Assembly: GCA_016783505.1 (NCBI GenBank)
Contig: JADHWK010000007.1
Span: forward strand, 1 to 64,000
Direction of reading: 5' to 3'
Source of the DNA: Candidatus Zhuqueibacterota bacterium
GTDB taxonomy: Bacteria > BS750m-G25
Length of the DNA: 64,000 bases
The translations under genes were made by a program, and so were the position numbers. The notes under the pieces were generated by a model that made no database searches, was not told where the DNA came from, and saw only the letters and a list, made by a program, of their open reading frames with translations. Below, piece by piece: positions 1 through 64,000 of the stretch. Within the stretch, counting starts at the first letter, position 1. Every line of letters starts with the position of its first letter.

Positions 1-39
1 GCCACGCTTATTCTGGCCTATGTTGCCGCAACTAAATAA
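1..39 (+). CDS. 3' end of upstream gene (ATLILAYVAATK*), possibly a polysaccharide export/SLBB protein
   Basis: Frame-1 hydrophobic tail ending in TAA just before the chain-length gene; identity from context only. Confidence 0.3.
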   Translation, partial: ATLILAYVAATK

Positions 40-54
40 TTAGGATGAAAGATT

Positions 55-1176
55 ATGGAAACAAAAGAGATAACCTTAACTGATTATTGGAGAGTGATCT
101 GGAAACGGAGAAAGTTGATTGTTATCACAGTTCTATCCATTTCCTTTATAAGTGCTGGGATTAGTTTGATTTTGCCTAAGTGGTATAAGGCAACTGCGGT
201 AATCATGCCCCCGGTAAAGGAAACAATGCCGGGATTATCGTCAATGATCTCTCAATTGCCCTTTGGGGGGTTCGGGATCGGTGGCGTTAGCGAAGAAACC
301 GATACTTATCTGGCAATTTTAAAGAGTCGGACGGTTACAGAAAGCGTTATTAAGAAATTTAATATTATTGAAAAATACGAAGCGAAAAACATGGAAGAGG
401 CGGTTAAATCTTTCAGGAAAAATGCCCATTTTATGGTTGAAGATGAAGGAACGATTTCTATCGGTGTTCTTGATAAAGACCAGGAGTTGGTTCCCCATAT
501 TGCTAATTTTTTTATGGAAGAGCTGGATAGAACCAATAAAAGGCTGGCTACCGAGAGAGCCAGAAACAACCGTCTTTTCATAGAAAAGAGGGTTAATGAG
601 ACCGAGGAAAAATTAGCGGAGATGGAAGACAGGGTAAGAGAATTTCAGGAGAAGTACAGTGCCATTGATATTGATACCCAGACCGAGGAGGCCATAAGGG
701 CAGCTGCTGATTTGAAAGCCAGAATTATTACCCTGGAGGTAGAAATTGGGGTAATGGAAAAGTCGGTCAGCAAATCACATCCGGATTTATTAAGATTTAA
801 AACTGAATTATCGGAACTGCAGAAGAAATTTAACTCAATGAGGTTTGGGGGAGAGGAAAATTCCCGTGAAGATATATTCCCTCCCTTTTCGGAGATTCCT
901 GAAATAGGTCTGAAGTACGTAAGATTATTGAGGGACGTAGAGATCCAGAGTAAACTATTGGAGTATCTGATACCGGAGTATGAACAGGCTAAGATTCAGG
1001 AAGCTAAAGACACCCCTACAGTGCAGGTTCTGGATAGGGCTGTAAAGCCAGAGAAGAAATATAAACCGAAGAGATCAATTATTGTACTTTTTTATAGCTT
1101 TCTCAGTTTTGTTTTTATTTTAGCTTATATTCTATTTAAACCAGCTTTTGTGTCTTTTTATAAAAACCTTAAATGA
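55..1176 (+). CDS. Wzz/GumC-type polysaccharide co-polymerase (chain-length determinant)
   Basis: N-terminal TM (IWKRRKLIV...LPKWYKATA), long coiled coil, C-terminal VLDRAVKPEKK.KP followed by a TM. Confidence 0.85.
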   Translation: METKEITLTDYWRVIWKRRKLIVITVLSISFISAGISLILPKWYKATAVIMPPVKETMPGLSSMISQLPFGGFGIGGVSEETDTYLAILKSRTVTESVIKKFNIIEKYEAKNMEEAVKSFRKNAHFMVEDEGTISIGVLDKDQELVPHIANFFMEELDRTNKRLATERARNNRLFIEKRVNETEEKLAEMEDRVREFQEKYSAIDIDTQTEEAIRAAADLKARIITLEVEIGVMEKSVSKSHPDLLRFKTELSELQKKFNSMRFGGEENSREDIFPPFSEIPEIGLKYVRLLRDVEIQSKLLEYLIPEYEQAKIQEAKDTPTVQVLDRAVKPEKKYKPKRSIIVLFYSFLSFVFILAYILFKPAFVSFYKNLK

Positions 1177-1183
1177 ACAATAG

Positions 1184-2728
1184 ATGGATCAGGCAAGATT
1201 TACTCCAGGGGGTGTTTTAGCAAAAAACACACTGCTGAATCTCATAGGGATGTTCTTACCCCTTATTGTGGGTGTTGTAGCGATCCCTTTTGCTATAAAA
1301 GGACTGGGTACCGAAGGATTTGGCGCCTTTTCTGTTATCTGGATTATTCTAGGTTATTTTGGAATGTTAGACTTTGGCCTTTCCAAAGCGACCACAAAAT
1401 TTGTGGCCGAAATTCTGGGACGAAGAGAGGTTCAGGGTCTGCCTTCAATTGTATGGACTGCAAGTATAATCAGTGTTGTGTTTGGTATCGTTGGAACGGC
1501 TATACTTTTTATAATAACTCCTTATCTAGTTGATTCACTGTTAAAGATTCCAATAAACTATATTAATCAAACAAAACTCTCATTTTATTTATCGGCTTGT
1601 GCTCTACCCATCATTCTGTTTTCCACGAGTTTGAGAGGGGTACTTGGTGCAGCTCAAAGGTTTGACTTAGTAAACCTTGTACTAATTCCCGTCAGTATAT
1701 TAAGTTTTATTTACCCTGCCCTTTCTTATCCTTTTAACCTGAATCTATCCACAGTTGTTCTATTGATTATTCTTACTCGTGTCGTTGGCACCTTTTTTTA
1801 TCTTCTTTTTTGTTTTAGGGTGTTTCCGATTCTTAAAACAAGACCTATTGTTGATTGGGAGATACTTAAAAAATTACTATCCTATGGTGGCTGGATAACA
1901 ATAACAAGTGTCGTGAGTCCTATATTGGTTTATATGGATCGTTTTTTTATTGGATCCATACTCGCCATTTCAGCGGTAGCATTCTATTCAGCCCCGTACG
2001 AAATCATTAATCGCATTAGGATTCTCCCTATTGCCGTTATGAAGACTTTTTTCCCCGAGTTTAGCGCGTTATCTCAGCGCGATGAGAATAATCGAGTTGA
2101 AATGTTGTTCGGGCGCTCGGTTAAATATATTCTATTACCTACTGGCACAGTCGCTCTCGTATTATTCTTTTTTGCTCCTGAAATATTACAATTATGGTTA
2201 GGGACTCAATTTGCTGAAAAGGCTACAACAGTTTTCAGGATTTTGGCTCTGGGGATAGTTATTAACTCTCTGGCATTTATTCCGTTCAATCTGTTGCAAA
2301 GTGTTGGGAAGCCTGATTTACCCGCAAAATTTCATCTGTTTGAATTTCCATTCTACATCATCTTGCTTTGGCTACTTACTAAAAATTTTGGTATTAATGG
2401 TGCGGCTACAGCATGGTTCATAAGAGTCACTTTTGATTTTTTGCTCCTTTATGCAGCGACTGTAAAATATTATCCGGCAGCCATTAAAGCTTTGAGAAAA
2501 AACAGAATAGGCCTAGAGCTATTGTTTCTAACAATCCTTTTCTTTTTTCTACTCTTAACAGGGATACTAGTTGAAAGCATATTAAGCGAGGTAATCCTCC
2601 TTGTTCTATTCTTATTATTATTTGGTATTATGGTATGGTACCTTATTTTTGATAGCAAGGAGAGACAATTAATTAACTCAGGGATACGAAGATTTATCAC
2701 AAGTGACACTACAGAAAGTGCAATATAA
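1184..2728 (+). CDS. wzx: Wzx oligosaccharide flippase
   Basis: Multi-TM MOP-family protein, LDFGLSKATTKFVAE and YMDRFFIG motifs, located in polysaccharide cluster. Confidence 0.88.
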   Translation: MDQARFTPGGVLAKNTLLNLIGMFLPLIVGVVAIPFAIKGLGTEGFGAFSVIWIILGYFGMLDFGLSKATTKFVAEILGRREVQGLPSIVWTASIISVVFGIVGTAILFIITPYLVDSLLKIPINYINQTKLSFYLSACALPIILFSTSLRGVLGAAQRFDLVNLVLIPVSILSFIYPALSYPFNLNLSTVVLLIILTRVVGTFFYLLFCFRVFPILKTRPIVDWEILKKLLSYGGWITITSVVSPILVYMDRFFIGSILAISAVAFYSAPYEIINRIRILPIAVMKTFFPEFSALSQRDENNRVEMLFGRSVKYILLPTGTVALVLFFFAPEILQLWLGTQFAEKATTVFRILALGIVINSLAFIPFNLLQSVGKPDLPAKFHLFEFPFYIILLWLLTKNFGINGAATAWFIRVTFDFLLLYAATVKYYPAAIKALRKNRIGLELLFLTILFFFLLLTGILVESILSEVILLVLFLLLFGIMVWYLIFDSKERQLINSGIRRFITSDTTESAI

Positions 2729-3812
2729 ATTGTCTACCACAGAAAAAGTTTCTGATTTTGCAGTCATTATACTGAATTGGAATGGCTGGAAGGATACGCT
2801 GGAATGTTTGAATTCTCTAACGGAGAGTACTTACCAAAATTTTCAGATAATAGTTGTTGACAATGGTTCCACAGATAATTCTCTGGATATAATAAGGTCA
2901 TGGGCAAGGGGGGAAATGCCTGTCGCAGTAGGTCCTTTTGATAGTTCATCAAAGATTCAAGAAAGAAATCTTGTGGAATATGATCAATCTGATATAGATG
3001 ATATACATTACTCATCTAATTTAATACATAATAGTGGAAAGGAAGATGTTGTCTTAATAAAGAACAGTTCAAATTTAGGTTTTGCTGGTGGCAATAATGT
3101 TGGAATAAGATATGCGCTTAAATGTAACTTTGATAAGGTATTATTACTTAATAACGATACAACTGTTGACCCCGAATGCTTACGCACATTGGTGGAATTC
3201 CTAAATCACAATAAAGTCTATGGTGTGATTACGCCAAAAATCAAATACTACTATCATCCTAACCTAATTTGGAATTGCGGGGGGAAATTGACGATATTTG
3301 GTAGTAGGAAATACTATTATTTGAATAAGAAGGATGATAAACGCGGAGGTGGAAATAAAGAAATTACTTTTATTACCGGTTGCGCACTCATGGCGAGAGC
3401 CAGCATTTTTCAACAATATGGATTATTAAGTGAACTATTTTTTTTAGGTGAGGAGGATTATGATTTCAGTTTGCGGATGAAGAAGAACGGAGTTAGGATG
3501 GCTGCTGTACTGTCGGCGAAAGTATATCATAAAGTTGGAGCGTCTAGGGTTCTAATATTTGAACAAGATGTTCTGGCTAAAGCGTTTGTTCACCATTTAA
3601 ACAGATTTATTCATTTGAAAGACTATTATCCCAGAGCTTATTGGAAGATTTGGCGTTTGGCGTCTTTGGTATATATTCTTCCAATGTTAAAGAAAAGATA
3701 TAATGTGTCTTTCGCAAAACTATTAAGATATACACGGTTGCTTCTCGAAAATTCAAATTCGCTTGTCTCAGTGGACAAAGATGTCTTTATCAACGCTAAA
3801 GAGTTGTTTTAA
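2703..3812 (+). CDS. GT2 glycosyltransferase (start uncertain)
   Basis: IILNWNG, VVDNGSTD, NLGFAGGNN, LLNNDT, EDYDFS motifs. Confidence 0.9.
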   Translation: MTLQKVQYKLSTTEKVSDFAVIILNWNGWKDTLECLNSLTESTYQNFQIIVVDNGSTDNSLDIIRSWARGEMPVAVGPFDSSSKIQERNLVEYDQSDIDDIHYSSNLIHNSGKEDVVLIKNSSNLGFAGGNNVGIRYALKCNFDKVLLLNNDTTVDPECLRTLVEFLNHNKVYGVITPKIKYYYHPNLIWNCGGKLTIFGSRKYYYLNKKDDKRGGGNKEITFITGCALMARASIFQQYGLLSELFFLGEEDYDFSLRMKKNGVRMAAVLSAKVYHKVGASRVLIFEQDVLAKAFVHHLNRFIHLKDYYPRAYWKIWRLASLVYILPMLKKRYNVSFAKLLRYTRLLLENSNSLVSVDKDVFINAKELF

Positions 3813-3884
3813 ATATGAAAGAAATTACTTTTTTGAAAAACAGAATTAAAATTCTATTTTTTACCAATGTCAATAGATGAGTAA

Positions 3885-5180
3885 ATGGAAGACGCATTAG
3901 GCCCGATAATTCTTTTAACTTTTTGTTTATTTATAAGTTGTTGGGAGTTTAAGAGATTTAATACTTTTGTTACTCCATTTGGTGCTTTAGCGTGGCCTTA
4001 TGCTATAGTCGCATTCATGATAAACTTTGGTGGGAAATATTTTGGTTTCTTTCCAGTTAGCTATGAAAATATACTATTTGTGATGATGTGTTTGGTTTTT
4101 TTTCTTATTGGAGGGCAATGGGTTATATCATTATTTAAAAACAAAAATATAGAGACTATTGATAATCATAAGACGAGTCGTGGTCTTGGAAATATTTTTG
4201 ATATTTATCGTCCCCTTTTCGTTTTTCTTGGGTTGGTTTCAATTATATCTGGGATTATTCATTTCTATCAATCTATTAATGAGGTGGGGTGGTCAAATAT
4301 TGGTTCTAAGGATTTTAGCACTCTTTACGGTACGGGATTCCTTGCACATTTAAAGATTTTGAGTCGGCCGTCATTTATTTTTCTTATTGGAGATTTTTTG
4401 TATCATAAACGAAAATATGTTTTCGTCCTCCTTGTTATAATGTTTTTAGTTATATTTGTTAGACAAGTTAAATATCAAATATTTGCAATTGTTTTAGGTG
4501 GATATTATTTCTGTATTCTTAATGGGTTAGTTAAATTTTCATTAAGAAAAATTGTTTTTTATGTCCTGTTAATATTCTTGGTATTTAATGCCACATATTA
4601 TATTGGATTTTTAGCAGTGGGTATGGATTATGCTTTTGCTACAAAAACTCATTTAAGATCATTGAATCTCTTTTTTACTTATCTTTTTGGTGGTCCAATT
4701 GCTTTTAGTGAAATATTTATGAGCCCTGGATATCCTTTATTCAGTTTCAAAGAAATCATTGCAGTACCCATTAATATATATAAATTTCTAATTGGAAATT
4801 CTGAACTTATAGATATAATAATTCATAAGAGGGTTGCAGTTTCAAGTCAATCCGATATGTTTCATAGTTCTAATGTCTATGGTATGGTAGGTATGCTTTA
4901 TATGTATTTAGGAACATATCTAACAATCATTTACATGTTTATCGCCGGTATAATTGGATATTTATTTTTGGGATTATCTTTAAAATTCAAAAAAACAATT
5001 GGTTTTCAATTAATTTATTCTTTAATCATGGCATTTTTAACAGTTGCTTTTTTTGATTTGTATTTTAATAAACTTGTTTTCTATGAAGCATCCTTTTACA
5101 TGTTGACAATACCACCATTTTATTTATTAGGAAAGAACTTCATAAAATTCTCATTGTTGCAGCATAAAATAGAGACATAA
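3885..5180 (+). CDS. wzy: Putative Wzy O-antigen/oligosaccharide repeat-unit polymerase
   Basis: Very hydrophobic, AT-rich multi-TM protein with an SNVYG loop, next to wzx. Confidence 0.7.
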   Translation: MEDALGPIILLTFCLFISCWEFKRFNTFVTPFGALAWPYAIVAFMINFGGKYFGFFPVSYENILFVMMCLVFFLIGGQWVISLFKNKNIETIDNHKTSRGLGNIFDIYRPLFVFLGLVSIISGIIHFYQSINEVGWSNIGSKDFSTLYGTGFLAHLKILSRPSFIFLIGDFLYHKRKYVFVLLVIMFLVIFVRQVKYQIFAIVLGGYYFCILNGLVKFSLRKIVFYVLLIFLVFNATYYIGFLAVGMDYAFATKTHLRSLNLFFTYLFGGPIAFSEIFMSPGYPLFSFKEIIAVPINIYKFLIGNSELIDIIIHKRVAVSSQSDMFHSSNVYGMVGMLYMYLGTYLTIIYMFIAGIIGYLFLGLSLKFKKTIGFQLIYSLIMAFLTVAFFDLYFNKLVFYEASFYMLTIPPFYLLGKNFIKFSLLQHKIET

Positions 5181-5198
5181 AAATATTTTCAACATTGA

Positions 5199-5390
5199 AT
5201 TATACCAATATTTGTTAATACTGACATCTTTGTTTTTCCATCTATTAGGGAGGTCTATAGTATGGTAATTGTGGAGGGTTTATATGATGGTTTGCCAGTC
5301 ATTACTACAAATGTTGGTGGAATCCCCGAAATCGTCAAAGATGGGATTAATGGATACCTGGTCAAGCCTAAGGATTTTGTGTCTTCATAG
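5199..5390 (+). pseudogene. GT4 glycosyltransferase C-terminal fragment
   Basis: Translates ...TDIFVFPSIREVYSMVIVEGLYDGLPVITTNVGGIPEIVKDGINGYLVKP..*; no N-terminal half. Confidence 0.8.
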
Positions 5391-5480
5391 CAATTAAATC
5401 GCGGTTTTGCCGTGTTAAGTAATATTATCAATAGTTGAATCATTTGGCAAGTCATGTATTTAAAAAAATTGGAGGGGGAA

Positions 5481-7352
5481 ATGAAAACCAAAATACTAGT
5501 TATTCTATGCTTAATTCCATTTACATTAGGCTTTGCCCAGGGACAAGCAGATTATTATGGTATATATTTTAAAACCTTTCCTTGGACAATTGTCGAATAT
5601 CCCGAATGGGTTGATGCAGTTGTAAGCGACTGGGGAGCTACAGGTGTTCAACTGGAGGCAGTATGGCGTATATTCGAGCCAGATCGCAGTGATCTTGAAG
5701 CTGATCCTATCTATACATGGACACAATTTGATCAATCTCTTGATACTTTAATAAACAAGGGCGTAGACATTTCATTTAGAGTAAGAATAGGTTCGCTTTT
5801 ACCAGATTGGGTTGATTTTAAAATGGATGCTACCAGTGCATCCGATGGACTAAACCATGTGGGATTATTTGATAAGGAGGATTTTCACATTGGTGATAAA
5901 GGAAATCATATTTGGAAAGGCCAAGCACCATTATCAAACAATAATTCTAATCGATATTTTAATTTAACTTCGAAAAAAGGTATTGAAACTATGACACGGT
6001 TTTATGAAGATGTAGTAAAACATATTAAAGAATATTTAATTGATTCTGGACGTTATGGTTCGGATCGTAGACCTATAGAAATTATTCCTACGGTAAATCT
6101 TGTTGGTGAAATGGAATTGAATTCGGACTGGAACATGACGGGATATTCACCAATTGAAATAGATTCTTTTCGGGTTTATTTAGTGAATAAATATCTTACA
6201 ATTGATAGGTTAAATTCCAGATGGTGTTCGAATTTTTCAAATTTTTCTGACATTAATTCAATAGATTCCAGTTGGCGTTGGCATGAGTATAAAAATATGT
6301 CATTTAAAGATTATACATATCCTCCTGGAAGATTAGATTGGTTAAATTTTAAATTTAAACAATCGAAAAAGATGGTAGATCGTTTTGCAAAAATTACCAA
6401 AAAATATGGATTTAAAATGGGAGTGCAACTCGGTTGCTTGCATGATTATCGCTTAGATTTTAGAGGATTCTACGACCCTACTTCTTTATTAGGACGTGCT
6501 TACGCTTTTAGACTTGCGGACATAAAAGGTTATAAAGAGGTTTTTGCATTTGGTGCAAATTATGCTCGCTCTATTTGTGAGTATTGGGATTGGAAGTGGA
6601 AGGATGGAGAAAGACGTGGGTTCACATCGGAAACAAATAATCATATGTATGGATATGTTTCCGGTGATTCTGCTGATTATGCAAGAGAACTAGCCAGTAT
6701 TTGGGCGGATCAAGTAGAATCATATTATGACAGGGGCGCAGATATTCATGTAATAGCTGGTGGTTGGGGTAATTCTCAAGATCGTGAGGGCTTTTTTATA
6801 AACGGCTCATTACTTGTCAAAGACTCAACAATACAAAGCTGGTATGAAGAATTTAGGACAGTGTTACAAGAAAAAAAAGGTACAAATAGACAAACTGTAA
6901 TCAATAATAAAGCTATTCATTTAAGTACAAATTGTTATTTAATCATAGCAAATAGATCATCAGAAAACATATTTTTTCTTTATAATTCTGTTAAACCAGA
7001 TTCAGATTATATAGATCCATCTGCAAGTTATCAAGATGATGGTTGTGATATTGTAACAAATTATATGATAATATATGATCCAGGATATCTAAATAAATAC
7101 AATAATTTTTCACTTACTAAAAGTAGCAAATATATGTCCGATGAGGTTTATCTTTCTCTGATGAGAACGGACATAGATGATAATATTGTAAATATCAGAA
7201 ATGCAACCGCAATTTATGATAATGGACATGGTGAATTTAAAACAACACCGGGCTTAAGAAATGAGATTGATAAAGAAAGAATATCACCTATTCATTTAAT
7301 TTGGCGTTCTCGGCGTGATCTGAAGATAAAATTTCCTGATTCAAATAGGTAA
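5481..7352 (+). CDS. Secreted GH42/beta-galactosidase-like TIM-barrel protein
   Basis: SD GGAGGGG then signal peptide MKTKILVILCLIPFTLGFAQ; W..FEP....Y.W..FD; SFRVYLVNKY.TIDRLNSRW..NF..F.DI; LDWLNF. Confidence 0.65.
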   Translation: MKTKILVILCLIPFTLGFAQGQADYYGIYFKTFPWTIVEYPEWVDAVVSDWGATGVQLEAVWRIFEPDRSDLEADPIYTWTQFDQSLDTLINKGVDISFRVRIGSLLPDWVDFKMDATSASDGLNHVGLFDKEDFHIGDKGNHIWKGQAPLSNNNSNRYFNLTSKKGIETMTRFYEDVVKHIKEYLIDSGRYGSDRRPIEIIPTVNLVGEMELNSDWNMTGYSPIEIDSFRVYLVNKYLTIDRLNSRWCSNFSNFSDINSIDSSWRWHEYKNMSFKDYTYPPGRLDWLNFKFKQSKKMVDRFAKITKKYGFKMGVQLGCLHDYRLDFRGFYDPTSLLGRAYAFRLADIKGYKEVFAFGANYARSICEYWDWKWKDGERRGFTSETNNHMYGYVSGDSADYARELASIWADQVESYYDRGADIHVIAGGWGNSQDREGFFINGSLLVKDSTIQSWYEEFRTVLQEKKGTNRQTVINNKAIHLSTNCYLIIANRSSENIFFLYNSVKPDSDYIDPSASYQDDGCDIVTNYMIIYDPGYLNKYNNFSLTKSSKYMSDEVYLSLMRTDIDDNIVNIRNATAIYDNGHGEFKTTPGLRNEIDKERISPIHLIWRSRRDLKIKFPDSNR

Positions 7353-7414
7353 AACACAAATTGGCTTAAGCTTCTGGTGGAAAGAATTTCGGTCACTAAT
7401 ATGGGTATAATTAA

Positions 7415-8404
7415 ATGAAAGTTACTTTCTTTTGCCATGTGGAAAAAAAGGCGTTAGAGGTTGTTGAATTTTACAAACAGGATATAGAAATATTGAGGGA
7501 ATTGGGGCATCAATTATCCGTTGCAACAAAATGGTCTGCTATAAATTGGAGTGCAGATGTTCTGTACATTTGGTGGTGGACCTACGCATTTTTACCTATA
7601 TTGATTGGTAAAATATTCAATAAGAAGACAATAATTACTGGAACCTTTAATTATTGCTGTCCAATGATGAATAGGGATTTTTTTAGGCGTAATTGGTTTG
7701 AGAGATTCTTAATAAAATTTTCGGCGAAATATGCTGGTCTCAACGTCCTTGTATCAAAACATGAATACGATGCTATGTTAAAAGATTGGAAATTAAAAAA
7801 TCTCTATTACTCCCCTCACTGTGTGGATATTAAAAAGTATAAACCTAGTAATACTCGAAAAAAGGATTTGATATTTACCATTTGTTGGATAGCAGAAGAA
7901 AATCTTAAAAGAAAGTGTTTACCTGAAATTGTACAAGCTGCAAAATTATTAGTACAAAATAATTTTCAACTAAAATTCATAATTGCAGGACGAAAGGGTA
8001 ATGGATTCCTAAATTTAAAAAGGATGATTGAGAAAAATAATTTATCGGACAATTTTGAAGTGATTGGTCAAATCAGTGAAGAAGAAAAAATTTCATATTT
8101 GCAAACGTGCACAATATATTTACAGCCATCTAAATATGAGGGATTTGGTTTGGCAATTGCAGAAGCTATGAGTTGTGGTGCACCTGTAATTAGCTCAGAT
8201 GTTGGTGAAGTAAGAGAAGTTGTGGGGGAAGCAGGAATTATCTTAAAAGGATGTTCCCCAGAAGAAATTGCAGGGGTTATTATTGATTTATTGGGTAATG
8301 AATATAAAAGAGAACAATTAAGCAAATGGGCAAGGGAAAAAATCGTAAGAGATTTTCCCAGAATTAGAAGGAAAAAAGAGTTAGAAAAAATATTAAAATA
8401 TTAG
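7415..8404 (+). CDS. GT4 glycosyltransferase
   Basis: PSKYEGFGLAIAEAMSCGAPVISSDVG. Confidence 0.92.
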   Translation: MKVTFFCHVEKKALEVVEFYKQDIEILRELGHQLSVATKWSAINWSADVLYIWWWTYAFLPILIGKIFNKKTIITGTFNYCCPMMNRDFFRRNWFERFLIKFSAKYAGLNVLVSKHEYDAMLKDWKLKNLYYSPHCVDIKKYKPSNTRKKDLIFTICWIAEENLKRKCLPEIVQAAKLLVQNNFQLKFIIAGRKGNGFLNLKRMIEKNNLSDNFEVIGQISEEEKISYLQTCTIYLQPSKYEGFGLAIAEAMSCGAPVISSDVGEVREVVGEAGIILKGCSPEEIAGVIIDLLGNEYKREQLSKWAREKIVRDFPRIRRKKELEKILKY

Positions 8405-8409
8405 TGGCT

Positions 8410-9681
8410 ATGAAACAAATAATTCAAAGTCTTAAAAATGGAAATTTAGAAATAGCAAATGTTCCTTTCCCCAAAGTAACCCCAGGTAATCTCCTTATTA
8501 AAACGGTTAATTCATTAATATCAACAGGCACTGAACGAATGCTTATTGAGTTTGGGAAATCGAATTTGATTGCCAAAGCCAAACAGCAACCGGACAAAGT
8601 TAAACAGGTGATTGATAAAATTAAGACTGATGGATTAATTCCGACTTTGAATGCGGTACGTTCGCGTCTGGACGAACCATTACTATTGGGTTATTGTAAT
8701 GTAGGCGAGGTAATTTAAATCGGAGAGGGGGTTAGTGGGTTTAAAATTGGAGACAGAGTAATTTCAAATGGTCCCCATGCCGAATTTGTAGTCGTGCCTA
8801 AAAATTTATGTACAAAGATACCTGAAGATCTTTCCTGTAAAGAAGCGGTATTTGCTGTATTGGGAGCGATTGGATTGCGGGGTGTCAGACTAGCTCAACC
8901 GACGATTGGAGAAACATTTGTTGTTATCGGCTTAGGACTTATTGGGCAACTGACGACACAAATATTGATTGCAAACGGTTGTAAGGTTATAGGTTTTGAT
9001 TTAAATCCTAAAAGGGTAAAACTATCGCAAAAATTTGGAGTAAAGGCATTTAATCTAAATGATATAGATGATCCTGTTGAAGTGGCTATGAGTTGTTCTG
9101 GAGACAAAGGCGTGGATGGTGTTTTAATAACAGCATTCACAAAAAGTAGTGAACCGATTTATCAGGCTGCTCAAATGTGCCGTAAAAGAGGAAGAATTAT
9201 TCTGGTCGGTGTAACGGGATTAAAACTCACCAGGGCAGATTTTTATGAAAAAGAATTAATTTTTCAAGTGTTGTGTTCTTGCGGTCCGGGACGATATGAT
9301 GAAAGTTATGAAAACAAAGGTAATGACTACCCTTTTGGATTTGTTCGATGGACAGCAAAAAGAAATTTTGATATATCTGTTTTCCCATCTATTTTAGAAA
9401 GTGAAAGTTTTGGCGTCGCCGCTGTTGAAACTCAAGCCTGTGGGATTCCTGTTGTTGTATCAAATGTTGGGGGTCTGCCCGAAGTTGTTAGGAATGGTAA
9501 AACAGGGATTGTTGTTCCTCCAAGAGACATTAATGGTTTAAAAAATGCAATTATTGATCTCATGTTAAATATAGAAAAAAGAAAAAGATATTCTATTAAT
9601 TCAAGAGAACATGTTTTGCATAATTACAACTGGAAAGAAAATGCTAAAATAATGGAAGATTTATACTTGGAGTTTAACTAA
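8410..9681 (+). pseudogene. Bi-domain (zinc-ADH-like/Gfo-Idh-MocA) sugar oxidoreductase N-half with a premature stop, fused by deletion to a GT4 C-terminus
   Basis: In-frame TAA at 8716-8718 (GEVI*IGEGVSGFKIGDRV); after RWTAKRNF (~9369) the sequence switches to DISVFPS..ESFGVAAVE..ACGIPVVVSNVGGLPE. Confidence 0.85.
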
Positions 9682-9685
9682 CTTG

Positions 9686-9829
9686 ATGAAAGAAAATAGA
9701 AAGGACATCCTTTTTTTAACCCATTATTTTCCACCGTAGGTAAATGTCCCAGTTTCCAGAACTTATGAACATGCGAAGCGTTGGGTAAAAAAGGGTATCA
9801 AAGTAACAATTATAACCAATTTTAGATAA
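9686..9829 (+). pseudogene. WbuB-like GT4 N-terminal remnant
   Basis: MKENRKDILFLTHYFPP*VNVPVSRTYEHAKRWVKKGIKVTIITNFR*; TAG at 9737-9739 where E is expected. Confidence 0.8.
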
Positions 9830-9842
9830 TTCGGAAATAATT

Positions 9843-10871
9843 ATGAACACCCAAAACGATAATAAATACCCTCTTGTATCAATACTTTTTGCAGTTAGAA
9901 ACGAAAATGATTATATAAGCAATGCATTAGACAGCATAGTTCAGCAGGATTATCCAGAAGAAAGTATCGAAATTATTTGTGTCGATGGTTTTTCTGATGA
10001 TGGAACTTATGAGCAGCTGATTGAGAAGATTGAAATATTTAGAAATTTGAAAGTTTTTAGGAATTCTAAGAGAATATCGGCCGCAGGTTGGAACATTGGT
10101 TTAGAGAAATCCGAGGGAAAGTATGTTTTGATTATAAGCGGTCACGCAAAACTAAGTTCCAATTATATAAGAGAATGCGTAAATATACTTCAAACATCTG
10201 ATTATATCGGAGTTAGTGGACCAACAACCCCCGTCGGTTTAAATAATTTTGGAAAACTTCTTGCATTAACAATGAAAAGCCGCTTTGGGGTTGGTAATGC
10301 ACAATATTTTTTATCAGGCAAAGAGAGGATAGTTGAAACCATTGTATATGGGTGCTATGTAAAAAAGGCTTTATTAGAAGTTGGAAAATTTTCTGAGGAT
10401 ATTAAAAGAGGCCAAGATTGGGAATTAAACTATCGATTAAGGAATCGAGGATATAAATTATTTCAAACTCCAAAAATTAGATCCAAATATTATGTTAGAT
10501 CTGATTTAAAAAGTGTTTGGAAACGCCATTTTGAGGCTGGAAAGTGGAAAGTAAAGATCATCTATGATCACCCCTCGTCAATTTTACCAAGACATATTAT
10601 ACCGCTTTTTTTTAGTTTAGTATTGATAAGTCTACTATTTATCAGTTTTTTAAATCTAATGCTTTTTAAAATATTTTTAGGAATAATTCTGTGCTATTTT
10701 TTGGCTGCTATGGCCGTTTCTATTTCCTTCTGTTTAAAGAATTCAATTAAATCCTTATTGTTCTTTCCGGTCATTTTTTTCGCTATGCATTTTTCTTATG
10801 GACTTGGAATGATTATTGGAATAGCTCAATTATTTGTATATGGCATTTTGAAGAAAAAACAACCCATATGA
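9843..10871 (+). CDS. GT2 glycosyltransferase (ExoA-like) with C-terminal TMs
   Basis: VDGFSDDGT, QDWELNYRLR, MHFSYGLG. Confidence 0.88.
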   Translation: MNTQNDNKYPLVSILFAVRNENDYISNALDSIVQQDYPEESIEIICVDGFSDDGTYEQLIEKIEIFRNLKVFRNSKRISAAGWNIGLEKSEGKYVLIISGHAKLSSNYIRECVNILQTSDYIGVSGPTTPVGLNNFGKLLALTMKSRFGVGNAQYFLSGKERIVETIVYGCYVKKALLEVGKFSEDIKRGQDWELNYRLRNRGYKLFQTPKIRSKYYVRSDLKSVWKRHFEAGKWKVKIIYDHPSSILPRHIIPLFFSLVLISLLFISFLNLMLFKIFLGIILCYFLAAMAVSISFCLKNSIKSLLFFPVIFFAMHFSYGLGMIIGIAQLFVYGILKKKQPI

Positions 10872-11154
10872 TTAAATCAAGTCCTAAATATTCTATAAGA
10901 TTGGTTCAAGTTTGTTATCAGCAGAAATCGGAATGAACGTAGTGAATGGAGACTTCTTTTGATAAGAGTTATCGATTTTCTATCATTCCATTTTTAAATA
11001 TCTACGCCCTGTTTATCATTCTTCGTTTTTTCTTATGCCCAAACAGACGATCAACTTTAAAGAAGATTGACTATTAAGAAATATCCAAATGACCTCTATC
11101 CTTGATTTCATTTCTTAATTTAAGGTTTTAAATACAAAAAGGAATTTATTTAAC

Positions 11155-12159
11155 ATGCATATTTTAGTTACAGGTAATCAGGGGTTTATTGGGTCTTTTT
11201 TGGCACAAGCGCTTCTTGAAGCTGGGCATACTATACGAGGGCTTGACATTAATAATGATGGTAAGCATTTGAATAATTTCCCAACTATTAAAGCTAATAT
11301 ACTCGATAAAAAAGCTGTATCAAAAGCTGTTAAAGGTGTAGAGTGCATTATTCATTTAGCTTCCGAACATAAAGATTTTGGGATTAGTAGCGAGGAATAC
11401 TTCAGTGTGAATGAAAAAGGGACTCGGGTATTATTAGAATGTGCTTCTGAAGCAAGGGTCAACAAATTTATTTTTTTCAGCTCTGTAGCTGTTTATGGGG
11501 ATCAGCAAGCTACCACAGAAGAAACGCCACCAAATCCTACTAATCCCTATGGGGCCTCTAAGTTAGCCGCTGAAAAGGTTATTAAATATTGGGTTTATGA
11601 AAATCCACAGAGACAAGTTGTTATTATTCGTCCAACGGTTGTTTTTGGGCCTCGTAATTTCGCCAACATTTTTAGGTTAATTAAGCAGGTTTGCGATAGG
11701 AGATTTATTTGGATTGGAAAGGGGGATAATATCAAATCAGTTGCTTATGTAGAGAATCTTGTAGCTGCAACCCTATTCCTTTTGGATAGAATGAAACCAG
11801 GTTTAGAGGTATTTAACTATTCGGATGAACCCCATATGAAGACAAGACAATTAGTCAATTTAATTGCAGAAAAAGCCGGTGTTCCTGTTACTAAGTGTAT
11901 AGTACCCTTTGGTTTCGCACTATTTTTCAGCAAAATCTTCGATGCAGTAGGAAGTATAACCGGACATGATTTTCCGATAACATCTGCTCGAATAGAGAAA
12001 TTTGATACACCGACCTATCATAGAGCAGAAAAAATAAAACTATGGCGATTTACCCCAATCTATTCCATTGAAAAGGGGATTGAAATAACTGTTAGTTGGT
12101 ATAACGATGAATATAAACCATTGAAGAGGAAATTATTTTATTCTGAAAGCTTGGATTAG
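11155..12159 (+). CDS. NAD-dependent epimerase/dehydratase
   Basis: VTGNQGFIG, SSVAVYG, YGASK. Confidence 0.92.
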   Translation: MHILVTGNQGFIGSFLAQALLEAGHTIRGLDINNDGKHLNNFPTIKANILDKKAVSKAVKGVECIIHLASEHKDFGISSEEYFSVNEKGTRVLLECASEARVNKFIFFSSVAVYGDQQATTEETPPNPTNPYGASKLAAEKVIKYWVYENPQRQVVIIRPTVVFGPRNFANIFRLIKQVCDRRFIWIGKGDNIKSVAYVENLVAATLFLLDRMKPGLEVFNYSDEPHMKTRQLVNLIAEKAGVPVTKCIVPFGFALFFSKIFDAVGSITGHDFPITSARIEKFDTPTYHRAEKIKLWRFTPIYSIEKGIEITVSWYNDEYKPLKRKLFYSESLD

Positions 12160-12165
12160 ACAATA

Positions 12166-13542
12166 TTGTCAAGACAGAAATTAATATTATTGGTAGTTGA
12201 TTTCTTTACTATCAATCTGGCCTTCTTTCTTGCCTATTGGCTTAGGTTTGAGTCGGGACTTTTTCGGCTGCCCCTTCCGGTACCGCAATTCGTGATCTAC
12301 GGCGGCCTTATTATCTGGGTCTATTGGCTGGTGATATTTACCTTTCGGGGACATTACCGGATCCAGCATGCGGTTTCCCGATTCGATGTATTTGTGAACG
12401 TTTTGAAAACGACCTTCATCGGCGTGCTCATACTCTTTCTCCTTACCACCGATATTTCCCATCCCATAACCCGATCTCGGTCGATCATTGCTAGCTATTG
12501 GTTATTGATGGTCTTTTGGGTTAGCCTGGGAAGGATAACATTCTATACCGTCCAGCGAAATTTGTTTAATAGGGGGATCGGCCTACGGCGGGCGGTGATC
12601 GTGGGGTGTAACGACAGGGGCAAAGACCTCTATAAAAGGCTCAAACGGTATCCGGCGTTGGGTTTTGAGATGGTGGGGTTTGTGGATAAAAAGAATCCGG
12701 CCGAGAATGGTCCGCTCTTTCTGGGCAAAATAAAGAACCTGGCCTCTATCATTGATAATTATAGGATTAATGAGGTGTTAATCGCCCTGGATTCCAAGGA
12801 TCATCGGGAGATCATTCGGGTGATTTCCAGTTGTAACAGTCCCAACATAAGCCTTAAGATTATCCCCGACCTCTACGATATTATCTCCGGCCAGGCGAGG
12901 ACAAACCAGATCTATGGGCTGCCGTTGATTGAGATCTTCCCCGATTTTATGCCCCCATGGGAGCAGGCAGCCAAGCGGGCCATAGATATTGTTTTTTCCC
13001 TATTTATTTTAATCATTACACTGCCCATTTCTATGATCGTTGCTATAGCTGTAAAGGCTGATTCCCGGGGGCCGATTTTCTACCGGCAGAAGCGGGTAGG
13101 AAAGGGTGGGAAGGAGTTTATAATCAATAAATTTCGATCCATGGTACACCGGGCAGAGGACCGCACCGGGGCGGTGTGGGCGGGGAAAGATGATTCCCGT
13201 ATCACCCGGGTGGGACGGGTCATCCGCAGCCTGCGGGTTGATGAAATTCCCCAGTTTATCAATGTCTTAGACGGGGATATGAGTCTGGTAGGACCCCGAC
13301 CTGAACGATCGGTCTTCGTCAAGAAGCTGCGAAAAAAAATTCCCCTGTATGAACGGAGGTTAAACGTGCGGCCTGGCATTACGGGCTGGGCCCAGGTGAA
13401 ACACAAATATGATGAGTCCTTAGACGACGTCAGGGTGAAGCTGCGCTATGATTTCTTTTATCTCGAAAACATGTCCCTGAGGATGGATTTTAAAATTTTA
13501 TTAAATACAATCTGGGTCATAATCAGTAGGAAGGGTCATTAA
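12166..13542 (+). CDS. Polyprenyl-phosphate sugar-1-phosphate transferase (WcaJ/WbaP type)
   Basis: N-terminal TMs, KRAIDI, KFRSM, DEIPQFINVL.GDMSLVGPRPER, PGITGWAQV. Confidence 0.93.
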   Translation: MSRQKLILLVVDFFTINLAFFLAYWLRFESGLFRLPLPVPQFVIYGGLIIWVYWLVIFTFRGHYRIQHAVSRFDVFVNVLKTTFIGVLILFLLTTDISHPITRSRSIIASYWLLMVFWVSLGRITFYTVQRNLFNRGIGLRRAVIVGCNDRGKDLYKRLKRYPALGFEMVGFVDKKNPAENGPLFLGKIKNLASIIDNYRINEVLIALDSKDHREIIRVISSCNSPNISLKIIPDLYDIISGQARTNQIYGLPLIEIFPDFMPPWEQAAKRAIDIVFSLFILIITLPISMIVAIAVKADSRGPIFYRQKRVGKGGKEFIINKFRSMVHRAEDRTGAVWAGKDDSRITRVGRVIRSLRVDEIPQFINVLDGDMSLVGPRPERSVFVKKLRKKIPLYERRLNVRPGITGWAQVKHKYDESLDDVRVKLRYDFFYLENMSLRMDFKILLNTIWVIISRKGH

Positions 13543-13600
13543 GCTTGTAGGGATATTGATTCTGTTGCTGTCATTGAAAGAAAAAAAACGCTGTCAACCC

Positions 13601-13740
13601 ATTTTTGAAGAAGGCGGTGTCCGATTTGCCTATCTTTTTGGATCAATAGCGAATGGAACTTATGGCCCAAAATAAAACATTCGTTGGGGGACTTAGGAGG
13701 GTTTGCTCAGTACTTGATATCCCATCTGAAATTTAAGGGG
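13601..13740 (+). pseudogene. Remnant of an MNT nucleotidyltransferase, possibly followed by the end of a HEPN/DUF86 gene (type VII toxin-antitoxin relic)
   Basis: IFEEGGVRFAYLFGSIANGTYGPK* (13601-13675), then LGDLGGFAQYLISHL in another frame. Confidence 0.5.
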
Positions 13741-13744
13741 TGCG

Positions 13745-14848
13745 ATGAAAATACCGATGGTTGATCTGGTAGACCAGTATCAGAAAATTGAAGCCGAAAT
13801 AGATGGCGCCATTAAGGGGGTTTTAAACTCCGGGGCCTTCATCCAGGGACCCCAGGTCAAGGAGCTGGAAAGGGCGGTCGCCGCATATTTGGAATGCTCC
13901 TATGGGGTCAGCTGTGCCTCGGGGACCGATGCCCTCCAGGTGGCCCTCATAGCCCTGGGGATCGGTGAGGATGATGAAGTTATTATCCCCTCCTTCACCT
14001 TTGTGGCCACCGCTGAAGTTATTGTTCTGTTAAAGGCGCGACTAGTCTTCGTGGACATTGACCCTCGCACCTATACCATTGATGTCTCCCGGATCGAAGG
14101 GGCGATAACTGGAAGGACAAAGGCGATCATTCCGGTCCATCTCTACGGACAGAGTGCGGAAATGGATGGGGTGAACACCATTGCCAGAAAATACGATCTG
14201 AAGGTTATTGAGGATGCGGCTCAAGCCATCGGGGCCACCTACAAGAGTCGGAGGGTGGGCTCGCTGGGTGACGTGGGGTGTCTGAGCTTTTTTCCATCCA
14301 AGAACCTGGGTGCCTACGGGGACGGAGGGATGCTGACTACTGGTGATGAGAATCTGGCCCAGCAGATGAAAATGATCACCCTTCATGGCTCAAATGCTAA
14401 ATATCGTCACCAGATTCTGGGTGTGAACAGCAGACTGGATACCCTGCAAGCTGCCATTTTGCTGGTGAAGCTGAAATACCTGGACGGGTGGAACCAGGCC
14501 CGGGCGGAGAGGGCCGCCCGGTATTCGGCGAGGCTCAAGGACATGGATGTTGTTCTTCCGTTCGTGGAGGAACATAACGGACACGTTTTCCATCAGTATT
14601 CCATCCGGGTCAAGGATCGGGATGGGCTGAGGGGATATCTCTCTGACAAAGGGATAGCTACCGCTGTCCATTATCCCATCCCCCTGCATCTGCAGGAGGC
14701 CTTCCGGTTTTTGGGATACAAGAAGGGCGATTTTCCAGTTTCCGAACAGGTGTCAATGGAGATTCTGTCTCTGCCCATGCATCCTGATCTTAAAGAAGAA
14801 CAAATTGACTTTATTGCAGATACAATCAAAGACTATCTCAAAAACTAA
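13745..14848 (+). CDS. DegT/DnrJ/EryC1/StrS aminotransferase (WbpE-like)
   Basis: SGTDAL, IEDAAQA, SFFPSKNLG.YGDGG, NSRLD. Confidence 0.93.
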   Translation: MKIPMVDLVDQYQKIEAEIDGAIKGVLNSGAFIQGPQVKELERAVAAYLECSYGVSCASGTDALQVALIALGIGEDDEVIIPSFTFVATAEVIVLLKARLVFVDIDPRTYTIDVSRIEGAITGRTKAIIPVHLYGQSAEMDGVNTIARKYDLKVIEDAAQAIGATYKSRRVGSLGDVGCLSFFPSKNLGAYGDGGMLTTGDENLAQQMKMITLHGSNAKYRHQILGVNSRLDTLQAAILLVKLKYLDGWNQARAERAARYSARLKDMDVVLPFVEEHNGHVFHQYSIRVKDRDGLRGYLSDKGIATAVHYPIPLHLQEAFRFLGYKKGDFPVSEQVSMEILSLPMHPDLKEEQIDFIADTIKDYLKN

Positions 14849-14910
14849 AAGGCTGAAGAGAGCATAAAAGGTAAAAAAGGTTTTACCCATAACAATTCAG
14901 GGGCAACATG

Positions 14911-15250
14911 AAAATATCGAATATCGAACAACAAATTTCGAATGTTGTTGAAAATTCCAAATCACAATTTCCAAATCACAAACAAATCCTATCCCGAATA
15001 TTCGGGAACCAAATGTTCAAACCCAACCACGTTTTGGTCGTTCATACGGATGATCCGTTCTTCAGACCCGTCTGGGTAGGAGGCTACGCTCCCCGTTTGG
15101 GTCATTAAAATTTTGATCATTTGATATTATTTGCCTGCCCGGTCCGCCGTGCCCGGCTAGGGTAGAAGACTACGCTCCCAGGGGAATTTGGTGCTTCGGT
15201 CAGGCGCCCGACTGATGGAATTTGGAATTTATCCCGAACCTTCGGGATGG
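14911..15250 (+). repeat. Heptamer-repeat long inverted repeat with nested palindromes
   Basis: AAATTCC/AAATCAC/AATTTCC/AAATCAC left arm and GGAATTT/GGTGCTT/GGAATTT right arm, interrupted by ATCCCGAAnnTTCGGGA and TCGGTCAGGCGCCCGACTGA. Confidence 0.75.
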
Positions 15251-15319
15251 AGCAATTATTTTGTAGCTAATTCTTAGAATTTCCGAGACGTTTAAATATC
15301 ATTAATATGGACTCCGCCC

Positions 15320-16588
15320 ATGCTGGATCTGCACTTCATACGGAACAACCTGGAATTAGTTCGAGCGGGAATTCGAAATAAAGGGGAAAAGGACGAACTG
15401 GATCGTCTGCTGGCCCTGGATGACGAACGGAAGAATCTTTTAAGCGAGGTGGAAACCCTGAGGCATCGCCGTAATGTCGTTTCCAAACAAATCGGGGAGC
15501 TGCAAAAACAAAGACAGAATGCCGACCATTTGATTGCAGAGATGAGGATAGTATCCCAAAAGGTCAAGGATTTCGACCAAAAGTTGAGGGGGGTGGAGGA
15601 AAATCTGGAAGCGCTTATGCTCACCATTCCTAACGTTCCCCATCCCTCAACCCCGGTGGGGGATGGACCCCAGGGTAACAGCGAGGTGAGGCGCTGGGGA
15701 GAACCGAATGAGTTTGATTTCCCCGTCCTGGATCACCTGAAACTGGGGGAACGACTGGACATTCTGGACTTCAAACGGGCTTCCAAAATAGTGGGGTCGG
15801 GTTTTCCCCTTTATAAAGGATTGGGTGCCCAACTGGAGCGGGCCCTGCTGAACTTTATGCTGGACCTTCATATCCAAAAGCACGGCTATCGGGAGATCCT
15901 TCCCCCCTTTCTGGCCAACCGGCGAACGATGGTGGGCACCGGTCAACTGCCGAAGCTAGAACATGACATGTATCATGTAGAAGGGGAGGACTACTTTTTA
16001 ATTCCCACCGCCGAGGTGCCCCTAACCAACCTTCATCAGGACGAGGTTTTAAGCGGGGATGACCTTCCCTTAAACTACGTGGCCTATTCCGCCTGTTTCC
16101 GTAGAGAAGCGGGCTCCTGGGGAAAGGATACCCGGGGGTTTCTGCGGGTACATCAGTTTAACAAGGTGGAATTGGTCAAGATCGTCAAGCCGGAGGATTC
16201 CTGCGATGCCCTGGAAACCCTTGTAAGGCAGGCAGAGACGGTCTGTCAGGAGTTGGAAATTCCCTATCGGGTGGTGGAGCTGTGCACCGCAGATTTGGGT
16301 TTTGCCGCTACCAAGTGTTACGACATTGAGGTGTGGTCGCCGGCTGAAGGGAGATGGCTGGAGGCTTCCTCCTGCAGCAACTTCGAGGATTTCCAGGCCC
16401 GGCGGGCCAACATCCATTTCCGGAGGGGGCCGGGGGCAAAGCTGGAATATGTTCACACCCTGAACGGATCGGCACTGGCCACCTCCCGGCTGATGGTGGC
16501 CCTGCTGGAAAACTACCAGACCGACGAGGGGACAGTGATGGTGCCCCGGGTGCTGAAGAAGTATATAGGGGTGGGAGTGATAAAATAA
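15320..16588 (+). CDS. serS: Seryl-tRNA synthetase
   Basis: MLD, LIPTAEVP, FRREAG, RVHQF.KVE, SSCSN..DFQARR, HTLNGS.LA. Confidence 0.98.
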   Translation: MLDLHFIRNNLELVRAGIRNKGEKDELDRLLALDDERKNLLSEVETLRHRRNVVSKQIGELQKQRQNADHLIAEMRIVSQKVKDFDQKLRGVEENLEALMLTIPNVPHPSTPVGDGPQGNSEVRRWGEPNEFDFPVLDHLKLGERLDILDFKRASKIVGSGFPLYKGLGAQLERALLNFMLDLHIQKHGYREILPPFLANRRTMVGTGQLPKLEHDMYHVEGEDYFLIPTAEVPLTNLHQDEVLSGDDLPLNYVAYSACFRREAGSWGKDTRGFLRVHQFNKVELVKIVKPEDSCDALETLVRQAETVCQELEIPYRVVELCTADLGFAATKCYDIEVWSPAEGRWLEASSCSNFEDFQARRANIHFRRGPGAKLEYVHTLNGSALATSRLMVALLENYQTDEGTVMVPRVLKKYIGVGVIK

Positions 16589-16636
16589 ATCATAACGTTA
16601 TATGAAATTTACATCTTGCTAAGAAAGGGAAGTTAG

Positions 16637-17575
16637 ATGATTCCTTTTTCACAGAGGCACAGGGAAGCAATAGATAATAAGAAATTGACTGTATTTATAT
16701 CTAAAAGAGTTAAGCAAAAAATAGTTTATTGTATGCAAAACTATAATATACATTATGAATTGGAACCAGAGGGTTCATTCAATCCTATAGAATGTTCAAT
16801 ATTTTATGACGATTTGAAACGAAGCCTTATTGAAAATTATGGGGTAGCCTCTCTTAAAGTCTATGTAGACGATGTATTTCAGGAGACAGAAGATGTTAAA
16901 CAATTTATTCTTGGTACTAAACACGAGTATGTTCTTGATGCGATTGAACTATATATTACTCTTATTAGTGAACCAGATAAAGCATTAGATTTCCAAAAAG
17001 AGTGTAATCAAATATTCAAATCAGAAAATTCTCCCCTTAGAATTCTTGATGGTTTCATAATTAAATTAGATTCCGATTTTTTGGAAAGTGAAATACTAAA
17101 CAAAGCATTTGAACTCCTTGAAAACAATTATTTTGAAAAGGCATGTCGGGATTTTCTCAATGCTCGAAATAAATTCACTGCTGGAGATTATTCCGGGACA
17201 ATTATGGAGGCAAATAATGCGATTGAAAGTACTCTAAAGAAAGTGCTTTATAAGGATAGAGGCGAACAAGGAAATTTGAAAAAATGGTTAATGAAATCAG
17301 GTATTATTCCAGATTATTTTCAAGGATTTTGTGATCATTTTAAGGGTTTGCTGCAGGCTGCTTTTACAATAGCAAATGAATCATCACGACATGGTAAAAA
17401 GGAAATACCTGATAAAAAAAATGAAGTCGATCGTGCAGTTGCTTCATTCTTCTTACATCTGACAGGTTCATTGATTGTTTTTATTATGGAAAGGTATCAA
17501 GAAAAATTACCAGAGCCAGAGATGGAAAGGCATAAAGAAAATTTACCGGAGCCAGAGGAAGATTTGCCTTTTTGA
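16637..17575 (+). CDS. AT-rich AbiJ-N/Abi_C (HEPN-like) protein, candidate anti-phage gene
   Basis: FSQR N-terminus, VLDAIE, CNQIF, ANNAIESTLK, N..S.RHG helical C-domain; much more AT-rich than serS and trkA. Confidence 0.55.
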   Translation: MIPFSQRHREAIDNKKLTVFISKRVKQKIVYCMQNYNIHYELEPEGSFNPIECSIFYDDLKRSLIENYGVASLKVYVDDVFQETEDVKQFILGTKHEYVLDAIELYITLISEPDKALDFQKECNQIFKSENSPLRILDGFIIKLDSDFLESEILNKAFELLENNYFEKACRDFLNARNKFTAGDYSGTIMEANNAIESTLKKVLYKDRGEQGNLKKWLMKSGIIPDYFQGFCDHFKGLLQAAFTIANESSRHGKKEIPDKKNEVDRAVASFFLHLTGSLIVFIMERYQEKLPEPEMERHKENLPEPEEDLPF

Positions 17576-17689
17576 TTTGGAATGTAATTTCATTTAGCAC
17601 TTTTAAAAGCTGTAGGCAAAAGAAAAAATTCTTGCTTCACAAAAAGTGACTAACTTTATTATTATCTTTTTAATCTTTGGGGGATAAAC

Positions 17690-19036
17690 TTGCGTATTAT
17701 CCTTATCGGTGCCGGCGAAGTCGGGTCTTACTTAGCTGAGGTTTTATCCCAGGAAGGCCACGACGTCACAGTGATTGAAGAAGATCATGAGAACTGTCAG
17801 CGGATCGCCAATTTGTTGGATGTGCTGGTCATCGAGGGCAGTGGGGCCAGTAGCGAAAATCTGATGAGGGCGGGGGTTAAAGACACCGACATCATCATCG
17901 CCGTTTCCGCTGTTGACGAGATCAACATCGTCGCCTGCATGATGGCCCGGGAGTTCGGGGTGGCCACCAAGATAGCCCGCATCCGCAACCTTGAGTATTC
18001 CTCGGAAGGGGCGGTGCTGCCCCTTGAGAAAATTGGTATTGATCTGGTCATTCATCCTGAGCTGGAAGCCGCCAGAGAGATCCTGAGGCTGATCAAATAT
18101 TCTCAGGCCACTGACGTGTTGGAATTTGCCGGGGGAGCGGTGCAGATGGTGGGGGTTAAAGTTACCGATGATGCCCCGATCAAGGGAATGACGATGCGCG
18201 AGACGGCAGCCACCTTTCCCAAATTAACCTTTCGGACAGTGGCTATCAAACGTAATAAAAAGAGCCTCATCCCCCGGGGGGAGGATAAGTTCGAAGCGGG
18301 TGATCTGGTATATGTTATCTCCACCAAGGAATGTATCCCTGGGGTCTTCAGCATGGCCGGTCGGGCGGAAAAGGAGAGCAAGAACGTTATGATTTTAGGC
18401 GGGGGCAAGATCGGGCGTATGGTGGCCCAGGAGCTGGAAAAAGAAGGGGGTTACTTAGTCAAGCTGATCGAATCCAACCAGGAGAAATCACAATTAATCG
18501 CCGGCATGCTCAAGGATACCATGGTCATTCACGGGGACGGGCTGGACGTTGACCTCTTGGCCCAGGAAGGTATCGTTGACATGGATGTCTACATTGCCCT
18601 CACCGATGATGACGAGAGCAATATCGTATCCAGTCTGATGGCCAGCCACTTGCGAGTTCCCCGGACGATCACCTTGATCAGCAAGGGAGAATACCTGCCC
18701 ATCATCAATACCATCGGCCTGGACGTGGCCGTGAACAAGCGCATCATTACCGCCGGGGTGATCCTGAAATATGTCAGGCCGGGACGCATCGCTTCCATAG
18801 CCCGAGTAAAGGGGATCAATGCTGAGATTATCGAATTTGATCTGACTGAAAAGAAGGGTCTCGTCAATGTCCCTTTAAAAGATCTTCATTTTCCCCAGGG
18901 GATGATCGTGGGGGCTATACTCCACAATGGGGTGGTGGCGGTTCCCACCGGAGATGATCGGATGAGGGGGGGTGACCGGGCCATCGTATTCGCCCTGCCG
19001 GAAGCAGTAAAAAAAGTGGAAAAGATATTTCAATAG
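17690..19036 (+). CDS. trkA: Trk potassium uptake regulatory subunit
   Basis: Two RCK domains (GAGEVG, GGGKIG), about 450 aa. Confidence 0.95.
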   Translation: MRIILIGAGEVGSYLAEVLSQEGHDVTVIEEDHENCQRIANLLDVLVIEGSGASSENLMRAGVKDTDIIIAVSAVDEINIVACMMAREFGVATKIARIRNLEYSSEGAVLPLEKIGIDLVIHPELEAAREILRLIKYSQATDVLEFAGGAVQMVGVKVTDDAPIKGMTMRETAATFPKLTFRTVAIKRNKKSLIPRGEDKFEAGDLVYVISTKECIPGVFSMAGRAEKESKNVMILGGGKIGRMVAQELEKEGGYLVKLIESNQEKSQLIAGMLKDTMVIHGDGLDVDLLAQEGIVDMDVYIALTDDDESNIVSSLMASHLRVPRTITLISKGEYLPIINTIGLDVAVNKRIITAGVILKYVRPGRIASIARVKGINAEIIEFDLTEKKGLVNVPLKDLHFPQGMIVGAILHNGVVAVPTGDDRMRGGDRAIVFALPEAVKKVEKIFQ

Positions 19037-19052
19037 GGATCCCTTCTCCGGT

Positions 19053-20498
19053 ATGAACGTTAACAAAGTCCTGCACACCCTCGGGTTTCTACTCATCTTC
19101 CTCGCCCTATTTATGATCCTGCCTTTGTTCTTCTCCCTTTACTATAAAGACGGGGATCATTTTGCAATTTTGCTTTCCGCAGGAATAACAGCTACCTGCG
19201 GTTTTTTGTTATGGGCTCTCACTCCTGGGGAAAAAGAGCTTTCTGTCCGGGACAGCTTCGCTATCGTCACCTTAGGCTGGATTGCCATGGCCTGCTTCGG
19301 CACCCTGCCCTATCTCCTTTCGGGGACGTTATCCTCCTTTACCAACGCTCTGTTCGAGTCTATGTCGGGGTTTACCACCACCGGGGCTACCATCCTTCAG
19401 AATATTGAAGCTCTGCCCCACGGGGTGCTCTTCTGGCGCAGCCTCACCCACTGGATCGGGGGGATGGGCATCATCGTCCTCTCATTGGCCATCCTGCCCC
19501 TGCTGGGGGTGGGGGGGATGCAGCTCTTCCAGGCCGAGGTTCCTGGGTTGGTGATGGATAAGATCAGTCCCCGCATCCAGCAGACGGCCAAGATCCTGTG
19601 GGGGGTCTACCTGCTGTTGACTGTCCTGGAAACGGCCCTCCTGTTTTTCGGCGGGATGTCCCTTTTCGACGCCCTGTGTCATACATTCGGCACCCTGGCA
19701 ACGGGGGGGTTCTCCACAAAAAATGCCTCCATCGGTCATTTTGGGAGCGCTTACATTCACTATGTTATCATTATCTTCATGCTGATAGCGGGCGCCAACT
19801 TTGCCCTTCACTACCGTGCCCTGATGGGTAACTTCAGGAGCTATCTCAAAGACCGAGAATTTAATTTCTATATAGGAATGATCGTGGCAGCCTTTTTAAT
19901 TGTGACCCTCTTTAATTACCACGGACATCATTATTCCAGTCTTCCTGAGGTCATTCGAAAGTCCCTGTTTCAGGTCGTATCCATTCAGACCACCACTGGA
20001 TATGTGATCGCCGATTTTGAACAATGGTCAATTCTCTGTCAGTTTTTACTGCTCACCTTGATGTTTGTGGGGGGCTGCGCTGGTTCTACGGGTGGGGCCA
20101 TGAAGGTGATGCGGATTATGTTGCTCCTTCGCCACGGATTGCGGGAGCTCAAGCGGCTCATCCACCCCCGGGCTGTTCTTCCGTTACGCATCGGGGAGAA
20201 GGTCATCCCCGACGGGGCCGTGACCAATATCCTAGGTTTTTTCTTTCTCTATATGTTAATTTTTGTCCTCGCTACCCTATTGATGGCCTCGCTGGGTTTA
20301 GACCTGGTCAGTGCCATCGCCTCGGTGGCGGCCACCATCGGGAACATCGGTCCCGGTTTGGGGTCAGTGGGGCCTACGGACAACTATGCCCACATCCCGT
20401 TGCTGGGAAAATGGATTCTGCTGTCCTGTATGTTACTGGGAAGGCTTGAGATTTATACGGTGTTAATCATCTTCAGTAGTAGCTTTTGGAAGAAATAG
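19053..20498 (+). CDS. trkH: Trk potassium uptake permease
   Basis: SGFTTTG, TGGFS, GGCAGSTGG..K, NIGPG, GRLE. Confidence 0.96.
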   Translation: MNVNKVLHTLGFLLIFLALFMILPLFFSLYYKDGDHFAILLSAGITATCGFLLWALTPGEKELSVRDSFAIVTLGWIAMACFGTLPYLLSGTLSSFTNALFESMSGFTTTGATILQNIEALPHGVLFWRSLTHWIGGMGIIVLSLAILPLLGVGGMQLFQAEVPGLVMDKISPRIQQTAKILWGVYLLLTVLETALLFFGGMSLFDALCHTFGTLATGGFSTKNASIGHFGSAYIHYVIIIFMLIAGANFALHYRALMGNFRSYLKDREFNFYIGMIVAAFLIVTLFNYHGHHYSSLPEVIRKSLFQVVSIQTTTGYVIADFEQWSILCQFLLLTLMFVGGCAGSTGGAMKVMRIMLLLRHGLRELKRLIHPRAVLPLRIGEKVIPDGAVTNILGFFFLYMLIFVLATLLMASLGLDLVSAIASVAATIGNIGPGLGSVGPTDNYAHIPLLGKWILLSCMLLGRLEIYTVLIIFSSSFWKK

Positions 20499-20551
20499 AA
20501 TGTTTTTTGGTCCCGATAAATAAAAAAAGAAAGACAAACCCTAAAAAATAC

Positions 20552-20580
20552 TTGACTTTTTCTGAAAAATTTCCTATTTT
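20552..20580 (+). promoter_or_regulatory. Sigma70-type promoter
   Basis: TTGACT-17 nt-TATTTT upstream of an AGGAGG SD. Confidence 0.6.
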
Positions 20581-20627
20581 ATCTTTGAGATTAATAAATA
20601 AGATTTATTAATTTAGGAGGGTGAGAG

Positions 20628-20927
20628 ATGAGGGGAAAGGTATTTGTTCTCGGTCTGGCGCTGACGGTTTTGATGGCCTTCTGCCTGGCTTCTGTATCCT
20701 TTGGGATTAGCAAGAAACCCAAGGAGGAAGCTCCACCGCCTGTCGAAGAAGTCTCCCCGGCGATAGAAGAACCTGCTCCGATTGAGGAGGTAAAGGAAGC
20801 AGAGGTTGTCCCCGAGGAAGAAGTTGCACCTGCTGAGACCACCGCTGTGGAGGTGGAAGAAGAAGTAGAGAAGGAAGAACCAGAGGAGGAGGGGGTAGAA
20901 AAAGAAGAGGCTCCCCCTGAAGAATAA
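20628..20927 (+). CDS. Small secreted or membrane-anchored Glu/Pro-rich protein
   Basis: Strong SD, signal-like N-terminus, acidic low-complexity tail, own promoter and terminator. Confidence 0.8.
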   Translation: MRGKVFVLGLALTVLMAFCLASVSFGISKKPKEEAPPPVEEVSPAIEEPAPIEEVKEAEVVPEEEVAPAETTAVEVEEEVEKEEPEEEGVEKEEAPPEE

Positions 20928-20977
20928 CCAAATTTTCCACCGGTTATAGGACGGAAAAAGATTTGGTCACCACTAAG

Positions 20978-21010
20978 AACCCACCCTACCCAGGGGTGGG
21001 TTTTTTATTT
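20978..21010 (+). terminator. Intrinsic terminator
   Basis: AACCCACCC-loop-GGGTGGGTT followed by a T run. Confidence 0.85.
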
Positions 21011-21031
21011 CAAAATTAACTGACTTTTTGG

Positions 21032-21060
21032 TTGATTATTTGGTTCCTAAACGTTAAATT
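21032..21060 (+). promoter_or_regulatory. Putative promoter of hydrogenase operon
   Basis: TTGATT-17 nt-TAAATT. Confidence 0.45.
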
Positions 21061-21121
21061 AATAAAAAAGAACTGATAAGCCGATTAGGTTCGGTGGAAT
21101 TGTGAAGAAGGAGTGCGGGTT

Positions 21122-22159
21122 ATGCGGGTTTTGAAGATGCAGAAGGAAAATCTGATGGTATTCTTAGAGTCCATCCGTGGGTTTGGGGAACTCTGGGGAG
21201 TGGTGGACAAAGGGAATAGGTTTGTCTTTGATAAGTTGGATGACCTCTCCGACTATGATTTTAAACCCCGAAAGCCCATGATTCCCCCTAAGTTGTTTAT
21301 GCATCCACCAAAATTTTCCATGTTCCGCTTCAATGAAAAGGGATATGAGGCCGAACTTGAGGAAATTCCCAACCGAGTAATCTTCGGTGTTCTCCCATGT
21401 GATATTCACGGGCTTCTAATTTTGGATAGGCTCTTTGGGGCAGAACCGCCTGATCCTTACTATATGAAGCGAAGGGAAAAAACCATCATACTGGGCCTTT
21501 CATGCGTTCCAGGTGATACCTGTTTGGCTAAAGCGACCAACACCCATGTGGTGGAAGAGGGATTTGATCTTTTCTTCAGCGATCTCGATGATTATTACTT
21601 GGTCTGGGTAGGGTCAAGTAAAGGGGATGATCTGGTGAGGGTTCAGCCTGATCTCTTCGAGGAGAAATTGGAATATAAGGATCTGGAAAAATTTATCGAA
21701 TGGAAGAAGGACAGGGATTCCTGCTACCCAGTAGATTTCGATTTTACCGCTATGCCCGACATCATGGAGCTGAGCTACAACAGTCCGGTCTGGGAGAAGA
21801 TCGGCGAAAAGTGCCTCGCCTGCGGCTCGTGCACCATGGTCTGTCCTACCTGCAACTGTTACGATGTGGTTGACAGGCTGGCCCTGGGAAAATTTGAGGG
21901 AATACGGGAAAGACATTGGGATTCCTGTATGTATAAGGAATATTCTATGGTGGCCGTCGGACACAATTTCAGGGAGGCCAGATCTCAGAGATTGAAGCTC
22001 TGGTATACCCATAAACTCCAGGGCTTCATCGGGCAGTTTGGAAAACCCAGCTGCGTGGGCTGTGGACGCTGTGTAGAAACCTGTCCCGTGGACATCAATG
22101 TGGTTACGGTGGCAAAGGCACTGAAGGGTGAACCAGTAGAAGCATTTTGGAATCGATAG
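21122..22159 (+). CDS. hydB: Sulfhydrogenase beta subunit (AsrA-like Fe-S protein)
   Basis: PCDI, CLACGSCTMVCPTCNC, WDSC, CVGCGRCVETCP. Confidence 0.85.
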   Translation: MRVLKMQKENLMVFLESIRGFGELWGVVDKGNRFVFDKLDDLSDYDFKPRKPMIPPKLFMHPPKFSMFRFNEKGYEAELEEIPNRVIFGVLPCDIHGLLILDRLFGAEPPDPYYMKRREKTIILGLSCVPGDTCLAKATNTHVVEEGFDLFFSDLDDYYLVWVGSSKGDDLVRVQPDLFEEKLEYKDLEKFIEWKKDRDSCYPVDFDFTAMPDIMELSYNSPVWEKIGEKCLACGSCTMVCPTCNCYDVVDRLALGKFEGIRERHWDSCMYKEYSMVAVGHNFREARSQRLKLWYTHKLQGFIGQFGKPSCVGCGRCVETCPVDINVVTVAKALKGEPVEAFWNR

Positions 22160-22361
22160 AAAGTCCATTTTGCCAGGATTTAGTGGTAATCATCAAGTGA
22201 GAGAGTTGTCGAATTCTGTGATTCGGGGTTACTCGTTTACGGGTTTATTATAAAACGCTAAAGCGGCAACTCTGTAAAAAAGAACGATAGCAACATTTAA
22301 TTTAACAGTGCCGAATTTTAGCAGCAAGAATTCGGGAATAATCAAAATAGGAAGGGTTCCA

Positions 22362-23213
22362 ATGCGTGAAGTGGTGAAAGAAGAGAATCCTTTTATTCCA
22401 GAACCCATGAGAATTGTCAGAAGATATAATCTTATTGATGATGTCAAGCTATTTCAGGTGAGGGCCGTTGATATGGAAAGGGCCTTAACCCTGCGTTATC
22501 TTCCGGGCCAGTTCATGATGATCTCCATCGCCGGGGTGGGTGAAGCCCCCTTCTCAATTTCCTCTACCCCTTCCCGGCCGGGACTATTGGAATTCTGCAT
22601 CCGGGAGGTGGGGTCGGTGACCCAGGCGTTATTCAAGTTAAAAGAAAACGCCCAGATTGGGATACGAGGCCCCTATGGAAATGGGTTTCCTATTGAAAAA
22701 ATGGTGGGACACGACCTGATCATTGTGATGGGGGGATTGGGAGTAGCTCCGCTTCGCTCCCTTCTGTATTATGCCCTGGACAATAGGAATCAGTTTGGAA
22801 AGGTCTACCTGCTGTACGGGGCTAAGCGTCCCGCCGAGATGCTTTTCAGGGAAGAGTTTTTAGCCCTGAGGGAAAGGGACGATCTCGAATGTCTGTTGAC
22901 AGTGGACCAGGATGACACCAGGGACTGGCCGTGTCATACGGGACTGGTGACCAGTCTTTTCCAATATGTGAAGGGAATTGATCCCCATAAAACCTACGCC
23001 GCCATCTGCGGGCCGCCAGTCATGTATAAATTCGTCATAGGCCAGTTTCTGAAATTCAATATTCCCAAACACCAAATCCTCATGAATCTGGAGCGAAGGA
23101 TGAGGTGTGGTGTGGGAAAGTGCGGGCACTGCGTTATTGAGTATATCTACACATGTCTCGATGGGCCCGTCTTTTCCTATTGGGATGTCATCCACATGAA
23201 GGAGTTAATTTGA
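22362..23213 (+). CDS. hydG: Sulfhydrogenase gamma subunit (FAD/NAD(P), 2Fe-2S)
   Basis: PGQF, RGPYGNGF, CGPP.M, ERRMRCGVGKCGHC, CLDGP. Confidence 0.88.
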   Translation: MREVVKEENPFIPEPMRIVRRYNLIDDVKLFQVRAVDMERALTLRYLPGQFMMISIAGVGEAPFSISSTPSRPGLLEFCIREVGSVTQALFKLKENAQIGIRGPYGNGFPIEKMVGHDLIIVMGGLGVAPLRSLLYYALDNRNQFGKVYLLYGAKRPAEMLFREEFLALRERDDLECLLTVDQDDTRDWPCHTGLVTSLFQYVKGIDPHKTYAAICGPPVMYKFVIGQFLKFNIPKHQILMNLERRMRCGVGKCGHCVIEYIYTCLDGPVFSYWDVIHMKELI

Positions 23214-23259
23214 CGTCTCGGAATTTCTAAAAAAGGGTTTTAAAGTAGATTAGAATGTC

Positions 23260-23525
23260 AGCAAATCAGTAAGAAGAAAATCAGATTATCAGTTTATCAG
23301 ATTTTATCCTGTCCCCCTGGCCGTAGCCCGGCCACGGGCAGGCAAGATCGTTTCCCCCTGGCCGGGCAGGCAAGACCCTTCGGGCCGAATGTTCTGATCA
23401 ACTGATCAGTCCGGCGCCTGACGGATATTCCTCCAACTGACCCACCTGCCAAGGTTTAGCGGGCAGGTATCCTGATCACTTGATATACTTATTTCCATCA
23501 TTTCACCATTCCATTGTTCCAGTTG
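23260..23525. repeat. Nested intergenic palindromes/short repeats inside the hydrogenase operon
   Basis: ATCAG.. repeats versus ..CTGAT repeats, CCTG...GGGCAGGCAAG twice, TCAGTCCGGCGCCTGACGGA at 23406-23425. Confidence 0.65.
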
Positions 23526-23547
23526 CCCCGAAGGGGGTAAGTTCACT

Positions 23548-24312
23548 ATGGATAAAATAGGATTGTATAGTTTTACGGGCTGTGCTGGTGAGCTGCTCAC
23601 CATTCTTCACTCAGAGGACGAACTCCTCGACTTCTTTGGTTGCGCCGAAGTAAAATTCTTCCTCATGGCTCAGAGTAACAATGAAGAGGTCAATCTGGAC
23701 ATCGCTTTGGTGGAGGGTTCCATCACCACCGACGAGCAGACCGAAAAACTCAGGGGGTTGAGAGCCCGATCCAAGACGCTGGTGGCCATGGGCATCTGTG
23801 CCTGCTTTGGGGGCATCCAGGCCATGAGACGGGGCGATGGGGGCTGGGAGAAACGTTTCAAAAAGATCTACGGTGAGGCGTTGCTTGAAGTTGACAAGCC
23901 TTTCGAGTCTCAACCCTTAGATGCCTTGATCAAGGTTGACCATTACATTCCGGGCTGTCCTATGGACAAGGGACAGTTCTTCTCCGCCCTGACGAGACTT
24001 CTCAACGGCAATCCCCCATCCCTTTACAGATTTCCGGTGTGTAATGAGTGTAAGTGGCGGGGAAACGAGTGTCTGCTCCTGAAGAACATTCCCTGCCTGG
24101 GGCCACTCACGGCTGGCGGCTGCAACGCCATATGTCCATCGTATAGCCTTCCCTGCGTTGGTTGCTGGGGTCCCGTTGAGGAGGCCAATGTGGCCTCGGA
24201 GTATCAACTCCTGCAAGAAAAAGGATTTTCAGGGGATGTAGTCACCAGAAGGATGAAAACCTTTGGTGGGGTGCGAATGGCTCAACTCATCAAAGATGTG
24301 AAAAAAGTATAA
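23548..24312 (+). CDS. hydD: [NiFe]-hydrogenase group 3b small (delta) subunit
   Basis: GCAGE, VEGSI, GICACFGG, IPGCP, VCNEC, CLGP, CVGCWGP. Confidence 0.88.
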   Translation: MDKIGLYSFTGCAGELLTILHSEDELLDFFGCAEVKFFLMAQSNNEEVNLDIALVEGSITTDEQTEKLRGLRARSKTLVAMGICACFGGIQAMRRGDGGWEKRFKKIYGEALLEVDKPFESQPLDALIKVDHYIPGCPMDKGQFFSALTRLLNGNPPSLYRFPVCNECKWRGNECLLLKNIPCLGPLTAGGCNAICPSYSLPCVGCWGPVEEANVASEYQLLQEKGFSGDVVTRRMKTFGGVRMAQLIKDVKKV

Positions 24313-24313
24313 A

Positions 24314-25597
24314 ATGAAGACGATTACCATTGATTCATTGGCCAGGGTTGAAGGCCACGGTGGGATTACGGTTGAAGTGGAAGATGGGCGGGTCAGGGGC
24401 GTCCGGGTTAACATTCACGAGGGGCCGAGATTGATCGAGGCTTTGGTGGTGGGTAAAACGCCGGAGGAGGATCTCAATATTGTCCCCAGAATCTGTGCCA
24501 TATGCACGCTCTCCCATAAATATGCGGCTCTGAGGGGATTGGAGAAGGCTCTGGGCATCGAGGCCCCATGGAAGGCAAAGCTAACCCGGGATCTGATGCT
24601 TCTGGGTGAGATCATGGAGAGTCATTCACTACATATTTTCCTTCTATCTCTTCCTGATTTTCTGGGATATCCTTCAGCCATTGCCATGAGTGACCGATAT
24701 GCGGAAGAAGTGAAGCGGGGTCTTGAACTAAAGCAATTTGCCCACCGCGTGATGGAGATCACCAGTGCCAGGATGATCCACGGGGAAAATCCCATCATCG
24801 GCGGCTTCGGACGGTATCCCACCGATGCTGAACTCTCAGGGATAAAGGAATCCGCTCAAGAACTCGTGGGAGAGGCCGAAAGGGGTATTGAGCTCTTGGC
24901 TTCGTTGGATTATCCCTCCTTTATGGAAGAAGAGACAGTTTTCATGGCTCTCAATCCTCCGGACGACCATTATGGCTTTGTGGGTGATGGGGTTTTGATA
25001 TCCACGGGCGAGGAGAGAAGCGTCGAAGAGTACCGGGAGCTCACCCAGGAGCGGGTCGTTCCTCATTCGTTTGCCAAGCGATCAAGGTATAATGGGAGAA
25101 GTTTTACCGTTGGTGCCCTCGGCCGAATGATTCTGGTGGGGGAGAGGTTGACGGGAAGGACGGGGGAATATTTCAAGAAGCTTTATAACCAACGCTGGAA
25201 GAAAAACCCACTTTTCAATAATCTGGCCCAGGCGATTGAGATCCTCTATTGTCTTGAGAACATCCCTGAGCTCGTTGACGAGATTGTCAAACTCGAAGAC
25301 CCACCTATCGCCAACCCCCCCAGGACAGACGGTGAGGCTACCGGTGCGGTAGAGGCACCCCGGGGTACCCTTTACCACCACTATAAAATAGAGGATGGGC
25401 TGATCTCAGAGGCGGATATCGTGACACCCACCGCCCAAAATCTGGACGATATCGAAAAATATATCGGGATAGCTGCTGAGAAGTTGATATCCCAGGGAGA
25501 AGGAAGTAACCTTGAACTCGGGCTTGAGATGGTGGCCAGGGCCTACGATCCCTGCATCAGCTGTTCTGCCCACCTGGTCAAAGTAGAGAGAAGGTAA
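24314..25597 (+). CDS. hydA: [NiFe]-hydrogenase group 3b large (alpha) subunit
   Basis: RVEGHG, L1 RICAIC, EAPRG, L2 DPCISCSAH plus cleavable tail. Confidence 0.93.
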   Translation: MKTITIDSLARVEGHGGITVEVEDGRVRGVRVNIHEGPRLIEALVVGKTPEEDLNIVPRICAICTLSHKYAALRGLEKALGIEAPWKAKLTRDLMLLGEIMESHSLHIFLLSLPDFLGYPSAIAMSDRYAEEVKRGLELKQFAHRVMEITSARMIHGENPIIGGFGRYPTDAELSGIKESAQELVGEAERGIELLASLDYPSFMEEETVFMALNPPDDHYGFVGDGVLISTGEERSVEEYRELTQERVVPHSFAKRSRYNGRSFTVGALGRMILVGERLTGRTGEYFKKLYNQRWKKNPLFNNLAQAIEILYCLENIPELVDEIVKLEDPPIANPPRTDGEATGAVEAPRGTLYHHYKIEDGLISEADIVTPTAQNLDDIEKYIGIAAEKLISQGEGSNLELGLEMVARAYDPCISCSAHLVKVERR

Positions 25598-25599
25598 AA

Positions 25600-26100
25600 T
25601 TGAAGGGCCTTAACCGGAGCCTGAAAGAGCTCGTTGATTCCAGGTTATTTGTCCTTATAGGACTTGGTAATCCTGATCGGGGCGATGATGTGATGGGGGT
25701 TTGGGTCGCTAAAAAGCTGAAAAATCTGGCCCCGAAAAGGGTTTTCGAGGAAGATGAAGGGATTGAGGGGATAATTCTTGACATTCTAAAGAGGGGGGAT
25801 GTCGGAATGATTCTCTTCCTGGATACAGTGGATTTTGGGGGCCACCCCGGGGAGCTGCGACTATTCTCTCGGGAGAACCTTTCACCCTCTATCATTTCCA
25901 CCCACAAGATACCCTTAAGACCCCTGATGGAACTTCTTGGAAAAAAGGGGAAGGAGAGCTATCTTTTGGGCGTTCAGCCCCGCACCTTGGATTTTGGTTC
26001 AGAGATGTCAGATGTGGTTGAAGAAATCTCGAAAGACCTGATTTCTCATCTATCGCAGGTTATAATAGGGAAGAGAAAGAAAGAAGGGGATGGAACCTAA
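25600..26100 (+). CDS. Hydrogenase maturation protease (HycI-like)
   Basis: GLGNPDRGDD..G, D.VDFG, STHKIPL, GVQP. Confidence 0.88.
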   Translation: MKGLNRSLKELVDSRLFVLIGLGNPDRGDDVMGVWVAKKLKNLAPKRVFEEDEGIEGIILDILKRGDVGMILFLDTVDFGGHPGELRLFSRENLSPSIISTHKIPLRPLMELLGKKGKESYLLGVQPRTLDFGSEMSDVVEEISKDLISHLSQVIIGKRKKEGDGT

Positions 26101-26173
26101 TTTAGGTTTCAAGATAAAAGAAGTTTTTGCCTATGGATTTTTAAAACTGGTAGCGGAGATTGGAATGTGGTAA
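26090..26173 (+). pseudogene. Remnant of an ArsP/SO_0444-type permease
   Basis: MEPNLGFKIKEVFAYGFLKLVAEIGMW* resembles PFKLKEVFRYGFVELAEEIGKW in the intact permease at 40713-41921. Confidence 0.6.
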
Positions 26174-26183
26174 TGGGTGGGTA

Positions 26184-26564
26184 ATGAGAGTAGTTTTTTT
26201 ATGCGAGGAGAACGCCTGTCGCAGTCAACTGGCTGAGGCACTGGCTAAAAGGATGTTTACTGATGTTGGGACAGAATTTGCCAGCGCCGGAACGCATCCT
26301 GCCCCAGAGGTTGACCACCGGGTCCTTAAGGTGTTGCAAGAAGAAGGGATAAACTGGCAAGGCAGGCCTCAATCCCTCGATCAGATAGGAAAACCGGACA
26401 TCGTTGTCACCATGGGCTGTGACGTGGTCTGTCCCTATATTTCAGGACTGAAAACGATTGAATGGGATCTTCCGAATCCGAGGGGAAAACCAATAGAAAA
26501 ATATCGGCAACTAAAACGAATTATTAAAGACAGGCTTTTGGAATTGCGGGAATTTAATTTTTAA
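26184..26564 (+). CDS. arsC: LMW-PTP family arsenate reductase-like protein
   Basis: FLCEENACRSQLAE, SAGT.P, TMGC...CP, W.L..P. Confidence 0.75.
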   Translation: MRVVFLCEENACRSQLAEALAKRMFTDVGTEFASAGTHPAPEVDHRVLKVLQEEGINWQGRPQSLDQIGKPDIVVTMGCDVVCPYISGLKTIEWDLPNPRGKPIEKYRQLKRIIKDRLLELREFNF

Positions 26565-26591
26565 CCTATTCAGGGAAAGGAGGTGAGCAAA

Positions 26592-26759
26592 ATGCCAAAG
26601 GTCAAGGAGGTCGGAGAGGTTTACAGATGTTACATCTGTGGCAATGTAGTGGAGGTAAAAGAGGCCGGCGGCGGCGAACTGGTCTGCTGCGGCCAGCCCC
26701 GTAGGGTGTGAAGCTACTCACGGGGCCAGCCGATGAACCTGGTTGAAAAACCAAGTTAA
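26592..26759 (+). CDS. Desulforedoxin-like Fe(Cys)4 protein interrupted by a 33-nt insertion (now stops at TGA 26709-26711)
   Basis: [36 protein letters not shown]-[RRV*SYSRGQP]-MNLVEKPS*; strong SD; absent from ORF track. Confidence 0.85.
26691..26731. mobile_element. 25-nt hairpin insertion flanked by 8-bp direct repeat GGCCAGCC
   Basis: GGCCAGCC-CCGTAGGGTGTGAAGCTACTCACGG-GGCCAGCC; stem GCCCCGT/ACGGGGC. Confidence 0.75.
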
Positions 26760-27003
26760 TAAAAAGGAAAAATCCAATTAGGGTGAAAAGGAGAGGACGA
26801 GCTAACTGCCCATTAGTTCCGCCATTGATTGAAGGATGAGGGGGAATATCTATACACGTTCAGAAAATTCAAAGAAGAAGAATAACATCACCGGTGCTTT
26901 ACAAAAGTTTTAAGACTTTCCAGTAGGAGCTAATATCCGTACAACCCCCGGTGATGTCTCTTTGTTTAATATATTAGAAAAAACATAAAAAGGAGGCCTC
27001 AAA

Positions 27004-27369
27004 ATGGCGAGATTTGGAGAGGTTATCAACCCTCCGGAGAAGGAGGGCAAGGAGAAGCACGTCCCGGTCATCGAGGCCCCGGCTTCAGTGAAGGCTGGGG
27101 AAAGTTTCCAGGTCACCGTCACGGTGGGAAAGGACGTTCCCCATCCCAATACCGTCGAGCACCACATCAAGTGGATTCAGGTGTTTGTGGCATTGGAGGG
27201 CCGTCCCTATAATCCCGTTCACGTGACCACTTTTGATGTAGGTCCCACTTTCGGTGATCCGAAGGTGACTTTCCCGATGAAGTTGGAGAAAAAGGCCACT
27301 CTTTTTGCATTGGAGTACTGCAACATCCACGGCGTGTGGGAGAACTCGGTCCCTGTCGGGGTTGAATGA
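27004..27369 (+). CDS. Class II superoxide reductase (neelaredoxin)
   Basis: EKHVP, HPNTVEHHIKWI, CNIHG. Confidence 0.93.
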   Translation: MARFGEVINPPEKEGKEKHVPVIEAPASVKAGESFQVTVTVGKDVPHPNTVEHHIKWIQVFVALEGRPYNPVHVTTFDVGPTFGDPKVTFPMKLEKKATLFALEYCNIHGVWENSVPVGVE

Positions 27370-27378
27370 CGGAATGAT

Positions 27379-27404
27379 GGGGGGCGACCTGGCGTCGCCC
27401 CCTA
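27379..27404. repeat. REP-like hairpin
   Basis: GGGGCGAC-CTGGC-GTCGCCCC directly after the SOR stop; could also act as a terminator. Confidence 0.55.
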
Positions 27405-27525
27405 TTGCATTGATTTAATCAAGCCGACAATAAAATGGCATAGGGTGAGGAAAATCAATGGTGGCAACGAACATCCAGAGAAAACCCCCCTTAACAATCG
27501 CATTTCATTCCCAGGGAGTTTAAAG

Positions 27526-29196
27526 ATGATAGATATTAGTACAATTGTCTCCGGCGCCGCCGGTCAGGGGATTCATACCATTGGATATATGCTTGCCAAA
27601 ACGGCTTCAGAAGCCGGATATCATGTCTTTTCATGGCAAGAGTACGAATCGAGAATTCGCGGTGGATCAAATAGCTACCGGATACGAATCAGCGATAAAC
27701 CTGTAAACGCCCCCCTTGGCAAGGCCGACATATTCATGTCGCTGGACAGGGAATCCAAAGCTAAACATCTGCCGTTGCTTAAAACGGATGGCATCTTGGT
27801 TGATGAGGAGGAGAGGGGCGAGAGGGTAATCACCGTACCATTTTCAGCGATAGCCCAAAGGGATTTTGGCAACAAGTTGTTCGCTAACACGGTAGCGGTC
27901 GGGGCTCTTACTGCTGTTTTGGGAATCGAGCTGGCATCGCTTAAAAAGGTGATATCCCACGAGTTCGCCGGAAAGGGTGGAGAGATAGTAAGTAAGAATC
28001 TCTCTGCGGCGGCGGAGGGATATAAGCTGGCCAAAAGAGACTGTGAGGGGAGATGCCCCTGGACACTAACGAAGAGGGAACAACGGTATTATCTAATTTC
28101 AGGAAATGAGGCTTTAGCCCTGGGCGCCTCCGCTGCCGGATGTCGCTTCATGGTTGCCTATCCCATGACCCCTTCTACGGGAATAATAACTTTTCTGTCT
28201 AAGCACAAAGATGAATTGAAGATATTCACCGAGCAGGCTGAGGATGAAATAGCAGCGGTAAACATGGCTATAGGGGCAAGTTATGCCGGTGCCAGGGCGA
28301 TGACCGCTTCCTCGGGTGGTGGGTTTGCCCTGATGGTCGAAGGGATCAGCCTCGCCGGGATGACGGAGACGCCGCTGGTCATCATTCTGGCCCAAAGACC
28401 GGCCCCGGCAACCGGGCTTCCTACCCGAACGGAACAGGGCGATTTGCTTTTCGCAATTAACGCCGGTCACGGGGAGTTCCCCAAGATCGTGTTCGCTCCC
28501 TCTGATCCAAAAGACGCCTTCCATAAAATTGTCCGCGCCTTCAACTTAGCTGACAAATACCAGACACCCGCCATAATTATGACCGACCAGTTCTTAGCCG
28601 ATTCATATTTCACGGTAGAGAATTTCGAGCTCGATAAAATGGTAAGTAAATCCTGTCTGGTAAATCCTGATAAGATACAAAATTACAAAAGGTTCCAACT
28701 GAACGATACCGGCATTTCGCCCCGGCTTTTTCCCGGCCAGAGCCAGCATCTGGTCTGTTGTGACAGCGATGAACATGATGAATACGGTCATATCACTGAA
28801 GATCTGGAGCTGAGGAAAAGAATGGTGGAAAAGAGGCTCAAGAAATACGAGCTTCTGAGAAAGGAGATGAGGCCACCAGAGGAATATCATATCTCCGATG
28901 CTGGGGCCATATTTGTGAGTTGGGGGTCATCGCGGAACGCCGTGCTGGAGGTAGTGGATGTGCTCAGGGAAAATGGAGCTAAGGTTGGGGCAATACATTT
29001 CACCGAACTCTGGCCCCTTCCCGAGTATGAATTTCCGCCCGAGAAGAATTACTACACGGTTGAAAGCAACGCCACCGGGCAACTGGGAAAATTACTTCGA
29101 AGTGACTATGGTGTAAAAGTGAAGGGCACAATAAATCGCTATGACGGTCTGCCGTTGGATCAGGAATATATAAGGGAGAGATTTGAAAATGGTTAA
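27526..29196 (+). CDS. 2-oxoacid:ferredoxin oxidoreductase alpha subunit
   Basis: GAAGQG, SRIRGG, YPMTP, EDEIAA, ATGLPTRTEQ. Confidence 0.93.
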   Translation: MIDISTIVSGAAGQGIHTIGYMLAKTASEAGYHVFSWQEYESRIRGGSNSYRIRISDKPVNAPLGKADIFMSLDRESKAKHLPLLKTDGILVDEEERGERVITVPFSAIAQRDFGNKLFANTVAVGALTAVLGIELASLKKVISHEFAGKGGEIVSKNLSAAAEGYKLAKRDCEGRCPWTLTKREQRYYLISGNEALALGASAAGCRFMVAYPMTPSTGIITFLSKHKDELKIFTEQAEDEIAAVNMAIGASYAGARAMTASSGGGFALMVEGISLAGMTETPLVIILAQRPAPATGLPTRTEQGDLLFAINAGHGEFPKIVFAPSDPKDAFHKIVRAFNLADKYQTPAIIMTDQFLADSYFTVENFELDKMVSKSCLVNPDKIQNYKRFQLNDTGISPRLFPGQSQHLVCCDSDEHDEYGHITEDLELRKRMVEKRLKKYELLRKEMRPPEEYHISDAGAIFVSWGSSRNAVLEVVDVLRENGAKVGAIHFTELWPLPEYEFPPEKNYYTVESNATGQLGKLLRSDYGVKVKGTINRYDGLPLDQEYIRERFENG

Positions 29197-30052
29197 AATA
29201 GAGGCTTATCGCAGCGATGCGGAAAACCAGTGGTGTCCCGGATGCCCGAATTTCGGAATACTGGCTGCGCTGAAAAACGCTTTGGTGAACCTGGGCAAAA
29301 AACCTGAGGAGGTATGTCTGGTCTCCGGCATCGGTCAGGCGGCCAAAATGCCGCATTATTTAAAATGCAATTTCTTCAATGGACTTCATGGTAGAACCCT
29401 CCCCGTTGCCGTGGCCATCAATGTTGTGAACCCGGAGCTGATCACTATCGTGGTGACCGGAGATGGCGATTGCTACGGTGAGGGCGGAAATCATTTCCTA
29501 CATAACATCCGCAGGAACCCTAATATTACCCTTATCGTACACAATAATCAGATATATGGGCTTACCAAAGGGCAGGCTTCTCCCACTACTGAGGCCGAAG
29601 ATAAAACGAGGCTTCAGTTCGAAGGGGTCGAACTCGAACCATTACAGCCGCTGGCGATAGCACTTCTGCACGGATGTTCGTTCGTTGCCAGGGGATATGC
29701 CGGCGATTTTAAACATCTGAGTAATCTGTTAGTCGAAGCAATAAGTTTTAAAGGCTTCTCCTACGTGGACGTGATCCAGCCCTGTATTAGCTGGGGAACC
29801 CATTCCGTCAGTTGGTATAGGGAGAAAATTTACAAACTGCCGCAGGAGTACAATCCCCGCGATAAAGAGGAAGCGCTGAAAAAGTCAGCAGAATGGGGCG
29901 ACAGAATTCCCATTGGCATAATCTACAGGGACGACAAACCACATAGGCTTTTCGGCGATTATTTCCGAAAGAACATCTTTGATGGCAAGCTAACTGAGCT
30001 CGGGTGTCCCCCGCAACGATTAATAGCTGAAATGATAGAAAGGTATAGATAA
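29189..30052 (+). CDS. 2-oxoacid:ferredoxin oxidoreductase beta subunit
   Basis: WCPGC, HGR, GDGD, NN.IYGLTKGQ.SPT. Confidence 0.93.
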   Translation: MVKIEAYRSDAENQWCPGCPNFGILAALKNALVNLGKKPEEVCLVSGIGQAAKMPHYLKCNFFNGLHGRTLPVAVAINVVNPELITIVVTGDGDCYGEGGNHFLHNIRRNPNITLIVHNNQIYGLTKGQASPTTEAEDKTRLQFEGVELEPLQPLAIALLHGCSFVARGYAGDFKHLSNLLVEAISFKGFSYVDVIQPCISWGTHSVSWYREKIYKLPQEYNPRDKEEALKKSAEWGDRIPIGIIYRDDKPHRLFGDYFRKNIFDGKLTELGCPPQRLIAEMIERYR

Positions 30053-30167
30053 AAACGATTTGTAACATTTCAGCCACCCCCGAGGGGTCGGGGTCACTTG
30101 GCAACAAGGCACAAAGAAAAACAAATATGATAATTCTAAAATTTGGTTCTATGTCAATTCTCCCGCT

Positions 30168-30216
30168 AAATCCCCCCCAGCCCCCCTTTATTAAAGGGGG
30201 GAATAAGGGGGGATTT
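30168..30216. repeat. C-rich/G-rich intergenic hairpin
   Basis: AAATCCCCCC..CCCCCCTTTA TTAAAGGGGGG..AAGGGGGGATTT; right half recurs near 46473-46505. Confidence 0.7.
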
Positions 30217-30345
30217 CAAATAGGGACTTTTAAAAAGGCCAAAGAATTCAGAAATAGAATTTAGTGGTTAACTGTTACAAAGATTTTAAGAAGGGCAATA
30301 AATAAGTCGTTCAATCAAAGTGAATTCTTTAGAAAGGAGGAAAAG

Positions 30346-30879
30346 ATGGAGCCCACTCGGATACCTGAAAGAAAAGACCTTGTGACCTTCAAGGGAGAGC
30401 CCATAATCCTGCTGGGACAGGGGTTGAAAGTCGGCGATAAAGCGCCTGAGTTTCATGTCGTGGATAACGATATGAATCCAGTCAAACTTAGCGATTTTAG
30501 TGGGAAAGTGGTGCTGATCAGCGTCACCCCCTCGGTTGACACACCGGTGTGCAACCTCCAGGCGAGCCGGTTCAACCAATTGGCGACCAAGGTTTCCGAA
30601 GATGTGGTTATACTCAACGTCAGCATGGACCTGCCGTTCGCCCTGGGGAGGTGGTGCGCCGCTACGGGATCGGAACAGATTAAAACCCTGAGCGACTATC
30701 AGGAAAGGGATTTCGGGCTCAAATACGGTCTGCTTGTTAAAGAACTGAAACTTCTGGCTCGTTCAGTCTGGCTTATAGATAGTAAGGGAGTCATCCGATA
30801 CATAGAACTTGTCCCGGAAATGACCCATGAACCGGACTATGATAAAGCCTTGGAGGCGTTAAAACAGGTGATTTCCTGA
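30346..30879 (+). CDS. tpx: Thiol peroxidase
   Basis: PSVDTPVC, SMDLPFA..RWC, LLARS, EPDYD. Confidence 0.95.
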   Translation: MEPTRIPERKDLVTFKGEPIILLGQGLKVGDKAPEFHVVDNDMNPVKLSDFSGKVVLISVTPSVDTPVCNLQASRFNQLATKVSEDVVILNVSMDLPFALGRWCAATGSEQIKTLSDYQERDFGLKYGLLVKELKLLARSVWLIDSKGVIRYIELVPEMTHEPDYDKALEALKQVIS

Positions 30880-30930
30880 GAAATAGAGGAGGACCTTAAT
30901 GATAAAACCATTTCAAACAAGGGAGAAAAA

Positions 30931-31488
30931 ATGTCAACTGCTATTATTGACTTGCTTCAGAAAAGAAAGGCCTCTCGTGCCATTGAGAGCAAGGGATTGA
31001 GTGATGTGATTATTGATAAACTGATGAATGCCGCTCAACTTTCGGCATCCTGTTATAACAACCAACCGTGGCGATTTTTATTTCTAACCGAGGAATCGGC
31101 TCTGGAAAAGGGCAGAAAAGCACTGGCCGCTGGTAATAGCTGGGCTAAAAAGGCGCCTTTGCTGATCGCCGGGTTTTCAAAACCAGATTTGGATTGCCAG
31201 ATACCGGATGAACGAAATTATTACTTATTCGATCTGGGTATGGCCACACAGTTAATATTATTACAGGCCACTGAACTAAATCTGGTAGCCCGGCCGATGG
31301 CGGGTTTTTCCCCAAAAGTAATAAAAAAAGAATTCAACATTCCACCCAACTACGAAGTATATGTAATGATAGCCGTTGGCTATGAAGGAAAAATAGAAGA
31401 ACTCGATGAGAGATTACAGACCCTATCCAGAGCACCGAGAGAACGGAATCCTTTATCAATGAGTTTTTTCTTCAATAAGTTTGATTAA
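30931..31488 (+). CDS. Nitroreductase family protein
   Basis: R.ASR, S.S.YNNQPWRF, DLG.A, PMAGF, AVGY. Confidence 0.9.
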   Translation: MSTAIIDLLQKRKASRAIESKGLSDVIIDKLMNAAQLSASCYNNQPWRFLFLTEESALEKGRKALAAGNSWAKKAPLLIAGFSKPDLDCQIPDERNYYLFDLGMATQLILLQATELNLVARPMAGFSPKVIKKEFNIPPNYEVYVMIAVGYEGKIEELDERLQTLSRAPRERNPLSMSFFFNKFD

Positions 31489-31726
31489 TCCTGATCTTAA
31501 AGAGAAGTGGTCTATTTCAATAGCGTGTTTGTGGTTTTTCTTTCCTGGCAGGCTTACCCAAATCCCGTCCAGAAACTTCGGGACCGGGACCTCGCACTTT
31601 CAAAACCACTAAAGTTCTCGGTGGATGTTGTCCTACGGACGGGTTATCCGCCGGAGTATCCTTCAAATTGGCGTCGGGGAAGACAACTTCCCTGCCTAGC
31701 TTCTGATAGCTTAAGGAGGAAGACCG

Positions 31727-32287
31727 ATGGAGAGATCTGATCAGCCGACATACGATAAAAAGGGGTATGATGCCTCAATCATAAGGCCCCAGATGCGGAT
31801 TGAGGATTTCCAGATGAGGGGGCGGGGGATGTCTGCGGAAAGATTAAAGGCTATCAAAAAAGGACTGCTCACTTTGCATACCCTGGAGACGATGGCTGCT
31901 AATATCTATAAGTTTCAAATAAGGAAGAGGGTGGATGAACACAATCGCCAGTTAATCACTGCTATGTGTAATGAGATGACCCATCTCCAGGACTTCCAGG
32001 TCAAACTCTTTGAATACGGCTGGATGCCGGGAAAATTCAGATGGGCCTATTGGATGGTGGGTTTTACCTTTGGGTTCTTTTCACGGCTGCGGGGCACAAA
32101 GGCCATTCTCAAACTGGGCATCTGGGTGGAGACCAAAGCCGTTTACCACTACGATGATCTCCTCCGGACAATAGACTGGGACGAGGACACCCGCAAGGTT
32201 ATCGAAAAGAATCAATCTGATGAACAAGGGCATATCAACCGGTGGAAAAACCTTCTCCAATCAGTAGAAGCGAAAGACAAACTTTGA
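31727..32287 (+). CDS. Ferritin-like di-iron protein (Coq7/DMQ hydroxylase-like)
   Basis: E..A..IY, NEMTH, VE..AV.HY, DEQGH. Confidence 0.75.
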   Translation: MERSDQPTYDKKGYDASIIRPQMRIEDFQMRGRGMSAERLKAIKKGLLTLHTLETMAANIYKFQIRKRVDEHNRQLITAMCNEMTHLQDFQVKLFEYGWMPGKFRWAYWMVGFTFGFFSRLRGTKAILKLGIWVETKAVYHYDDLLRTIDWDEDTRKVIEKNQSDEQGHINRWKNLLQSVEAKDKL

Positions 32288-32320
32288 AGCGAAAGAAAAT
32301 TAAAAAAATAAAAAAAATAC

Positions 32321-32383
32321 TTGACTTTGTAATAAATTTATATTATATTTAATACAAATTTAAAATCGTTACAAATTTGTAAC
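32321..32383 (+). promoter_or_regulatory. Sigma70 promoter plus palindromic operator (putative PerR/Fur box)
   Basis: TTGACT-17 nt-TATATT; perfect palindrome GTTACAAATTTGTAAC at 32368-32383. Confidence 0.7.
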
Positions 32384-32391
32384 TAATCAAA

Positions 32392-32802
32392 ATGGAAGAA
32401 TATAAAAAGATTCTTATCGCTAAGGGGATAAAACCGACGTTTCAGAGAATAAAGATCTTGGAATATCTTAGTCGGAATAGAACGCATCCCACAGTTGATA
32501 TGATTTATACTGCCCTATTTAAAAAGGTTCCTACTTTATCAAAAACTACCGTGTATAACACATTGGATATATTAAGGGAAAATGGATTGGTGGATGTGCT
32601 GACGATTACTGAATCAGAAATGAGATACGAGTACTGCACTGAACCGCACCATCATTTTTTATGCAGAAGATGCGGACGCATCATTGATCTGGATGTAAAA
32701 TGCCCTTATTTAGAAAAAATGAAATTCGGTGAACATAAACTTGAACAAATCCACGGCTATTTTAAAGGCATTTGTAAAGATTGTTTAGAGGAGGCACAAT
32801 GA
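32392..32802 (+). CDS. perR: Fur-family regulator, probably PerR
   Basis: T.QR, HPT, TVYNTL, HHHFLC..C, C..C; heads a rubrerythrin cluster. Confidence 0.8.
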   Translation: MEEYKKILIAKGIKPTFQRIKILEYLSRNRTHPTVDMIYTALFKKVPTLSKTTVYNTLDILRENGLVDVLTITESEMRYEYCTEPHHHFLCRRCGRIIDLDVKCPYLEKMKFGEHKLEQIHGYFKGICKDCLEEAQ

Positions 32803-33293
32803 GCATTTTCTTTAATGCCGACGAGATCTTCGAAATGGCGGAACAGATCGAGAGAAACGGGGCTAGGTTCTACCGTCGGGCGGCGGAAGGGGCCCCAGAT
32901 GCCCAGACCCGTGCGGTGTTATTGGAACTCGCTGACATGGAAGATGAACACGAAAAAGTCTTCGCTGCCATGAGGGCGGAGCTTTCGAAGCAGCAGTGGG
33001 GATCGGATGTGTTCGATCCCGACGGCCAGGTATCGTTGTACCTTAAGGCCATGGCGGACGGACAGGTTTTCGACCTTAAGGCAGACCCTTCCAAAGGCCT
33101 TACGGGAAAAGAGTCATTAGAAGATATTATCAGGAAGGCTATCGGGTTGGAAAAGGACTCCATCGTTTTCTACATGGGTATACAGGAGATGGTTCCGGAG
33201 GCGCTGGGGAAGGACAGGATCAACGCCATCATCAAGGAAGAGATGAGTCACATTACCGTCTTAACTGAGAAACTGGCGGCCTTTAAACAATAG
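32799..33293 (+). CDS. Rubrerythrin-like ferritin family protein
   Basis: A..IE.NG..FY, MEDEH, EKDS..FY, EEMSH. Confidence 0.88.
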   Translation: MSIFFNADEIFEMAEQIERNGARFYRRAAEGAPDAQTRAVLLELADMEDEHEKVFAAMRAELSKQQWGSDVFDPDGQVSLYLKAMADGQVFDLKADPSKGLTGKESLEDIIRKAIGLEKDSIVFYMGIQEMVPEALGKDRINAIIKEEMSHITVLTEKLAAFKQ

Positions 33294-33314
33294 TTGGGGT
33301 AGTTTAGAAATCAA

Positions 33315-34208
33315 ATGAACAATTATTTTACAATCATTCTCACCATATTGGCTACTGTTACATCTATATCTGCTGGTGAACTACTTGTGGATTCTTTGAA
33401 ATATGACGAATTATTAGCAATAGCTGAAAACACCACATTACCACAAAGTTTTAAAGCAATTCTTCGGTTACGTGAGGTTGGGGATGAAAGAGCCGTCCCA
33501 ATATTAAAACAGATTCTAATCGAACACACTAACTCAACACGAATCCACAGATTTGGTGCGGCACAGGCATTATTTTGCATTGGCACTGATAAAGCACATC
33601 AAATTCTTCGGGAACACCTATTGGATGCAGAATATCCGGTTGATTTAAGTATTATGTATGGCTTTCACTGGAGAATGGAAGAATCAAAACGTGATACTTT
33701 TATAGCTCAACATCATCTTCAAAATTTATCAACGGACGTATCTTTAAAATTGGAAGTTAAAAATGGTATTTTTAACAGTAAAATTTTCACACTCATTCTT
33801 AGAAATGATTCTGAGAAGACATTGAGACTATATAAACCAAAGGTATATTTAGGTGCCTATCTTATGTTCCGATCCTCTTTAGGTCATTTTATCGAGCATA
33901 TAAAAGCTATCTTATATGATGAACGTGGAAGAACTCCAGAGGGAACTTATCCAAAAATAGCCCCAGGTAAAGACTTAAAACTAAGTTGTAGTGCAAGACC
34001 TCAAACAAATAGGAAAATATATAAATATCCAGAGCCAGTATCCCTAGTGTTAGATTTTGGAGATACTATTCATCTCCTTGGAAACTCTGGTAAATTTAAA
34101 GTGTATGCCATATATTCGTATAGGAAAAGACCAAATGAGCTGTATCCAAATATTTGGACTGGAAGAGTTGTGTCAAACCCCGTTGAAATCGAAATACTCC
34201 TAGAATAA
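33315..34208 (+). CDS. AT-rich secreted protein with HEAT-like repeats and a beta-rich C-domain
   Basis: Signal peptide, GDERAVPIL..AAQAL..IG HEAT pattern, VVSNPVEIEI end; compositionally foreign. Confidence 0.65.
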   Translation: MNNYFTIILTILATVTSISAGELLVDSLKYDELLAIAENTTLPQSFKAILRLREVGDERAVPILKQILIEHTNSTRIHRFGAAQALFCIGTDKAHQILREHLLDAEYPVDLSIMYGFHWRMEESKRDTFIAQHHLQNLSTDVSLKLEVKNGIFNSKIFTLILRNDSEKTLRLYKPKVYLGAYLMFRSSLGHFIEHIKAILYDERGRTPEGTYPKIAPGKDLKLSCSARPQTNRKIYKYPEPVSLVLDFGDTIHLLGNSGKFKVYAIYSYRKRPNELYPNIWTGRVVSNPVEIEILLE

Positions 34209-34336
34209 AGTCTATACTGATAATGTGAATATATAACAAAAATCAAATTAGGGGTGGTAAAGTTATCTACTGTATTTCATAATTTTATTAAAGAATAAAG
34301 GCAAAAGATGAACAAAAATTAGAAAGGAGGCAAGAA

Positions 34337-34912
34337 ATGGAAAACTTGAAGGGCACAAGGACAGAGAAAAACCTGCTTACCGCTTTTGCCGGTGAGTCGC
34401 AGGCGCGCAACCGCTACACCTACTTTGCCAGTCAGGCGAGGAAGGATGGATTCATGCAGATTGCGGAAATCTTCGAGGAGACGGCCAATCAGGAGAAGGA
34501 GCACGCCAAAAGGCTGTTCAAGCTGCTTGAGGGGGGTGAAGTGGAGATTCAAGCCGCATTCCCAGCCGGGGTAATTGCCACCACCGCCGAAAACCTCAAG
34601 GCCGCTGCTGGTGGGGAGCACTATGAGTGGGAAGAGATGTATCCCTCGTTTGCCAGGGTTGCCCGGGAGGAGGGTTTCGAGGACATCGCCAAGGTATTTG
34701 AATCCATTGCCGTGGCCGAGAAGCAACACGAGAAGCGTTACCTCGGTCTTCTGGATAACATCGAGTCGGGAACGGTGTTCAAAAAGGACCGTGTGGTCCT
34801 GTGGCGCTGCCGAAACTGCGGTTATCTACACCAGGGTACAGAAGCTCCTGAAATCTGCCCAGCCTGCGCTCACACCCAGGCTCACTTCGAATTGCTATGT
34901 GAGAACTGGTAA
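34337..34912 (+). CDS. rbr: Rubrerythrin
   Basis: AFAGESQARNRY, EKEH, EKQH, CRNCG, CPAC. Confidence 0.96.
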   Translation: MENLKGTRTEKNLLTAFAGESQARNRYTYFASQARKDGFMQIAEIFEETANQEKEHAKRLFKLLEGGEVEIQAAFPAGVIATTAENLKAAAGGEHYEWEEMYPSFARVAREEGFEDIAKVFESIAVAEKQHEKRYLGLLDNIESGTVFKKDRVVLWRCRNCGYLHQGTEAPEICPACAHTQAHFELLCENW

Positions 34913-34998
34913 AATCAAATAAAAAAACTGGTTGCTGCGTCCCTAACCGGTTAGGGGCCTAAGGAGTTGAAGTAAAAATAATTGAAGGGGAGGAAGAA

Positions 34999-35454
34999 AT
35001 GAAGAGATTTAATTCCGTTGAGGAGATTTTAAATTACTCTATCGCTAAGGAGCAGGAATCCTCCCAATTTTATAATGATTTGGCAGGCCGGGTTGAGAGA
35101 CCCGAGATGAGCCGAGTCTTTGAGGATTTCGCTCAGGAGGAGATGGGGCATAAGGCCAAGTTGCTGTCCATAAAGCAGGGGAAGCTCTTGATGCCCGCAG
35201 AGCGTAAAATACTGGATCTTAAAATAGGCGACTACCTGGTGGGTGTAGAGCCGGGGCCTGATCTGGACTATCAGCAGGTACTTGTCCTGGCGATGAAGAA
35301 GGAGAAGGAGTCCTTCAGGCTGTATACCGACCTTGCCGCCGCTACCGACGACAGCAATCTGGGCACAACCCTGCAATCACTGGCCCAGGAGGAAGCAAAG
35401 CACAAGCTGCGGTTTGAAATCGAGTACGACGACCATATTCTGGCCCAAGATTAA
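34999..35454 (+). CDS. Rubrerythrin-like ferritin family protein
   Basis: I.KE....FY, EEMGH, AMKKE, EEAKH. Confidence 0.88.
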   Translation: MKRFNSVEEILNYSIAKEQESSQFYNDLAGRVERPEMSRVFEDFAQEEMGHKAKLLSIKQGKLLMPAERKILDLKIGDYLVGVEPGPDLDYQQVLVLAMKKEKESFRLYTDLAAATDDSNLGTTLQSLAQEEAKHKLRFEIEYDDHILAQD

Positions 35455-35732
35455 GATAGCTGGGATAAAAATTCCCAGGGCGGAGGACAGCCCAAAACCG
35501 ATATAAAAAGTGGCACTTCTTCGTTCAAGCGATTAAAAATCGCCGGATATTAGTTTTTGAAAAGTTTACCGTGTATCAACCGAGCATTAACGGCAAGCCA
35601 CTGTTTATGTCAGAATCATCACTGAAAATTTCCAGCAACAGATATGACTGAAATGTGGGGATTGCTCAATGTGAAGAAACCATTAAAAAGGTATACCAAA
35701 ATTTTATTTTACAAACAAAAGGAGGCGGGGAA

Positions 35733-36107
35733 ATGACGGAAAGATTCCAGGTGTACAAATGTGAAGTGTGTGGGAATATTGTTGAGATGTTGCACCCCGG
35801 AGCAGGGGAATTGGTCTGTTGCGGCCAGCCCATGAAACTTTTTGTGGAGAACACCACCGATGCTGTCAGGGAGAAACATGTCCCCGTATTAGAGAAGACC
35901 GAAACAGGCGTCAAGGTAAAGGTTGGGAGTGTGGCCCATCCCATGGAGGATAAGCACTACATTGAATGGATTGAGATCCTCACCGGCGATAGGGTCTACC
36001 GTAAGTTTTTAAGACCTGGGGACGCGCCAGAGGCTGCCTTCGAGATCGAATTGTACCGGGTTACCGCCCGCGCGTACTGCAACCTGCACGGGCTGTGGAA
36101 GGGATAA
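35733..36107 (+). CDS. dfx: Desulfoferrodoxin (class I superoxide reductase)
   Basis: [22 protein letters not shown]...HYIEWI, CNLHG. Confidence 0.95.
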
Positions 36108-36234
36108 TTGCCTTGTGTAAAAAAGTTTGCTGGATTAAACCAGTAAGTACGAGAGTTTTAGAAGGCCAACTCAGCAGGGAAGAATTAATCGGGGCAGAGT
36201 GCTAAGAGAGAGTTGAACTGAATAGGTAGGCAAC

Positions 36235-36999
36235 ATGCAGTCGAATATAATCATAGCCTTATTACTAACTGCCGGAGCCGGTCTGGCAACGACTATCGGG
36301 AGCTTGATCGGCCTGGCAGTACGTAAGCCTGGACCACGATTCATGGGGTTCACATTGGGCTTCTCGGCCGGTGTGATGGTCCTGGTCTCCTTTGTCGAAC
36401 TGCTCCAGGGGAGCATCGAGTCCATCGGATTTTTATCCGCACACGGGGGGTTCTTCCTAGGCATGGTGAGCTACTTTCTCATAGATTATCTTATCCCCCA
36501 CGACTACATTGATCAGCACGACCATCCCAGGGGCGAATCTGGGGAGGCCCTGATGAAGACCGGAATGCTGGTGGCTTTGGGTATTGGGATTCACAACTTT
36601 CCCGAGGGGATGGCGACTTTTGCCGGTGCGCTCAAGGACGTGCGACTTGGGATTGCCATCGCGGTGGCTATTGCTATCCATAACGTTCCCGAAGGGCTGG
36701 CCGTTTCGGCCCCGGTCTATGCTGCCACCGGCAGCCGCAGGAAAGCCTTCCTCTGGTCGTTTCTTTCGGGGGTGAGTGAGCCCGTAGGGGCAGCGTTGGC
36801 CGCTATCGTGCTGCTGCCCTTCCTGACGGCGACCGTGTTGGGCTGGTTGCTTGCCGCCGTTGCCGGTATCATGGTTGCCATCTCGATTGACGAACTTGCC
36901 CCTGCTGCTAAATCGTTCGGGAGCGAGCACACGCCGATCATGGGGGCAATAGCAGGTATGATCGTCATGGCGCTCAGTCTTTGGATATTGAAAGGGTAA
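36235..36999 (+). CDS. zupT: ZIP-family metal transporter
   Basis: GFSAGVM, HNFPEG, HNVPEG, SEP.GA, DEL.P. Confidence 0.9.
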   Translation: MQSNIIIALLLTAGAGLATTIGSLIGLAVRKPGPRFMGFTLGFSAGVMVLVSFVELLQGSIESIGFLSAHGGFFLGMVSYFLIDYLIPHDYIDQHDHPRGESGEALMKTGMLVALGIGIHNFPEGMATFAGALKDVRLGIAIAVAIAIHNVPEGLAVSAPVYAATGSRRKAFLWSFLSGVSEPVGAALAAIVLLPFLTATVLGWLLAAVAGIMVAISIDELAPAAKSFGSEHTPIMGAIAGMIVMALSLWILKG

Positions 37000-37085
37000 C
37001 CCCGGAGTTCTTCACTAATTAAATGGCACAAGATGCTAAAACATTGGCTTAATAAAAAGCCAACTGAATGAAAGGAGGATTAACC

Positions 37086-37304
37086 ATGAAAGAAAGAGTG
37101 GAAGAAGTACTGGACAAAATACGACCCGCTTTGCAGGCGGACGGCGGCGATGTGGCTTTAGTCTCCGTTGAAGAGGGGGTTGTTAAACTGAGGCTGCAGG
37201 GGGCCTGCTTTGGCTGTCCCATGGCGCAGATTACCTTAAAACAGGGGATCGAACGAAAGTTAAAAGAAATGATCCCTGAAGTAAAAGAGGTAATGGCAGT
37301 GTGA
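37086..37304 (+). CDS. NifU C-terminal-like (Nfu) protein
   Basis: [23 protein letters not shown]. Confidence 0.93.
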
Positions 37305-37561
37305 TGTTTGTCCCCAAGATTGCCGCCCGTTGAGGGTGATTACCTTTATTCAAAATAAACAAATAAATTTTCAAGAAAAAGAGAATCCGGAACTTGGAGT
37401 GATGGAGGGGTGAAGTATTAGGGATTTAATGTAATGTACCTTTTCCGCATTACCCCAGTACTCTACAACTTCCTCGAACTCTTATAATTTTGTTGGCGCA
37501 ACTTTATTCAAATTAGTCAGATAAAACAGATGTATTGTTTAGGATAATTCATGAGAAAATT

Positions 37562-38725
37562 ATGGAAGGAATAATAAATTTTGACCACGCTGCTGCCACC
37601 AGGCCTTTACATGATGTTGCAGAAAGCATGAAGCCGTACATGCTGGATGTGTTCGGAAATCCTTCCAGTATGCACAGCGAAGGACAGAGGGTAAAAGAAG
37701 CAATTGACGAAGCCAGAGAGCAGGTGGCCAGCCTAATTAACGCTTCGCCTGAGGAAATTGTATTCACCGCTTCAGGAAGTGAGTCTAACAACTTTACCCT
37801 GAAAGGAGTTGCCTTTGCTAACCGAAAGAAGGGGGATCATATTGTCGTCTCGGCAATCGAGCATTTTTCTGTGCTGCAAGCGGCAAAATCGCTGGAAAAG
37901 CTGGGCTATCAGGTCTCCCAAATTCCTGTGGATAAAGATGGGCTTGTGGACCCTGATGATGTGAAAAAGGCCATTACCGATAAAACCATTCTCGTTTCTA
38001 TCATGTATGCCAATCATGAGGTTGGTACCATCGAACCCATTGAAGAGATTGCCAAGATTGTCAAAAAAAGGGGTATCCTTTTCCATTCAGATGGGGTCCA
38101 GACGGTGGGAACAATTCCAGTGGATGTCAAAAAATTGAATGTTGATTTTTTAAGTTTTGCTGCCCAAACATTTTATGGACCCAAAGGGGTTGCCGGGCTT
38201 TATATTAAAAAGGGGGCGAGAATTGACCCATTGATTGTTGGTGGGATTCAAGAAGGTGGGCGACGCGCGGGTACCGAAAACGTGATGGGCATCGTGGGCA
38301 TGGGCACAGCAGCCGAGCTTGCTTCAAAAGAAGTGGCCAAAAGAATTGCCCACGTGCAGGTTTTACGTGATCTATTGATTCAGTCAATAGAGGAAAAGAT
38401 TGATCATGTATGTCTACACGGGCATCGTGAATTGCGATTACCGAATAATGTTAATTTTGGATTCGAATATATTGAAGGTGAGTCCATCCTTTTACTTTTG
38501 GGAATGGAAAATATTTTAGCTTCGAGCGGATCGGCATGTACTTCGAAAGCGCTGAAGGCATCACACGTGCTATCCGCCATAGGGGTGTCACCTGAGATTG
38601 CCAATGGTTCGATACTATTTACATTGGGCATTGATAATACGGAAGCCGATGTTAATCTACTGTCGGAAAAATTACCCCGGATAGTTGATAGACTTCGGGC
38701 CATGTCGCCCTTGTATCAGAAATAG
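37562..38725 (+). CDS. iscS: IscS/NifS-like protein lacking the PLP Schiff-base lysine
   Basis: GNPSS.H, E.NN, IEH.SV, N.EVGT, SSGSAC; canonical SAHK reads AAQT. Confidence 0.88.
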   Translation: MEGIINFDHAAATRPLHDVAESMKPYMLDVFGNPSSMHSEGQRVKEAIDEAREQVASLINASPEEIVFTASGSESNNFTLKGVAFANRKKGDHIVVSAIEHFSVLQAAKSLEKLGYQVSQIPVDKDGLVDPDDVKKAITDKTILVSIMYANHEVGTIEPIEEIAKIVKKRGILFHSDGVQTVGTIPVDVKKLNVDFLSFAAQTFYGPKGVAGLYIKKGARIDPLIVGGIQEGGRRAGTENVMGIVGMGTAAELASKEVAKRIAHVQVLRDLLIQSIEEKIDHVCLHGHRELRLPNNVNFGFEYIEGESILLLLGMENILASSGSACTSKALKASHVLSAIGVSPEIANGSILFTLGIDNTEADVNLLSEKLPRIVDRLRAMSPLYQK

Positions 38726-38733
38726 GAAATAGA

Positions 38734-38770
38734 ACACGGATTTAGCGGATTGAACGGATTATCACGGATT
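38734..38770 (+). repeat. Four ~9-nt nnnCGGATT tandem units
   Basis: ACACGGATT TAGCGGATT GAACGGATT ATCACGGATT. Confidence 0.8.
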
Positions 38771-38792
38771 AATATATGAAAGGATAAAAAAC

Positions 38793-39218
38793 ATGGATAG
38801 TCCATATAGTGAAACGGTCATGGATCATTTCATGAATCCCAGAAATGTGGGGGAAATTAAAGATGCCGATGGGGTGGGGACTATAGGGAATCCGGCCTGC
38901 GGCGATATTATGCAGATGTTCATCAAAGTCGAAAATGACGTGATTGTAGATGCAAAATTTAAGACTTTTGGCTGTGGTGCAGCAATTGCCTCCAGCAGTA
39001 TGGCTACAGAATTGATAAAAGGTAAATCCATTAATGAGGTTTTGAAGGTAACCAATAAGGCTGTTACCAAGGCTCTGGGTGGCCTTCCTAAAGTAAAAAG
39101 GCATTGCTCGGTTCTAGCGGAGCAAGCACTTCAAAGCGCTCTTAATGACTATTATAAGAAAGAAGGGATTCCTTCTCCTGTTAAAATGAAATCAGAAGAG
39201 GAAATACTTGCAGAGTAA
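38793..39218 (+). CDS. iscU: Fe-S scaffold IscU/NifU-N
   Basis: DHF.NPRN.G, NPACGD, FKTFGCGAAIA, LP..K.HCS. Confidence 0.95.
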   Translation: MDSPYSETVMDHFMNPRNVGEIKDADGVGTIGNPACGDIMQMFIKVENDVIVDAKFKTFGCGAAIASSSMATELIKGKSINEVLKVTNKAVTKALGGLPKVKRHCSVLAEQALQSALNDYYKKEGIPSPVKMKSEEEILAE

Positions 39219-39231
39219 AGGAGGAGAAATC

Positions 39232-39714
39232 ATGAATGAAAAAAATATGGTTACCATTGTCGTCTTTAGCGGTGATTTAGATAAAACGCTAGCCAGTTTT
39301 GTGATTGCCACCGGGGCGGCAGCATCCGGGATGAAAGTAAATATGTTCTTTACCTTCTGGGGATTAAAACTCATTCAGCGGGAAAAAGCGAGGCCGAAAG
39401 AATTGGATTGGATGAGAAGGATGTTTAGTTTTATGGTGAAAGCAGGACCTGAAAAACGCCCGCTATCGAAAATGAATATGTTTGGTATAGGGCCGATGAT
39501 GATGAAAAAATTGATGAAAAAATCCAATGTTCCCTCACTTAAGGAGATGCTGGCAACAGCCAAGAGCCTCGGCGTCAAATTAACAGCCTGTTCCATGACG
39601 ATGGGTGTTATGGGTGTAACCAAAGAAACCCTGATACCGGAGGTCAATAATGTTGCCGGGGTTGCTTCCTTTTTAGCCGATGCGAAGGATAGTCAAATTA
39701 CTCTCTTCATTTGA
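39232..39714 (+). CDS. DsrE2/DrsH-like sulfur-transfer protein
   Basis: FSGDLDK, FFTFWG, ACSMTM.VMG, AGVA.FL, TLFI. Confidence 0.88.
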   Translation: MNEKNMVTIVVFSGDLDKTLASFVIATGAAASGMKVNMFFTFWGLKLIQREKARPKELDWMRRMFSFMVKAGPEKRPLSKMNMFGIGPMMMKKLMKKSNVPSLKEMLATAKSLGVKLTACSMTMGVMGVTKETLIPEVNNVAGVASFLADAKDSQITLFI

Positions 39715-39931
39715 GAGAATGATAAAATGCTAAAATCGTATTTGAAAACAATATATGAAATTGCCAGGTTTGAATATCTAGAGCGGGAAAATACAACGAA
39801 TAAATTAGAACGCTATCGTCCTATCTTTCCGAACTTGAGACCTGTTCAGGCTTGAAAAGGAGCTAGAGTAAAGAAAACCAAATATACCACCAAACTTTTT
39901 ACGGCTCTCTCTGAAGCCTTTAAGAGGATAA

Positions 39932-40006
39932 GTCAGACATTCTTGTCTGACAATAATAAGAGACCAATTATGAGAACATCTAGGGGAACAGGCAAGAATG
40001 CCTGTT
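39932..40006. repeat. Inverted pair of REP-like hairpins
   Basis: GTCAGACATTCTTGTCTGAC and AACAGGCAAGAATGCCTGTT share the CATTCTTG loop in opposite orientation. Confidence 0.7.
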
Positions 40007-40136
40007 ATACCGATACCCGATACCGGTGTCAATTTCAATATTATTAAACCAAAGAAAACCATAGAATTTGCAAACGGGTAAGACTTTTATAAACAGAATA
40101 TTCTTTAAAAGGAAATTTTAGTACGGGATTCAAATT

Positions 40137-40367
40137 ATGGAAGCCAATGTAACTTTAGATTGCTTGGGACTTTATTGCCCTATGCCTATTATTAAGACTG
40201 CTGAAAAGATAAAAGAACTTACAATAGGCGAAATTCTTGAAGTAATCTCCGATGATGTAGGCATTGTTGAGGACATGCCCAACTGGTGTAAAATGACCGG
40301 TCAGGAATTTTTATGTATCGAAGAAGAGGGCGATGAGTTCAGGGCTTATGTTAAGAAAATTGTGTAA
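40137..40367 (+). CDS. tusA: TusA/SirA-family sulfur carrier
   Basis: LD.LGLYCPMP, DD......D...WC. Confidence 0.9.
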   Translation: MEANVTLDCLGLYCPMPIIKTAEKIKELTIGEILEVISDDVGIVEDMPNWCKMTGQEFLCIEEEGDEFRAYVKKIV

Positions 40368-40473
40368 GTACTTATTTTGTTGACAATGGTCTCGATATCT
40401 GCCGGTTTTAAGTCGGGAGAAAGAACGGAGCCAGACTTTGGTGTAGCCCACTTTACCTTAGGGAGGAGAAGCG

Positions 40474-40635
40474 ATGAAAAATTATGTTTGCTCGGTTTGC
40501 GGTTACGTGTATGATCCAGAAAAGGGCGACCACGACAGCGGGATTGAACCGGGAACTCCCTTCGAGGATTTACCTGAGGATTGGGTCTGCCCTGTTTGCG
40601 GTGCTGGAAAGGATCAGTTTGAGCTGGAGGAGTAG
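40474..40635 (+). CDS. Rubredoxin
   Basis: [19 protein letters not shown]...[29 protein letters not shown]; absent from ORF track. Confidence 0.97.
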
Positions 40636-40636
40636 C

Positions 40637-40711
40637 ATGAAACCGATAGAAATCAAACCCAAAATTTACTGGGTAGGGGGTCAGCTGGCAAAAATGATCC
40701 AGGAAGGATGA
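40637..40711 (+). pseudogene. Internally deleted flavodiiron protein (FprA/Roo) remnant
   Basis: MKPIEIKPKIYWVG (FprA-like N-terminus) joined at a G run to GQLAKMIQEG*. Confidence 0.65.
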
Positions 40712-40712
40712 A

Positions 40713-41921
40713 ATGTTTATTCTGCTTTACCAAATCCTGCAGGAATCTGTAGACTTGTGGCTGGCCATTTCCCCTTATCTGCTTTTGGGGATGTTTATCG
40801 CCGGGGTTTTGCATGCCTTTCTGGGTGAGAACTTCGTGGGACGGCATCTGGGGGACGGCGGCTTTAAATCCATCCTGAAAGCAACCCTGTTCGGCATACC
40901 CCTGCCCCTCTGCTCCTGTGGCGTTATCCCCGTAGCCGCCTCTCTAAAGAAAGAAGGGGCTAGCAAAAGCGCGGTGCTTTCCTTCTTAGTCTCCACCCCC
41001 ACCACTGGAGTAGATTCTATTCTGGCCACCTATTCCTTGATGGGACCCCTGTTCGCCATATTTCGACCGCTGGCTGCCTTCGTCAGCGGGATTACCATCG
41101 GGGTTTTCAACCGGCTCTACAATCGGGAGGAAGAGAAGAAAGCAAACACGCATTCCCATTCCCCACTACCTTCGCCTTTTAAGCTAAAGGAGGTTTTCCG
41201 CTATGGATTTGTAGAACTTGCAGAAGAGATCGGGAAATGGCTGTTGGTGGGGGTGGTCGCCGGGGGTATCCTGACGGTGGCTATTCCGGAGGGTTTGTTA
41301 ACCCGCTATCTTCCCTATCCCGCTCTTCAATTCTTCATCATGCTGGCTCTAGCGATTCCACTTTACGTCTGCGCTACCGGTTCTATTCCTATCGCTGCTG
41401 CCCTGATCGGTAAGGGTTTTTCCCCGGGGGCGGCGCTGGTTTTTCTAATCGCCGGCCCGGCTACCAATACGGTAACCCTATCATTTGTTTACTCCAAGCT
41501 GGGCCGACGGGCATTTTATATTTATCTGTCCATCATTATCCTAGTCTCTCTATTGATGGGTTGGATTTTTAACCTTCTGTGGCGGGGTTTGGGCGGTGAT
41601 GTGGGGTTGATATCGCCCCATGGACAGGTTTTATCCCCGGGCTTTACCATAGCTGCGGGGATAGTGCTCTTGCTTCTTATCATCAGAGGATTTTTTCCAA
41701 CAAGAAAGGGGAGCCAGGGGATGAAATATCAACTTCAGGTTTCTGATATGACCTGTAAGCATTGCAAGATGACTATTGAGAACGGACTGCGGAAACTTCC
41801 CGGGGTGGATCAGGTAGTGGTAGATCTGGAGCATAAAACGGTAGGAGTAGATGGCGAGGTTAGTCTGGAGGATATTAAAAAGGCGATACGGGAGGTGGGA
41901 TATACCCCGGAGGGGGAATAG
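40713..41921 (+). CDS. SO_0444/ArsP-type metal permease with C-terminal HMA domain
   Basis: PLCSCGVIP, STPTTGVDS, YVCATGS.P, GPATN, MTCKHC. Confidence 0.9.
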   Translation: MFILLYQILQESVDLWLAISPYLLLGMFIAGVLHAFLGENFVGRHLGDGGFKSILKATLFGIPLPLCSCGVIPVAASLKKEGASKSAVLSFLVSTPTTGVDSILATYSLMGPLFAIFRPLAAFVSGITIGVFNRLYNREEEKKANTHSHSPLPSPFKLKEVFRYGFVELAEEIGKWLLVGVVAGGILTVAIPEGLLTRYLPYPALQFFIMLALAIPLYVCATGSIPIAAALIGKGFSPGAALVFLIAGPATNTVTLSFVYSKLGRRAFYIYLSIIILVSLLMGWIFNLLWRGLGGDVGLISPHGQVLSPGFTIAAGIVLLLLIIRGFFPTRKGSQGMKYQLQVSDMTCKHCKMTIENGLRKLPGVDQVVVDLEHKTVGVDGEVSLEDIKKAIREVGYTPEGE

Positions 41922-42240
41922 GAATAATGAAACTGTCTCACAGTTTAGGTTAAAAAAAAAAACAAAAAATAGGTGATTTTAAGACAAAAAATTCGTATTT
42001 TTATTCAATGATTAGGGTAATTGAAAAATGACCGAAATAAACGATAATAACTGTGTCACTTTTGAAGCAATCGAAATGGCTGATGAGGAGATACTTCATC
42101 GCTGGTTTTTAACCGATGAATTTTATCATCTTAGCAATAATGCTGGTATGTGGTTCTGGGGGGATTAATTTATCATAAAGGTTTGGTGAAGTACGTTGTT
42201 TTCAAGTAAAGTGGGTATGGGGTAAAGAGCAACCGATTAG

Positions 42241-42298
42241 ATTCCCTCCCCCTCAATGGGGGAGGGTTTCGGTCAGGCGCCCGACTGAAGGGAGGGGA
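42241..42298. repeat. CCCTCCCC...GGGGAGGG hairpin element interrupted by the 20-nt palindrome
   Basis: ATTCCCTCCCCCTC..GGGGGAGGGTT[TCGGTCAGGCGCCCGACTGA]AGGGAGGGG. Confidence 0.75.
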
Positions 42299-42391
42299 AC
42301 TAATAAGATTATCGAAATGATAGGATAGAACGGGATTGACTGAATTATACAATTTATCAATAATCAATTTCAAAGTGAAAGGAGGTAAGAA

Positions 42392-43615
42392 ATGAGTAAA
42401 CAGTCGCTTGAAAGAGGTGTGGGGAAAAAGGTAGCCCTGAAAGGGATGATAAAGAGGCTGCATGAGGGGGAGAGTCCCGAGAAGATCAAAGAGGAATTTA
42501 AAGAATTGATAAAAGATACCACGCCCACTGAAATATCCCAGATTGAGGAAGAGCTTATTAAAGAGGGCATGCCAAGAGAAGAGATACACAGGCTCTGTGA
42601 TGTTCACCTCGCTGTATTTAAAGAGTCGGTTGAAAAGGAGAAGACTTTAGCCCCGCCTGGACACCCTATCCATATTCTTATGGAAGAGCACAAAATCCTT
42701 CTCCAATTTGCTGATGAATTGAAAAATATTACAGCGGACATTAAGGGGGCAGGAGGTTTTGATGCTGTTGGTGAACAGATGAATCACATAAAGCACATCG
42801 CCGAGCATCTTAAGGAATCGGAGAGCCACTATGTACGGGAGGAAAACGTGCTTTTCCCTTATCTTGAGAAACACGGGATCACCCAACCCCCGGCCATGAT
42901 GTGGATGGAACACGACAAGATCAGGGGGATAAAGAAGGAAATCTACAAGCTGGTTGATGCCCACAAGGACATGGGTTTTCAAGATTTTGCAGAACAACTG
43001 GGGGAAATGGCAATATCCTTGGCTGATATGCTGTCAAATCATTTTTTTAAGGAAAATAACATTCTCTTTCCAACCGCTTTAAAGGTTATATCGGAAACTG
43101 AATGGAAGGATGTAAGACATCAATTTGACGAACTCGGCTATTGCTGTTTCACCCCCGAGCAGGCCAAGGTTGCGGTTGAGAAGGCAGAGGCACCTACTTC
43201 AGAACCGGTGACAGAGGGTGTCGTTTCTTTTGAAACCGGTACCCTGTCAAAAGTGGAGATCGAAGCCGTACTTAACACTTTGCCCGTAGATATTTCCTTT
43301 GTGGATAAAGAAGACACGGTTCGTTATTTCAGCCAGACCAAAGAGAGGATCTTCCCCAGAGCAAAGGCGGTGATCGGCCGAAAGGTTCAGCAGTGTCATC
43401 CCCAAAAGAGCATCCATGTCGTCAATCAAATTCTTGACGATTTCAAGCATGGCCGCCGGGAGGTTGCTGGATTCTGGCTGCAATTAAAGGGGCGGTTCAT
43501 TCACATTCGCTACTTTCCGGTTCGTGATAAAAACGGCCAATATCTTGGATGTTTGGAGGTAACTCAGGACATCACCGATATAAGAAAGCTTGAAGGCGAG
43601 AAAAGATTATTATGA
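42392..43615 (+). CDS. DUF438 / hemerythrin / PAS-domain protein
   Basis: LCDVH, GHP...L..EH, HY.REE..LFP, EHD, KEN.ILFP, CHP.KS PAS domain. Confidence 0.88.
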   Translation: MSKQSLERGVGKKVALKGMIKRLHEGESPEKIKEEFKELIKDTTPTEISQIEEELIKEGMPREEIHRLCDVHLAVFKESVEKEKTLAPPGHPIHILMEEHKILLQFADELKNITADIKGAGGFDAVGEQMNHIKHIAEHLKESESHYVREENVLFPYLEKHGITQPPAMMWMEHDKIRGIKKEIYKLVDAHKDMGFQDFAEQLGEMAISLADMLSNHFFKENNILFPTALKVISETEWKDVRHQFDELGYCCFTPEQAKVAVEKAEAPTSEPVTEGVVSFETGTLSKVEIEAVLNTLPVDISFVDKEDTVRYFSQTKERIFPRAKAVIGRKVQQCHPQKSIHVVNQILDDFKHGRREVAGFWLQLKGRFIHIRYFPVRDKNGQYLGCLEVTQDITDIRKLEGEKRLL

Positions 43616-43683
43616 TGCAATGTTAATTTGTTTGTTATCTATCAAAACCGGTGAAGAACCTTTTTAAAGACTAACCCGGAGGG

Positions 43684-44997
43684 ATGCTGATGAGTAAGGC
43701 AAAACTAACTCTCGTTTTACTATCCGCATTGGTACTTACGATATTAATCGTGGTACTTTTGGTTAGCATTTTTGAACACAAGCAGGAGGCTAAGCTGACA
43801 TACTTCAAGGTGGTCGAGTTAGAGGATGGCGAGCCAGACCCCGCCGTGTGGGGCCAGAACTTCCCAAGACACTACGATGGATACACCAAGACGATGCGCA
43901 CATCAGAGCTTATGAAGTACAGCTTGTATGGTCGTTACGGAGGATCCGAAGCGTTCTCCAGGCTGGATAGATATTCCGAATATCGGCGGCTCTTCGACGG
44001 ATATTCCTTCTCGGTTGAGTATGGTGAAGATCGGGGGCATGTGCGGGCTTTAGAGGATATGCTGGCCACCGCCCGGCTGGGCGATAAGAAACCAGGCACC
44101 TGCATGACCTGTAAAAGCAGTCAAGTCCCCTCAATGATGCAGAAGTTGGGAATTGACGGGTTCTACGCCACACCGGTTAAGGAATTGATGGACCGGTTTA
44201 ACCCCAAACACCCGATTGCCTGTGCGGATTGTCATGATGCCAAAACCATGGCTTTGCATATTTCACGCCCTGCCTTCAAAGAGGCGATGGCTCAGCGAGG
44301 AATTGACTTAGCCCAGGCTACACGCCAGGAAATGAGAACCTATGTCTGTGCCCAGTGTCATGTGGAGTATTTCTTCAGAGGGAAGGACAATTACCTGGTT
44401 TTTCCCTGGGCCAAAGGTTTGAAGCTGGAGGATCTTGAAACTTACTATGATGGGATCAATTTCAGGGAATGGGAACACGGGGAAACGAAGGCACCCCTGG
44501 TCAAAATCAATCATCCGGAGTATGAGCTTTGGTCTTCTGGAATCCATGCCCGTTCCGGGGTTGCCTGCGCCGACTGTCATATGCCCTACGAGCGGGAAGG
44601 AGCTGTCAAGATCTCCAGTCACTGGGTTCGTACGCCATTGGCGAACCTGACGAATGCCTGTGGGACCTGTCATCGCCTGCCGGAAGAGGAATTGCGGGTA
44701 CGGATACTGGAAGCGCAAGATCGTACTTACAGCCTGATGAAGCGGGCAGAGGAGGCCATCCTGGATGCCCAGGGTGCCATTCGTACGGCGATGGAGAGGG
44801 GTGCCGCGGATCAGGCCCTCCAGGGGGCACGAAGACTGCATCGCAGAGCCTTTATGCGGTGGGATTCTATCAGTGCCGAGAACAGCATGGGCTTTCACAG
44901 TCCTCAGGAGGCAGTACGGATCTTGGGCGATGCCATTGATTATGGCCGTCAGGCCGAACTGGAAGCGTATAAGGCCATGGAGGGCCCGGGGCAATGA
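43684..44997 (+). CDS. nrfA: Ammonia-forming cytochrome c nitrite reductase catalytic subunit
   Basis: CMTCK plus four CxxCH motifs, RGH, CHVEY, ENSMGFH. Confidence 0.93.
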   Translation: MLMSKAKLTLVLLSALVLTILIVVLLVSIFEHKQEAKLTYFKVVELEDGEPDPAVWGQNFPRHYDGYTKTMRTSELMKYSLYGRYGGSEAFSRLDRYSEYRRLFDGYSFSVEYGEDRGHVRALEDMLATARLGDKKPGTCMTCKSSQVPSMMQKLGIDGFYATPVKELMDRFNPKHPIACADCHDAKTMALHISRPAFKEAMAQRGIDLAQATRQEMRTYVCAQCHVEYFFRGKDNYLVFPWAKGLKLEDLETYYDGINFREWEHGETKAPLVKINHPEYELWSSGIHARSGVACADCHMPYEREGAVKISSHWVRTPLANLTNACGTCHRLPEEELRVRILEAQDRTYSLMKRAEEAILDAQGAIRTAMERGAADQALQGARRLHRRAFMRWDSISAENSMGFHSPQEAVRILGDAIDYGRQAELEAYKAMEGPGQ

Positions 44998-45452
44998 TGG
45001 TGAAGGGCGCCAAGAAAACCCCGAAGGTGGCTTTGTTCCTTGGCATCGTAGTCGGTATGCTCGTGGGCCTGGGCGGCTACACCTTCTGGTATGGACGCGG
45101 TTACTCTTATTTTTCAAATGACCCGGCGGCCTGCGTGAACTGCCATGTGATGTGTGACAGCTTCAACTCCTGGGGCGTTTCCAGTCACCGTGGCGTAACC
45201 TGCAACGATTGTCATATTCCCCACAGTCCTGTTTTGAAGTACGCTGCAAAATTAGAAAATGGAATCCATCATTCCATAGCCTTCACCTTTGAAGATGTTC
45301 AGGTAATCCGAATCACCCCGAGGAATCTTCAGACTCTTCAGCAGAATTGTATCCGCTGTCATGAGCCTATGGTAAGTCTGATCCTCCAAGGGGAACAGGG
45401 GCTGGCTATTTCCTGCACCCGGTGCCACCAAGGCGCCGGACATGTGTTCTGA
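44994..45452 (+). CDS. nrfH: Tetraheme quinol dehydrogenase subunit
   Basis: N-terminal TM, CVNCHVM and three further CxxCH motifs. Confidence 0.93.
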   Translation: MMVKGAKKTPKVALFLGIVVGMLVGLGGYTFWYGRGYSYFSNDPAACVNCHVMCDSFNSWGVSSHRGVTCNDCHIPHSPVLKYAAKLENGIHHSIAFTFEDVQVIRITPRNLQTLQQNCIRCHEPMVSLILQGEQGLAISCTRCHQGAGHVF

Positions 45453-45489
45453 AAAAGTCACCCAAAAGACAAAAGATTAGGAAGACATC

Positions 45490-46425
45490 ATGTCCAAAGT
45501 TGCTATCATAGGGGTAGGTGATGTGGGGGCTACGTTAGCCTATACCCTGCAGCTATCCGGCCTGGCAACGGAGATTGTGTTGGTTGATTTAGACAAAGAG
45601 AGGGCAGAGGGACATTCGCTTGATATGAATCATGGCCTTTTCTTTATTCCTCCGGTGAGAATATACGCCGGTGATTATCCCGACTGCAAAGGGGCAAAAG
45701 TCATCATCATCACCGCAGGTGCCCGGCAAAAGCCGGGTGAAACCCGACTGGAACTGGTTCAGCGAAATGCGGGAATATGTAAATCCATCGTTAATCAAAT
45801 AACCCCTTACCTTGAGGAAAACATACTACTGGTCACCACCAATCCCGTGGACGTGATGACCTTGGTGGTGCTCAAAAGTTCGGGGCTACCCTGGGGACAG
45901 GTTTTGGGATCAGGGACTGTTTTGGATTCCGCCCGTTTCCGATATGCGCTCAGCCAGAGGTATAACGTAGATGCTAGAAACGTTCACGCCTACGTGATCG
46001 GTGAGCACGGCGACAGCGAGGTACTTCTATGGAGCTCGGTGAATATCTCCGGAATCCCGCTGGAGTCCTTCTGGAAAGGATCTAGAATAAAATACACACC
46101 GACCCCCCCCAGCCAGATTGAAGAAACAGTAAGAAAATCCGCCTATCACATCATCGAGGCCAAGGGATTTACCAACTATGGGGTCAGTCTGGCCATGTTG
46201 AGAATATTGGGGGCCATTCTCCGGGATGAGCACTCAGTTCTGACGGTCTCGACCTTCCTGAATGGGGGGTATGGACTTTACGATCTCTGTCTCAGTGTTC
46301 CCTGTATGGTCAGCGCCGATGGAATTGAACGGATAATAGAAACCCCCCTTTTGGCAGAAGAAAGTGCTGCCCTCCAGAAGTCGGCTGGAGTGCTAAAGTC
46401 TGTCATCAAAAGTCTGGGCTATTGA
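45490..46425 (+). CDS. ldh: L-lactate dehydrogenase
   Basis: G.GDVG, AGARQKPGETRL (Gln at specificity site), NPVD, LDSARFR, GEHGD. Confidence 0.92.
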   Translation: MSKVAIIGVGDVGATLAYTLQLSGLATEIVLVDLDKERAEGHSLDMNHGLFFIPPVRIYAGDYPDCKGAKVIIITAGARQKPGETRLELVQRNAGICKSIVNQITPYLEENILLVTTNPVDVMTLVVLKSSGLPWGQVLGSGTVLDSARFRYALSQRYNVDARNVHAYVIGEHGDSEVLLWSSVNISGIPLESFWKGSRIKYTPTPPSQIEETVRKSAYHIIEAKGFTNYGVSLAMLRILGAILRDEHSVLTVSTFLNGGYGLYDLCLSVPCMVSADGIERIIETPLLAEESAALQKSAGVLKSVIKSLGY

Positions 46426-46609
46426 CTTAGCATATTCCCTCAAAAAATAATTTGACAGAGAATAATTGATAGTGGGGAAATAAGGGGGGATTTCAAAGGG
46501 GGACTTGAGTGGGGGGTAATAGTAAGACATCAAAGGGGAAAATGAAGATTTTTCGATGAAGTTTCCTTTCCTCTGGTGATAGAGGCGAAGGCTGAGGAGA
46601 GCATTTTAA

Positions 46610-46830
46610 GGTGAAACCCTCATCCCGAAGGTTCGGGACTGACCGAGGGGTCAGGACAAGTTCAGGGCTTCGGTGAGACACCTTTCGGTCAGGCGCCCGG
46701 GTCTGTTGCAGAACTACCGCATAGGAATAAATTCCTATGCTAATCCAAATAAAGTATGTTGAAACATACTGTAATCAGTCCCGAAGTTTCGGGGCTTTCT
46801 TTGAAATAGCGTGATAATTTATTATCACGC
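46610..46830. repeat. Cluster of hairpins including a four-hairpin unit
   Basis: GCATAGGAAT/ATTCCTATGC, AGTATGTT/AACATACT, AGTCCCGAA/TTCGGGGCT, GCGTGATAAT/ATTATCACGC (46719-46830). Confidence 0.75.
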
Positions 46831-46908
46831 AAATAGGAAACCAGCGATTTCAGGGTTGTGCCACAGGCCCGCCCGACCGACGCCCTAGAGAATTTTGGTG
46901 TAGATATT

Positions 46909-49047
46909 ATGAAACAGAGGGTATTTTCGGAGGAAAAATTTATCCATATCGCTGTTCTGCTCTTGTCTTGCGTAGCGCTATCTTTGGGTCAGCCATCAAA
47001 GGAGGATGTAAATCGTGATACCGTTGCTCATATTAGACCATTTAAATTCGGGTGGATTACCGATACACATGTGGGTGCCGGATTCACTGAGGGAGGATTG
47101 CAAGGGGTTATCAGTGACATAAATGGAATGAGCGAAGAACTTGACTTTATTATTAACACCGGTGACCTCACCGAAAAGGGACTAAACGCCGAACTAACCC
47201 AATATAAAAATATTATTAGCAACTGCCACATTCCAATATGGAATATTCCCGGAAACCATGATACCAAATGGACGGAATCGGGACTGGAAAAATATAAACA
47301 GTTTTTTGGACCCGTTCATTTCTCCTTTCACCACAATGGATTTCAATTTATCGGCATTAACTCCGGTATTCCATTAAGAGGGGGTGGTGGATACTTTGAT
47401 CCCGCAGAGATTGTCTGGCTGGAAAATGAGCTGGGGAGCATGGGTTCCCCCGATACGCCGGTTATCATAGCATGGCATCATCCTGGCGACTTCGGTTCCA
47501 TTTCTAATTACTGGAAAATACTCGACCTTCTTAAGGACTATAATACTGCCCTGATTATGGTTGGTCACGGACATCATAATGCACAATACGATTTTGAAGG
47601 TATTGCTGGTGCTATGGGGCTTGATACCTATGGCGAGATCTCAGGGTTTAATATAGTGAGTGTCACCCCAGATGAAATAATCATCAGCACCCACCTTACC
47701 AATGATGAAACTGGTGATCCCTGGTACATCATACCGATTACAGGTCCTTCCCAAACGAAGATTTATTTCCCCAATCTGGGGGAAAATGCCCCTGTTTCCG
47801 GAACTAAAACCTTTGAGATTCAACTCAATCAACCGGCAACAAATGGCATCTGGGATATTACGTATGACGATAGGGGGGCCCAACCCCTTTCAGGAAGGGG
47901 AACATCGTGGAATTTTACCCTTAACACCGCAAATCTCGAGAATGGCTATCACACCTTGACAGTAAGTTTCACCGAACCGAGCGGTCGCAGAGTTTCCCGC
48001 ACCCGGGGATTCTACGTGGAGAATGGCTATCCCCGTGCAATTTGGCGATTCCATGCCGGAGCCGGGATTATTACCGCTCCTGCATACGATGACAATCACG
48101 CCTATGTGGGTACCAGCGATGGCAGAATTATTGGTCTCAATCTAAGTGATGGTAGCCTGGCATGGGAACCGGTGCAGACCCAAGGAACTGTATTCTCTTC
48201 ACCTGCTGTTTCTGATAGTATTATATATATAGGTTCTTCGGATGGTTATCTTTATGCGGTTAATGCTAGTTCCGGTTCTATCCAGTGGCGTTACGAAACA
48301 GGTAGCGCTATTCTAACTCCCCCTATAATTGCTGACTCCCTCATTTATTTTGGAAGCGGCAATAATTTTTACGCCCTTAATCTTAATACACATGAACAGG
48401 CCTGGGGACGATCTATTAATGGAATGATGGAGTGCAAGCCGGTTCTGGCTGGGGATTACGTTATTTTTACTGCATGGGACAGATCAGTCCATGCTTTAAA
48501 CCGGTTTACTGGGGCATCCCAATGGAACTGGAGCCGGACCCCCAGTTTTTACTATTCACCGGGTGCGTGTTGGCCTGTTGTAGGACTCCACCGGGTATTT
48601 GTAACTGATCCTCAACGTTATACAAGTGCCATTAATCTAGAAAATGGAGAAACTATTTGGTCGCATAACTCCCCTGAGGCTTGGGAATCTGTAGGCATTT
48701 CATCGGATAAAACTCAGGTGTATATCCGATCCCTTGATGGGAATCTATACGCTTTTTCTGCCGCAGAACCCTCTATGCAACAAATTTGGTCGGCTCCTGT
48801 CGGTTACGGATGGGATTCTATTCCCTCCATGCCTGTTGAGAAAAACGGCAGTGTTTTTACCGGAAGCAAGAAGGGGTTCGTAACGTCTGTGGACTCAAAG
48901 GATGGGCAGGTTTCCTGGAGGTATTGGACAGCCCACGCTTATGTGGCAACGGTAACCCCGCTGGATGAGGATCGAGTGCTGGTAACTGCACTGGATGGAA
49001 CTGTAATCCTCATATCTGGTGACCCGGCATTAGGAGTTGAAGAATAA
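46909..49047 (+). CDS. Secreted calcineurin-like metallophosphoesterase fused to a PQQ/BamB-like beta-propeller
   Basis: TDTH, TGDL, PGNHD, GHGH; repeated GS.DG.LYA.N..G...W blades. Confidence 0.88.
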   Translation: MKQRVFSEEKFIHIAVLLLSCVALSLGQPSKEDVNRDTVAHIRPFKFGWITDTHVGAGFTEGGLQGVISDINGMSEELDFIINTGDLTEKGLNAELTQYKNIISNCHIPIWNIPGNHDTKWTESGLEKYKQFFGPVHFSFHHNGFQFIGINSGIPLRGGGGYFDPAEIVWLENELGSMGSPDTPVIIAWHHPGDFGSISNYWKILDLLKDYNTALIMVGHGHHNAQYDFEGIAGAMGLDTYGEISGFNIVSVTPDEIIISTHLTNDETGDPWYIIPITGPSQTKIYFPNLGENAPVSGTKTFEIQLNQPATNGIWDITYDDRGAQPLSGRGTSWNFTLNTANLENGYHTLTVSFTEPSGRRVSRTRGFYVENGYPRAIWRFHAGAGIITAPAYDDNHAYVGTSDGRIIGLNLSDGSLAWEPVQTQGTVFSSPAVSDSIIYIGSSDGYLYAVNASSGSIQWRYETGSAILTPPIIADSLIYFGSGNNFYALNLNTHEQAWGRSINGMMECKPVLAGDYVIFTAWDRSVHALNRFTGASQWNWSRTPSFYYSPGACWPVVGLHRVFVTDPQRYTSAINLENGETIWSHNSPEAWESVGISSDKTQVYIRSLDGNLYAFSAAEPSMQQIWSAPVGYGWDSIPSMPVEKNGSVFTGSKKGFVTSVDSKDGQVSWRYWTAHAYVATVTPLDEDRVLVTALDGTVILISGDPALGVEE

Positions 49048-49061
49048 AGAAGGGGTCTACT

Positions 49062-50030
49062 ATGCCTTTGACCCTGGAGGAATACGCCGCATCTCTGGAA
49101 GACAGGATCAGACCACGTCTGCCCCATATTACCCCTCCAGAGGATATTAAAGCCAAGCTAACCGCCTTACCCAATATGAAAGCTGTGTTGTGGGATGTGT
49201 ACGGAACGTTAATGGCGGTAGATACCGGGGATTTGGGGGAAACCCTGAAGCTGAAGCACAAGTTAATTCAGGCGTTTGAATTAACAATCCAAGAGTTTAA
49301 CCTTAAGGACACCCTTCTAAAGCTTACCGAGAATCCGGCGGAATATCTTTTAAACCGGTATGTCCGGTTGATAGAGGAGGATCATCAGCGGGAGAGGGAA
49401 AGGGGAGTCCAGTTCCCCGAGGTGAAGATCGAAGCCATCTGGCAAGGGATTATTCGGGAGTTACAGACGGCGGGATATACCTATGATGGGGCGGCCTACG
49501 GGCCCCTGCCGGATTTTTCCATAAAGATGGCCTACTTCTTCGATTACGTATTCCATGGTAAACGGTTTTACCCCGGAGTAAAAGAAACCCTGATCTCTCT
49601 CAAAAACCGTGGCCATAAGCAGGGGTTGATCTCCAACGCCCAGTTTTATACCCCCATTCAACTCGATCGCCTGCTTGCTGCCGGGACCTCCGATAAAGAG
49701 GCTGGCTTCCGTTTTCTATTCGACCGAGAATTAATCTGTTTTTCCTACCTGTTGGGGGTAGCCAAACCGAACCCCCTCATCTTTGAGAAGGCCGCCCTCA
49801 CCCTCAGGAAATACAATATTGACCCAGTGGAGACGGCTTATGTGGGCAATGATGTGTTCAATGACCTTTTGCCCGCCCATAAGCAGGGGTTTAAAACGGT
49901 CCTCTTCGCCGGGGATGGAACGACCCTGAAGTTACGGAAGGACCATCCCTCGTGCCGGGATTTTATCCCGGATGCGATCATCAACAAAATTCCCCAAATT
50001 AAAGAGATTTTGGTTTTTTCCGGACTTTAG
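49062..50030 (+). CDS. HAD-family phosphatase (possibly MggB-like)
   Basis: WDVYGTL, SNAQFYT, KP, VGND..ND, LFAGD. Confidence 0.8.
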   Translation: MPLTLEEYAASLEDRIRPRLPHITPPEDIKAKLTALPNMKAVLWDVYGTLMAVDTGDLGETLKLKHKLIQAFELTIQEFNLKDTLLKLTENPAEYLLNRYVRLIEEDHQRERERGVQFPEVKIEAIWQGIIRELQTAGYTYDGAAYGPLPDFSIKMAYFFDYVFHGKRFYPGVKETLISLKNRGHKQGLISNAQFYTPIQLDRLLAAGTSDKEAGFRFLFDRELICFSYLLGVAKPNPLIFEKAALTLRKYNIDPVETAYVGNDVFNDLLPAHKQGFKTVLFAGDGTTLKLRKDHPSCRDFIPDAIINKIPQIKEILVFSGL

Positions 50031-50050
50031 TGGATAGAAATCAATTCCTG

Positions 50051-50070
50051 TCAGTCAGGCGCCTGACTGA
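50051..50070. repeat. Perfect 20-bp palindrome, reference copy of a dispersed family
   Basis: TCAGTCAGGCGCCTGACTGA; variants at 15196, 23406, 42269, 46685 (partial), 57251. Confidence 0.9.
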
Positions 50071-50192
50071 TCCTATTTTTCCTTTAGTAATTCCAATGAA
50101 TTGGAATGGGCAATCCAAATTTAGAAGATTTCTCTTGATTTTTAGTAAATTTTATGTGATATTTAGTGATAGAAAAAGGGGGACACAAAGCG

Positions 50193-51020
50193 TTGAAAAC
50201 AATTTATAGCATTGTCAACGTTCTGCTATTTTGTGGAACAACCCTTGCTGATATCATTCATGTTCCTGGCGATCAACTCACGATTCAAGCCGGGATTGAT
50301 TCCGCTGCTGTAGGTGATACCGTGTTGGTGGATACGGGGCGGTATGTGGAACACATCAACTTTAATGGTAATGATATAGTTATCGGGTCACTGTTTCTGA
50401 TTACTGGCGATACTTCCTACATTACTCAGACGGTGATTGATGGAGATAGTAGTGGAAGTGTGGTGACGTTTGAGAATGGTGAAGATTCCACAGCGGTGTT
50501 AAGTGGTTTTACCATTACCAATGGACAAGGTGGAGGCTCTTGGCCACATTACACTGCTGGTGGAATTACATGTAAATATTCTTCCAGCCCAAGTTTGGTG
50601 AATGTAACGGTGAGTGGGAATACGACATTTTGAGAAATGTCTGGAAGTGGAACTGGCGGTGAGATTATCTGCTAGGCTAATTCCAATCCCACATTGACCA
50701 ATGTGATCATTATCAGGAATTATGCTAATTACGGTGGCGGGATTTTATGTTGGAATAACTCCGGTCTGAGTTTGGTGAATACCATTCTCTGGAACGATTC
50801 GCCGCAGGAAATTTGTTTCAGCGAACAGGCTGCTTCGAATTCTATTACCATTGCCTATTCTGATGTGCAGGGCGGTGAAGCAGGAGTTGTGACTAACAAC
50901 AACGGCACCGTGAACTGGCTGGAAGGGAATATTGATGCCGATCCCCTGTTTGCAGATCCTGATAATGGCGATTTTCACCTTCAAGAAGGCTCCCCTTGCA
51001 TTTTAGATAAAAGGAGATAA
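50193..51020 (+). pseudogene. Secreted right-handed beta-helix (pectin-lyase fold) protein, disrupted
   Basis: IHVPGD..TIQ.GI, GFTITNG, GGGI.C repeats; in-frame TGA 50631-50633 and TAG 50673-50675; cut off after GSPCI. Confidence 0.85.
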
Positions 51021-51024
51021 TAAT

Positions 51025-51591
51025 ATGTCATCTGATAAGCTTCAAGCAATCATTTCTGAATATCAAATGTTGAGAGAAGAGATCCAGCGGAGATCTACAG
51101 ATCAGATGCATTGTGTTGTAGCTTCTGTTCTCTCAATCGGAGTTTTAATATCTCTCATTGCACAAAATCCCACTAAATATTCACCCGTTCTTATTGTAAT
51201 TCCATGGATTTTAGCGGTTTTTGGAATAATTTGGTTGGATTGTAACTGCAGTATTTTCTTGCTAGGACAATATATAAGAGATGAAATTGAAGGGAAAAAA
51301 TTACCTGCATTGTTGGAATCTTCTGAGATTAACTGGATAGGATGGCAACATTATATTTATAAAAAACGTGAAAAGTGGAAATTTCCATCATATATCGTAT
51401 TTATTTTGCCATTCTTCTATTTTGTTATACCTTCCATCGTTTGTGTAATTGCTTATATAATTCTACGCTTATATGGTATTATTACGATGCCAAAAACAAT
51501 TGAATGGTGCTTTTTAGCAATTGGCATAATCTTTATTATAATATTATTATATAGTTGGTACAAATCATATGAAACCACAAAGGGAAGATAA
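51025..51591 (+). CDS. AT-rich 4-TM hypothetical membrane protein, cassette-like
   Basis: SD AGGAG, EYQMLREEI, two TM pairs; followed by attC-like sequence. Confidence 0.75.
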   Translation: MSSDKLQAIISEYQMLREEIQRRSTDQMHCVVASVLSIGVLISLIAQNPTKYSPVLIVIPWILAVFGIIWLDCNCSIFLLGQYIRDEIEGKKLPALLESSEINWIGWQHYIYKKREKWKFPSYIVFILPFFYFVIPSIVCVIAYIILRLYGIITMPKTIEWCFLAIGIIFIIILLYSWYKSYETTKGR

Positions 51592-51654
51592 AATAAAAAA
51601 GGTGATATAGAACAAATAGAGAGTTATGTCAAATGAGAGCAGCACGGCACAGGC

Positions 51655-51732
51655 GCATGACACAGCATAAAAGGTTCGTGCCTGATGGCAGTCACCTAAA
51701 TTTTTGCTTCGTAAAAACTTCTTTTATGCTGG
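51655..51732 (+). other. attC-like site truncated by the IS
   Basis: GCATGAC (degenerate R''), 11-bp IR CAGCATAAAAG/CTTTTATGCTG, inner TTTTTGCTTCGTAAAAA hairpin; R' missing where the IS end begins. Confidence 0.5.
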
Positions 51733-51759
51733 ATCTATAAAAAGGTAAAAGTCAAGAGA

Positions 51760-52065
51760 AAAAAATCCCTCTACGCCCTGCCCGTAGGGTCATGGAATTA
51801 GTGTCATCTCGAAATTAGTCGGGATAGGGCTCTGAAACAAAGCAAAGATTTCCGGCTCTTTGATAATCTTTTCAGGGGGAATGCTGCGAACAGATTGGGT
51901 TTTGCCAAGTCGACTGACCGTATATGTTACGAAGGGGTGTCATTCCCGCTTGCGCAGGATGACCATCAATCTATTCAACCTGCCGGAACGGTCTTGGGAA
52001 CTAAACGGTTATCGTATGTATACGGTCGGCCCGAACCCGATAATAAACGTTAGAACGTGCCTCTT
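51760..52065 (-). ncRNA. Candidate bridge/seek RNA of the IS1111 element
   Basis: ~300-nt structured non-coding right end (GACCGTATA/TATACGGTC stem, terminal hairpin plus T run); position matches IS1111 guide RNAs. Confidence 0.6.
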
Positions 52066-53122
52066 TCAGCCGTTATTCGCGCTGTTGTTCGTGATCCAGG
52101 CCGGCTTGATTTTAGTTCCCCGATACAGTTCATTGTTTCGCAGCATAAAGTACACGGCCTTAGCTAGTTTTCTGGCAGTGGCCACAATAGCCTTGCCGTG
52201 TCCTTTAGTGGCCTTTTTATACTCGTAATAGGCCTTCAGTCCCGGATCTTTTCGAATGGCAACGAGGGCAGCCTCAATAAATGCCGTTCTCAGATACTTA
52301 TTGGACTGTTTATTGATTTTTCCTTGATAGAGCTTATCTGCTGATCCCCGGGTGTTGACAGCCAATCCGGCGTATCGGAGAAGGCTCAATTCGTGGGAAT
52401 CGATGGACCTTTACAATCTCGGCGATGATTGTCGAAGCATGTACTACTCCAACCCCGTCAATCGAGTTCAGAAGCGGATAGAAGGGGTGGTTAAGGATAC
52501 GGTTTTTGATCATCTCATAGAGTTCGTCGATGAAAATGGAGAAGGTCTCGATGAGGTTAAGCTGCTTGGCGATGATCTTTCTGATGGGCTCGGGGAAATT
52601 CTGAGCTTCGATCCAGCGGATACCCTTGGAACCGAACACATATTTGTAGAGTCCTTGAAAATTGTACTTATCCAAGTAGGCACGGATGGTGTTTTTGAGG
52701 CTGGTGCGTAGGGTCACTAGCCGATATCGCTGGCGGTTGAGTTCCCGGAGGTGCCGGTACCAAATGTCAGGCACGTAACAGGTTGCAACCATTCCGGCTC
52801 TTGAAAGTTGAGCCAGCATAGCCGAGTCGTACTTGTCATTCTTAGCATGAACCGTTGCAATGGCTCGATTTAGAAAGGGGTTAGCCATTGTGAAGGGGAT
52901 TCTCTTGAGATTGAGATAATCAGCGAGCCAGAAGTAGTTTCGAGTAGCCTCGAAGGTCACATGGATGGGTTCAGCGAAGGAATCGAATAAGACATCCAGT
53001 TCCTCGGGCCGATTGGGGATCTGATGGGTTCCCAGTTTTTTGCCGTCAGAATCGACTACAGAAAGAACAGAGTTCTTTTTGTGCAGATCCAGACCGATTT
53101 GATATTGAATTGAAGAATCCAT
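52066..53122 (-). pseudogene. IS110 DEDD transposase/recombinase with a frameshift near 52395
   Basis: IGLDLHK, FEAT, KND..DS; C-domain YAGL......S, LRTAF.EAA, AIVATARKL in a different frame. Confidence 0.9.
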
Positions 53123-53249
53123 GTTGACCTCCTTTTGAGACTTGAGTTTATAACTAAGATACAAAATATTCTCTTTCGAGACTACCTTTTTATAATATAA
53201 ACTTTTTACGACATTCATAAATAGAAAACCCAAGGGGGGTGAGAGGATC

Positions 53250-55448
53250 ATGAAAAGGTTATTAATCGTTTCAAACAGGTTGCCAATTACTGTCGAAAAA
53301 AGGAAGGGTAATTTACTTTTTCGGCAGAGCACAGGAGGCCTGGCTACGGGACTAAGGTCATTCTATAGATCATATGACAGCATATGGATAGGATGGTCTG
53401 GAATTACATTAGATAAAATTAGTACCGAAGAAAAGAAGAGTATTGAAACAAAACTGATGTCTGAGTTTAACTGTTACCCGATTTTTCTCTCGCAAAATAA
53501 CATTGAAAAGCACTACCATGGTTTTTGCAACAAAACTATCTGGCCCCTTTTCCACAGTTTCACCCAATATGCAGTTTACGAAAAGGGTTTATGGGAGTCT
53601 TACAGGCAGGCAAATAAACTTTTTTTTGATGCAATTATAGAAAAATCTGAGCCAGATGATATTATCTGGATACATGATTATCATTTAATGCTTCTTCCCA
53701 AACTTTTAAGAGAAAAATTATCGAATGCTTCAATAGGTTTTTTCCTCCATATACCCTTCCCAACCTTTGAAATATTTCGCCTACTTCCATGGCGTAAGGA
53801 AATTTTAGAAGGACTCTTAGGAGCAGATGTTATAGGTTTTCACACCTATGATTATGCACGACATTTCCTCAGTAGTGTGCAGCGTTTGTTAGGATACGAA
53901 TACAGTTGGGGTCAAATTACTGCCTATGATCGTATAATAAATACAGATGTATTTCCAATGGGAATAGACTATCAACTATTTTCAAAAGCTGCTCAGGATC
54001 CAGGAGTACAAAAAGAGGTGACGAAGTTTCGTAAAAAACTTAGCGATCGTAAAATAATTTTATCAATAGACCGCCTAGACTATACAAAAGGGATACCCCA
54101 ACGCTTAGAGGTTTTCGACAACTTTTTGAAAAAAAACCCAGAGTATAAGGAGAAGGTGAGTCTTATTTTGGTTGCAGTTCCTTCACGCACACAGGTAGAA
54201 CATTATAAGTTACTGAAAAAACAGGTAGATGAACTTATCGGCAAGATTAATGGAGAACATGGAACGATTGGGTGGGTTCCCGTCCTGTATCTCTACCGCT
54301 CTCTACCCTTTTCCAGCCTTGCTGCTTTGTACAGTATTGCTGATATTGCCATTGTCACCCCTCTAAGAGATGGTATGAATCTCATAGCAAAAGAATATAT
54401 CGCAACTAAGGCAGATGGAAAAGGGGTCTTGATATTAAGTGAAATGGCTGGAGCATCAAATGAGTTGGGTGAGGCAATCATAGTAAACCCTAACAACAGC
54501 AATGAGATGCTAGAGGCATTAGAAAAAGCCCTGATGATGCCGGAAAAGAAACAGATAGAACACAATAAGCCAATGCAAGAACGCCTCAAACGGTATAGTG
54601 TGGTGAGATGGGCAGAAGAGTTTATAGATAGATTGCTATACACCAAAAAACTTCAGAGTGAGATGTATACGAAGATGCTAACTTATGAAGTCAGATGGAA
54701 ATTGGTTAGCGATTATCGTAAAAGCAAGAGGCGGCTTTTACTATTTGATTATGATGGAACTCTTGTCCCTTTTTTTGGTAAACCTGAAGAGGCAAAACCC
54801 AGCAATGAGATTTTAAAATTACTCAAAAAACTCGCTGAAGATCAAAAAAATGAAGTGGTTCTCATAAGTGGACGTGACAAAGATACTTTAGAATCTTGGT
54901 TTGGCAACTTAAATCTGAGTCTTGTGGCTGAATATGGTGTGTGGCTAAAAGAATCTGTCCGTCCGCCAGGCGGGAAAGAGTGGGAATTAATAGAACCCCT
55001 GACTTCCGATTGGAAGGAAAAGATACGACCAATCCTTGAACTGCATGTAGATAGAACCCCTGGTTCTTTTATTGAAGAGAAAAATTTTTCCCTTGCCTGG
55101 CACTATCGAAAAGCCGATCTAGGATTAAGTTTAATGAGGGCAAGGGAGTTAATGGATAATCTCATAAATCTCACAGCCAATCTTAACCTTGAGGTTCTGG
55201 AGGGGAACAAAGTAATTGAAGTAAAGAATGCTGGTATAAACAAGAGCCGGGTTACGTTAAGATGGATTTCAAAGAAAAGTTGGGACTTTATCTTGGCGGT
55301 CGGTGACGATTGGACTGATGAAGATATTTTTGCTGTGTTACCGGATGAAGCTTATTCATTAAAAGTTGGTTTAACCCCTACGAAGGCAAAGTTCAATCTT
55401 AATTCAGTAATGGATGTAAGATTATTACTAAAAGATCTGGGGAGGTGA
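53250..55448 (+). CDS. otsAB: Bifunctional trehalose-6-phosphate synthase/phosphatase
   Basis: VSNRLP, GGLA, WIHDYHL, DRLDYTKG, DGMNL.AKE; HAD DYDGTL and GDD.TDE. Confidence 0.93.
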   Translation: MKRLLIVSNRLPITVEKRKGNLLFRQSTGGLATGLRSFYRSYDSIWIGWSGITLDKISTEEKKSIETKLMSEFNCYPIFLSQNNIEKHYHGFCNKTIWPLFHSFTQYAVYEKGLWESYRQANKLFFDAIIEKSEPDDIIWIHDYHLMLLPKLLREKLSNASIGFFLHIPFPTFEIFRLLPWRKEILEGLLGADVIGFHTYDYARHFLSSVQRLLGYEYSWGQITAYDRIINTDVFPMGIDYQLFSKAAQDPGVQKEVTKFRKKLSDRKIILSIDRLDYTKGIPQRLEVFDNFLKKNPEYKEKVSLILVAVPSRTQVEHYKLLKKQVDELIGKINGEHGTIGWVPVLYLYRSLPFSSLAALYSIADIAIVTPLRDGMNLIAKEYIATKADGKGVLILSEMAGASNELGEAIIVNPNNSNEMLEALEKALMMPEKKQIEHNKPMQERLKRYSVVRWAEEFIDRLLYTKKLQSEMYTKMLTYEVRWKLVSDYRKSKRRLLLFDYDGTLVPFFGKPEEAKPSNEILKLLKKLAEDQKNEVVLISGRDKDTLESWFGNLNLSLVAEYGVWLKESVRPPGGKEWELIEPLTSDWKEKIRPILELHVDRTPGSFIEEKNFSLAWHYRKADLGLSLMRARELMDNLINLTANLNLEVLEGNKVIEVKNAGINKSRVTLRWISKKSWDFILAVGDDWTDEDIFAVLPDEAYSLKVGLTPTKAKFNLNSVMDVRLLLKDLGR

Positions 55449-55452
55449 CAAA

Positions 55453-56661
55453 ATGCATAGTTTGGAAGATTATTATGAAATTGTAGGTGATAGGGTTATA
55501 TCTGAGATACACAAGAGGGCGAGAAGGCTTTTTGGAAAGCATATATTACACGTTAATTCTACATATCAGGGCGGCGGTGTTGCCGAAATGCTGGCATCCC
55601 TTGTGCCTCTCATGAATGACGTAGGGATTGACACCGGCTGGAGAATATTCCATGGAAACCCTGATTTTTTTACAATCACCAAAAAATTTCACAACGCACT
55701 TCAGGGCGATAAGATTAATTTGTCCGAGATAAAAAAACGCTTGTATTTCCTGGCCAATGAAGATTTTTCTGTCTATACACACTTAGATCACGATTATATA
55801 ATCATCCACGATCCACAACCCCTACCTTTAATAAAATATTATAAGAAAGGTCAGCCATGGATTTGGCGGTGCCATGTAGATTTATCGCATCCCAATAAAG
55901 AACTATGGGAATTTCTTACAAGGTTCATTCTTAAGTATGACATGATTATTATTTCAAACGAAAAATATAAGAGAGAAGGCCTACCGGTAGAACAAAGGAT
56001 TATTTATCCTGTTATCGATCCTCTATCTCCTAAAAATATGGAAATATCCGACACAACGATTTCAAAATATCTTAAAAAGTTTGGTGTTCCTACAGATAAA
56101 CCGATCATAACTCAGATATCGAGATTTGATAAGTGGAAAGATCCGGTAGGTGTAACAGAAGCATTTAAAATTGTTAAGAAACATGTAGATTGTAGATTAG
56201 TATTATGTGGAAGTATGGCCACCGATGACCCAGAAGGCTACCAGATTTATGAGAAGGTAAAAAGAAAGGTTGAAAAATTTATTGCCAATAACGATGTAAT
56301 TCTTATAACTACCGAGAACAACATTCTTGTAAACGCTTTACAGCGCAGTTCTGCAGTAATAATACAAAAGTCTATAAGGGAGGGCTTCGGGCTTACGGTA
56401 ACTGAGGCGCTTTGGAAGGCAAGACCTGTCGTGGCTTCAAATGTAGGGGGGATTCCTCTTCAAATAAAGGATGGAGAAAATGGATTTTTGCTTGATCCTT
56501 ACAACACAAAAGGTTTTGCTCAGATGATTGTTCAAATATTGCAAAATCCCAGACTGGCAGAGAAGATGGGTAAAGAAGGTAAGGAAATTGTCAGGAAAGA
56601 ATTTCTCATAACAAGGCTTTTGTCAGACTATTTAGATTTATTTAATGATATGGAAAAATGA
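55453..56661 (+). CDS. treT: Trehalose glycosyltransferring synthase (GT4)
   Basis: NSTYQGGGVAE, HDPQP, WRCH.D, SRFDKWKD, EGFGLTVTEALWK. Confidence 0.88.
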   Translation: MHSLEDYYEIVGDRVISEIHKRARRLFGKHILHVNSTYQGGGVAEMLASLVPLMNDVGIDTGWRIFHGNPDFFTITKKFHNALQGDKINLSEIKKRLYFLANEDFSVYTHLDHDYIIIHDPQPLPLIKYYKKGQPWIWRCHVDLSHPNKELWEFLTRFILKYDMIIISNEKYKREGLPVEQRIIYPVIDPLSPKNMEISDTTISKYLKKFGVPTDKPIITQISRFDKWKDPVGVTEAFKIVKKHVDCRLVLCGSMATDDPEGYQIYEKVKRKVEKFIANNDVILITTENNILVNALQRSSAVIIQKSIREGFGLTVTEALWKARPVVASNVGGIPLQIKDGENGFLLDPYNTKGFAQMIVQILQNPRLAEKMGKEGKEIVRKEFLITRLLSDYLDLFNDMEK

Positions 56662-56666
56662 ACGAC

Positions 56667-56746
56667 GTATAACAGTGGATAAGAGAGGAATCAAAGATTT
56701 CTCTAAATTGTCTTCTCTAACCTCTTTTATTCACAACCCGTTATAT
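56667..56746 (+). other. attC-like integron cassette recombination site
   Basis: GTATAAC ... GTGGATAAGAGAGG / CCTCTTTTATTCAC ... GTTATAT, 80 bp, starting 6 nt after the treT stop. Confidence 0.65.
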
Positions 56747-57354
56747 GAAATTGCGGTTCTTTAAATGCTTTTCAAAGGTAGTGGGGTTAAATAAGTAGAA
56801 GAGGCAAGCAAGAAATTTATGATATTTTACTCCCACCTCTCTTCTACTGTTTATACCAGTGTAAAGGACAGCGGTGTCCTATTAACTATACGTTATCTTT
56901 ATGAGCCTCGACGTCGTCGTAGCACCGAATAGGCAATCTGGGAAGATATTTTACAAGAGTTCTCCAAAGGTGCAGATATAGATTTCGCATATCCTACACA
57001 ACGGTTCTATAATAATCGACTCGAGGTAAAGGCTGGGATTAGACCTTTCTCCGGGGAAGAGAATACAAAAACATCCGGAAATAAGCCAAAGTAGCTCACA
57101 ATATAACTGTTAAGACGTCAGTCTTTTATAAAATCCTAAGGATTAAATCCAACGGATTAAACTGAAAAAATGAGAGGCATTCAGTCATTTTGAAAATACA
57201 CCCACTACTAGTTTGTGCTACAGTAGATGAAAACAATGGATTTATGTTATTCGGTCAGGCGCCCGATTGATTTCGATATTCGAATTTCGGATTTACTTAT
57301 GATTACCACAAAAACCCTGAAAGAGGGGAAATTTTAACCTAATGTCCTGAGCCA

Positions 57355-59106
57355 ATGAGCCGTTCAAGGATTCTTCACTTTGGGATCTGGCACTATCACC
57401 TGAAACCGGGGGGGGTGCGGACCGTCATCGAGAACACCCTAAAGGCGCTGACCTACCTAAATGATTACCACGGGGTGTCCGTGGAAATTTTCAGCGGGGA
57501 TGACAGGGGAGTAGAATTCGATAAGGATAGGGTGGAAGAAGGATCGAGGTCGGGGCTCTCCATCACCGTCAGGACCATCCGTATTCCTGAATTGAGTTAT
57601 TCTGACCGCCTCTACGAAAGCAGGGGACAACTTAAGGCCACCGCCAAGGGAATAAGGGATACTATGATAAGGAGTATGTCCCTGAATCACTGTGACCAGG
57701 ATAATCCCTATATTTTAAACTCCCATAATCTGGCCCTGGGAAAGAACCCTGCCGCCTCCTGGGCGTTGAAATTATTGGCGGAATGGGCTTTAGTCCATAA
57801 AAAACCCCTTTGGGTCCTTAATCAGGTCCATGATTTTGCCGAAAATAACCGCCCCGACCGCCTTCGGGTGCTGCAAAATTGTACGGGAACCAGGGATAAT
57901 CGGTTTGCCGCCGGACTGATCTATCCCAACCTGCCCGGGGTGCTTTACGCCGTTCTTACCAGGGCTGACCGGGATAATCTAATCCAGGTGGGACTGGACC
58001 CCCAAAGGCTTTTCGTCCTTCCTAATTCAATAAATATTCTGCCTTTTGAAAGTGGGCTTTCCCAGACGGAACTGGAAGTTAAAGGGGAACTCCTCCGCCG
58101 AATAAGCCGTTATGCCAGAGAACAGGACTTTGTCTTCGATCCAGAATCCCCCATTTTGCTCTCCCCCATGAAGATCATGCGCAGAAAAAACTCCCTGGAA
58201 TCGGTGTTGATTTTAATCCTCCTGAACGCCCTGGGAGAAGGATATCAGTTGCTGTTGTCTCTGGGCGCTCAGTCACCCCATGACTTAAAATACGGAAATC
58301 ACTTAAAGCAATTCATTAGGAAATATCGGTTGCCGATAACGGTTGGATTCGGGGACGAATTTATTCTGTCTGGCAAGCAGAGACTGGTGAGGAACGGCCG
58401 CATCCTTCAATTTTCCCTGTTTGACCTTTACGCAATTTCCACGGGTGTGATTACCACTTCGATTATGGAAGGATTCGGGCTGGGTTTTCTGGAGGGCTGG
58501 CTGTTGGGTCTTCCGGTGGTGGGCCGCAGGATCCCGGGGGTCATCGAGGAATTTGAGCGGGCCGGTTTGGATTTCGGTCATCTTTACGATAGGGTGGAGG
58601 TTAGGGTTGAATGGCTCGATGGGGGGCTTGCTGGGCTGATAGAGATATTTCGCCTGAAATTAAACAAGCAGCGGCGGCAGCAGGGCCTGGCCCCGTTAAT
58701 CCCGGCTGAGATTGAGAGGAGATTCCGGGCGAGAAAGATATTTATTTCAGCGGGGAGGAAATGCATTGACTTTACTGAATTGGATCCCCCCAAGCAGTTG
58801 GCACTTATGGCAAAGATTATGAAAAATAGGAGGCTTTTGGACGAATTGTTGTATCTGAACCAAAAGATTAAATCTATACCAGAGCTCGTGGGCGGCGGCT
58901 CAAGAAAGTTGATAAAAAGAAATCGAGAGGCTATAGTTAAAAATTACTCAACCCGAGCAAAAGCGAATAGGTTAAAGCAGATTATTCGCCAGGGTAATAA
59001 ATTGTACCGAGAACCTATGGAAGCCAGGCAGGCACAAAAGGAAATTTCCAACCGGGGGCTCATCGAAAAATACCTTTCTGTTGAGCAAATAAACCTTTTA
59101 TATTAA
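57355..59106 (+). CDS. GT-B glycosyltransferase (MggA-like)
   Basis: HYHL.PGGV..VI, HNL.LGKN, HDFAE..RP, RRKN..E, EGFGLGFLE.W. Confidence 0.75.
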   Translation: MSRSRILHFGIWHYHLKPGGVRTVIENTLKALTYLNDYHGVSVEIFSGDDRGVEFDKDRVEEGSRSGLSITVRTIRIPELSYSDRLYESRGQLKATAKGIRDTMIRSMSLNHCDQDNPYILNSHNLALGKNPAASWALKLLAEWALVHKKPLWVLNQVHDFAENNRPDRLRVLQNCTGTRDNRFAAGLIYPNLPGVLYAVLTRADRDNLIQVGLDPQRLFVLPNSINILPFESGLSQTELEVKGELLRRISRYAREQDFVFDPESPILLSPMKIMRRKNSLESVLILILLNALGEGYQLLLSLGAQSPHDLKYGNHLKQFIRKYRLPITVGFGDEFILSGKQRLVRNGRILQFSLFDLYAISTGVITTSIMEGFGLGFLEGWLLGLPVVGRRIPGVIEEFERAGLDFGHLYDRVEVRVEWLDGGLAGLIEIFRLKLNKQRRQQGLAPLIPAEIERRFRARKIFISAGRKCIDFTELDPPKQLALMAKIMKNRRLLDELLYLNQKIKSIPELVGGGSRKLIKRNREAIVKNYSTRAKANRLKQIIRQGNKLYREPMEARQAQKEISNRGLIEKYLSVEQINLLY

Positions 59107-59120
59107 CAGGAGATACCTAA

Positions 59121-60344
59121 ATGGGTGATTTCTATCAACACGGGGTGGTGGCCACCCTGCATCGGTTGGGCAGGCAGAAGTTGGAGGAATTGGAGAAAAA
59201 GCTGATGAAACTTTCCGAGCGCCGTGCTATAGTCCTGATTCTTCCGATCATCCCAAGGGATCTTGAGGCTGAGCCGTTTATGAAGATCGTCGAGGAATTA
59301 AGAGGGGCTAATTATCTCCATGAGATTGTGATTGCCCTGGGGAGGACGACCCAAAAGGAGCATTTTATTGAAGCCAAGAAGAAAGTTTCGGATTTGCCCC
59401 AGAAGGTCACTATTCTCTGGACCAGCGGGTCGAGGCTGGATGATCTCTATCACCTCCTAAAGATTAACCACTTAGAAGTGGGACCCGATGGGAAGGGACG
59501 GTCTACCTGGGTGGCTTACGGCTACGTTCTGTCTAAAGATGAATGCGGTATAATCGTCCAACATGACTGCGACATCGTGAATTACAACAGGGAGCTTTTG
59601 GCCCGGCTTTGCTATCCGCTGGTTAACCAGGACCTGGATTTCAAGTTTTGCAAGGGTTATTATCCCCGGGTCACCGACCGCTTTTACGGAAGGGTTACCC
59701 GGCTATTTGTTACCCCTTTGATCAGGTCATTGATGAAGATGGTTGGATACCATCCGTTTTTAGTTTACTTGGATAACTTCCGTTATCCCCTCTCCGGGGA
59801 GTTCTCAATGACCGTAGATCTGGCCCGCACCAACCGGGTGCCCGGGGACTGGGGGTTGGAAATCGGAACATTGGCGGAAATTTATCGCAACTGCCATCTG
59901 AAGCGGGTCTGTCAGGTTGATCTCGCCGATACCTATGAGCATAAACATCAGCCCCTGTCTAATCATGACCCGAGCAAAGGATTGATGAAGATGAGCATTG
60001 ACATAGGGAAGGTCTTTTTCCGAACCCTCAGTAGCGAGGGTGTGATATTTACCGATGAATTCTTTAAAAACCTGACCGCCGCTTTCCTGCGCACGGCTCA
60101 GGACACCCTGAAGCAATACGAGGCCGATGCCGCCATCAATGGGCTCTATTTCGACCGGCATCAGGAAGGGCAGGCGGTAGAAACCTTTACTAGAAGTATC
60201 CAGTTCGCCAGTGAGGAATTTTTAAAGGACCCGCTAGGGGTGCCCCAGATCCCCAACTGGAGCCGGGTAATATCGGCGATTCCTGAGATTTTATACCTTC
60301 TGGCAGATGCCGTAGAAGAGGATAGTAGGAAAATCAGAGCGTGA
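59121..60344 (+). CDS. gpgS: Glucosyl-3-phosphoglycerate synthase-like GT-A enzyme
   Basis: DFYQ.G..ATLH, GKG, HDCD, GRVTRL, YPLSGEF, WGLE.G, YEHKHQ. Confidence 0.75.
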   Translation: MGDFYQHGVVATLHRLGRQKLEELEKKLMKLSERRAIVLILPIIPRDLEAEPFMKIVEELRGANYLHEIVIALGRTTQKEHFIEAKKKVSDLPQKVTILWTSGSRLDDLYHLLKINHLEVGPDGKGRSTWVAYGYVLSKDECGIIVQHDCDIVNYNRELLARLCYPLVNQDLDFKFCKGYYPRVTDRFYGRVTRLFVTPLIRSLMKMVGYHPFLVYLDNFRYPLSGEFSMTVDLARTNRVPGDWGLEIGTLAEIYRNCHLKRVCQVDLADTYEHKHQPLSNHDPSKGLMKMSIDIGKVFFRTLSSEGVIFTDEFFKNLTAAFLRTAQDTLKQYEADAAINGLYFDRHQEGQAVETFTRSIQFASEEFLKDPLGVPQIPNWSRVISAIPEILYLLADAVEEDSRKIRA

Positions 60345-60356
60345 GGAGGAAAAACG

Positions 60357-61598
60357 ATGGAACAATCTGCCCTTAAGAAAGCAGACTGGGAAGCGATTGA
60401 AAGGCTTGGTCGGGCTGACCTGCTGGTGGGTATCCCCAGCTTTAACAATGCCGCCACCATCGGGCATGTGGTGGTGGCGGCGGTCGGGGGACTTGCCCGC
60501 TATTTCCCCAATCGGAAGGGGATCATTATCAACTCCGATGGGGGTTCTACAGATGGCACCCAGGGAGTCTTTCAGGGTGTTCCAATACAGATCGGACTTA
60601 AGTCTCATACCTTGACTTACCAGGGTATACCGGGGAAAGGAACCGCCTTCAAAGCTTTGTTCGAGATCGGGATGAGGCTGGGGGTAAAAGCCGTGGTGGT
60701 GGTGGATTCAGATTTAAGGAGTATTACCCCAGAATGGATCCAGAAGATGGGCTCCCCGGTGCTGGAGGGGGGATATGGGTTGGTGACACCCCTCTATTCC
60801 CGGCATAAATACGACGGAACCATTACCAACGCCATCGCCTACCCCTTGACCCGGGCCTTATACGGCCTCCGGGTGCGCCAGCCCATCGGGGGGGATTTCG
60901 GTTTATCATCCGAATTGGTGGGACGACTGCTGGAGATGGATGTCTGGGATACCGATGTGGCCCGTTTCGGCATTGACATCTTCCTGACAACTACAGCCAT
61001 CTACATGGGGATAAAAATAGGTCAGGCCCCTTTAGGGGCCAAAATTCACGACGTCAAGGACCCGGCGGCGACCCTGGGACCCATGTTCCGCCAGGTGGTG
61101 GGCACCCTGTTCGGGTTAATGAAGACTTATCAAGGGCGTTGGCCTGAAATCACCGGAAGCACACCAGTTGACCTACTGGGGTCGGTAGAAGAGGCCGAGC
61201 CAGAACCTGTAAAAGTGACCCTTCCGGCCCTGACAAAGAATTTCCGGGATGGCTTCGGGGATCATTTCCCCTTCTACCAGGAGTTTATTTCCCCCGAAAT
61301 CCTGAAGGAATTGGAAAAACTGCGAGCCTCCCCCGAGGATCTCTTCCATTTCCCCGCTTCCCTCTGGGCCAAAATAGTCTATGAATTTGCGGTGGCCTAC
61401 AATCAGGGTTGCCATCCACCGACCCAGGTGGTGGACGCCCTGACCCCCTTATATTTTGGCCGCACTGCCTCTTTTGTAATGGAAACCCGGGAACTGTCCA
61501 CCCAGGAAGCGGAGAGGGTAATCGAAAATGTGGCGGAGCAATTTGAAAAGGAAAAGAAATATTTAATTAAAAGATGGTCGCAGAGGATTAAAAAATGA
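60357..61598 (+). CDS. Glucosylglycerate/mannosylglycerate synthase-like glycosyltransferase
   Basis: VGIPSFNN, DGGSTDGT, GKG, DSDL, R.KYDGTITN, RQPIGGDF, FGIDI, K.H. Confidence 0.75.
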   Translation: MEQSALKKADWEAIERLGRADLLVGIPSFNNAATIGHVVVAAVGGLARYFPNRKGIIINSDGGSTDGTQGVFQGVPIQIGLKSHTLTYQGIPGKGTAFKALFEIGMRLGVKAVVVVDSDLRSITPEWIQKMGSPVLEGGYGLVTPLYSRHKYDGTITNAIAYPLTRALYGLRVRQPIGGDFGLSSELVGRLLEMDVWDTDVARFGIDIFLTTTAIYMGIKIGQAPLGAKIHDVKDPAATLGPMFRQVVGTLFGLMKTYQGRWPEITGSTPVDLLGSVEEAEPEPVKVTLPALTKNFRDGFGDHFPFYQEFISPEILKELEKLRASPEDLFHFPASLWAKIVYEFAVAYNQGCHPPTQVVDALTPLYFGRTASFVMETRELSTQEAERVIENVAEQFEKEKKYLIKRWSQRIKK

Positions 61599-62734
61599 AG
61601 ATTGTGGTGGCTCCCAATGCCTTTAAAGAGAGCCTGACCGCCCTTGAAGCGGCCAATTTTATCGAAGAGGGGATTAAAAGGGTTTTTCCTGAATGTGAGG
61701 TGGTAAAAGTCCCCATGGCCGACGGGGGGGATGGGACGGCCGCGGCTTTAGTAGGGGCTACGGGGGGACGGATTCTCGCAGAAGAGGTAAATGGTCCCCT
61801 TGGGGAGAAGGTGAAGGCAGATTATGGTCTACTGGGGGATGGGGAAACGGCGGTGGTGGAGATGGCGGCGGCCTCGGGACTGAGGCTAATTCCTTCCAAA
61901 AAAAGAAACCCTTTGATAACTACCACCTACGGGACCGGTGAACTTATTAAAGCATGCCTGGGTCAGGGGGCCAAAAAGGTAATTGTGGGCATCGGGGGGA
62001 GCGCCACCGTGGACGGGGGAGCCGGGATGGCCCAGGCCTTAGGAGCCAGACTGTTGGACCGAGACGGAAAGCAAATTCCCTTCGGGGGCGGCGGGTTGGG
62101 TCAATTGGATCACATTGATGTAAGCGGAATGGACGAACGAATAAATCAGATTGAGTGCCTCGTTGCCAGCGATGTAGATAATCCCCTTACTGGCCCTTCG
62201 GGGGCAGCGGCGGTCTACGGACCCCAGAAGGGGGCTACACAGGAGGAAGTGGTTCAATTGGATAGGAATTTATCCCATTACGCTGATGTAATCAGACGGG
62301 ATTTGGGAATTAATGTCAAGGATGTCCCCGGGGCTGGGGCCGCCGGGGGGCTGGGGGCGGGTCTCTTAGCCTTTTTTGGGGCCCAGCTTAAGTCAGGCAT
62401 CGAGATCGTCATCCAAGCCTCGGGTCTTAAAGAAAAGCTTCAGGGGGCGGACCTTATCATCACGGGCGAGGGAAAAATTGACTCCCAGACCGCCCACGGG
62501 AAGGCGGTGGCCGGGGTGGCCAAGCTGGCGAAAAGAGAAAGGGTCCCCGTCGTTGCGGTGGGGGGGAGCCTCACGGAAGATGCCAGGGCCGTTCACCCCA
62601 TCGGGGTGGATGCCCTCTTCAGCACGATTCCCCGTCCTGTTTCTCTTGATCGAGCCATGGAAAGAGCAGGCCCATTCTTAGCCGATGCCGTAGAAGAAAT
62701 TATGCGATTATGGGTGTGTTGCCGAAAATCATAG
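61595..62734 (+). CDS. glxK: Glycerate kinase (GlxK/GarK family)
   Basis: AP..FK.SL, P.ADGG.GT, GGSAT.DGG, YGPQKGA, GAAGG, TGEG..D.QT..GK. Confidence 0.93.
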   Translation: MKIVVAPNAFKESLTALEAANFIEEGIKRVFPECEVVKVPMADGGDGTAAALVGATGGRILAEEVNGPLGEKVKADYGLLGDGETAVVEMAAASGLRLIPSKKRNPLITTTYGTGELIKACLGQGAKKVIVGIGGSATVDGGAGMAQALGARLLDRDGKQIPFGGGGLGQLDHIDVSGMDERINQIECLVASDVDNPLTGPSGAAAVYGPQKGATQEEVVQLDRNLSHYADVIRRDLGINVKDVPGAGAAGGLGAGLLAFFGAQLKSGIEIVIQASGLKEKLQGADLIITGEGKIDSQTAHGKAVAGVAKLAKRERVPVVAVGGSLTEDARAVHPIGVDALFSTIPRPVSLDRAMERAGPFLADAVEEIMRLWVCCRKS

Positions 62735-62871
62735 GAGAAAAGGTCACCACCGGAGAAAGGAAGACGGCGGAGTAAGCCCTTCATGGCTGTGAAACCAGGA
62801 TTCATCAGGTCACGGGCCTGAAGGCATTATTCCCGAGGGGTTACAAAATTTTAAATGGGGAGCAATTAGAA

Positions 62872-64000
62872 ATGAAAGGGAAACTGCATCTAGCGATCGG
62901 CCATTATTCCATAGGTTATCGGGACGGAGTTAACACCGTATTGGTCCGCACGGTGCGGGGCCTGAAGGATATTGACCCCTCCCTAAAGATCACCGTGTTC
63001 GGAAAGCCCAGCCCGTTGATCGAGTCCTTCCTTCCCTGGGATAGGGGGAAGCTGGATTATGTGGGGATGGAGGAGTTGGATACCCATCACACCATGCCGG
63101 GACTGGGAGGGATGGGGATCGAGGAACAGGACGCCCATGATTATGTCTGGCTGGGCACCAAGATCGCCAAGAAGTTCGGGAAATTGTTTGCGGATGTGGA
63201 TGTAGTAATAATGGAAAACCTGTCCATCGGGGTGCACCCGGCGGTCACCTACGCCTTCTTCCTGACGGCCATGGACAATTATAACCGCTCCACCACCCGG
63301 AGGTTCATCTCCCGGGTTCACGATTTCGCCCAGCAGCGGCCCCGGAATTTCCAGAACATGAAGAAGTTTCATGATTATCGTTTCGGTTATGTCCCCGACT
63401 GGCATGAAGTTCTCTATCCTAATATGCCCAACGTGGACTACATCTCCATCAACACAGCTGATATGGATCGCCTGCTGGATCACGGGATCGACCGAGACCG
63501 TATCTCTTATATTCCCAACTGCATTGACGATTCCCTGCTGGTGCCCGATGATAAAGGTCAAGAACTGCGGCGGTTACTCCAGAACAAAGAAGGCATTGAA
63601 GAGGATACCTGTCTCATCTTCTATCCGGTGCGGTGCATTCCCCGCAAGAACGTGGAGGAGGCCATTTTTATCACCATGCTGCTGAACAATTTGACAAAGA
63701 TGGATTTTTATAAGTCGAAATATAATCTGATGCCTAAATATCACCTCCTGGTCAGTCTGGAAGCAACCACCGGTGATGAGAAGAAGTATACCGATACCCT
63801 GAAGGATTTCGTTAAAAAGCATCGCCTTCCGGTTACCATTGGTCTTGGGGATTGGGTGGCCCTGAAGAGGGAATATGATATTGTCGACGGGGAGAGACGC
63901 CTGACAAAGTTCGGGGTGGCCGACGCCTACGCCATGGCTGATGTGGTCATCACCACCAGCTATCTGGAGGGTTTTGGTTTTGTTTTTATCGAGCCCTGGG
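62872..64000 (+). CDS. Second MggA-like GT-B glycosyltransferase (runs off window)
   Basis: Open frame MKGKLHLAIGHYSIG..DGV, HDFAQQRP, YPVR...RKNVEE, EGFGFVFIEPW; not in ORF track because it has no stop in the window. Confidence 0.8.
   Translation, partial: MKGKLHLAIGHYSIGYRDGVNTVLVRTVRGLKDIDPSLKITVFGKPSPLIESFLPWDRGKLDYVGMEELDTHHTMPGLGGMGIEEQDAHDYVWLGTKIAKKFGKLFADVDVVIMENLSIGVHPAVTYAFFLTAMDNYNRSTTRRFISRVHDFAQQRPRNFQNMKKFHDYRFGYVPDWHEVLYPNMPNVDYISINTADMDRLLDHGIDRDRISYIPNCIDDSLLVPDDKGQELRRLLQNKEGIEEDTCLIFYPVRCIPRKNVEEAIFITMLLNNLTKMDFYKSKYNLMPKYHLLVSLEATTGDEKKYTDTLKDFVKKHRLPVTIGLGDWVALKREYDIVDGERRLTKFGVADAYAMADVVITTSYLEGFGFVFIEPW

Follow-up and report, generated by a model that had tools for sequence, protein, structure and literature searches.

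We describe a 20-nt near-palindrome, of consensus TCxGTCyGGCGCCx'GACy'GA, that is dispersed through the genome of an uncultured bacterium and has inserted exactly and without target duplication. It is very probably a mobile insertion element, and it ranks among the smallest mobile DNA elements seen. Our overall reading, to which we give a probability of roughly 0.55, is that of a non-autonomous micro-transposon of the REP or small-dispersed-repeat (SDR) type, which would be moved as single-stranded DNA by a Y1 enzyme.

The window, by which we mean the whole 64,000-nt stretch analysed here, holds five copies (10 strand-matches), whereas 100 shuffles give an expectation of 0.01 (Table 1). A first-pass annotation of this DNA had listed the pattern at 15196, 42269 and 50051, all exact matches on rescan, and variants at 23406 and 57251, both genuine with two mismatches and one mismatch, respectively; each of the five copies lies between long + strand ORFs, in keeping with the intergenic placement it had claimed. 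The genome-wide count that it had proposed returns 115 copies at up to two mismatches in the source genome (2.5 Mb, 60% complete), of which 51 match the four-N pattern exactly, and the element is the third commonest 14-mer family there.

Table 1. Copies of the 20-nt element in the window and the MITE that splits one further copy
Feature	Position	Strand	Remarks
Element copy, main variant (x:x' = G:C), in GGAATTT heptamer run	15196..15215	+	Empty paralogue C71:14081-14108
Element copy, C:G variant; + strand reading: variable helix 7:18	23406..23425	-	Empty paralogues C3:61269-61234, C85:63129-63164
Element copy, main variant, in host repeat GGGAGGGTT|AGGGAGGGG	42269..42288	+	Same host site filled at C1:39310
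Element left part (positions 1-15)	46685..46699	+	Split copy
MITE, terminal inverted repeats GGYCTGTKGCASAAC	46700..46869	+	Flanked by 6-nt direct repeat CGCCCG = element positions 10-15
Element right part (positions 10-20)	46870..46880	+	Split copy
Element copy, perfectly palindromic (both variable pairs A:T)	50051..50070	.	Empty paralogue C69:1320-1267
Element copy, main variant, one substitution (C17 to T)	57251..57270	+	Pattern match

Deleting exactly 20 nt leaves GGTGCT|TGGAATTT at 15196 and the host repeat of Table 1 at 42269, both as originally claimed, and the accompanying statement that no target duplication is visible holds in all 17 filled/empty alignments inspected. Empty paralogous sites were found for the copies at 15196, 23406 and 50051, and the window itself contains the empty version of a site filled at C36:17680. 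Across the source genome, a gapless empty paralogue exactly 20 nt shorter exists for 41 of the 115 copies, and insertion is the parsimonious direction because as many as 11 empty paralogues correspond to certain filled sites; exact excision without target duplication probably occurs as well. On contig C157 of carrier genome G041, one of two ~330-bp duplicates is without exactly one element copy, and in G052 a copy interrupts the coding frame of an HMA domain, which without the 20 nt continues via ...MHCEGC... for about 60 codons (the downstream piece matches positions 12-62 of 62 of Pfam HMA at E=0.005, below the cut-off). The element also nests within itself in ten cases, all after position 9 (or, for the opposite strand, position 11), and one copy in G041 substitutes for 12 nt rather than being cleanly inserted. 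Together, the empty paralogues, the nesting, the C157 pair and the split HMA frame bear out the first-pass view of a tiny non-autonomous element that inserts into other repeats. The search for empty alleles in relatives, advised at the same time, yielded no such allele at an orthologous site: in a ~96%-identical strain both 50051 (run X5, record 15) and 42269 are filled.

As regards genomic placement, 96 of the 115 copies fall in no crudely called ORF of a genome that is 86% coding, and the five copies in the window sit 84-122 nt upstream of the next start. Such intergenic positions would suit a non-mobile motif selected by the host, for instance a protein-binding site or a terminator, arising by point mutation or gene conversion. 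However, the next start lies anywhere from 26 to 524 nt away across the source genome and orientation relative to transcription is random (31:35), so that the element keeps no fixed distance from genes (a fixed promoter distance had been named in advance as evidence against mobility); a search of Rfam with the element matched no family, copies are exact 20-nt indels and not substitutions, and the G052 copy is within a coding frame. This explanation is highly improbable, the indel data bringing it close to refuted.

The first-pass idea that a single-stranded hairpin matters survives in respect of pairing but not as a simple 10-bp hairpin. Two tetranucleotide pairings show compensatory changes, one between positions 5-8 and 17-20 and the other between positions 1-4 and 13-16: Watson-Crick pairs occur at 3:14 in 96 and at 7:18 in 98 of the 115 copies, and all four pair types are represented (G:C 58, C:G 16, A:T 8, T:A 3), the shuffle statistics for this covariation overstating independence because copies share descent. 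In the Ignavibacteriaceae MAG (G043), all seven copies caught by the scan are of the C:G type. The palindrome pairs 3:18 and 7:14, in contrast, are Watson-Crick in 15 of 115 copies each and do not covary; with G:T at 3:18 in 43 and at 7:14 in 31 copies, the suggestion that most substitutions keep G:T pairing is not confirmed, and no perfect-hairpin variant with x other than A occurs among the 115 copies. The covarying pairs thus define two interleaved 4-bp helices, and the paired tetranucleotides may serve as guides for cleavage sites. The strand beginning TCAGTCyGG folds into a 5' tail followed by a hairpin of positions 5-8 with 17-20 (-4.2 kcal/mol, 85% of the ensemble). The helices being merely 4 bp long was counted against a Y1 enzyme.

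The flanks carry a polar signature. When similar flanks are collapsed in the source genome, position -4 is C and position -1 is A in 36 of 55 cases each, whereas G at the mirror position, +4, is found in 11 of 55; on one strand the 5' flank therefore reads C-N-N-A, resembling the element's own 3' end. The C(-4) signal is also clear in G042 (6 of 7 copies) but not in G041 (5 of 17), and the nested target GGCG|CC is a poor fit to C-N-N-A. This strand asymmetry fits the single-strand logic of IS200/IS605- or RAYT-type enzymes. The junctions could also be read as the work of a site-specific recombinase (IS110/IS1111-type DEDD, tyrosine or serine) that makes no duplication, with A|T as a tiny core common to donor joint and target, as both junctions tend to read A|T like the empty site, and relatives of IS110/IS1111 target REP-like palindromes. 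Nested sites are nevertheless G|C rather than A|T, and a 20-bp double-stranded circle is an implausible donor; we consider a recombinase quite improbable.

The partial copy noted at 46685 is real: here a ~170-bp MITE has split a full element, leaving the element's left part at this position. A ~200-bp MITE family has 29 copies, every one located within an element copy, and the flanking 6-nt direct repeat is identical in 18 and has one mismatch in 8 of the 29. The MITE is found in both G:C and A:T element variants, and 26-nt excision footprints do not exist. Its own inverted repeats, the 6-nt direct repeat and the use of both variants make it read as a separate element that targets the 20-mer. 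The reverse relationship, in which the 20-mer is a minimal MITE, moved by cut-and-paste, with the two terminal inverted repeats of a DDE-type IS directly adjoining each other, and the ~200-bp MITE is its longer form, draws on the resemblance of the sequence to two 10-bp inverted repeats and on the element halves lying outside the ends of all MITE copies. It is made very improbable by the target duplication that a classical MITE needs in addition to inverted repeats, seen in 0 of the 17 filled/empty pairs, by the MITE's own repeats, its flanking direct repeat made of element positions 10-15 and its presence in both variants, by the lack of 26-nt excision footprints, and by a position 3/7 swap between the element halves that inverted repeats leave unexplained.

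The same 20-mer occurs in five other MAGs, two of them labelled Bacteroidales and the others Ignavibacteriaceae, Neomarinimicrobiota and unclassified; their SerS proteins are only 43-58% identical to that of the source genome. Carrier labels also include Zixibacteria, and within one class the distribution is patchy, 4 of 125 genomes having the element. The source organism is not a cyanobacterium, and the carriers are uncultured FCB-type bacteria rather than heterocystous cyanobacteria.

In agreement with the first-pass statement that the window has no HUH/RAYT gene, the five PF01797 matches in the source genome fall on contigs C89, C32, C80, C5 and C22. The transposase genes flanked by the motif that it had advised looking for did not appear: no element lies within 3 kb of the three full PF01797 genes in the source genome, none of 12 further Y1 loci in the five other carriers is element-flanked, and in the source genome the two element halves were not found as the ends of any larger element. 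This absence is weak evidence because the source genome is 60% complete. Conversely, the presence of Y1 genes in all six carriers says little because, of 125 genomes from the class, 106 have them (a tally that includes the unpublished G161 and G165). Y1 proteins compared across carriers reach a top identity of 45-54%, and a shared, recently transferred enzyme is not visible among them. A Y1-like coding sequence is at most 300 nt away in 4 of 86 element loci, and where this occurs in G041 the element has inserted into remnant modules of RAYT origin. In G043, a 186-aa Y1-like gene has inverted hairpins CCGTCAGGAA-N4-TTCCTGACGG on both sides, with arms identical to the left arm of the element and to the right arm of the opposite strand; related proteins of this group each have their own flanking hairpins, as do several Y1-like genes in these genomes. 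The first-pass proposal of mobilisation in trans by an HUH/RAYT enzyme is thus plausible on the strength of the polar flank, the guide-like covariation and the G043 hairpins, while against it stands the failure to find an element-flanked Y1 gene; that the mobilising enzyme is of the Y1/RAYT type we put at slightly under an even chance.

A mechanism that dispenses with a dedicated enzyme would be repair capture, in which self-annealing 20-mers, by-products of nucleases or replication, are ligated into double-strand breaks. It would account for insertion in both orientations into a loose target without duplication, for the G041 copy that replaces 12 nt and for the lack of a dedicated enzyme at the Y1 loci examined. 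We regard it as improbable, since insertions into resident copies are always at one phosphodiester, the flank preference is strand-asymmetric, the sequence is identical in very distant genomes, and blunt capture gives no reason for the covariation at 3:14 and 7:18.

Under the preferred single-strand reading, an IS200/IS605- or RAYT-type HUH Y1 enzyme would handle the element in trans as single-stranded DNA. Read on one strand as 5'-TCAG TCyG GCGC CTGA Cy'GA-3', the element would consist of a small hairpin preceded on its 5' side by a 4-nt tag; the right-hand cleavage site would be the terminal Cy'GA, picked via pairing with the internal 'guide' TCyG, and a similar tetranucleotide in the 5' flank, C-N-N-A, would mark the insertion point. 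A second, preferred target may be the palindrome GGCGCC in the middle of a resident copy, which would explain the nested copies. A bolder version, which we hold to be unlikely, is that the 20-mer is a complete substrate for single-strand transposition, and the smallest one, with both end-recognition modules interleaved in 20 nt; two interleaved guide/cleavage-site pairs would then allow resident Y1 enzymes of many lineages to move it. If true, this would explain why an identical 20-mer is found across phyla and why both further copies and a dedicated MITE land in it.

Small dispersed repeats reportedly nest in heptamer repeats. Those of Nostocaceae (Elhai et al. 2008, Genome Res 18:1484), for which eight consensus families are described, notably the 21-nt SDR5, are the closest precedent: SDR5 and the element are both ~20 nt, high-copy and dispersed, have no known enzyme, and insert exactly, without duplication, at a fixed point in other short repeats. 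The sequences appear to be unrelated, and SDR hosts are cyanobacteria whereas the element shares one 20-mer among very distant FCB-type genomes. PMC13756078 calls SDR5 a 21-nucleotide sequence of unknown function, and PMC5861425 reports no SDR-like repeat in HIP1-rich cyanobacteria beyond Nostocaceae. The element is extragenic, high-copy, palindromic and within 20-40 nt, as REPs are defined, and shares with them and with REPINs a 4-nt tag 5' of the hairpin. The REP tag families are GTAG and CGTC (PMC3733652); the element instead ends in TCAG/TCxG and CTGA/Cx'GA, has a stem of just 4-5 bp and occurs as singletons, not doublets. A REPtron has a Y1 (RAYT) gene between inverted cognate repeats; none was found for the element itself, and the G043 Y1-like gene lies between hairpins whose arms resemble the element's. 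Exact filled/empty sites and self-nesting are much less clear for classical REPs than for the element. REPs are thought to be non-autonomous, their mode of spread being poorly understood.

With IS200/IS605 (IS608, ISDra2) and the gene-less PATEs, the element shares the lack of an inverted-repeat/duplication signature, exact presence or absence without duplication, and, in some carriers, an apparent insertion 3' of a short one-strand motif similar to its own 3' end. Internal guide tetranucleotides of IS608 pair with cleavage sites (PMC3201880, PMC5934647), those 5' of the palindrome select cleavage sites in IS608 and REPs (PMC3201880, PMC8266576), and such a choice has been proposed for REPs (PMC8266576); the reference list of PMC3116915 includes IS1397 and REP-targeting insertion sequences. 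IS200/IS605 elements differ in needing two separate subterminal hairpins over hundreds of bases, where the element would interleave both guide/site pairs in 20 nt, and the C-N-N-A motif is loose and not seen in every carrier. In the papers searched, the 20-mer and its 14-nt cores gave a sole match, of one core, once, in an unrelated Leishmania topoisomerase paper.

The spread of REPs and of the ~20-nt cyanobacterial repeats has been unsolved since their first description, and the element offers a clean system, with exact filled/empty sites, a polar target signature, distant hosts and compensatory variants that point to the bases that must pair; testable predictions follow for a Y1 enzyme acting on the 20-mer. 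Scarless insertion of a defined 20 nt is of interest to builders of DNA-insertion tools. Knowing the element would also aid MAG assembly because contigs break at copies, as those from other runs do at 42269.

The 20-nt near-palindromic pattern that the first-pass annotation had proposed as a very small insertion element is matched exactly at three positions of the window, with one mismatch at a fourth and two at a fifth (see the table) against a chance expectation of 0.01, and the flanks of these copies agree with the description given there. Across the assembly of the genome under study (G000; 2.51 Mb in 89 contigs, 46% G+C, about 60% complete), a genome-wide count finds 115 copies with at most two mismatches from TCNGTCNGGCGCCNGACNGA, 51 of them exact; the element ranks third in abundance among the 14-mer families of this genome. 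By crude ORF calls, 96 of the 115 fall outside ORFs, in a genome that is 86% coding. The look-alike TCGGTTTGCCGCCGGACTGA within a window ORF is probably a chance match or a very old copy, and no Rfam family matched within the window.

Element copies and related features of G000, and copy numbers in the five main other carriers with the identity of their SerS protein to that of G000.
Feature or genome	Position	Taxonomic label	Copies	SerS identity	Detail
Element copy	window 15196				exact
Element copy	window 23406				2 mismatches
Element copy	window 42269				exact
Element copy	window 50051				exact
Element copy	window 57251				1 mismatch
MITE-split element	window 46685-46880				MITE 170 bp here; one of 29 G000 copies
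Look-alike	window 57900-57919				2 mismatches; within ORF 57355-59106
CCCGAA-NN-TTCGGG hairpin	window, about 15236-15249
CCCGAA-NN-TTCGGG hairpin	window, about 46625-46640
Hairpin-flanked Y1 gene	G000:C89:1233-1676
Hairpin-flanked Y1 gene	G000:C5:78804-79388
Hairpin-flanked Y1 gene	G000:C54:15213-15686
G041		Bacteroidales	46	44%
G042		unclassified 'bacterium'	13	58%
G043		Ignavibacteriaceae	11	55%
G044		Bacteroidales	9	43%
G045		Neomarinimicrobiota	6	55%

The suggestion that the element inserts exactly and without target duplication was borne out by comparison of filled and empty sites. With the 20 nt deleted by script, the rejoined flanks served as queries on G000: for 41 of the 115 copies at least one other site matches without a gap across the joint, and in all 17 filled/empty alignments inspected the difference is exactly 20 nt with no duplication of the flank, the base immediately left of the element being also changed in three of them. 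Filled sites have up to 11 empty paralogues, and several have many, which makes insertion the simpler direction. Elsewhere, a duplicated stretch of about 330 bp in the Bacteroidales-labelled genome G041 holds three copies in one version and two in the other, the absent one corresponding to an exact 20-nt gap. The sole copy in the carrier genome G052 interrupts a P-type ATPase frame in its 3' end. When the element is taken out, the frame runs on through MHCEGC for about 60 codons, and the sequence downstream of the element aligns to the HMA domain starting at profile position 12 (E=0.005, short of the Pfam cut-off owing to the truncation). One module of G041 provides a counter-example to clean addition, the element there substituting for 12 nt. 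Overall, mobility of the element is well supported.

A transcription-factor operator held at a fixed distance from promoters, named in the first-pass annotation as the arrangement that would speak against mobility, was sought genome-wide and not found. All five window copies lie 84-122 nt upstream of the next start, but the pattern fails across the genome, where the next start in same-direction intergenic regions lies 26-524 nt away (median about 131) and orientation relative to transcription is mixed (31:35 in G000, plus 10 symmetric copies); this spread, together with the mixed orientation, rules out operator-like spacing. As for empty alleles in relatives, none was seen in four public runs checked as reads and contigs on window 40001-58000, where the contigs of these runs stop at element copies. 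A contig of about 96% identity covers the site at 50051 in its filled state and another extends through 42269, so that both insertions are older than the strain split. In contigs of three public sequencing runs (X5, X6 and X7), a 112-nt intergenic stretch at window 42003-42114 is swapped for 22 other letters, a difference that may represent another small insertion.

The variable positions of the element (3, 7, 14 and 18) do not behave as expected of the simple hairpin first envisaged: the palindrome pairs 3:18 and 7:14 are Watson-Crick in just 15 of the 115 copies each, whereas 3:14 pairs in 96 and 7:18 in 98. Such covariation gives the unit TCxG TCyG GCGC Cx'GA Cy'GA, with two interleaved 4-bp helices that, judged from sequence, would join positions 1-4 with 13-16 and 5-8 with 17-20. 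With copies oriented so that 7:18 is A:T, the 3:14 pair takes four forms (58 copies G:C, 16 C:G, 8 A:T and 3 T:A); one sub-family additionally has 2:15 switched from C:G to T:A, and perfect-hairpin versions with a base other than A at position 3 are absent among G000 copies. All seven copies among the matches listed for the Ignavibacteriaceae MAG G043 are of the C:G type. A shuffle test exaggerates independence because the copies share descent, yet even allowing for that descent the pattern calls for a minimum of three distinct double changes. As a single strand, TCAGTCyGGCGCCTGACy'GA is predicted to form a 4-nt 5' tail followed by the hairpin 5-8:17-20 (-4.2 kcal/mol, 85% of the ensemble); the opposite strand has a poor predicted fold, and a perfect palindrome reaches -6.2 kcal/mol. 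An H-type pseudoknot built from the two helices is ruled out by geometric reasoning, as two of its three connecting loops would be zero-length. Published work shows that in IS608, and probably in REPs, a guide tetranucleotide on the 5' side of the palindrome selects the cleavage site by base pairing (PMC3201880, PMC8266576); the covariation of the element suggests the same logic.

Around the element the base at -1 is mostly A and that at +1 mostly T. On the strand TCAGTCyGGCGCCTGACy'GA the 5' flank takes the form C-N-N-A, similar to the element's own 3' end CNGA, with C(-4) and A(-1) each present at 36 of 55 G000 sites after similar flanks were collapsed and the mirror-position G at 11 of 55. 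Outside G000, the carriers keep A(-1) at 20 of 36 sites and T(+1) likewise at 20 of 36, and C(-4) is clear in G042 alone (6/7; not in G041, 5/17). Hairpin loops with a stem of at least 6 bp are targeted in modest excess (11/109 sites vs 174/5263 control sites). Furthermore, ten cases of nesting place the inner copy after position 9 of the outer one, or after position 11 if the inner is read on the other strand, a rule that holds in 9/9 orientable cases, with inner and outer orientation separable in one case only.

What had been recorded as a partial copy at 46685 is real, but constitutes the left part of a full element split by a MITE. This MITE family (about 150-240 bp, with its own inverted repeats GGYCTGTKGCASAAC) was seen in G000 solely inside element copies, and the element halves flank it in 29/29 copies with both ends. 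A 6-nt direct repeat around it corresponds to element positions 10-15; it is identical in 18/29 and one base off in 8/29, and is found in G:C and A:T variants alike. From its sequence context, the MITE reads as a separate element that targets the 20-nt one. In G000 we found no 26-nt excision footprints of the MITE, no larger element bounded by two element halves, and no outward-facing halves. The same host site as that at window 42269 recurs at G000:C1:39103-39329, where the 9-nt TCGGTCAGG is followed by a MITE-bearing element and then a full element; these 9 nt are found on either side of the composite. L109, a near-identical metagenome contig found among relatives of the neighbouring gene, lacks the 156 bp of window 46623-46778, which sit between two TCCCGAAGNTTCGGG hairpin repeats and include the MITE left half and the left element part. 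Rather than element excision, this is a deletion from one hairpin repeat to the other, which could reflect recombination between the hairpins or assembly collapse. The annotated GTG start of a 729-aa BamB-like ORF, at window 46858, falls within the MITE/element end, and translation probably begins at a more downstream start.

None of 40 genomes examined as relatives, all related to G000 only at domain level, carries the element. Scanning a single genome for each species gave at least 86 loci, with single matches in Zixibacteria and others among the matches listed. Those from Streptomyces and Gordonia seem to be due to chance or to one conserved gene. An initial guess of cyanobacterial origin, based on heptamer repeats, is ruled out by the lack of the motif in those 40 genomes and by the carriers being FCB-type MAGs. 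As rpoB is not present in the G000 assembly, placement relied on SerS, whose identities of 43-58% put the carriers very far apart. In the class of G042 the element occurs in 4 of 125 genomes, three with a single copy, a tally in which the unpublished G161 and G165 count among the genomes lacking it. No match to the element came from viral contigs.

As to the idea of mobilisation in trans by an HUH/RAYT-type enzyme, PF01797 (Y1) genes are present in every carrier, but also in 106 of the same 125 genomes, G161 and G165 among them; the element or its halves occur at both flanks of none of 15 Y1 loci examined in the carriers. No highly similar Y1 protein is common to the carriers (best cross-carrier identity 45-54%), and for the 186-aa Y1-like protein of G043 (contig C8) the other carriers searched gave nothing above 35% identity. 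A second, more distant Y1-like group of about 180-200 aa regularly has its own hairpin on both flanks; for the G043 gene this is CCGTCAGGAA-N4-TTCCTGACGG, present in 6 copies, whose arms are identical to those of the element. Among the matches listed, Y1-like coding sequence lies within 300 nt of 4 of 86 element loci, where fewer than one would be expected by a rough estimate. In the carrier G065 the sole copy directly precedes the ribosome-binding site of a Y1 gene that is flanked by hairpins, and the Y1-related neighbours in G041 are remnant modules derived from hairpin-flanked Y1-like genes. G000 itself has Y1 (IS200/RAYT-like) genes with their own hairpin repeats on both sides, in a REPtron-like layout (see the table).

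The nearest described repeats are the small dispersed repeats of Nostocaceae (21-27 nt), which, as portrayed in the citing papers PMC5861425 and PMC13756078, work like the element. It also works in the manner of a REP or IS200-type end in miniature; REPs have a GTAG/CGTC tag, whereas the element has neither tag and no known cognate gene. In sequence it appears to belong to no described family, the comparison with the Nostocaceae repeats being drawn from those citing papers. None of the papers searched reports the element; one of its 14-nt cores occurs once, in an unrelated Leishmania paper, and keywords for comparable repeats in Bacteroidetes brought up nothing relevant. The commonest 14-mer families of G000 are CCCGAA-NN-TTCGGG hairpins (top variants 55, 52, 27 and 26 copies), probably a separate REP family. 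Finally, a further repeat family of about 30-35 copies is spread over several G000 contigs; its 14-mers include GTAACTGCCGCTGA, CAGTTACGCCTATG and TCAATGATGCGTAA.

Follow-up and report, generated by a model that had tools for sequence, protein, structure and literature searches.

A lysine-less IscS paralogue encoded with IscU, DsrE2-like and TusA proteins suggests an alternative sulfur feed into iron-sulfur clusters

We describe a five-gene cluster, nfu-iscS*-iscU-dsrE2-tusA, in a KSB1-group bacterium in which iscS* is a second copy besides a normal cysteine desulfurase. The residues of its active site have been lost, the gene is under purifying selection, and its linkage to tusA and dsrE2 is specific to lysine-less forms of IscS. 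Comparison of sequences supports the view that IscS*, a paralogue of the type I cysteine desulfurases, is non-catalytic: the residues of pyridoxal phosphate (PLP) chemistry are gone from it, and the persulfide cysteine is kept. We consider it somewhat probable that the IscS*-IscU complex is fed with sulfane sulfur by TusA and DsrE2, beside the normal NifS/IscS-IscU route. The cluster thereby suggests a testable alternative sulfur feed into iron-sulfur clusters.

The gene cluster and its surroundings

The five genes occupy positions 37086-40367 of the window (the whole stretch of 64,000 nucleotides that was analysed), all on the plus strand, and Pfam and NCBIfam matches bear out the grouping of IscS* with IscU, Nfu, DsrE2 and TusA that a first-pass annotation had read from the DNA alone. 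The features of the region are as follows.

36235-36999, plus strand: ZIP-family metal transporter gene (PF02535, 98 bits), directly upstream of the cluster
37086-37304, plus strand: nfu (PF01106, 109 bits; single NifU C-terminal domain, 72 aa)
37306-37360, plus strand: relic of the 3' end of sdhB/frdB (succinate dehydrogenase / fumarate reductase Fe-S subunit), from blastn against L049, L047 and L048
37562-38725, plus strand: iscS* (PF00266, 264 bits; TIGR03402, 507 bits; 387 aa, IscS/NifS fold)
38168-38170, plus strand: codon ACA, Thr203 of IscS*, aligned with the Schiff-base Lys K206 of E. coli
38537-38539, plus strand: codon TGT, Cys326 of IscS*, in the SSGSAC loop, corresponding to Cys328 of E. 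coli IscS, which carries the persulfide
38615-38617, plus strand: codon CTA, Leu352 of IscS*, at the position of a conserved active-site Arg (E. coli R354)
38793-39218, plus strand: iscU (TIGR03419, 200.9 bits, cut-off 187.9; PF01592, 169 bits; 141 aa)
39232-39714, plus strand: dsrE2-like gene (PF13686, DrsE_2, 177 bits, cut-off 25; 160 aa)
39932-40011, no strand assigned: palindrome-bearing short repeat inside the dsrE2-tusA gap (blastn)
40137-40367, plus strand: tusA (PF01206, 87.8 bits, cut-off 28.6; 76 aa)

The start of iscS* was chosen from homologues, a longer TTG frame opening at 37535. The four genes from iscS* to tusA are adjacent on one strand, with a non-coding gap of 422 bases before tusA. 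This gap is also present in contigs of runs X2 and X5, and is missing from relatives, tusA lying directly 3' of dsrE2 in L048 and L053; a second copy of the repeat that it contains was located by blastn on contig C52 (C52:5395-5462, 77.5% identity over 80 bases). The tie of nfu to the cassette is loose, the relative L048 having sdhA and sdhB between nfu and iscS*. The blastn matches of the sdhB/frdB relic sit just upstream of iscS* in L049, L047 and L048, and the gene is intact at the equivalent place in relatives, where its product (L048, 5280-5999) has Fer2_3 and Fer4 domains.

Nfu has a CxxC pair in its translation (C41 and C44, CFGC motif) and is likely an Fe-S cluster carrier. The translation of iscU contains C36, D38, C61, H104, C105 and an LPKVK motif, with a NifU_N domain only; its score above the TIGR03419 cut-off, its three Cys, one Asp and LPPVK-like motif mark the product as an Fe-S scaffold. 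The ZIP transporter may provide functional context for the cassette in the form of metal supply, and the neighbourhood is rich in oxidative-stress and metal-homeostasis genes. A ZIP gene adjoins the cassette in L110 as well. The suggestion that sulfur delivery is linked to a nearby sulfhydrogenase was not sustained: unrelated genes intervene between the cluster and the hydrogenase, which is 11 kb upstream and is absent from all eight related loci scanned with Pfam.

Loss of the cofactor site and retention of the cysteine

The class V aminotransferase fold is full-length in IscS* (PF00266, 264 bits, 1-371 of 371; PDB matches with E 1e-119). Its TIGR03402 score of 507.2 bits falls below the curated cut-off of 530.75, as do those of the Lys-bearing paralogues in the same genome (495 and 496 bits), so that this cut-off does not discriminate. 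Alignment to the solved desulfurase 9wep, in which SFSAHKMYGPKG of 9wep stands over SFAAQTFYGPKG of IscS*, places Thr at the Schiff-base Lys. The residue before it is Gln202 instead of His, and T203, Q202, H152 and L352 occupy the positions of E. coli K206, H205, N155 and R354, while H101, D177, Q180, S200 and T238 are retained. PMC9978102 counts R354 among the conserved active-site residues and reports that the K206A, H104Q and Q183E variants of E. coli IscS have no desulfurase activity and that K206A still binds some PLP; given this residual binding and the retention of H101, D177, Q180 and T238, IscS* may bind PLP non-covalently.

The first-pass annotation had noted ACA in place of the Lys codon and an intact SSGSAC cysteine, and both observations hold. 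Lys is absent from all of the 120 best homologues, which rejects a chance substitution, and contigs from three runs of other studies (X5, X7 and X9) span 38033-38331 with 38168-38170 unchanged, which rejects an assembly error. Among the same 120 homologues His is absent in 118, the two HK positions are hypervariable (NQ, NT, QT, PT, QN, AP and others) and the Cys is invariant. A residue census compared 48 Lys-less with 141 Lys-bearing rows, the latter having Lys by definition. Pocket residues are kept in the Lys-less rows at 31% (N152), 25% (Q180), 25% (H202), 0% (K203) and 10% (R352), whereas D177, C326 and the C-terminal LR..SP are kept in at least 98%, decay being limited to pocket columns. 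The SSGSAC Cys is present in 48/48 Lys-less and 99% of Lys-bearing rows; Arg at the R354 position is found in 99% of Lys-bearing rows versus 10% of Lys-less ones, and His precedes Lys in 93% of the Lys-bearing rows. The downstream GPK lysine, which had been named as a possible replacement for the missing residue, was rejected as such, since it is equally common in Lys-bearing enzymes (94%) and is absent from 10 of the 120 closest Lys-less homologues.

Purifying selection on iscS* is evident in a dN of 0.135-0.199 against five relatives, with dS saturated. Members of the KSB1-type clade share 70-85% identity, and an alignment of 80 sequences has 25 invariant columns and about 120 that are nearly so.

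Linkage to sulfur carriers and the predicted complex

Lys-less IscS comprises several lineages, and a single origin of three of them is rejected by an AU test, forcing the three together at a cost of 148.6 lnL (p-AU 0.0001, for a group named only once the tree had been seen). These three lineages, all linked to carrier genes, are the main clade, which holds the window's protein and is separate from the A. fulgidus IscS2 lineage; the A. fulgidus-type clade B (L144, L203); and L102/L110. A K-to-L/M lineage is also found among Lys-less IscS.

The co-occurrence of Lys-less iscS with dsrE2 and tusA, proposed earlier as a check, was recovered in a set of 185 loci. TusA and/or DsrE2 stand beside 12/22 Lys-less versus 0/163 Lys-bearing loci, the carriers having been sought by phmmer from the window's proteins, in flanks of only 1.5 kb at 27 loci, so that divergent or distant carriers by Lys-bearing genes may be missed. 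Applied to the first 105 loci, a naive Fisher test gives p = 7e-10. The linkage is present in all three lineages kept apart by the AU test; the 185 loci hold four phylogenetically independent contrasts only, in which it runs the same way in two to three and the opposite way in none, and with just four a sign test cannot reach 0.05. Neither carrier was found at the remaining ten Lys-less loci, two of them cut by contig ends; these carrier-free loci include a whole Desulfomonile/Syntrophaceae-type subclade and the K-to-L/M lineage. Genome G017 (96% complete) has IscS*-IscU and no TusA or DrsE_2 match genome-wide, from which it follows that IscS*-IscU is able to work without a relay, and genome G021 (94% complete) has no DrsE_2 match. 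The DsrE2-TusA relay put forward by the first-pass annotation thus keeps its conserved, Lys-less-specific linkage and loses any obligatory character. These data support a tusA/dsrE2 linkage that is conserved and specific to Lys-less forms. The cassette genes are closely packed in relatives, and their order is iscS*-iscU-dsrE2-tusA in the window and tusA-dsrE2-iscS*-iscU in the L102/L110 and L144/L203 types, IscU of L102 and L110 being of the form IscU::FeS_assembly_P.

TusA carries the motif DCLGLYCPMP, with C9 and the active-site C14, as well as C51; C14-P15 is invariant in 56 sequences, and the protein scores below the NCBIfam TusA equivalog (51 versus 78 bits). In 10/12 cassette TusAs, from all three lineages, a further Cys precedes the active one by five residues, versus 0/7 non-cassette TusAs of the same genomes. 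The DsrE2-like protein has a single invariant Cys, C120, in the motif TAC, and a motif FFTFWGL; it reaches 72 bits against the DsrE2 equivalog NF047629 (cut-off 210), and its closest solved chain is 3pnx, an uncharacterised structural-genomics protein. DrsE_2 proteins are given the name 'peroxiredoxin family protein' by one source. Both window proteins are the sole matches of their kind, TusA and DrsE_2, in a genome that is only 60% complete, and in which no rhodanese or YeeE match, and no donor for DsrE2 or TusA, was found.

Folding of the IscS* dimer with TusA gave a score of 0.62, the best of three controls reaching 0.01; the mark used is reached by 116/157 solved complexes and 2/215 mismatched pairs. 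The alignments were self-made, a dimer with a partner differs in kind from this calibration set, and the score may borrow from the E. coli IscS-TusA complex already solved. At least 84% of contacts are shared between runs, with a partner pLDDT of at least 86. The predicted contacts bring the Cys14 loop of TusA to residues 329-332 of IscS*, which adjoin Cys326, and to residue 220, which is Arg in 81% of Lys-less versus 23% of Lys-bearing rows. The model supports binding of TusA to the IscS* dimer. Its predicted footprint (residues 86, 102-110, 218-234 and 329-332) resembles the E. coli R223/R225/R237 patch that is described as used by CyaY, IscX and ThiI (PMC2854127), and differs from the helix alpha-2 site (W45, E49, D52) of E. 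coli 3LVJ.

A proposed route, its rivals and known systems

In the route that we favour, IscS* would have neither a PLP Schiff base nor the usual substrate binding, and would retain a mobile Cys326 loop, the dimer fold and an IscU-binding C-terminal segment, associating with IscU in a complex like that of A. fulgidus IscS2. TusA would dock in the groove by the Cys326 loop and pass persulfide sulfane sulfur onto the Cys of IscS*, with DsrE2 as a second carrier in the relay; the loop would then hand sulfur to the IscU cysteines and/or supply a fourth ligand to the nascent cluster, which Nfu may take onward when finished. Our account of which way sulfur flows, of what DsrE2 does and of where the sulfur originates is inferred. 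E. coli IscS makes sulfur from cysteine and loads TusA (PMC2854127); as IscS* would be unable to make sulfur from cysteine, the proposed flow is opposite. That system shares these folds; its persulfide Cys loop contacts the active-site Cys of TusA, and its IscU sits close to the C-terminus of IscS (PMC2854127). The parallel NifS/IscS-IscU system and the oxidative-stress and metal-homeostasis neighbours indicate that this route is probably not the sole one but a second, conditional one.

The same genome encodes a Lys-bearing NifS/IscS adjoining two IscU-like genes, plus a NifS-SelD fusion, and a Lys-bearing paralogue with SSGSAC occurs in 7/7 genomes holding Lys-less IscS (the host and all six others sampled). 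Cysteine could therefore remain the sulfur source, and the cysteine-independent assembly advanced earlier is not borne out by the search for a second iscS. One alternative, unlikely on present evidence yet deserving weight, is accordingly that a Lys-bearing NifS/IscS makes the persulfide and loads TusA, which, with DsrE2, then supplies IscS*-IscU; IscS*-IscU would be a specialised scaffold instead of a cysteine-independent system. Besides the universal paralogue, it draws on the loading of TusA by E. coli IscS and on the cluster's TusA being the only one matched in the genome, so that any TusA-dependent pathway must use it; yet carriers stand beside none of the 163 Lys-bearing loci, the genome's Lys-bearing gene has two IscU-like genes of its own, and non-cysteine routes exist in organisms of this sort, direct sulfide use being reported as possible in methanogens and SMS systems (PMC7585200, PMC12192291). 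Less probable again is a purely structural role like that proposed for A. fulgidus IscS2, in which IscS* is a partner of IscU and a cluster ligand, free sulfide enters, and TusA and DsrE2 are merely co-regulated, serving instead in tRNA thiolation, molybdenum cofactor synthesis, sulfane-sulfur detoxification or thiol-redox reactions. The carrier-free G017 fits such a role, as do the ligation of a cluster by the IscS Cys in the A. fulgidus complex (cited in PMC7585200 and PMC13066941), the peroxiredoxin naming of DrsE_2 proteins and the abundance of oxidative-stress genes around the cluster. It sits poorly with a linkage that recurs in three lineages with separate Lys loss and never with Lys-bearing genes, with the close packing of the genes in relatives, with the modelled placement of the TusA Cys14 loop beside the IscS* Cys loop and with an Arg at the predicted interface that is specific to Lys-less forms.

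Residual PLP-dependent activity of IscS*, weak or altered, through non-covalent PLP or another base, seems very improbable: the KSB1-type protein still has H101, D177, Q180, S200 and T238, and E. coli K206A is described as keeping some PLP, but that variant is inactive (PMC9978102), the His and Arg354 equivalents are also gone, the HK positions vary among close relatives as expected without function, and the GPK lysine is common to active enzymes and missing from 10/120 Lys-less homologues. That iscS* is a decaying duplicate without function is scarcely credible, for the loss of catalytic residues is countered by an intact frame, conserved synteny, the identity and invariant columns of the KSB1-type clade and a low dN with saturated dS.

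A broader form of the favoured PLP-free adaptor reading is offered tentatively, and we hold it to be possible more than probable: anaerobes of many phyla would repeatedly have turned a desulfurase into a PLP-free persulfide adaptor, each time recruiting a CxxxxC-loop TusA together with DsrE2 to bring non-cysteine sulfane sulfur through the Cys loop to IscU. If so, candidate sources are sulfide, polysulfide and sulfur salvaged from damaged clusters. Were this true, the adaptor would be an undescribed sulfur-entry branch of Fe-S biogenesis, would explain the sulfur source of A. fulgidus-type IscS-IscU pairs, and in KSB1 would constitute a stress-linked second system alongside NifS-NifU.

The likeness to Archaeoglobus fulgidus that had been drawn holds in part. 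IscS2-IscU of that organism (4EB5, 4EB7, 4HVK; variant 4R5F) shares with the window the missing Lys, the retained Cys loop and the adjacent iscU, and IscS2 is cited in PMC7585200 and PMC13066941 as having no desulfurase activity and as giving a Cys ligand to a [2Fe-2S] cluster on IscU. The lineage is different: IscS* matches IscS2 with E 5e-112 and 378 bits and scores higher with the Lys-bearing 9wep (403 bits) than with 4EB5, which bears SSNDIYGPKG, the motif of clade B with Asp in place of Lys, and reaches 431 bits with the clade-B protein P0179. Common descent of IscS* with 4EB5 was rejected, 4EB5 matching clade B and IscS* the main clade (AU p 0.0001). Discussion of a sulfur-carrier partner for the A. 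fulgidus pair was not found in the portions of the literature available; the A. fulgidus-clade metagenome loci L144 and L203 have tusA-dsrE2 upstream.

The isc1 locus of Methanosarcina acetivorans (IscU1, MA0807; IscS1, MA0808; MA0809, 'DrsE superfamily'; MA0810, 'SirA-like') combines, like the window, a Lys-less IscS and IscU with genes of the DrsE family and of TusA/SirA-like type. The window does not share the tusA-dsrE2-iscS*-iscU order and long IscU (DUF59 fusion) of the isc1-type cassette, IscU1 being a 24-kDa form and the window's IscU a plain 141-aa one. In print the cassette is a drawing only, in the M. acetivorans supplement, and was never studied there, IscS1 being reported to form inclusion bodies.

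TusA and DsrE-family relay proteins have one active Cys each. In Allochromatium vinosum the relays are Rhd-TusA-DsrE2 and DsrEFH-DsrC. DsrE/TusA relays of sulfur oxidisers function in dissimilatory sulfur oxidation, with DsrC/DsrAB as their end point, unlike the window's carriers, which adjoin IscS* and IscU. TusA and DsrE-family proteins of sulfur oxidisers are reported to pass sulfane sulfur between themselves (PMC3397948).

The Lys-less IscS and its cassette

The window is a single contig, C27, from the bin G000 (2.5 Mb, 60% complete), and the closest named homologues of its IscS/NifS-fold protein devoid of the PLP Schiff-base lysine (IscS*, 387-residue numbering) belong to candidate division KSB1/Zhuqueibacterota, a phylum in which we know of no cultured model organism. 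The gene lies in a five-gene plus-strand cluster spanning 37086-40367, composed of a cassette (iscS*, iscU, a dsrE2-like gene and tusA) and a loosely attached nfu:

37086-37304, plus strand, nfu (PF01106; CxxC pair read from the translation)
37562-38725, plus strand, iscS* (PF00266, 264 bits; TIGR03402, 507 bits)
38168-38170, plus strand, ACA codon of Thr203, the Schiff-base lysine position
38537-38539, plus strand, codon of the SSGSAC cysteine (C326), kept
38793-39218, plus strand, iscU (TIGR03419, 200.9 bits, above the cut-off)
39232-39714, plus strand, DrsE_2 family gene, dsrE2-like (PF13686, 177 bits)
40137-40367, plus strand, tusA (PF01206, 88 bits)

The translated IscU carries the usual residues C36, D38, C61 and C105 and the LPKVK motif. 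The DsrE2-like protein falls short of the DsrE2 equivalog (72 bits, cut-off 210). It contains the one invariant cysteine of DsrE2-like proteins (C120) and the FFTFWGL motif, and the nearest solved structure is 3pnx, an uncharacterised chain. The TusA motif reads DCLGLYCPMP; across 56 sequences C14 and P15 are invariant and C9 and C51 nearly so. Outside KSB1, the nearest named relatives of IscS* and TusA are found in Dehalococcoidia/Dehalococcoidales, unlike those of DsrE2.

The segment SFSAHKMYGPKG of IscS* aligns over SFAAQTFYGPKG of the solved Lys-bearing desulfurase 9wep, which places Thr203 at the Schiff-base position, with glutamine replacing the histidine that precedes it. Three runs of other studies yield contigs covering 38033-38331 in which the Thr203 codon is unchanged, and among the 120 best homologues the lysine is never present, the histidine is absent in 118 and the cysteine is found in all 120. 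The first-pass annotation was thus correct in reading a Lys-less IscS with an intact SSGSAC cysteine. The residues occupying the HK positions of these homologues vary widely (NQ, NT, QT, PT, QN, AP and more), the pattern of sites that are no longer important. The gene evolves under purifying selection, with a dN of 0.135-0.199 from five relatives (dN alone is given because dS is saturated).

Decay of the pocket extends beyond the lysine. We compared 141 Lys-bearing with 48 Lys-less rows, drawn from the top 150 representatives of clusters built at 50% identity and from the proteins of the loci analyzed below. Columns at least 85% conserved in Lys-bearing rows are also kept in Lys-less rows, apart from the tabulated exceptions.

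Table. Conserved columns decayed in Lys-less rows, as the percentage of those rows keeping the residue. Residues 152 and 202 correspond to what we take to be E. coli N155 and H205.
Residue 6: 59%
Residues 11 and 12: 46% and 26%
Residue 152 (E. coli N155): 31%
Residue 180 (E. coli Q183): 25%
Residue 202 (E. coli H205): 25%
Residue 203 (E. coli K206): 0%
Residue 286: 35%
Residue 321: 44%
Residue 352 (E. coli R354): 10%

D177, C326 and the C-terminal L378/R379 persist in 98-100% of Lys-less rows, and H101 in 91%. The window's own IscS* retains H101, D177 and Q180 and has no equivalents of K206, H205, N155 and R354. For E. coli IscS, PMC9978102 lists H104, D180, Q183, K206, C328 and R354 as conserved active-site residues and reports no desulfurase activity for K206A, H104Q and Q183E, with some PLP still held by K206A. 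The downstream GPK lysine, considered as a substitute base, can be rejected in that role, since it is common to Lys-bearing enzymes (94% of rows) and 10 of the 120 best homologues, all of them Lys-less, do not have it.

Lysine loss across the family and linkage to TusA and DsrE2

Lysine is absent from 22 of the 150 best representatives, and the Lys label changes at least five times on a 189-row FastTree. The main clade, to which the window's protein belongs, comprises 41 rows, 40 of them Lys-less (SH-like support 97), and includes KSB1, Dehalococcoidia, Desulfomonile/Syntrophaceae-type and other sequences. Clade B is that of Archaeoglobus fulgidus IscS2 (4EB5), whose SSNDIYGPKG motif and score (431 bits with representative P0179) match this clade and not the window's; the window's IscS* scores 403 bits with Lys-bearing 9wep versus 378 bits with 4EB5. 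L102 and L110 form a third lineage, whose sister is a Lys-bearing Fraserbacteria sequence, and a fourth, with lysine replaced by leucine or methionine (L211, L219, P0165), is sister to the Lys-bearing P0177. Constraining the main clade, clade B and L102/L110 to a single group lowers the log-likelihood by 148.6 units (p-AU 0.0001) on a 59-row IQ-TREE under LG+G4, for a group that was named after tree inspection. On these trees, loss of the lysine appears to have happened on several occasions, in three lineages together with the same partners. At the base of the main clade lies P0122, a representative that bears the lysine (AHK) and has lost the Q183 equivalent, and whose Cys loop (ASASTC) is degenerate. 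P0122 may represent an intermediate or a different sort of inactive form.

Linkage was assessed on three locus sets: 80 loci taken with 6 kb on either side from species genomes, 29 loci with 1.5-kb flanks (six extended later) from the same-domain sample genomes, which provided the background, and 80 metagenome loci fetched with a clade-B alignment. TusA and DsrE2 were detected by phmmer with the window's proteins against six-frame ORFs (E ≤1e-4), supplemented in the third set by cassette profiles. An IscS frame of at least 330 residues was present in 186 of 190 candidates, and 185 gave a readable residue at the Lys site.

Table. Loci by residue at the Lys site and linkage to TusA/DsrE2.
Lys-bearing: 0 linked, 163 unlinked
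Lys-less: 12 linked, 10 unlinked
Linked, main clade: window, L048, L050, L053, L018, L020, L021, L025
Linked, clade B: L144, L203
Linked, third lineage: L102, L110
Unlinked, cut by contig ends: L049, L051
Unlinked, Desulfomonile/Syntrophaceae-type subclade: L052, L054, L215, L137
Unlinked, K-to-L pair: L211, L219
Unlinked, other: L047; L138

The linkage of Lys-less IscS to tusA/dsrE2 that the first-pass annotation proposed to test is therefore both conserved and specific (12 of 22 loci versus 0 of 163). Applied naively to the first 105 loci, Fisher's test gives p = 7e-10. Phylogenetically independent contrasts number only three at that stage and four in the full set, with linkage in the same direction in two to three and in the opposite direction in none, and with four contrasts at most a sign test is unable to reach 0.05. 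Many KSB1-type protein clusters of IscS*, TusA and DsrE2 agree in the length of their longest contig, which hints that they may lie on the same contigs; they were kept out of these counts.

Partner TusAs share a further feature. An extra cysteine five residues before the active-site cysteine (DCxGxxCP) is found, in small samples, in 10 of the 12 cassette TusAs, all three lineages included, and in none of seven non-cassette TusAs of the same genomes (loci concerned: window, L048, L050, L053, L102, L110, L141, L142, L144, L203).

Sulfur supply and a candidate route through TusA

To our knowledge, all textbook Fe-S assembly systems with IscS, NifS or SufS take sulfur from cysteine through PLP chemistry. 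The first-pass annotation had proposed a cysteine-independent supply and asked whether the genome holds a second, canonical iscS-type gene. It does: contig C49 of G000 encodes a Lys-bearing NifS/IscS (SINAHK, SSGSAC) followed by two IscU-like genes. Locus L001 (C74:1531-2610 and downstream) contains a 748-residue frame in which a Lys-bearing desulfurase of NifS type is fused with the selenophosphate synthetase SelD (TIGR00476, 386 bits), and contig C89 carries a more distant class V enzyme. Lys-less IscS is present in at least 6 of 60 same-domain sample genomes (29 best matches read), and all six have one or two Lys-bearing paralogues. Because paralogues active by sequence coexist in each of the seven genomes with a Lys-less IscS, a sulfur supply that bypasses cysteine stays unsupported. 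In this bin we found no SufB/D (PF01458), rhodanese (PF00581) or YeeE/YedE (PF04143), a negative that at 60% completeness does not argue for their absence, and its sole TusA and DrsE_2 matches are those of the cluster.

The DsrE2-TusA relay, also proposed in the first-pass annotation, is favored by the specificity of the linkage, but the carriers are dispensable for some Lys-less IscS: genome G017 (96% complete) has the IscS*-IscU pair and no TusA or DrsE_2 match. Genome G021 (94% complete) has no DrsE_2 match and a weak TusA-domain match. The likeliest mechanism, to which we assign moderate confidence, is that of a PLP-free IscS* whose Cys loop would take sulfane sulfur from TusA (with DsrE2) and would then serve IscU.

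We folded two copies of IscS* with TusA, each supplied as an alignment. The complex scores 0.62, compared to 0.01 for the best of three controls, a score obtained with custom alignments and a dimer design unlike the calibration set (in which 116 of 157 solved complexes, against 2 of 215 mismatched pairs, reach the score mark) and one that may draw on a similar solved complex, E. coli IscS-TusA (3LVJ). Between runs, at least 84% of contacts are shared, the partner pLDDT is at least 86, and the model lends support to predicted binding. Modelled contacts involve residues 86, 218, 220, 222-223, 226-229 and 232-234 of one IscS* copy, 102, 106, 109-110 and 329-332 of the other, and 8, 10-13, 15-16, 18-20, 22, 46, 49-50 and 53-54 of TusA, around Cys14. 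In 3LVJ, according to PMC2854127, the main contacts lie on helix alpha-2 (W45, E49, D52, R55), with R220 and R237 at the edge and the Cys328 loop contributed by the second subunit. The modelled IscS* footprint maps instead to the Arg-rich patch beside the Cys loop, where residue 220 is arginine in 81% of Lys-less versus 23% of Lys-bearing rows.

The system is a variant of the A. fulgidus type, in which a presumably inactive IscS pairs with IscU; it comes from a separate lineage and is accompanied by known sulfur carriers. The inactive A. fulgidus IscS2 still builds a cluster with IscU, as cited in PMC7585200 and PMC13066941, and the repeated, specific pairing of Lys-less IscS with TusA and DsrE2 offers two candidate donors of its sulfur. 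The window contributes a bacterial Lys-less lineage distinct from the archaeal one, a modelled docking site and a CxxxxC signature in the partner TusA, together with two cautions: the coexisting paralogues and the IscS*-IscU pairs without carriers. A similar arrangement is visible in Methanosarcina acetivorans, where, according to PMC7585200, IscS1 lacks the essential lysine and iscS1/iscU1 cluster with four genes of unknown function; a supplementary legend of that paper assigns MA0809 to the DrsE superfamily and describes MA0810 as SirA-like, so that a Lys-less IscS again lies near IscU, DrsE-type and SirA-like genes. Within literature available outside subscription, our search returned no paper joining DsrE2, TusA, IscS and IscU, and nothing in the MisS/MisU literature on Lys-less forms with carriers; the terms DsrE2, TusA and "cysteine desulfurase" co-occur in one paper, which concerns sulfur oxidation (PMC3397948).

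Gene neighbourhood and local rearrangements

The cassette sits within a run of oxidative-stress and metal genes (26160-36999 and 40713-43615). Upstream are genes for superoxide reductase, pyruvate:ferredoxin oxidoreductase (POR), peroxiredoxin, nitroreductase, a Fur-family regulator, three rubrerythrin-type proteins, desulfoferrodoxin and a ZIP transporter; downstream come a Cu/Zn efflux protein of the SO_0444 type with a fused HMA domain, then a DUF438-hemerythrin-PAS protein, and nrfAH. Comparable company recurs at L102 (desulfoferrodoxin, rubrerythrin, POR), at L110 (Rrf2 regulator, ZIP, P-type ATPase, rubrerythrin) and at L048, L050 and L053, each with a DUF255 thioredoxin-like protein (L048 also with Fur and cytochrome bd, L053 with ferritin), suggesting a possible stress- or metal-linked role. 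Features of the surroundings are as follows:

21113-26100, [NiFe] hydrogenase of four subunits (Fer4_22 protein, FAD/NAD protein, small, large) with a HycI-type protease
36235-36999, ZIP transporter, upstream of the cassette
37306-37360, sdhB/frdB 3'-end relic, 55 bases directly after nfu
39715-40136, dsrE2-tusA gap, 422 non-coding bases
39932-40011, repeat containing a pair of short, perfect palindromes; a second copy, 77.5% identical, lies at G000 C52:5395-5462

The hydrogenase resembles group 3b in its subunit make-up. A link between the cassette and this nearby sulfhydrogenase, raised in the earlier reading, is rejected, as the two are 11 kb apart and the hydrogenase appears in none of eight related loci scanned with Pfam.

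An intact sdhB/frdB lies just upstream of iscS* in L047-L049 and L053, and L048 has the order nfu-sdhA-sdhB-iscS*-iscU-dsrE2-tusA; together with the relic, this indicates that sdhAB was deleted in the window's genome. L048 and L053 lack the dsrE2-tusA gap, which is confirmed in contigs of other runs and resembles a short intergenic repeat element. An 85-residue minus-strand frame within the gap (39805-40062) was treated as non-coding, since it has no Pfam match and its sole relative is the C52 repeat copy. Promoter and terminator scans returned 13 and 5 sites versus 8.0 and 4.0 expected, none tellingly placed, and an Rfam scan gave a chance-level match alone (E 0.98).

Greedy ORF calls over the window place 62 of 64 frames on the plus strand, the two minus-strand frames being small and without a family match. 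Positions 1-12000 have a G+C content of 31-39%, compared to 42-54% in the remainder, and encode polysaccharide synthesis (Wzz, a flippase, several glycosyltransferases and DUF6337); this region may have been horizontally acquired.

Follow-up and report, generated by a model that had tools for sequence, protein, structure and literature searches.

A stretch of 64,000 nt from the genome of Candidatus Zhuqueibacterota bacterium (GCA_016783505.1 JADHWK010000007.1:1-64000; analysed at its full length and referred to below as the window) contains a dead member of an attC-targeting lineage of IS1111 insertion sequences, located in a decayed cassette array. In the reading we favor, to which we assign a probability of roughly three in four, an RNA-guided element of the IS1111 family inserted in the antisense orientation into an attC-like site, between the 3' arm and the GTT box, and has died since. 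Ten relatives, with 42-66% amino acid identity, are likewise inserted between the 3' arm and the GTT box of attC-like sites, and this shared position supports the description of the element as attC-targeting and of its lineage as one without named members. In the genome analysed here, trehalose genes belong to a cassette-like unit of the decayed array, in which the element rides along as a dead passenger.

The element and its transposase gene

The element is of the IS110/IS1111 type, is about 1469 bp long, and consists of the following parts (coordinates are those of the window):

51733..53201, minus strand: IS1111-family insertion sequence, a dead copy as judged from its gene; each end +/-1-3 nt
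51736..51747: right subterminal inverted repeat, 12 bp, TATAAAAAGGTA, a perfect match to the left repeat
53183..53194: left subterminal inverted repeat, 12 bp, TATAAAAAGGTA, a perfect match to the right repeat
51750..51755, minus strand: TTGACT, a -35-like box facing outward from the right end; TTGAC is kept in relatives
52385..53122, minus strand: transposase gene, N-terminal part (DEDD/RuvC-like), with the ATG at 53122
52066..52377, minus strand: transposase gene, C-terminal part (Transposase_20), out of frame with the N-terminal part
52378..52384, minus strand: break in the transposase gene, 7 nt versus 9 expected

On its right side, the element starts directly after the CTTTTATGCTG arm of an attC-like hairpin (51722-51732), just as an earlier note on this DNA had described; this arm pairs with CAGCATAAAAG at 51663-51673. 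The same note had assigned the element a span of 51655-53215; an element is indeed present there, but this span includes the hairpin, and the element itself is limited to about 51733-53201. Both ends are uncertain by 1-3 nt because T/A runs are common to the target and the element. On the left, similarity to a sibling that is about 96% identical to the window copy (X6, from the metagenome of another study) stops at 53202; on the right, other attC copies in the sequencing runs match the window up to and including 51733 and then continue with AACGTTA. The third base outside the right repeat differs (T, C or G) between relatives, including the pair L032 and L033.

The 12-bp repeats are set 7 nt (left) and 3 nt (right) inside the ends as drawn, with extensions that are ambiguous by 1-3 nt. 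Passages of PMC11187229 give as the rule for IS1111 elements subterminal repeats of 11-13 bp with asymmetric extensions, 7 on the left and 3 on the right. In most uninterrupted sites of this genome, AAA separates the arm from CGTT, so that reconstructing exactly what preceded the insertion requires the assumption of a 1-nt shared core; such a one-base core would reconcile the window with the consensus of uninterrupted sites, and the 7/3 rule from the literature also fits. The TTGAC part of the outward-facing box is present in all 10 aligned right ends (the window and nine relatives). By analogy with ISEc11, as described in a part of PMC11187229, we infer that TTGACT would be one half of a junction promoter formed on circularization.

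The two parts of the transposase gene, read in two frames, match DEDD_Tnp_IS110 (PF01548; E 3.9e-24) and Transposase_20 (PF02371; E 2.6e-11). The non-coding DNA of the element amounts to about 318 nt downstream of the transposase gene versus 79 nt upstream. Subterminal repeats and a guide RNA encoded downstream of the gene are listed as IS1111 features in passages of PMC11187229 and PMC11208160.

The X6 sibling has an extra letter after 52379 and another after 52384, and with these two letters its gene reads in frame, like that of the intact relative L029. The window copy, the gene of which is 2 nt short compared with both the X6 sibling and L029, lacks an intact, active recombinase and, judging from this frame break, is dead. 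The domain located behind the position of the break reportedly carries the catalytic serine, according to the IS621 work.

An assembly artefact does not account for the junctions of the element: a 22-kb Logan contig from run X2, possibly the source sample, spans 51000-54000 with 0 differences, break included, and a contig from run X5 (another study) crosses the left junction (52968-53318), also with 0 differences. Further copies of the element were detected neither in the assembled genome (60% complete) nor in the 40 other genomes searched as relatives, among which only G032 shares the hairpin. A contig joining across the element, which would represent an empty site, was not seen in four runs.

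The attC-like sites and the trehalose cassette

The sites and genes surrounding the element are all on the plus strand:

51025..51591, plus strand: upstream cassette ORF, 188 aa, with no Pfam family; ends 59 nt before the attC-like site
51650..51732, plus strand: attC-like site 1 minus its 3' box (model R1, 87.7 bits, E 8e-19)
51655-51661, plus strand: degenerate 5' box of site 1, GCATGAC
51663-51673, plus strand: 5' arm of site 1, CAGCATAAAAG, pairing with CTTTTATGCTG
51722-51732, plus strand: 3' arm of site 1, CTTTTATGCTG; two inner hairpins lie between the arms
53202..53216, plus strand: remnant of the 3' box of site 1, consisting of C, TTTT (mostly GTTA in the family), then TACGACATTC
53250..55448, plus strand: otsBA, fused trehalose-6-phosphate synthase and phosphatase (Glyco_transf_20, E 1.6e-163; Trehalose_PPase, E 4.4e-49)
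55453..56661, plus strand: treT-like trehalose synthase (TreT_GT1, E 1.1e-59)
56662..56756, plus strand: attC-like site 2 (model R1, 35 bits, E 3.3e-6), directly after the treT-like gene

The stretch 51657-51735 has five more copies in the genome, with 75-91% identity, and two additional copies were recovered by short-word BLAST. A covariance model of the site (R1), built from 12 copies, produced 18 matches at E<1e-3 and 22 at E<=1 in this genome and 13 and 17 matches, respectively, in genome G032; in both genomes, the sites form same-strand arrays of single hairpins spaced 0.7-3 kb apart. The sites start with ..TAAC and end with GTTA.., and several copies have the canonical GCCTAAC/GTTAGGC. 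In integrons, the core boxes of attC follow the consensus RYYYAAC and GTTRRRY; inverse core boxes of this kind are present in the family consensus, and the window's own copy is degenerate at both, having drifted to TGAC instead of TAAC at the 5' box and to TTTT instead of GTTA at the 3' box. The arms vary between copies with complementarity kept, 8 of the 16 modelled pairs showing compensatory changes, and the DNA fold of site 1 has a z of -2.1 on the plus strand and -3.1 on the minus strand.

The nearest upstream ORF is on the strand of the site in 18 of 18 cases, and the downstream ORF is on the same strand in 13 of 13, as determined with a crude ORF picker, which takes the longest ORF (90 aa or more) within 400 nt. 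An Rfam scan of 50500-54000 at E<=1 returned no match, and an ORF located between two attC-like sites on contig C53 has no Pfam match. In the window, a weak match to the site model (14 bits, E 0.32) at 32548-32587 includes both ends of the model and lacks 68 middle positions; it could be a chance match, or else a collapsed or solo site.

The summed contig depth over the hairpin stretch (51606-51807) is 104-118 in run X2 and 271-358 in run X8, and over nearly all of the rest it is 13 (X2) and 0-4 (X8), with a bin near 53626-53726 at 51.6 in X8. Given that other copies of the hairpin lie on many contigs, this high depth indicates that the site class is very abundant in the X2 and X8 communities.

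An integron integrase scoring above the TIGR02249 cut-off was detected neither in the genome analysed here (60% complete) nor in G032. The only integron-integrase-like gene of the former is an internally deleted remnant in two frames, located on another contig (G000:C44:2865-3190), in which positions 1-55 and 262-304 of the TIGR02249 model stand side by side. A GTTAGACGAAAAG motif about 170 nt downstream of this remnant looks like the end of an attI site.

Beyond the left end of the element, the sequence reads CTTTTTACGACATTC (53202-53216). The earlier note was thus right that the final GTT is missing there and that the left end adjoins the otsAB leader, the fused OtsA-OtsB gene starting at 53250. 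The TACGACATTC portion of this flank fits the 3' extension of the site family, at exactly the expected offset. A PWM covering the ten positions after the four-letter core, derived from 26 other sites (one of which, L030, has the same ten letters as the window), scores the flank at 9.96 bits at the expected offset and at -5 to -13 bits at eight other offsets. As many as or more bits are reached by 382 of the 5,023,054 10-mers of the genome (7.6e-5), and the flank matches that of L030 at 13 of 15 positions. Because the PWM fits in register, we consider the left flank to be a 3' site end belonging to this class, in which the core has two changes. Site 2 closes otsBA-treT, so the trehalose genes represent the next cassette-like unit, and no deletion is needed to place them beside the element.

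The segment 53250-56756, about 3.5 kb long, comprises the otsB-otsA fusion and the TreT-like gene, with attC-like sites on both sides, and is an unusually large two-gene cassette. By splitting the site, the insertion probably locked this unit together with the 188-aa cassette. Between site 2 and the next gene, about 600 nt (56760-57350) contain no ORF of 100 aa or more.

Relatives, insertion points and the predicted guide RNA

Of the relatives, two come from species genomes, with 66% and 48% aa identity, and 11 from metagenomes (42-63%); members were seen in an Actinomycetota MAG, a Bacteroidetes MAG, the genome analysed here, and many metagenomes. In all 10 relatives with a readable right end, this end abuts the hairpin arm; the right-end row of an eleventh relative, L037, was a chance match and was dropped. 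The left end is preceded by ..AACG, the complement of C+GTT, in 8 of the 10 readable loci (window included; L032 and L033 have one flank in common in this count), the exceptions being the window (AAAG) and L034 (ATCG). In L032, the boxes that flank the element, GCAGCTAAC (5') and GTTAGCTGC (3'), are complementary over 9 nt; in L029, from the Actinomycetota MAG, the element occupies the middle one of three same-strand sites; and the left end of the X6 sibling abuts C|GTTAGGC. The element is antisense to the neighbouring ORFs in both the window and L029. These right and left ends bear out the central proposal of the earlier note, namely, an attC-targeting element of the IS1111 type; a predicted guide-RNA region lies downstream of its gene. 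Alignment of the flanks of other copies, which the note had suggested as a check, revealed an attC-type target common to the copies rather than unrelated targets.

Two of the metagenomic loci, L032 and L033, have 1723 of 1724 nt in common across the left flank and the whole element, with unrelated right flanks. The flanks of L032 make up one coherent site and those of L033 do not, a pattern that points to a flank exchange at the right end of the element.

The L029 transposase scores 226.5 bits on the NF033542 model ('IS110 family RNA-guided transposase', cut-off 140). The L029 locus (5698-6711 of the Actinomycetota MAG contig) has an integron-like layout that consists of a recombinase, a GTTAAGTGAAAT motif, and three or more cassette sites belonging to the class found in the window; these sites are divergent from the recombinase, with the motif in between. 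The recombinase scores 245.5 bits on NF040815, above the cut-off of 220, and 234.7 bits on TIGR02249, below the cut-off of 265, and lacks the stretch that marks integron integrases; for this reason, the term attC is used here in a wide sense. A true integrase (412 bits) is present in genome G042, and we draw no link between it and the attC-like site class.

The protein search returned 199 proteins at E<=1e-20 among 1208 candidates, and the best 120 of the 199 were used. Among the matches listed, 53 database clusters, all of them unnamed metagenome proteins, are 45-57% identical to the L029 protein, and the next proteins after this group reach 36% identity at most. Since this group, among the matches listed, contains no IS names, the new lineage proposed in the earlier note is supported as one without named members.

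Alignment of the regions downstream of the gene for the transposase in ten elements revealed a common core, and the consensus fold of this core has 28 pairs, 11 of them with compensatory changes. From nine sequences, a two-module layout is predicted, in which, by our reading, each module would be composed of a guide, a TAACC-type stem, a hairpin, GGTTGAA, and another guide. The segment order is the one that passages of PMC11187229 describe for IS1111 seekRNAs, in which the segment matching the top strand lies on the 5' side. In the window, the predicted features are:

51915..52090, minus strand: predicted seekRNA/bridge-like RNA, about 175 nt, two modules (NCR alignment, consensus fold)
52075-52089, minus strand: candidate top-strand guide
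52043-52053, minus strand: box CTAACGTTTAT in the predicted guide RNA
51968-51980, minus strand: box GGTTGAATAGATT in the predicted guide RNA

AACG/CGTT forms the first stem in the window and AGCC/GGCT in L029; the other elements have AACC/GGTT there. After this stem, ..AACGTTTAT corresponds to the letters of the left junction in seven of eight tested loci, the window, with AAAG in its left flank versus the conserved box AACG, being the exception; after the second stem, ..ATAGATT corresponds to the right end of the element. A candidate arm guide precedes the first stem. It pairs with the right junction at 12 of 12 positions in L038 and, in L029, at 10 contiguous positions, three of them G-T (10/12), and at 4-9 of 12 positions in the other seven of the nine elements. 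The 66 non-cognate pairs used as a control gave a mean of 6.06 and a maximum of 10, and only L038 and L029, the two closest relatives of the window in this test, stand out. For the window, 4 of 12 positions pair, the same number as for L035, which resides in a coherent site.

Given this 4/12 and the AAAG in place of AACG, the position of the window copy is poorly explained by its own predicted guides; as the arm guide is weakly established, with strong fits in two of nine elements, the poor fit is not proof of a rearrangement. An 8-nt pairing between the window guide and the inner part of the hairpin was rejected, being at chance level by estimate. The strict predicted cognate site, CGCGAAACGTT, is absent from the assembled genome, and the donor-side 5' guide of module 2 could not be assigned consistently.

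By analogy, a live element of this lineage would produce an RNA about 175 nt long, encoded downstream of its gene. The RNA segment ..AACGTTTAT would correspond to the letters of the left junction, that is, the complement of C+GTT together with the start of the element, and a second segment, located upstream, would pair with the variable hairpin arm. The second module, with ..ATAGATT.., would read the element's own right end, and the recombinase would then join a circular copy to the target without duplication.

Alternative readings and known systems

The earlier note had proposed that a later deletion or recombination joined the element to otsAB, so that the element would have been first inserted in a complete attC site and its left flank swapped afterwards. 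Such a swap would be in line with the absence of GTT after the left end and with flanks that misfit the predicted guides of the element, and flank exchange appears to occur in this lineage, given L032 and L033 with their unrelated right flanks. We nevertheless regard it as unlikely for the window, where the family 3' extension is found in the left flank at the exact offset, with a score that is rare in the genome background and with close agreement with the L030 flank, and where otsBA-treT ends with an attC-like site of its own. A swap in which the 3' end came from a different site of this class is possible and would look identical. It is decidedly improbable, in our judgment, that the hairpins are REP/BIME-like repeats or RNA elements, such as terminators, and that the element targets REPs like ISPa11. 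REP-targeting IS1111 members are known, as stated in a part of PMC11187229; an intact integron integrase is absent from both this genome and G032; and the strict orientation of the hairpins behind genes is compatible with a role at the transcript level. However, the ..TAAC and GTTA.. end boxes with the canonical pair in several copies, the occurrence of single hairpins in same-strand arrays with long spacing, the divergence of the L029 array from an integrase-like gene with GTTAAGTGAAAT in between, the internally deleted integrase remnant, and the lack of an Rfam family match all argue against repeats of this kind.

The misfit of the guides might also be explained if a sister copy with another arm guide had provided the guide RNA in trans, or if the insertion was off-target, which we consider somewhat improbable. 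This reading would add to the main explanation, insertion into an attC-like site between the 3' arm and the GTT box, rather than replace it. A seekRNA acting in trans works for ISEc11, according to passages of PMC11187229. The arm guide of the window resembles those of L029 and of the X6 sibling, unlike the local arm, and the assembled genome contains no site that matches the arm guide at the junction; however, the assembly (60% of the genome) holds no further copy of the element, and the assignment of the arm guide is itself tentative.

An attC-targeting IS1111 group (ISPa21, ISPst6, ISKpn4, ISPa25) is said to go back to Tetu & Holmes 2008 and Post & Hall 2009. Such elements are well known, as noted in a part of PMC3001079, and their frequency has been described for clinical as well as environmental integrons; Siddiquee et al. 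2024 (PMC11187229) demonstrated seekRNA for ISKpn4 and ISPst6. The lineage of the window has in common with this group a DEDD transposase, subterminal repeats, and a long downstream non-coding region; insertion into attC sites at a single constant position, antisense to the cassette genes; and, as predicted, a segment that matches the target within the downstream RNA region. The Discussion of PMC3001079 places the insertions of the known group near the 5' end of attC, in the antisense orientation, whereas the window lineage is found at the 3' end, one base before GTT; because the position in the known group is taken from this description, the contrast is provisional.

We tentatively suggest, as a possibility short of even odds, that the element is a fossil of an unnamed, cross-phylum IS1111-type clade that homes to the 3' (GTT-proximal) end of attC, opposite to the known group, with a two-module guide RNA that reads the conserved GTT box and the variable arm, at sites run by an integrase without the integron-integrase insertion. 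If this is true, a second lineage addresses the opposite end of the site, using a fixed guide together with a variable one, which would widen the range of natural guide designs, and such elements raid environmental cassette systems across phyla. More generally, attC-targeting insertion sequences can freeze or reshape cassette arrays and are natural RNA-guided recombinases aimed at a structured, semi-conserved target.

With the bridge recombinases of the IS621/IS110 group (Durrant et al. 2024), the lineage would share, as modelled here, a two-module RNA that addresses the target and the element ends and, by analogy, guide segments on both sides of a stem and recombination via a circular form. 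Unlike in IS621, the predicted RNA is encoded downstream of its gene and the element has long inverted repeats, which is the IS1111 arrangement according to a part of PMC11208160.

The attC-like sites themselves have in common with the attC sites of integrons and CALIN the imperfect palindromes, the ..AAC/GTT.. boxes, and the organization in same-strand arrays behind ORFs. CALIN, reportedly the term used by Cury et al. 2016 for attC clusters without an integrase, further resemble the genome analysed here in the lack of a working integrase. Unlike integron attC, the sites are three-way in their inner structure and have 4-5 additional nt separating the 3' arm from the GTT box, and, unlike in integrons, the recombinase beside the L029 array lacks the integron-integrase insertion.

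Among 2763 plasmid records, the best match to the transposase has 35.8% identity, and the names are generic only. Three enterobacterial plasmid matches that were inspected lie outside integrons, and one of the three adjoins a Tn3-family transposase gene, which would fit an element of the IS4321/IS5075 type.
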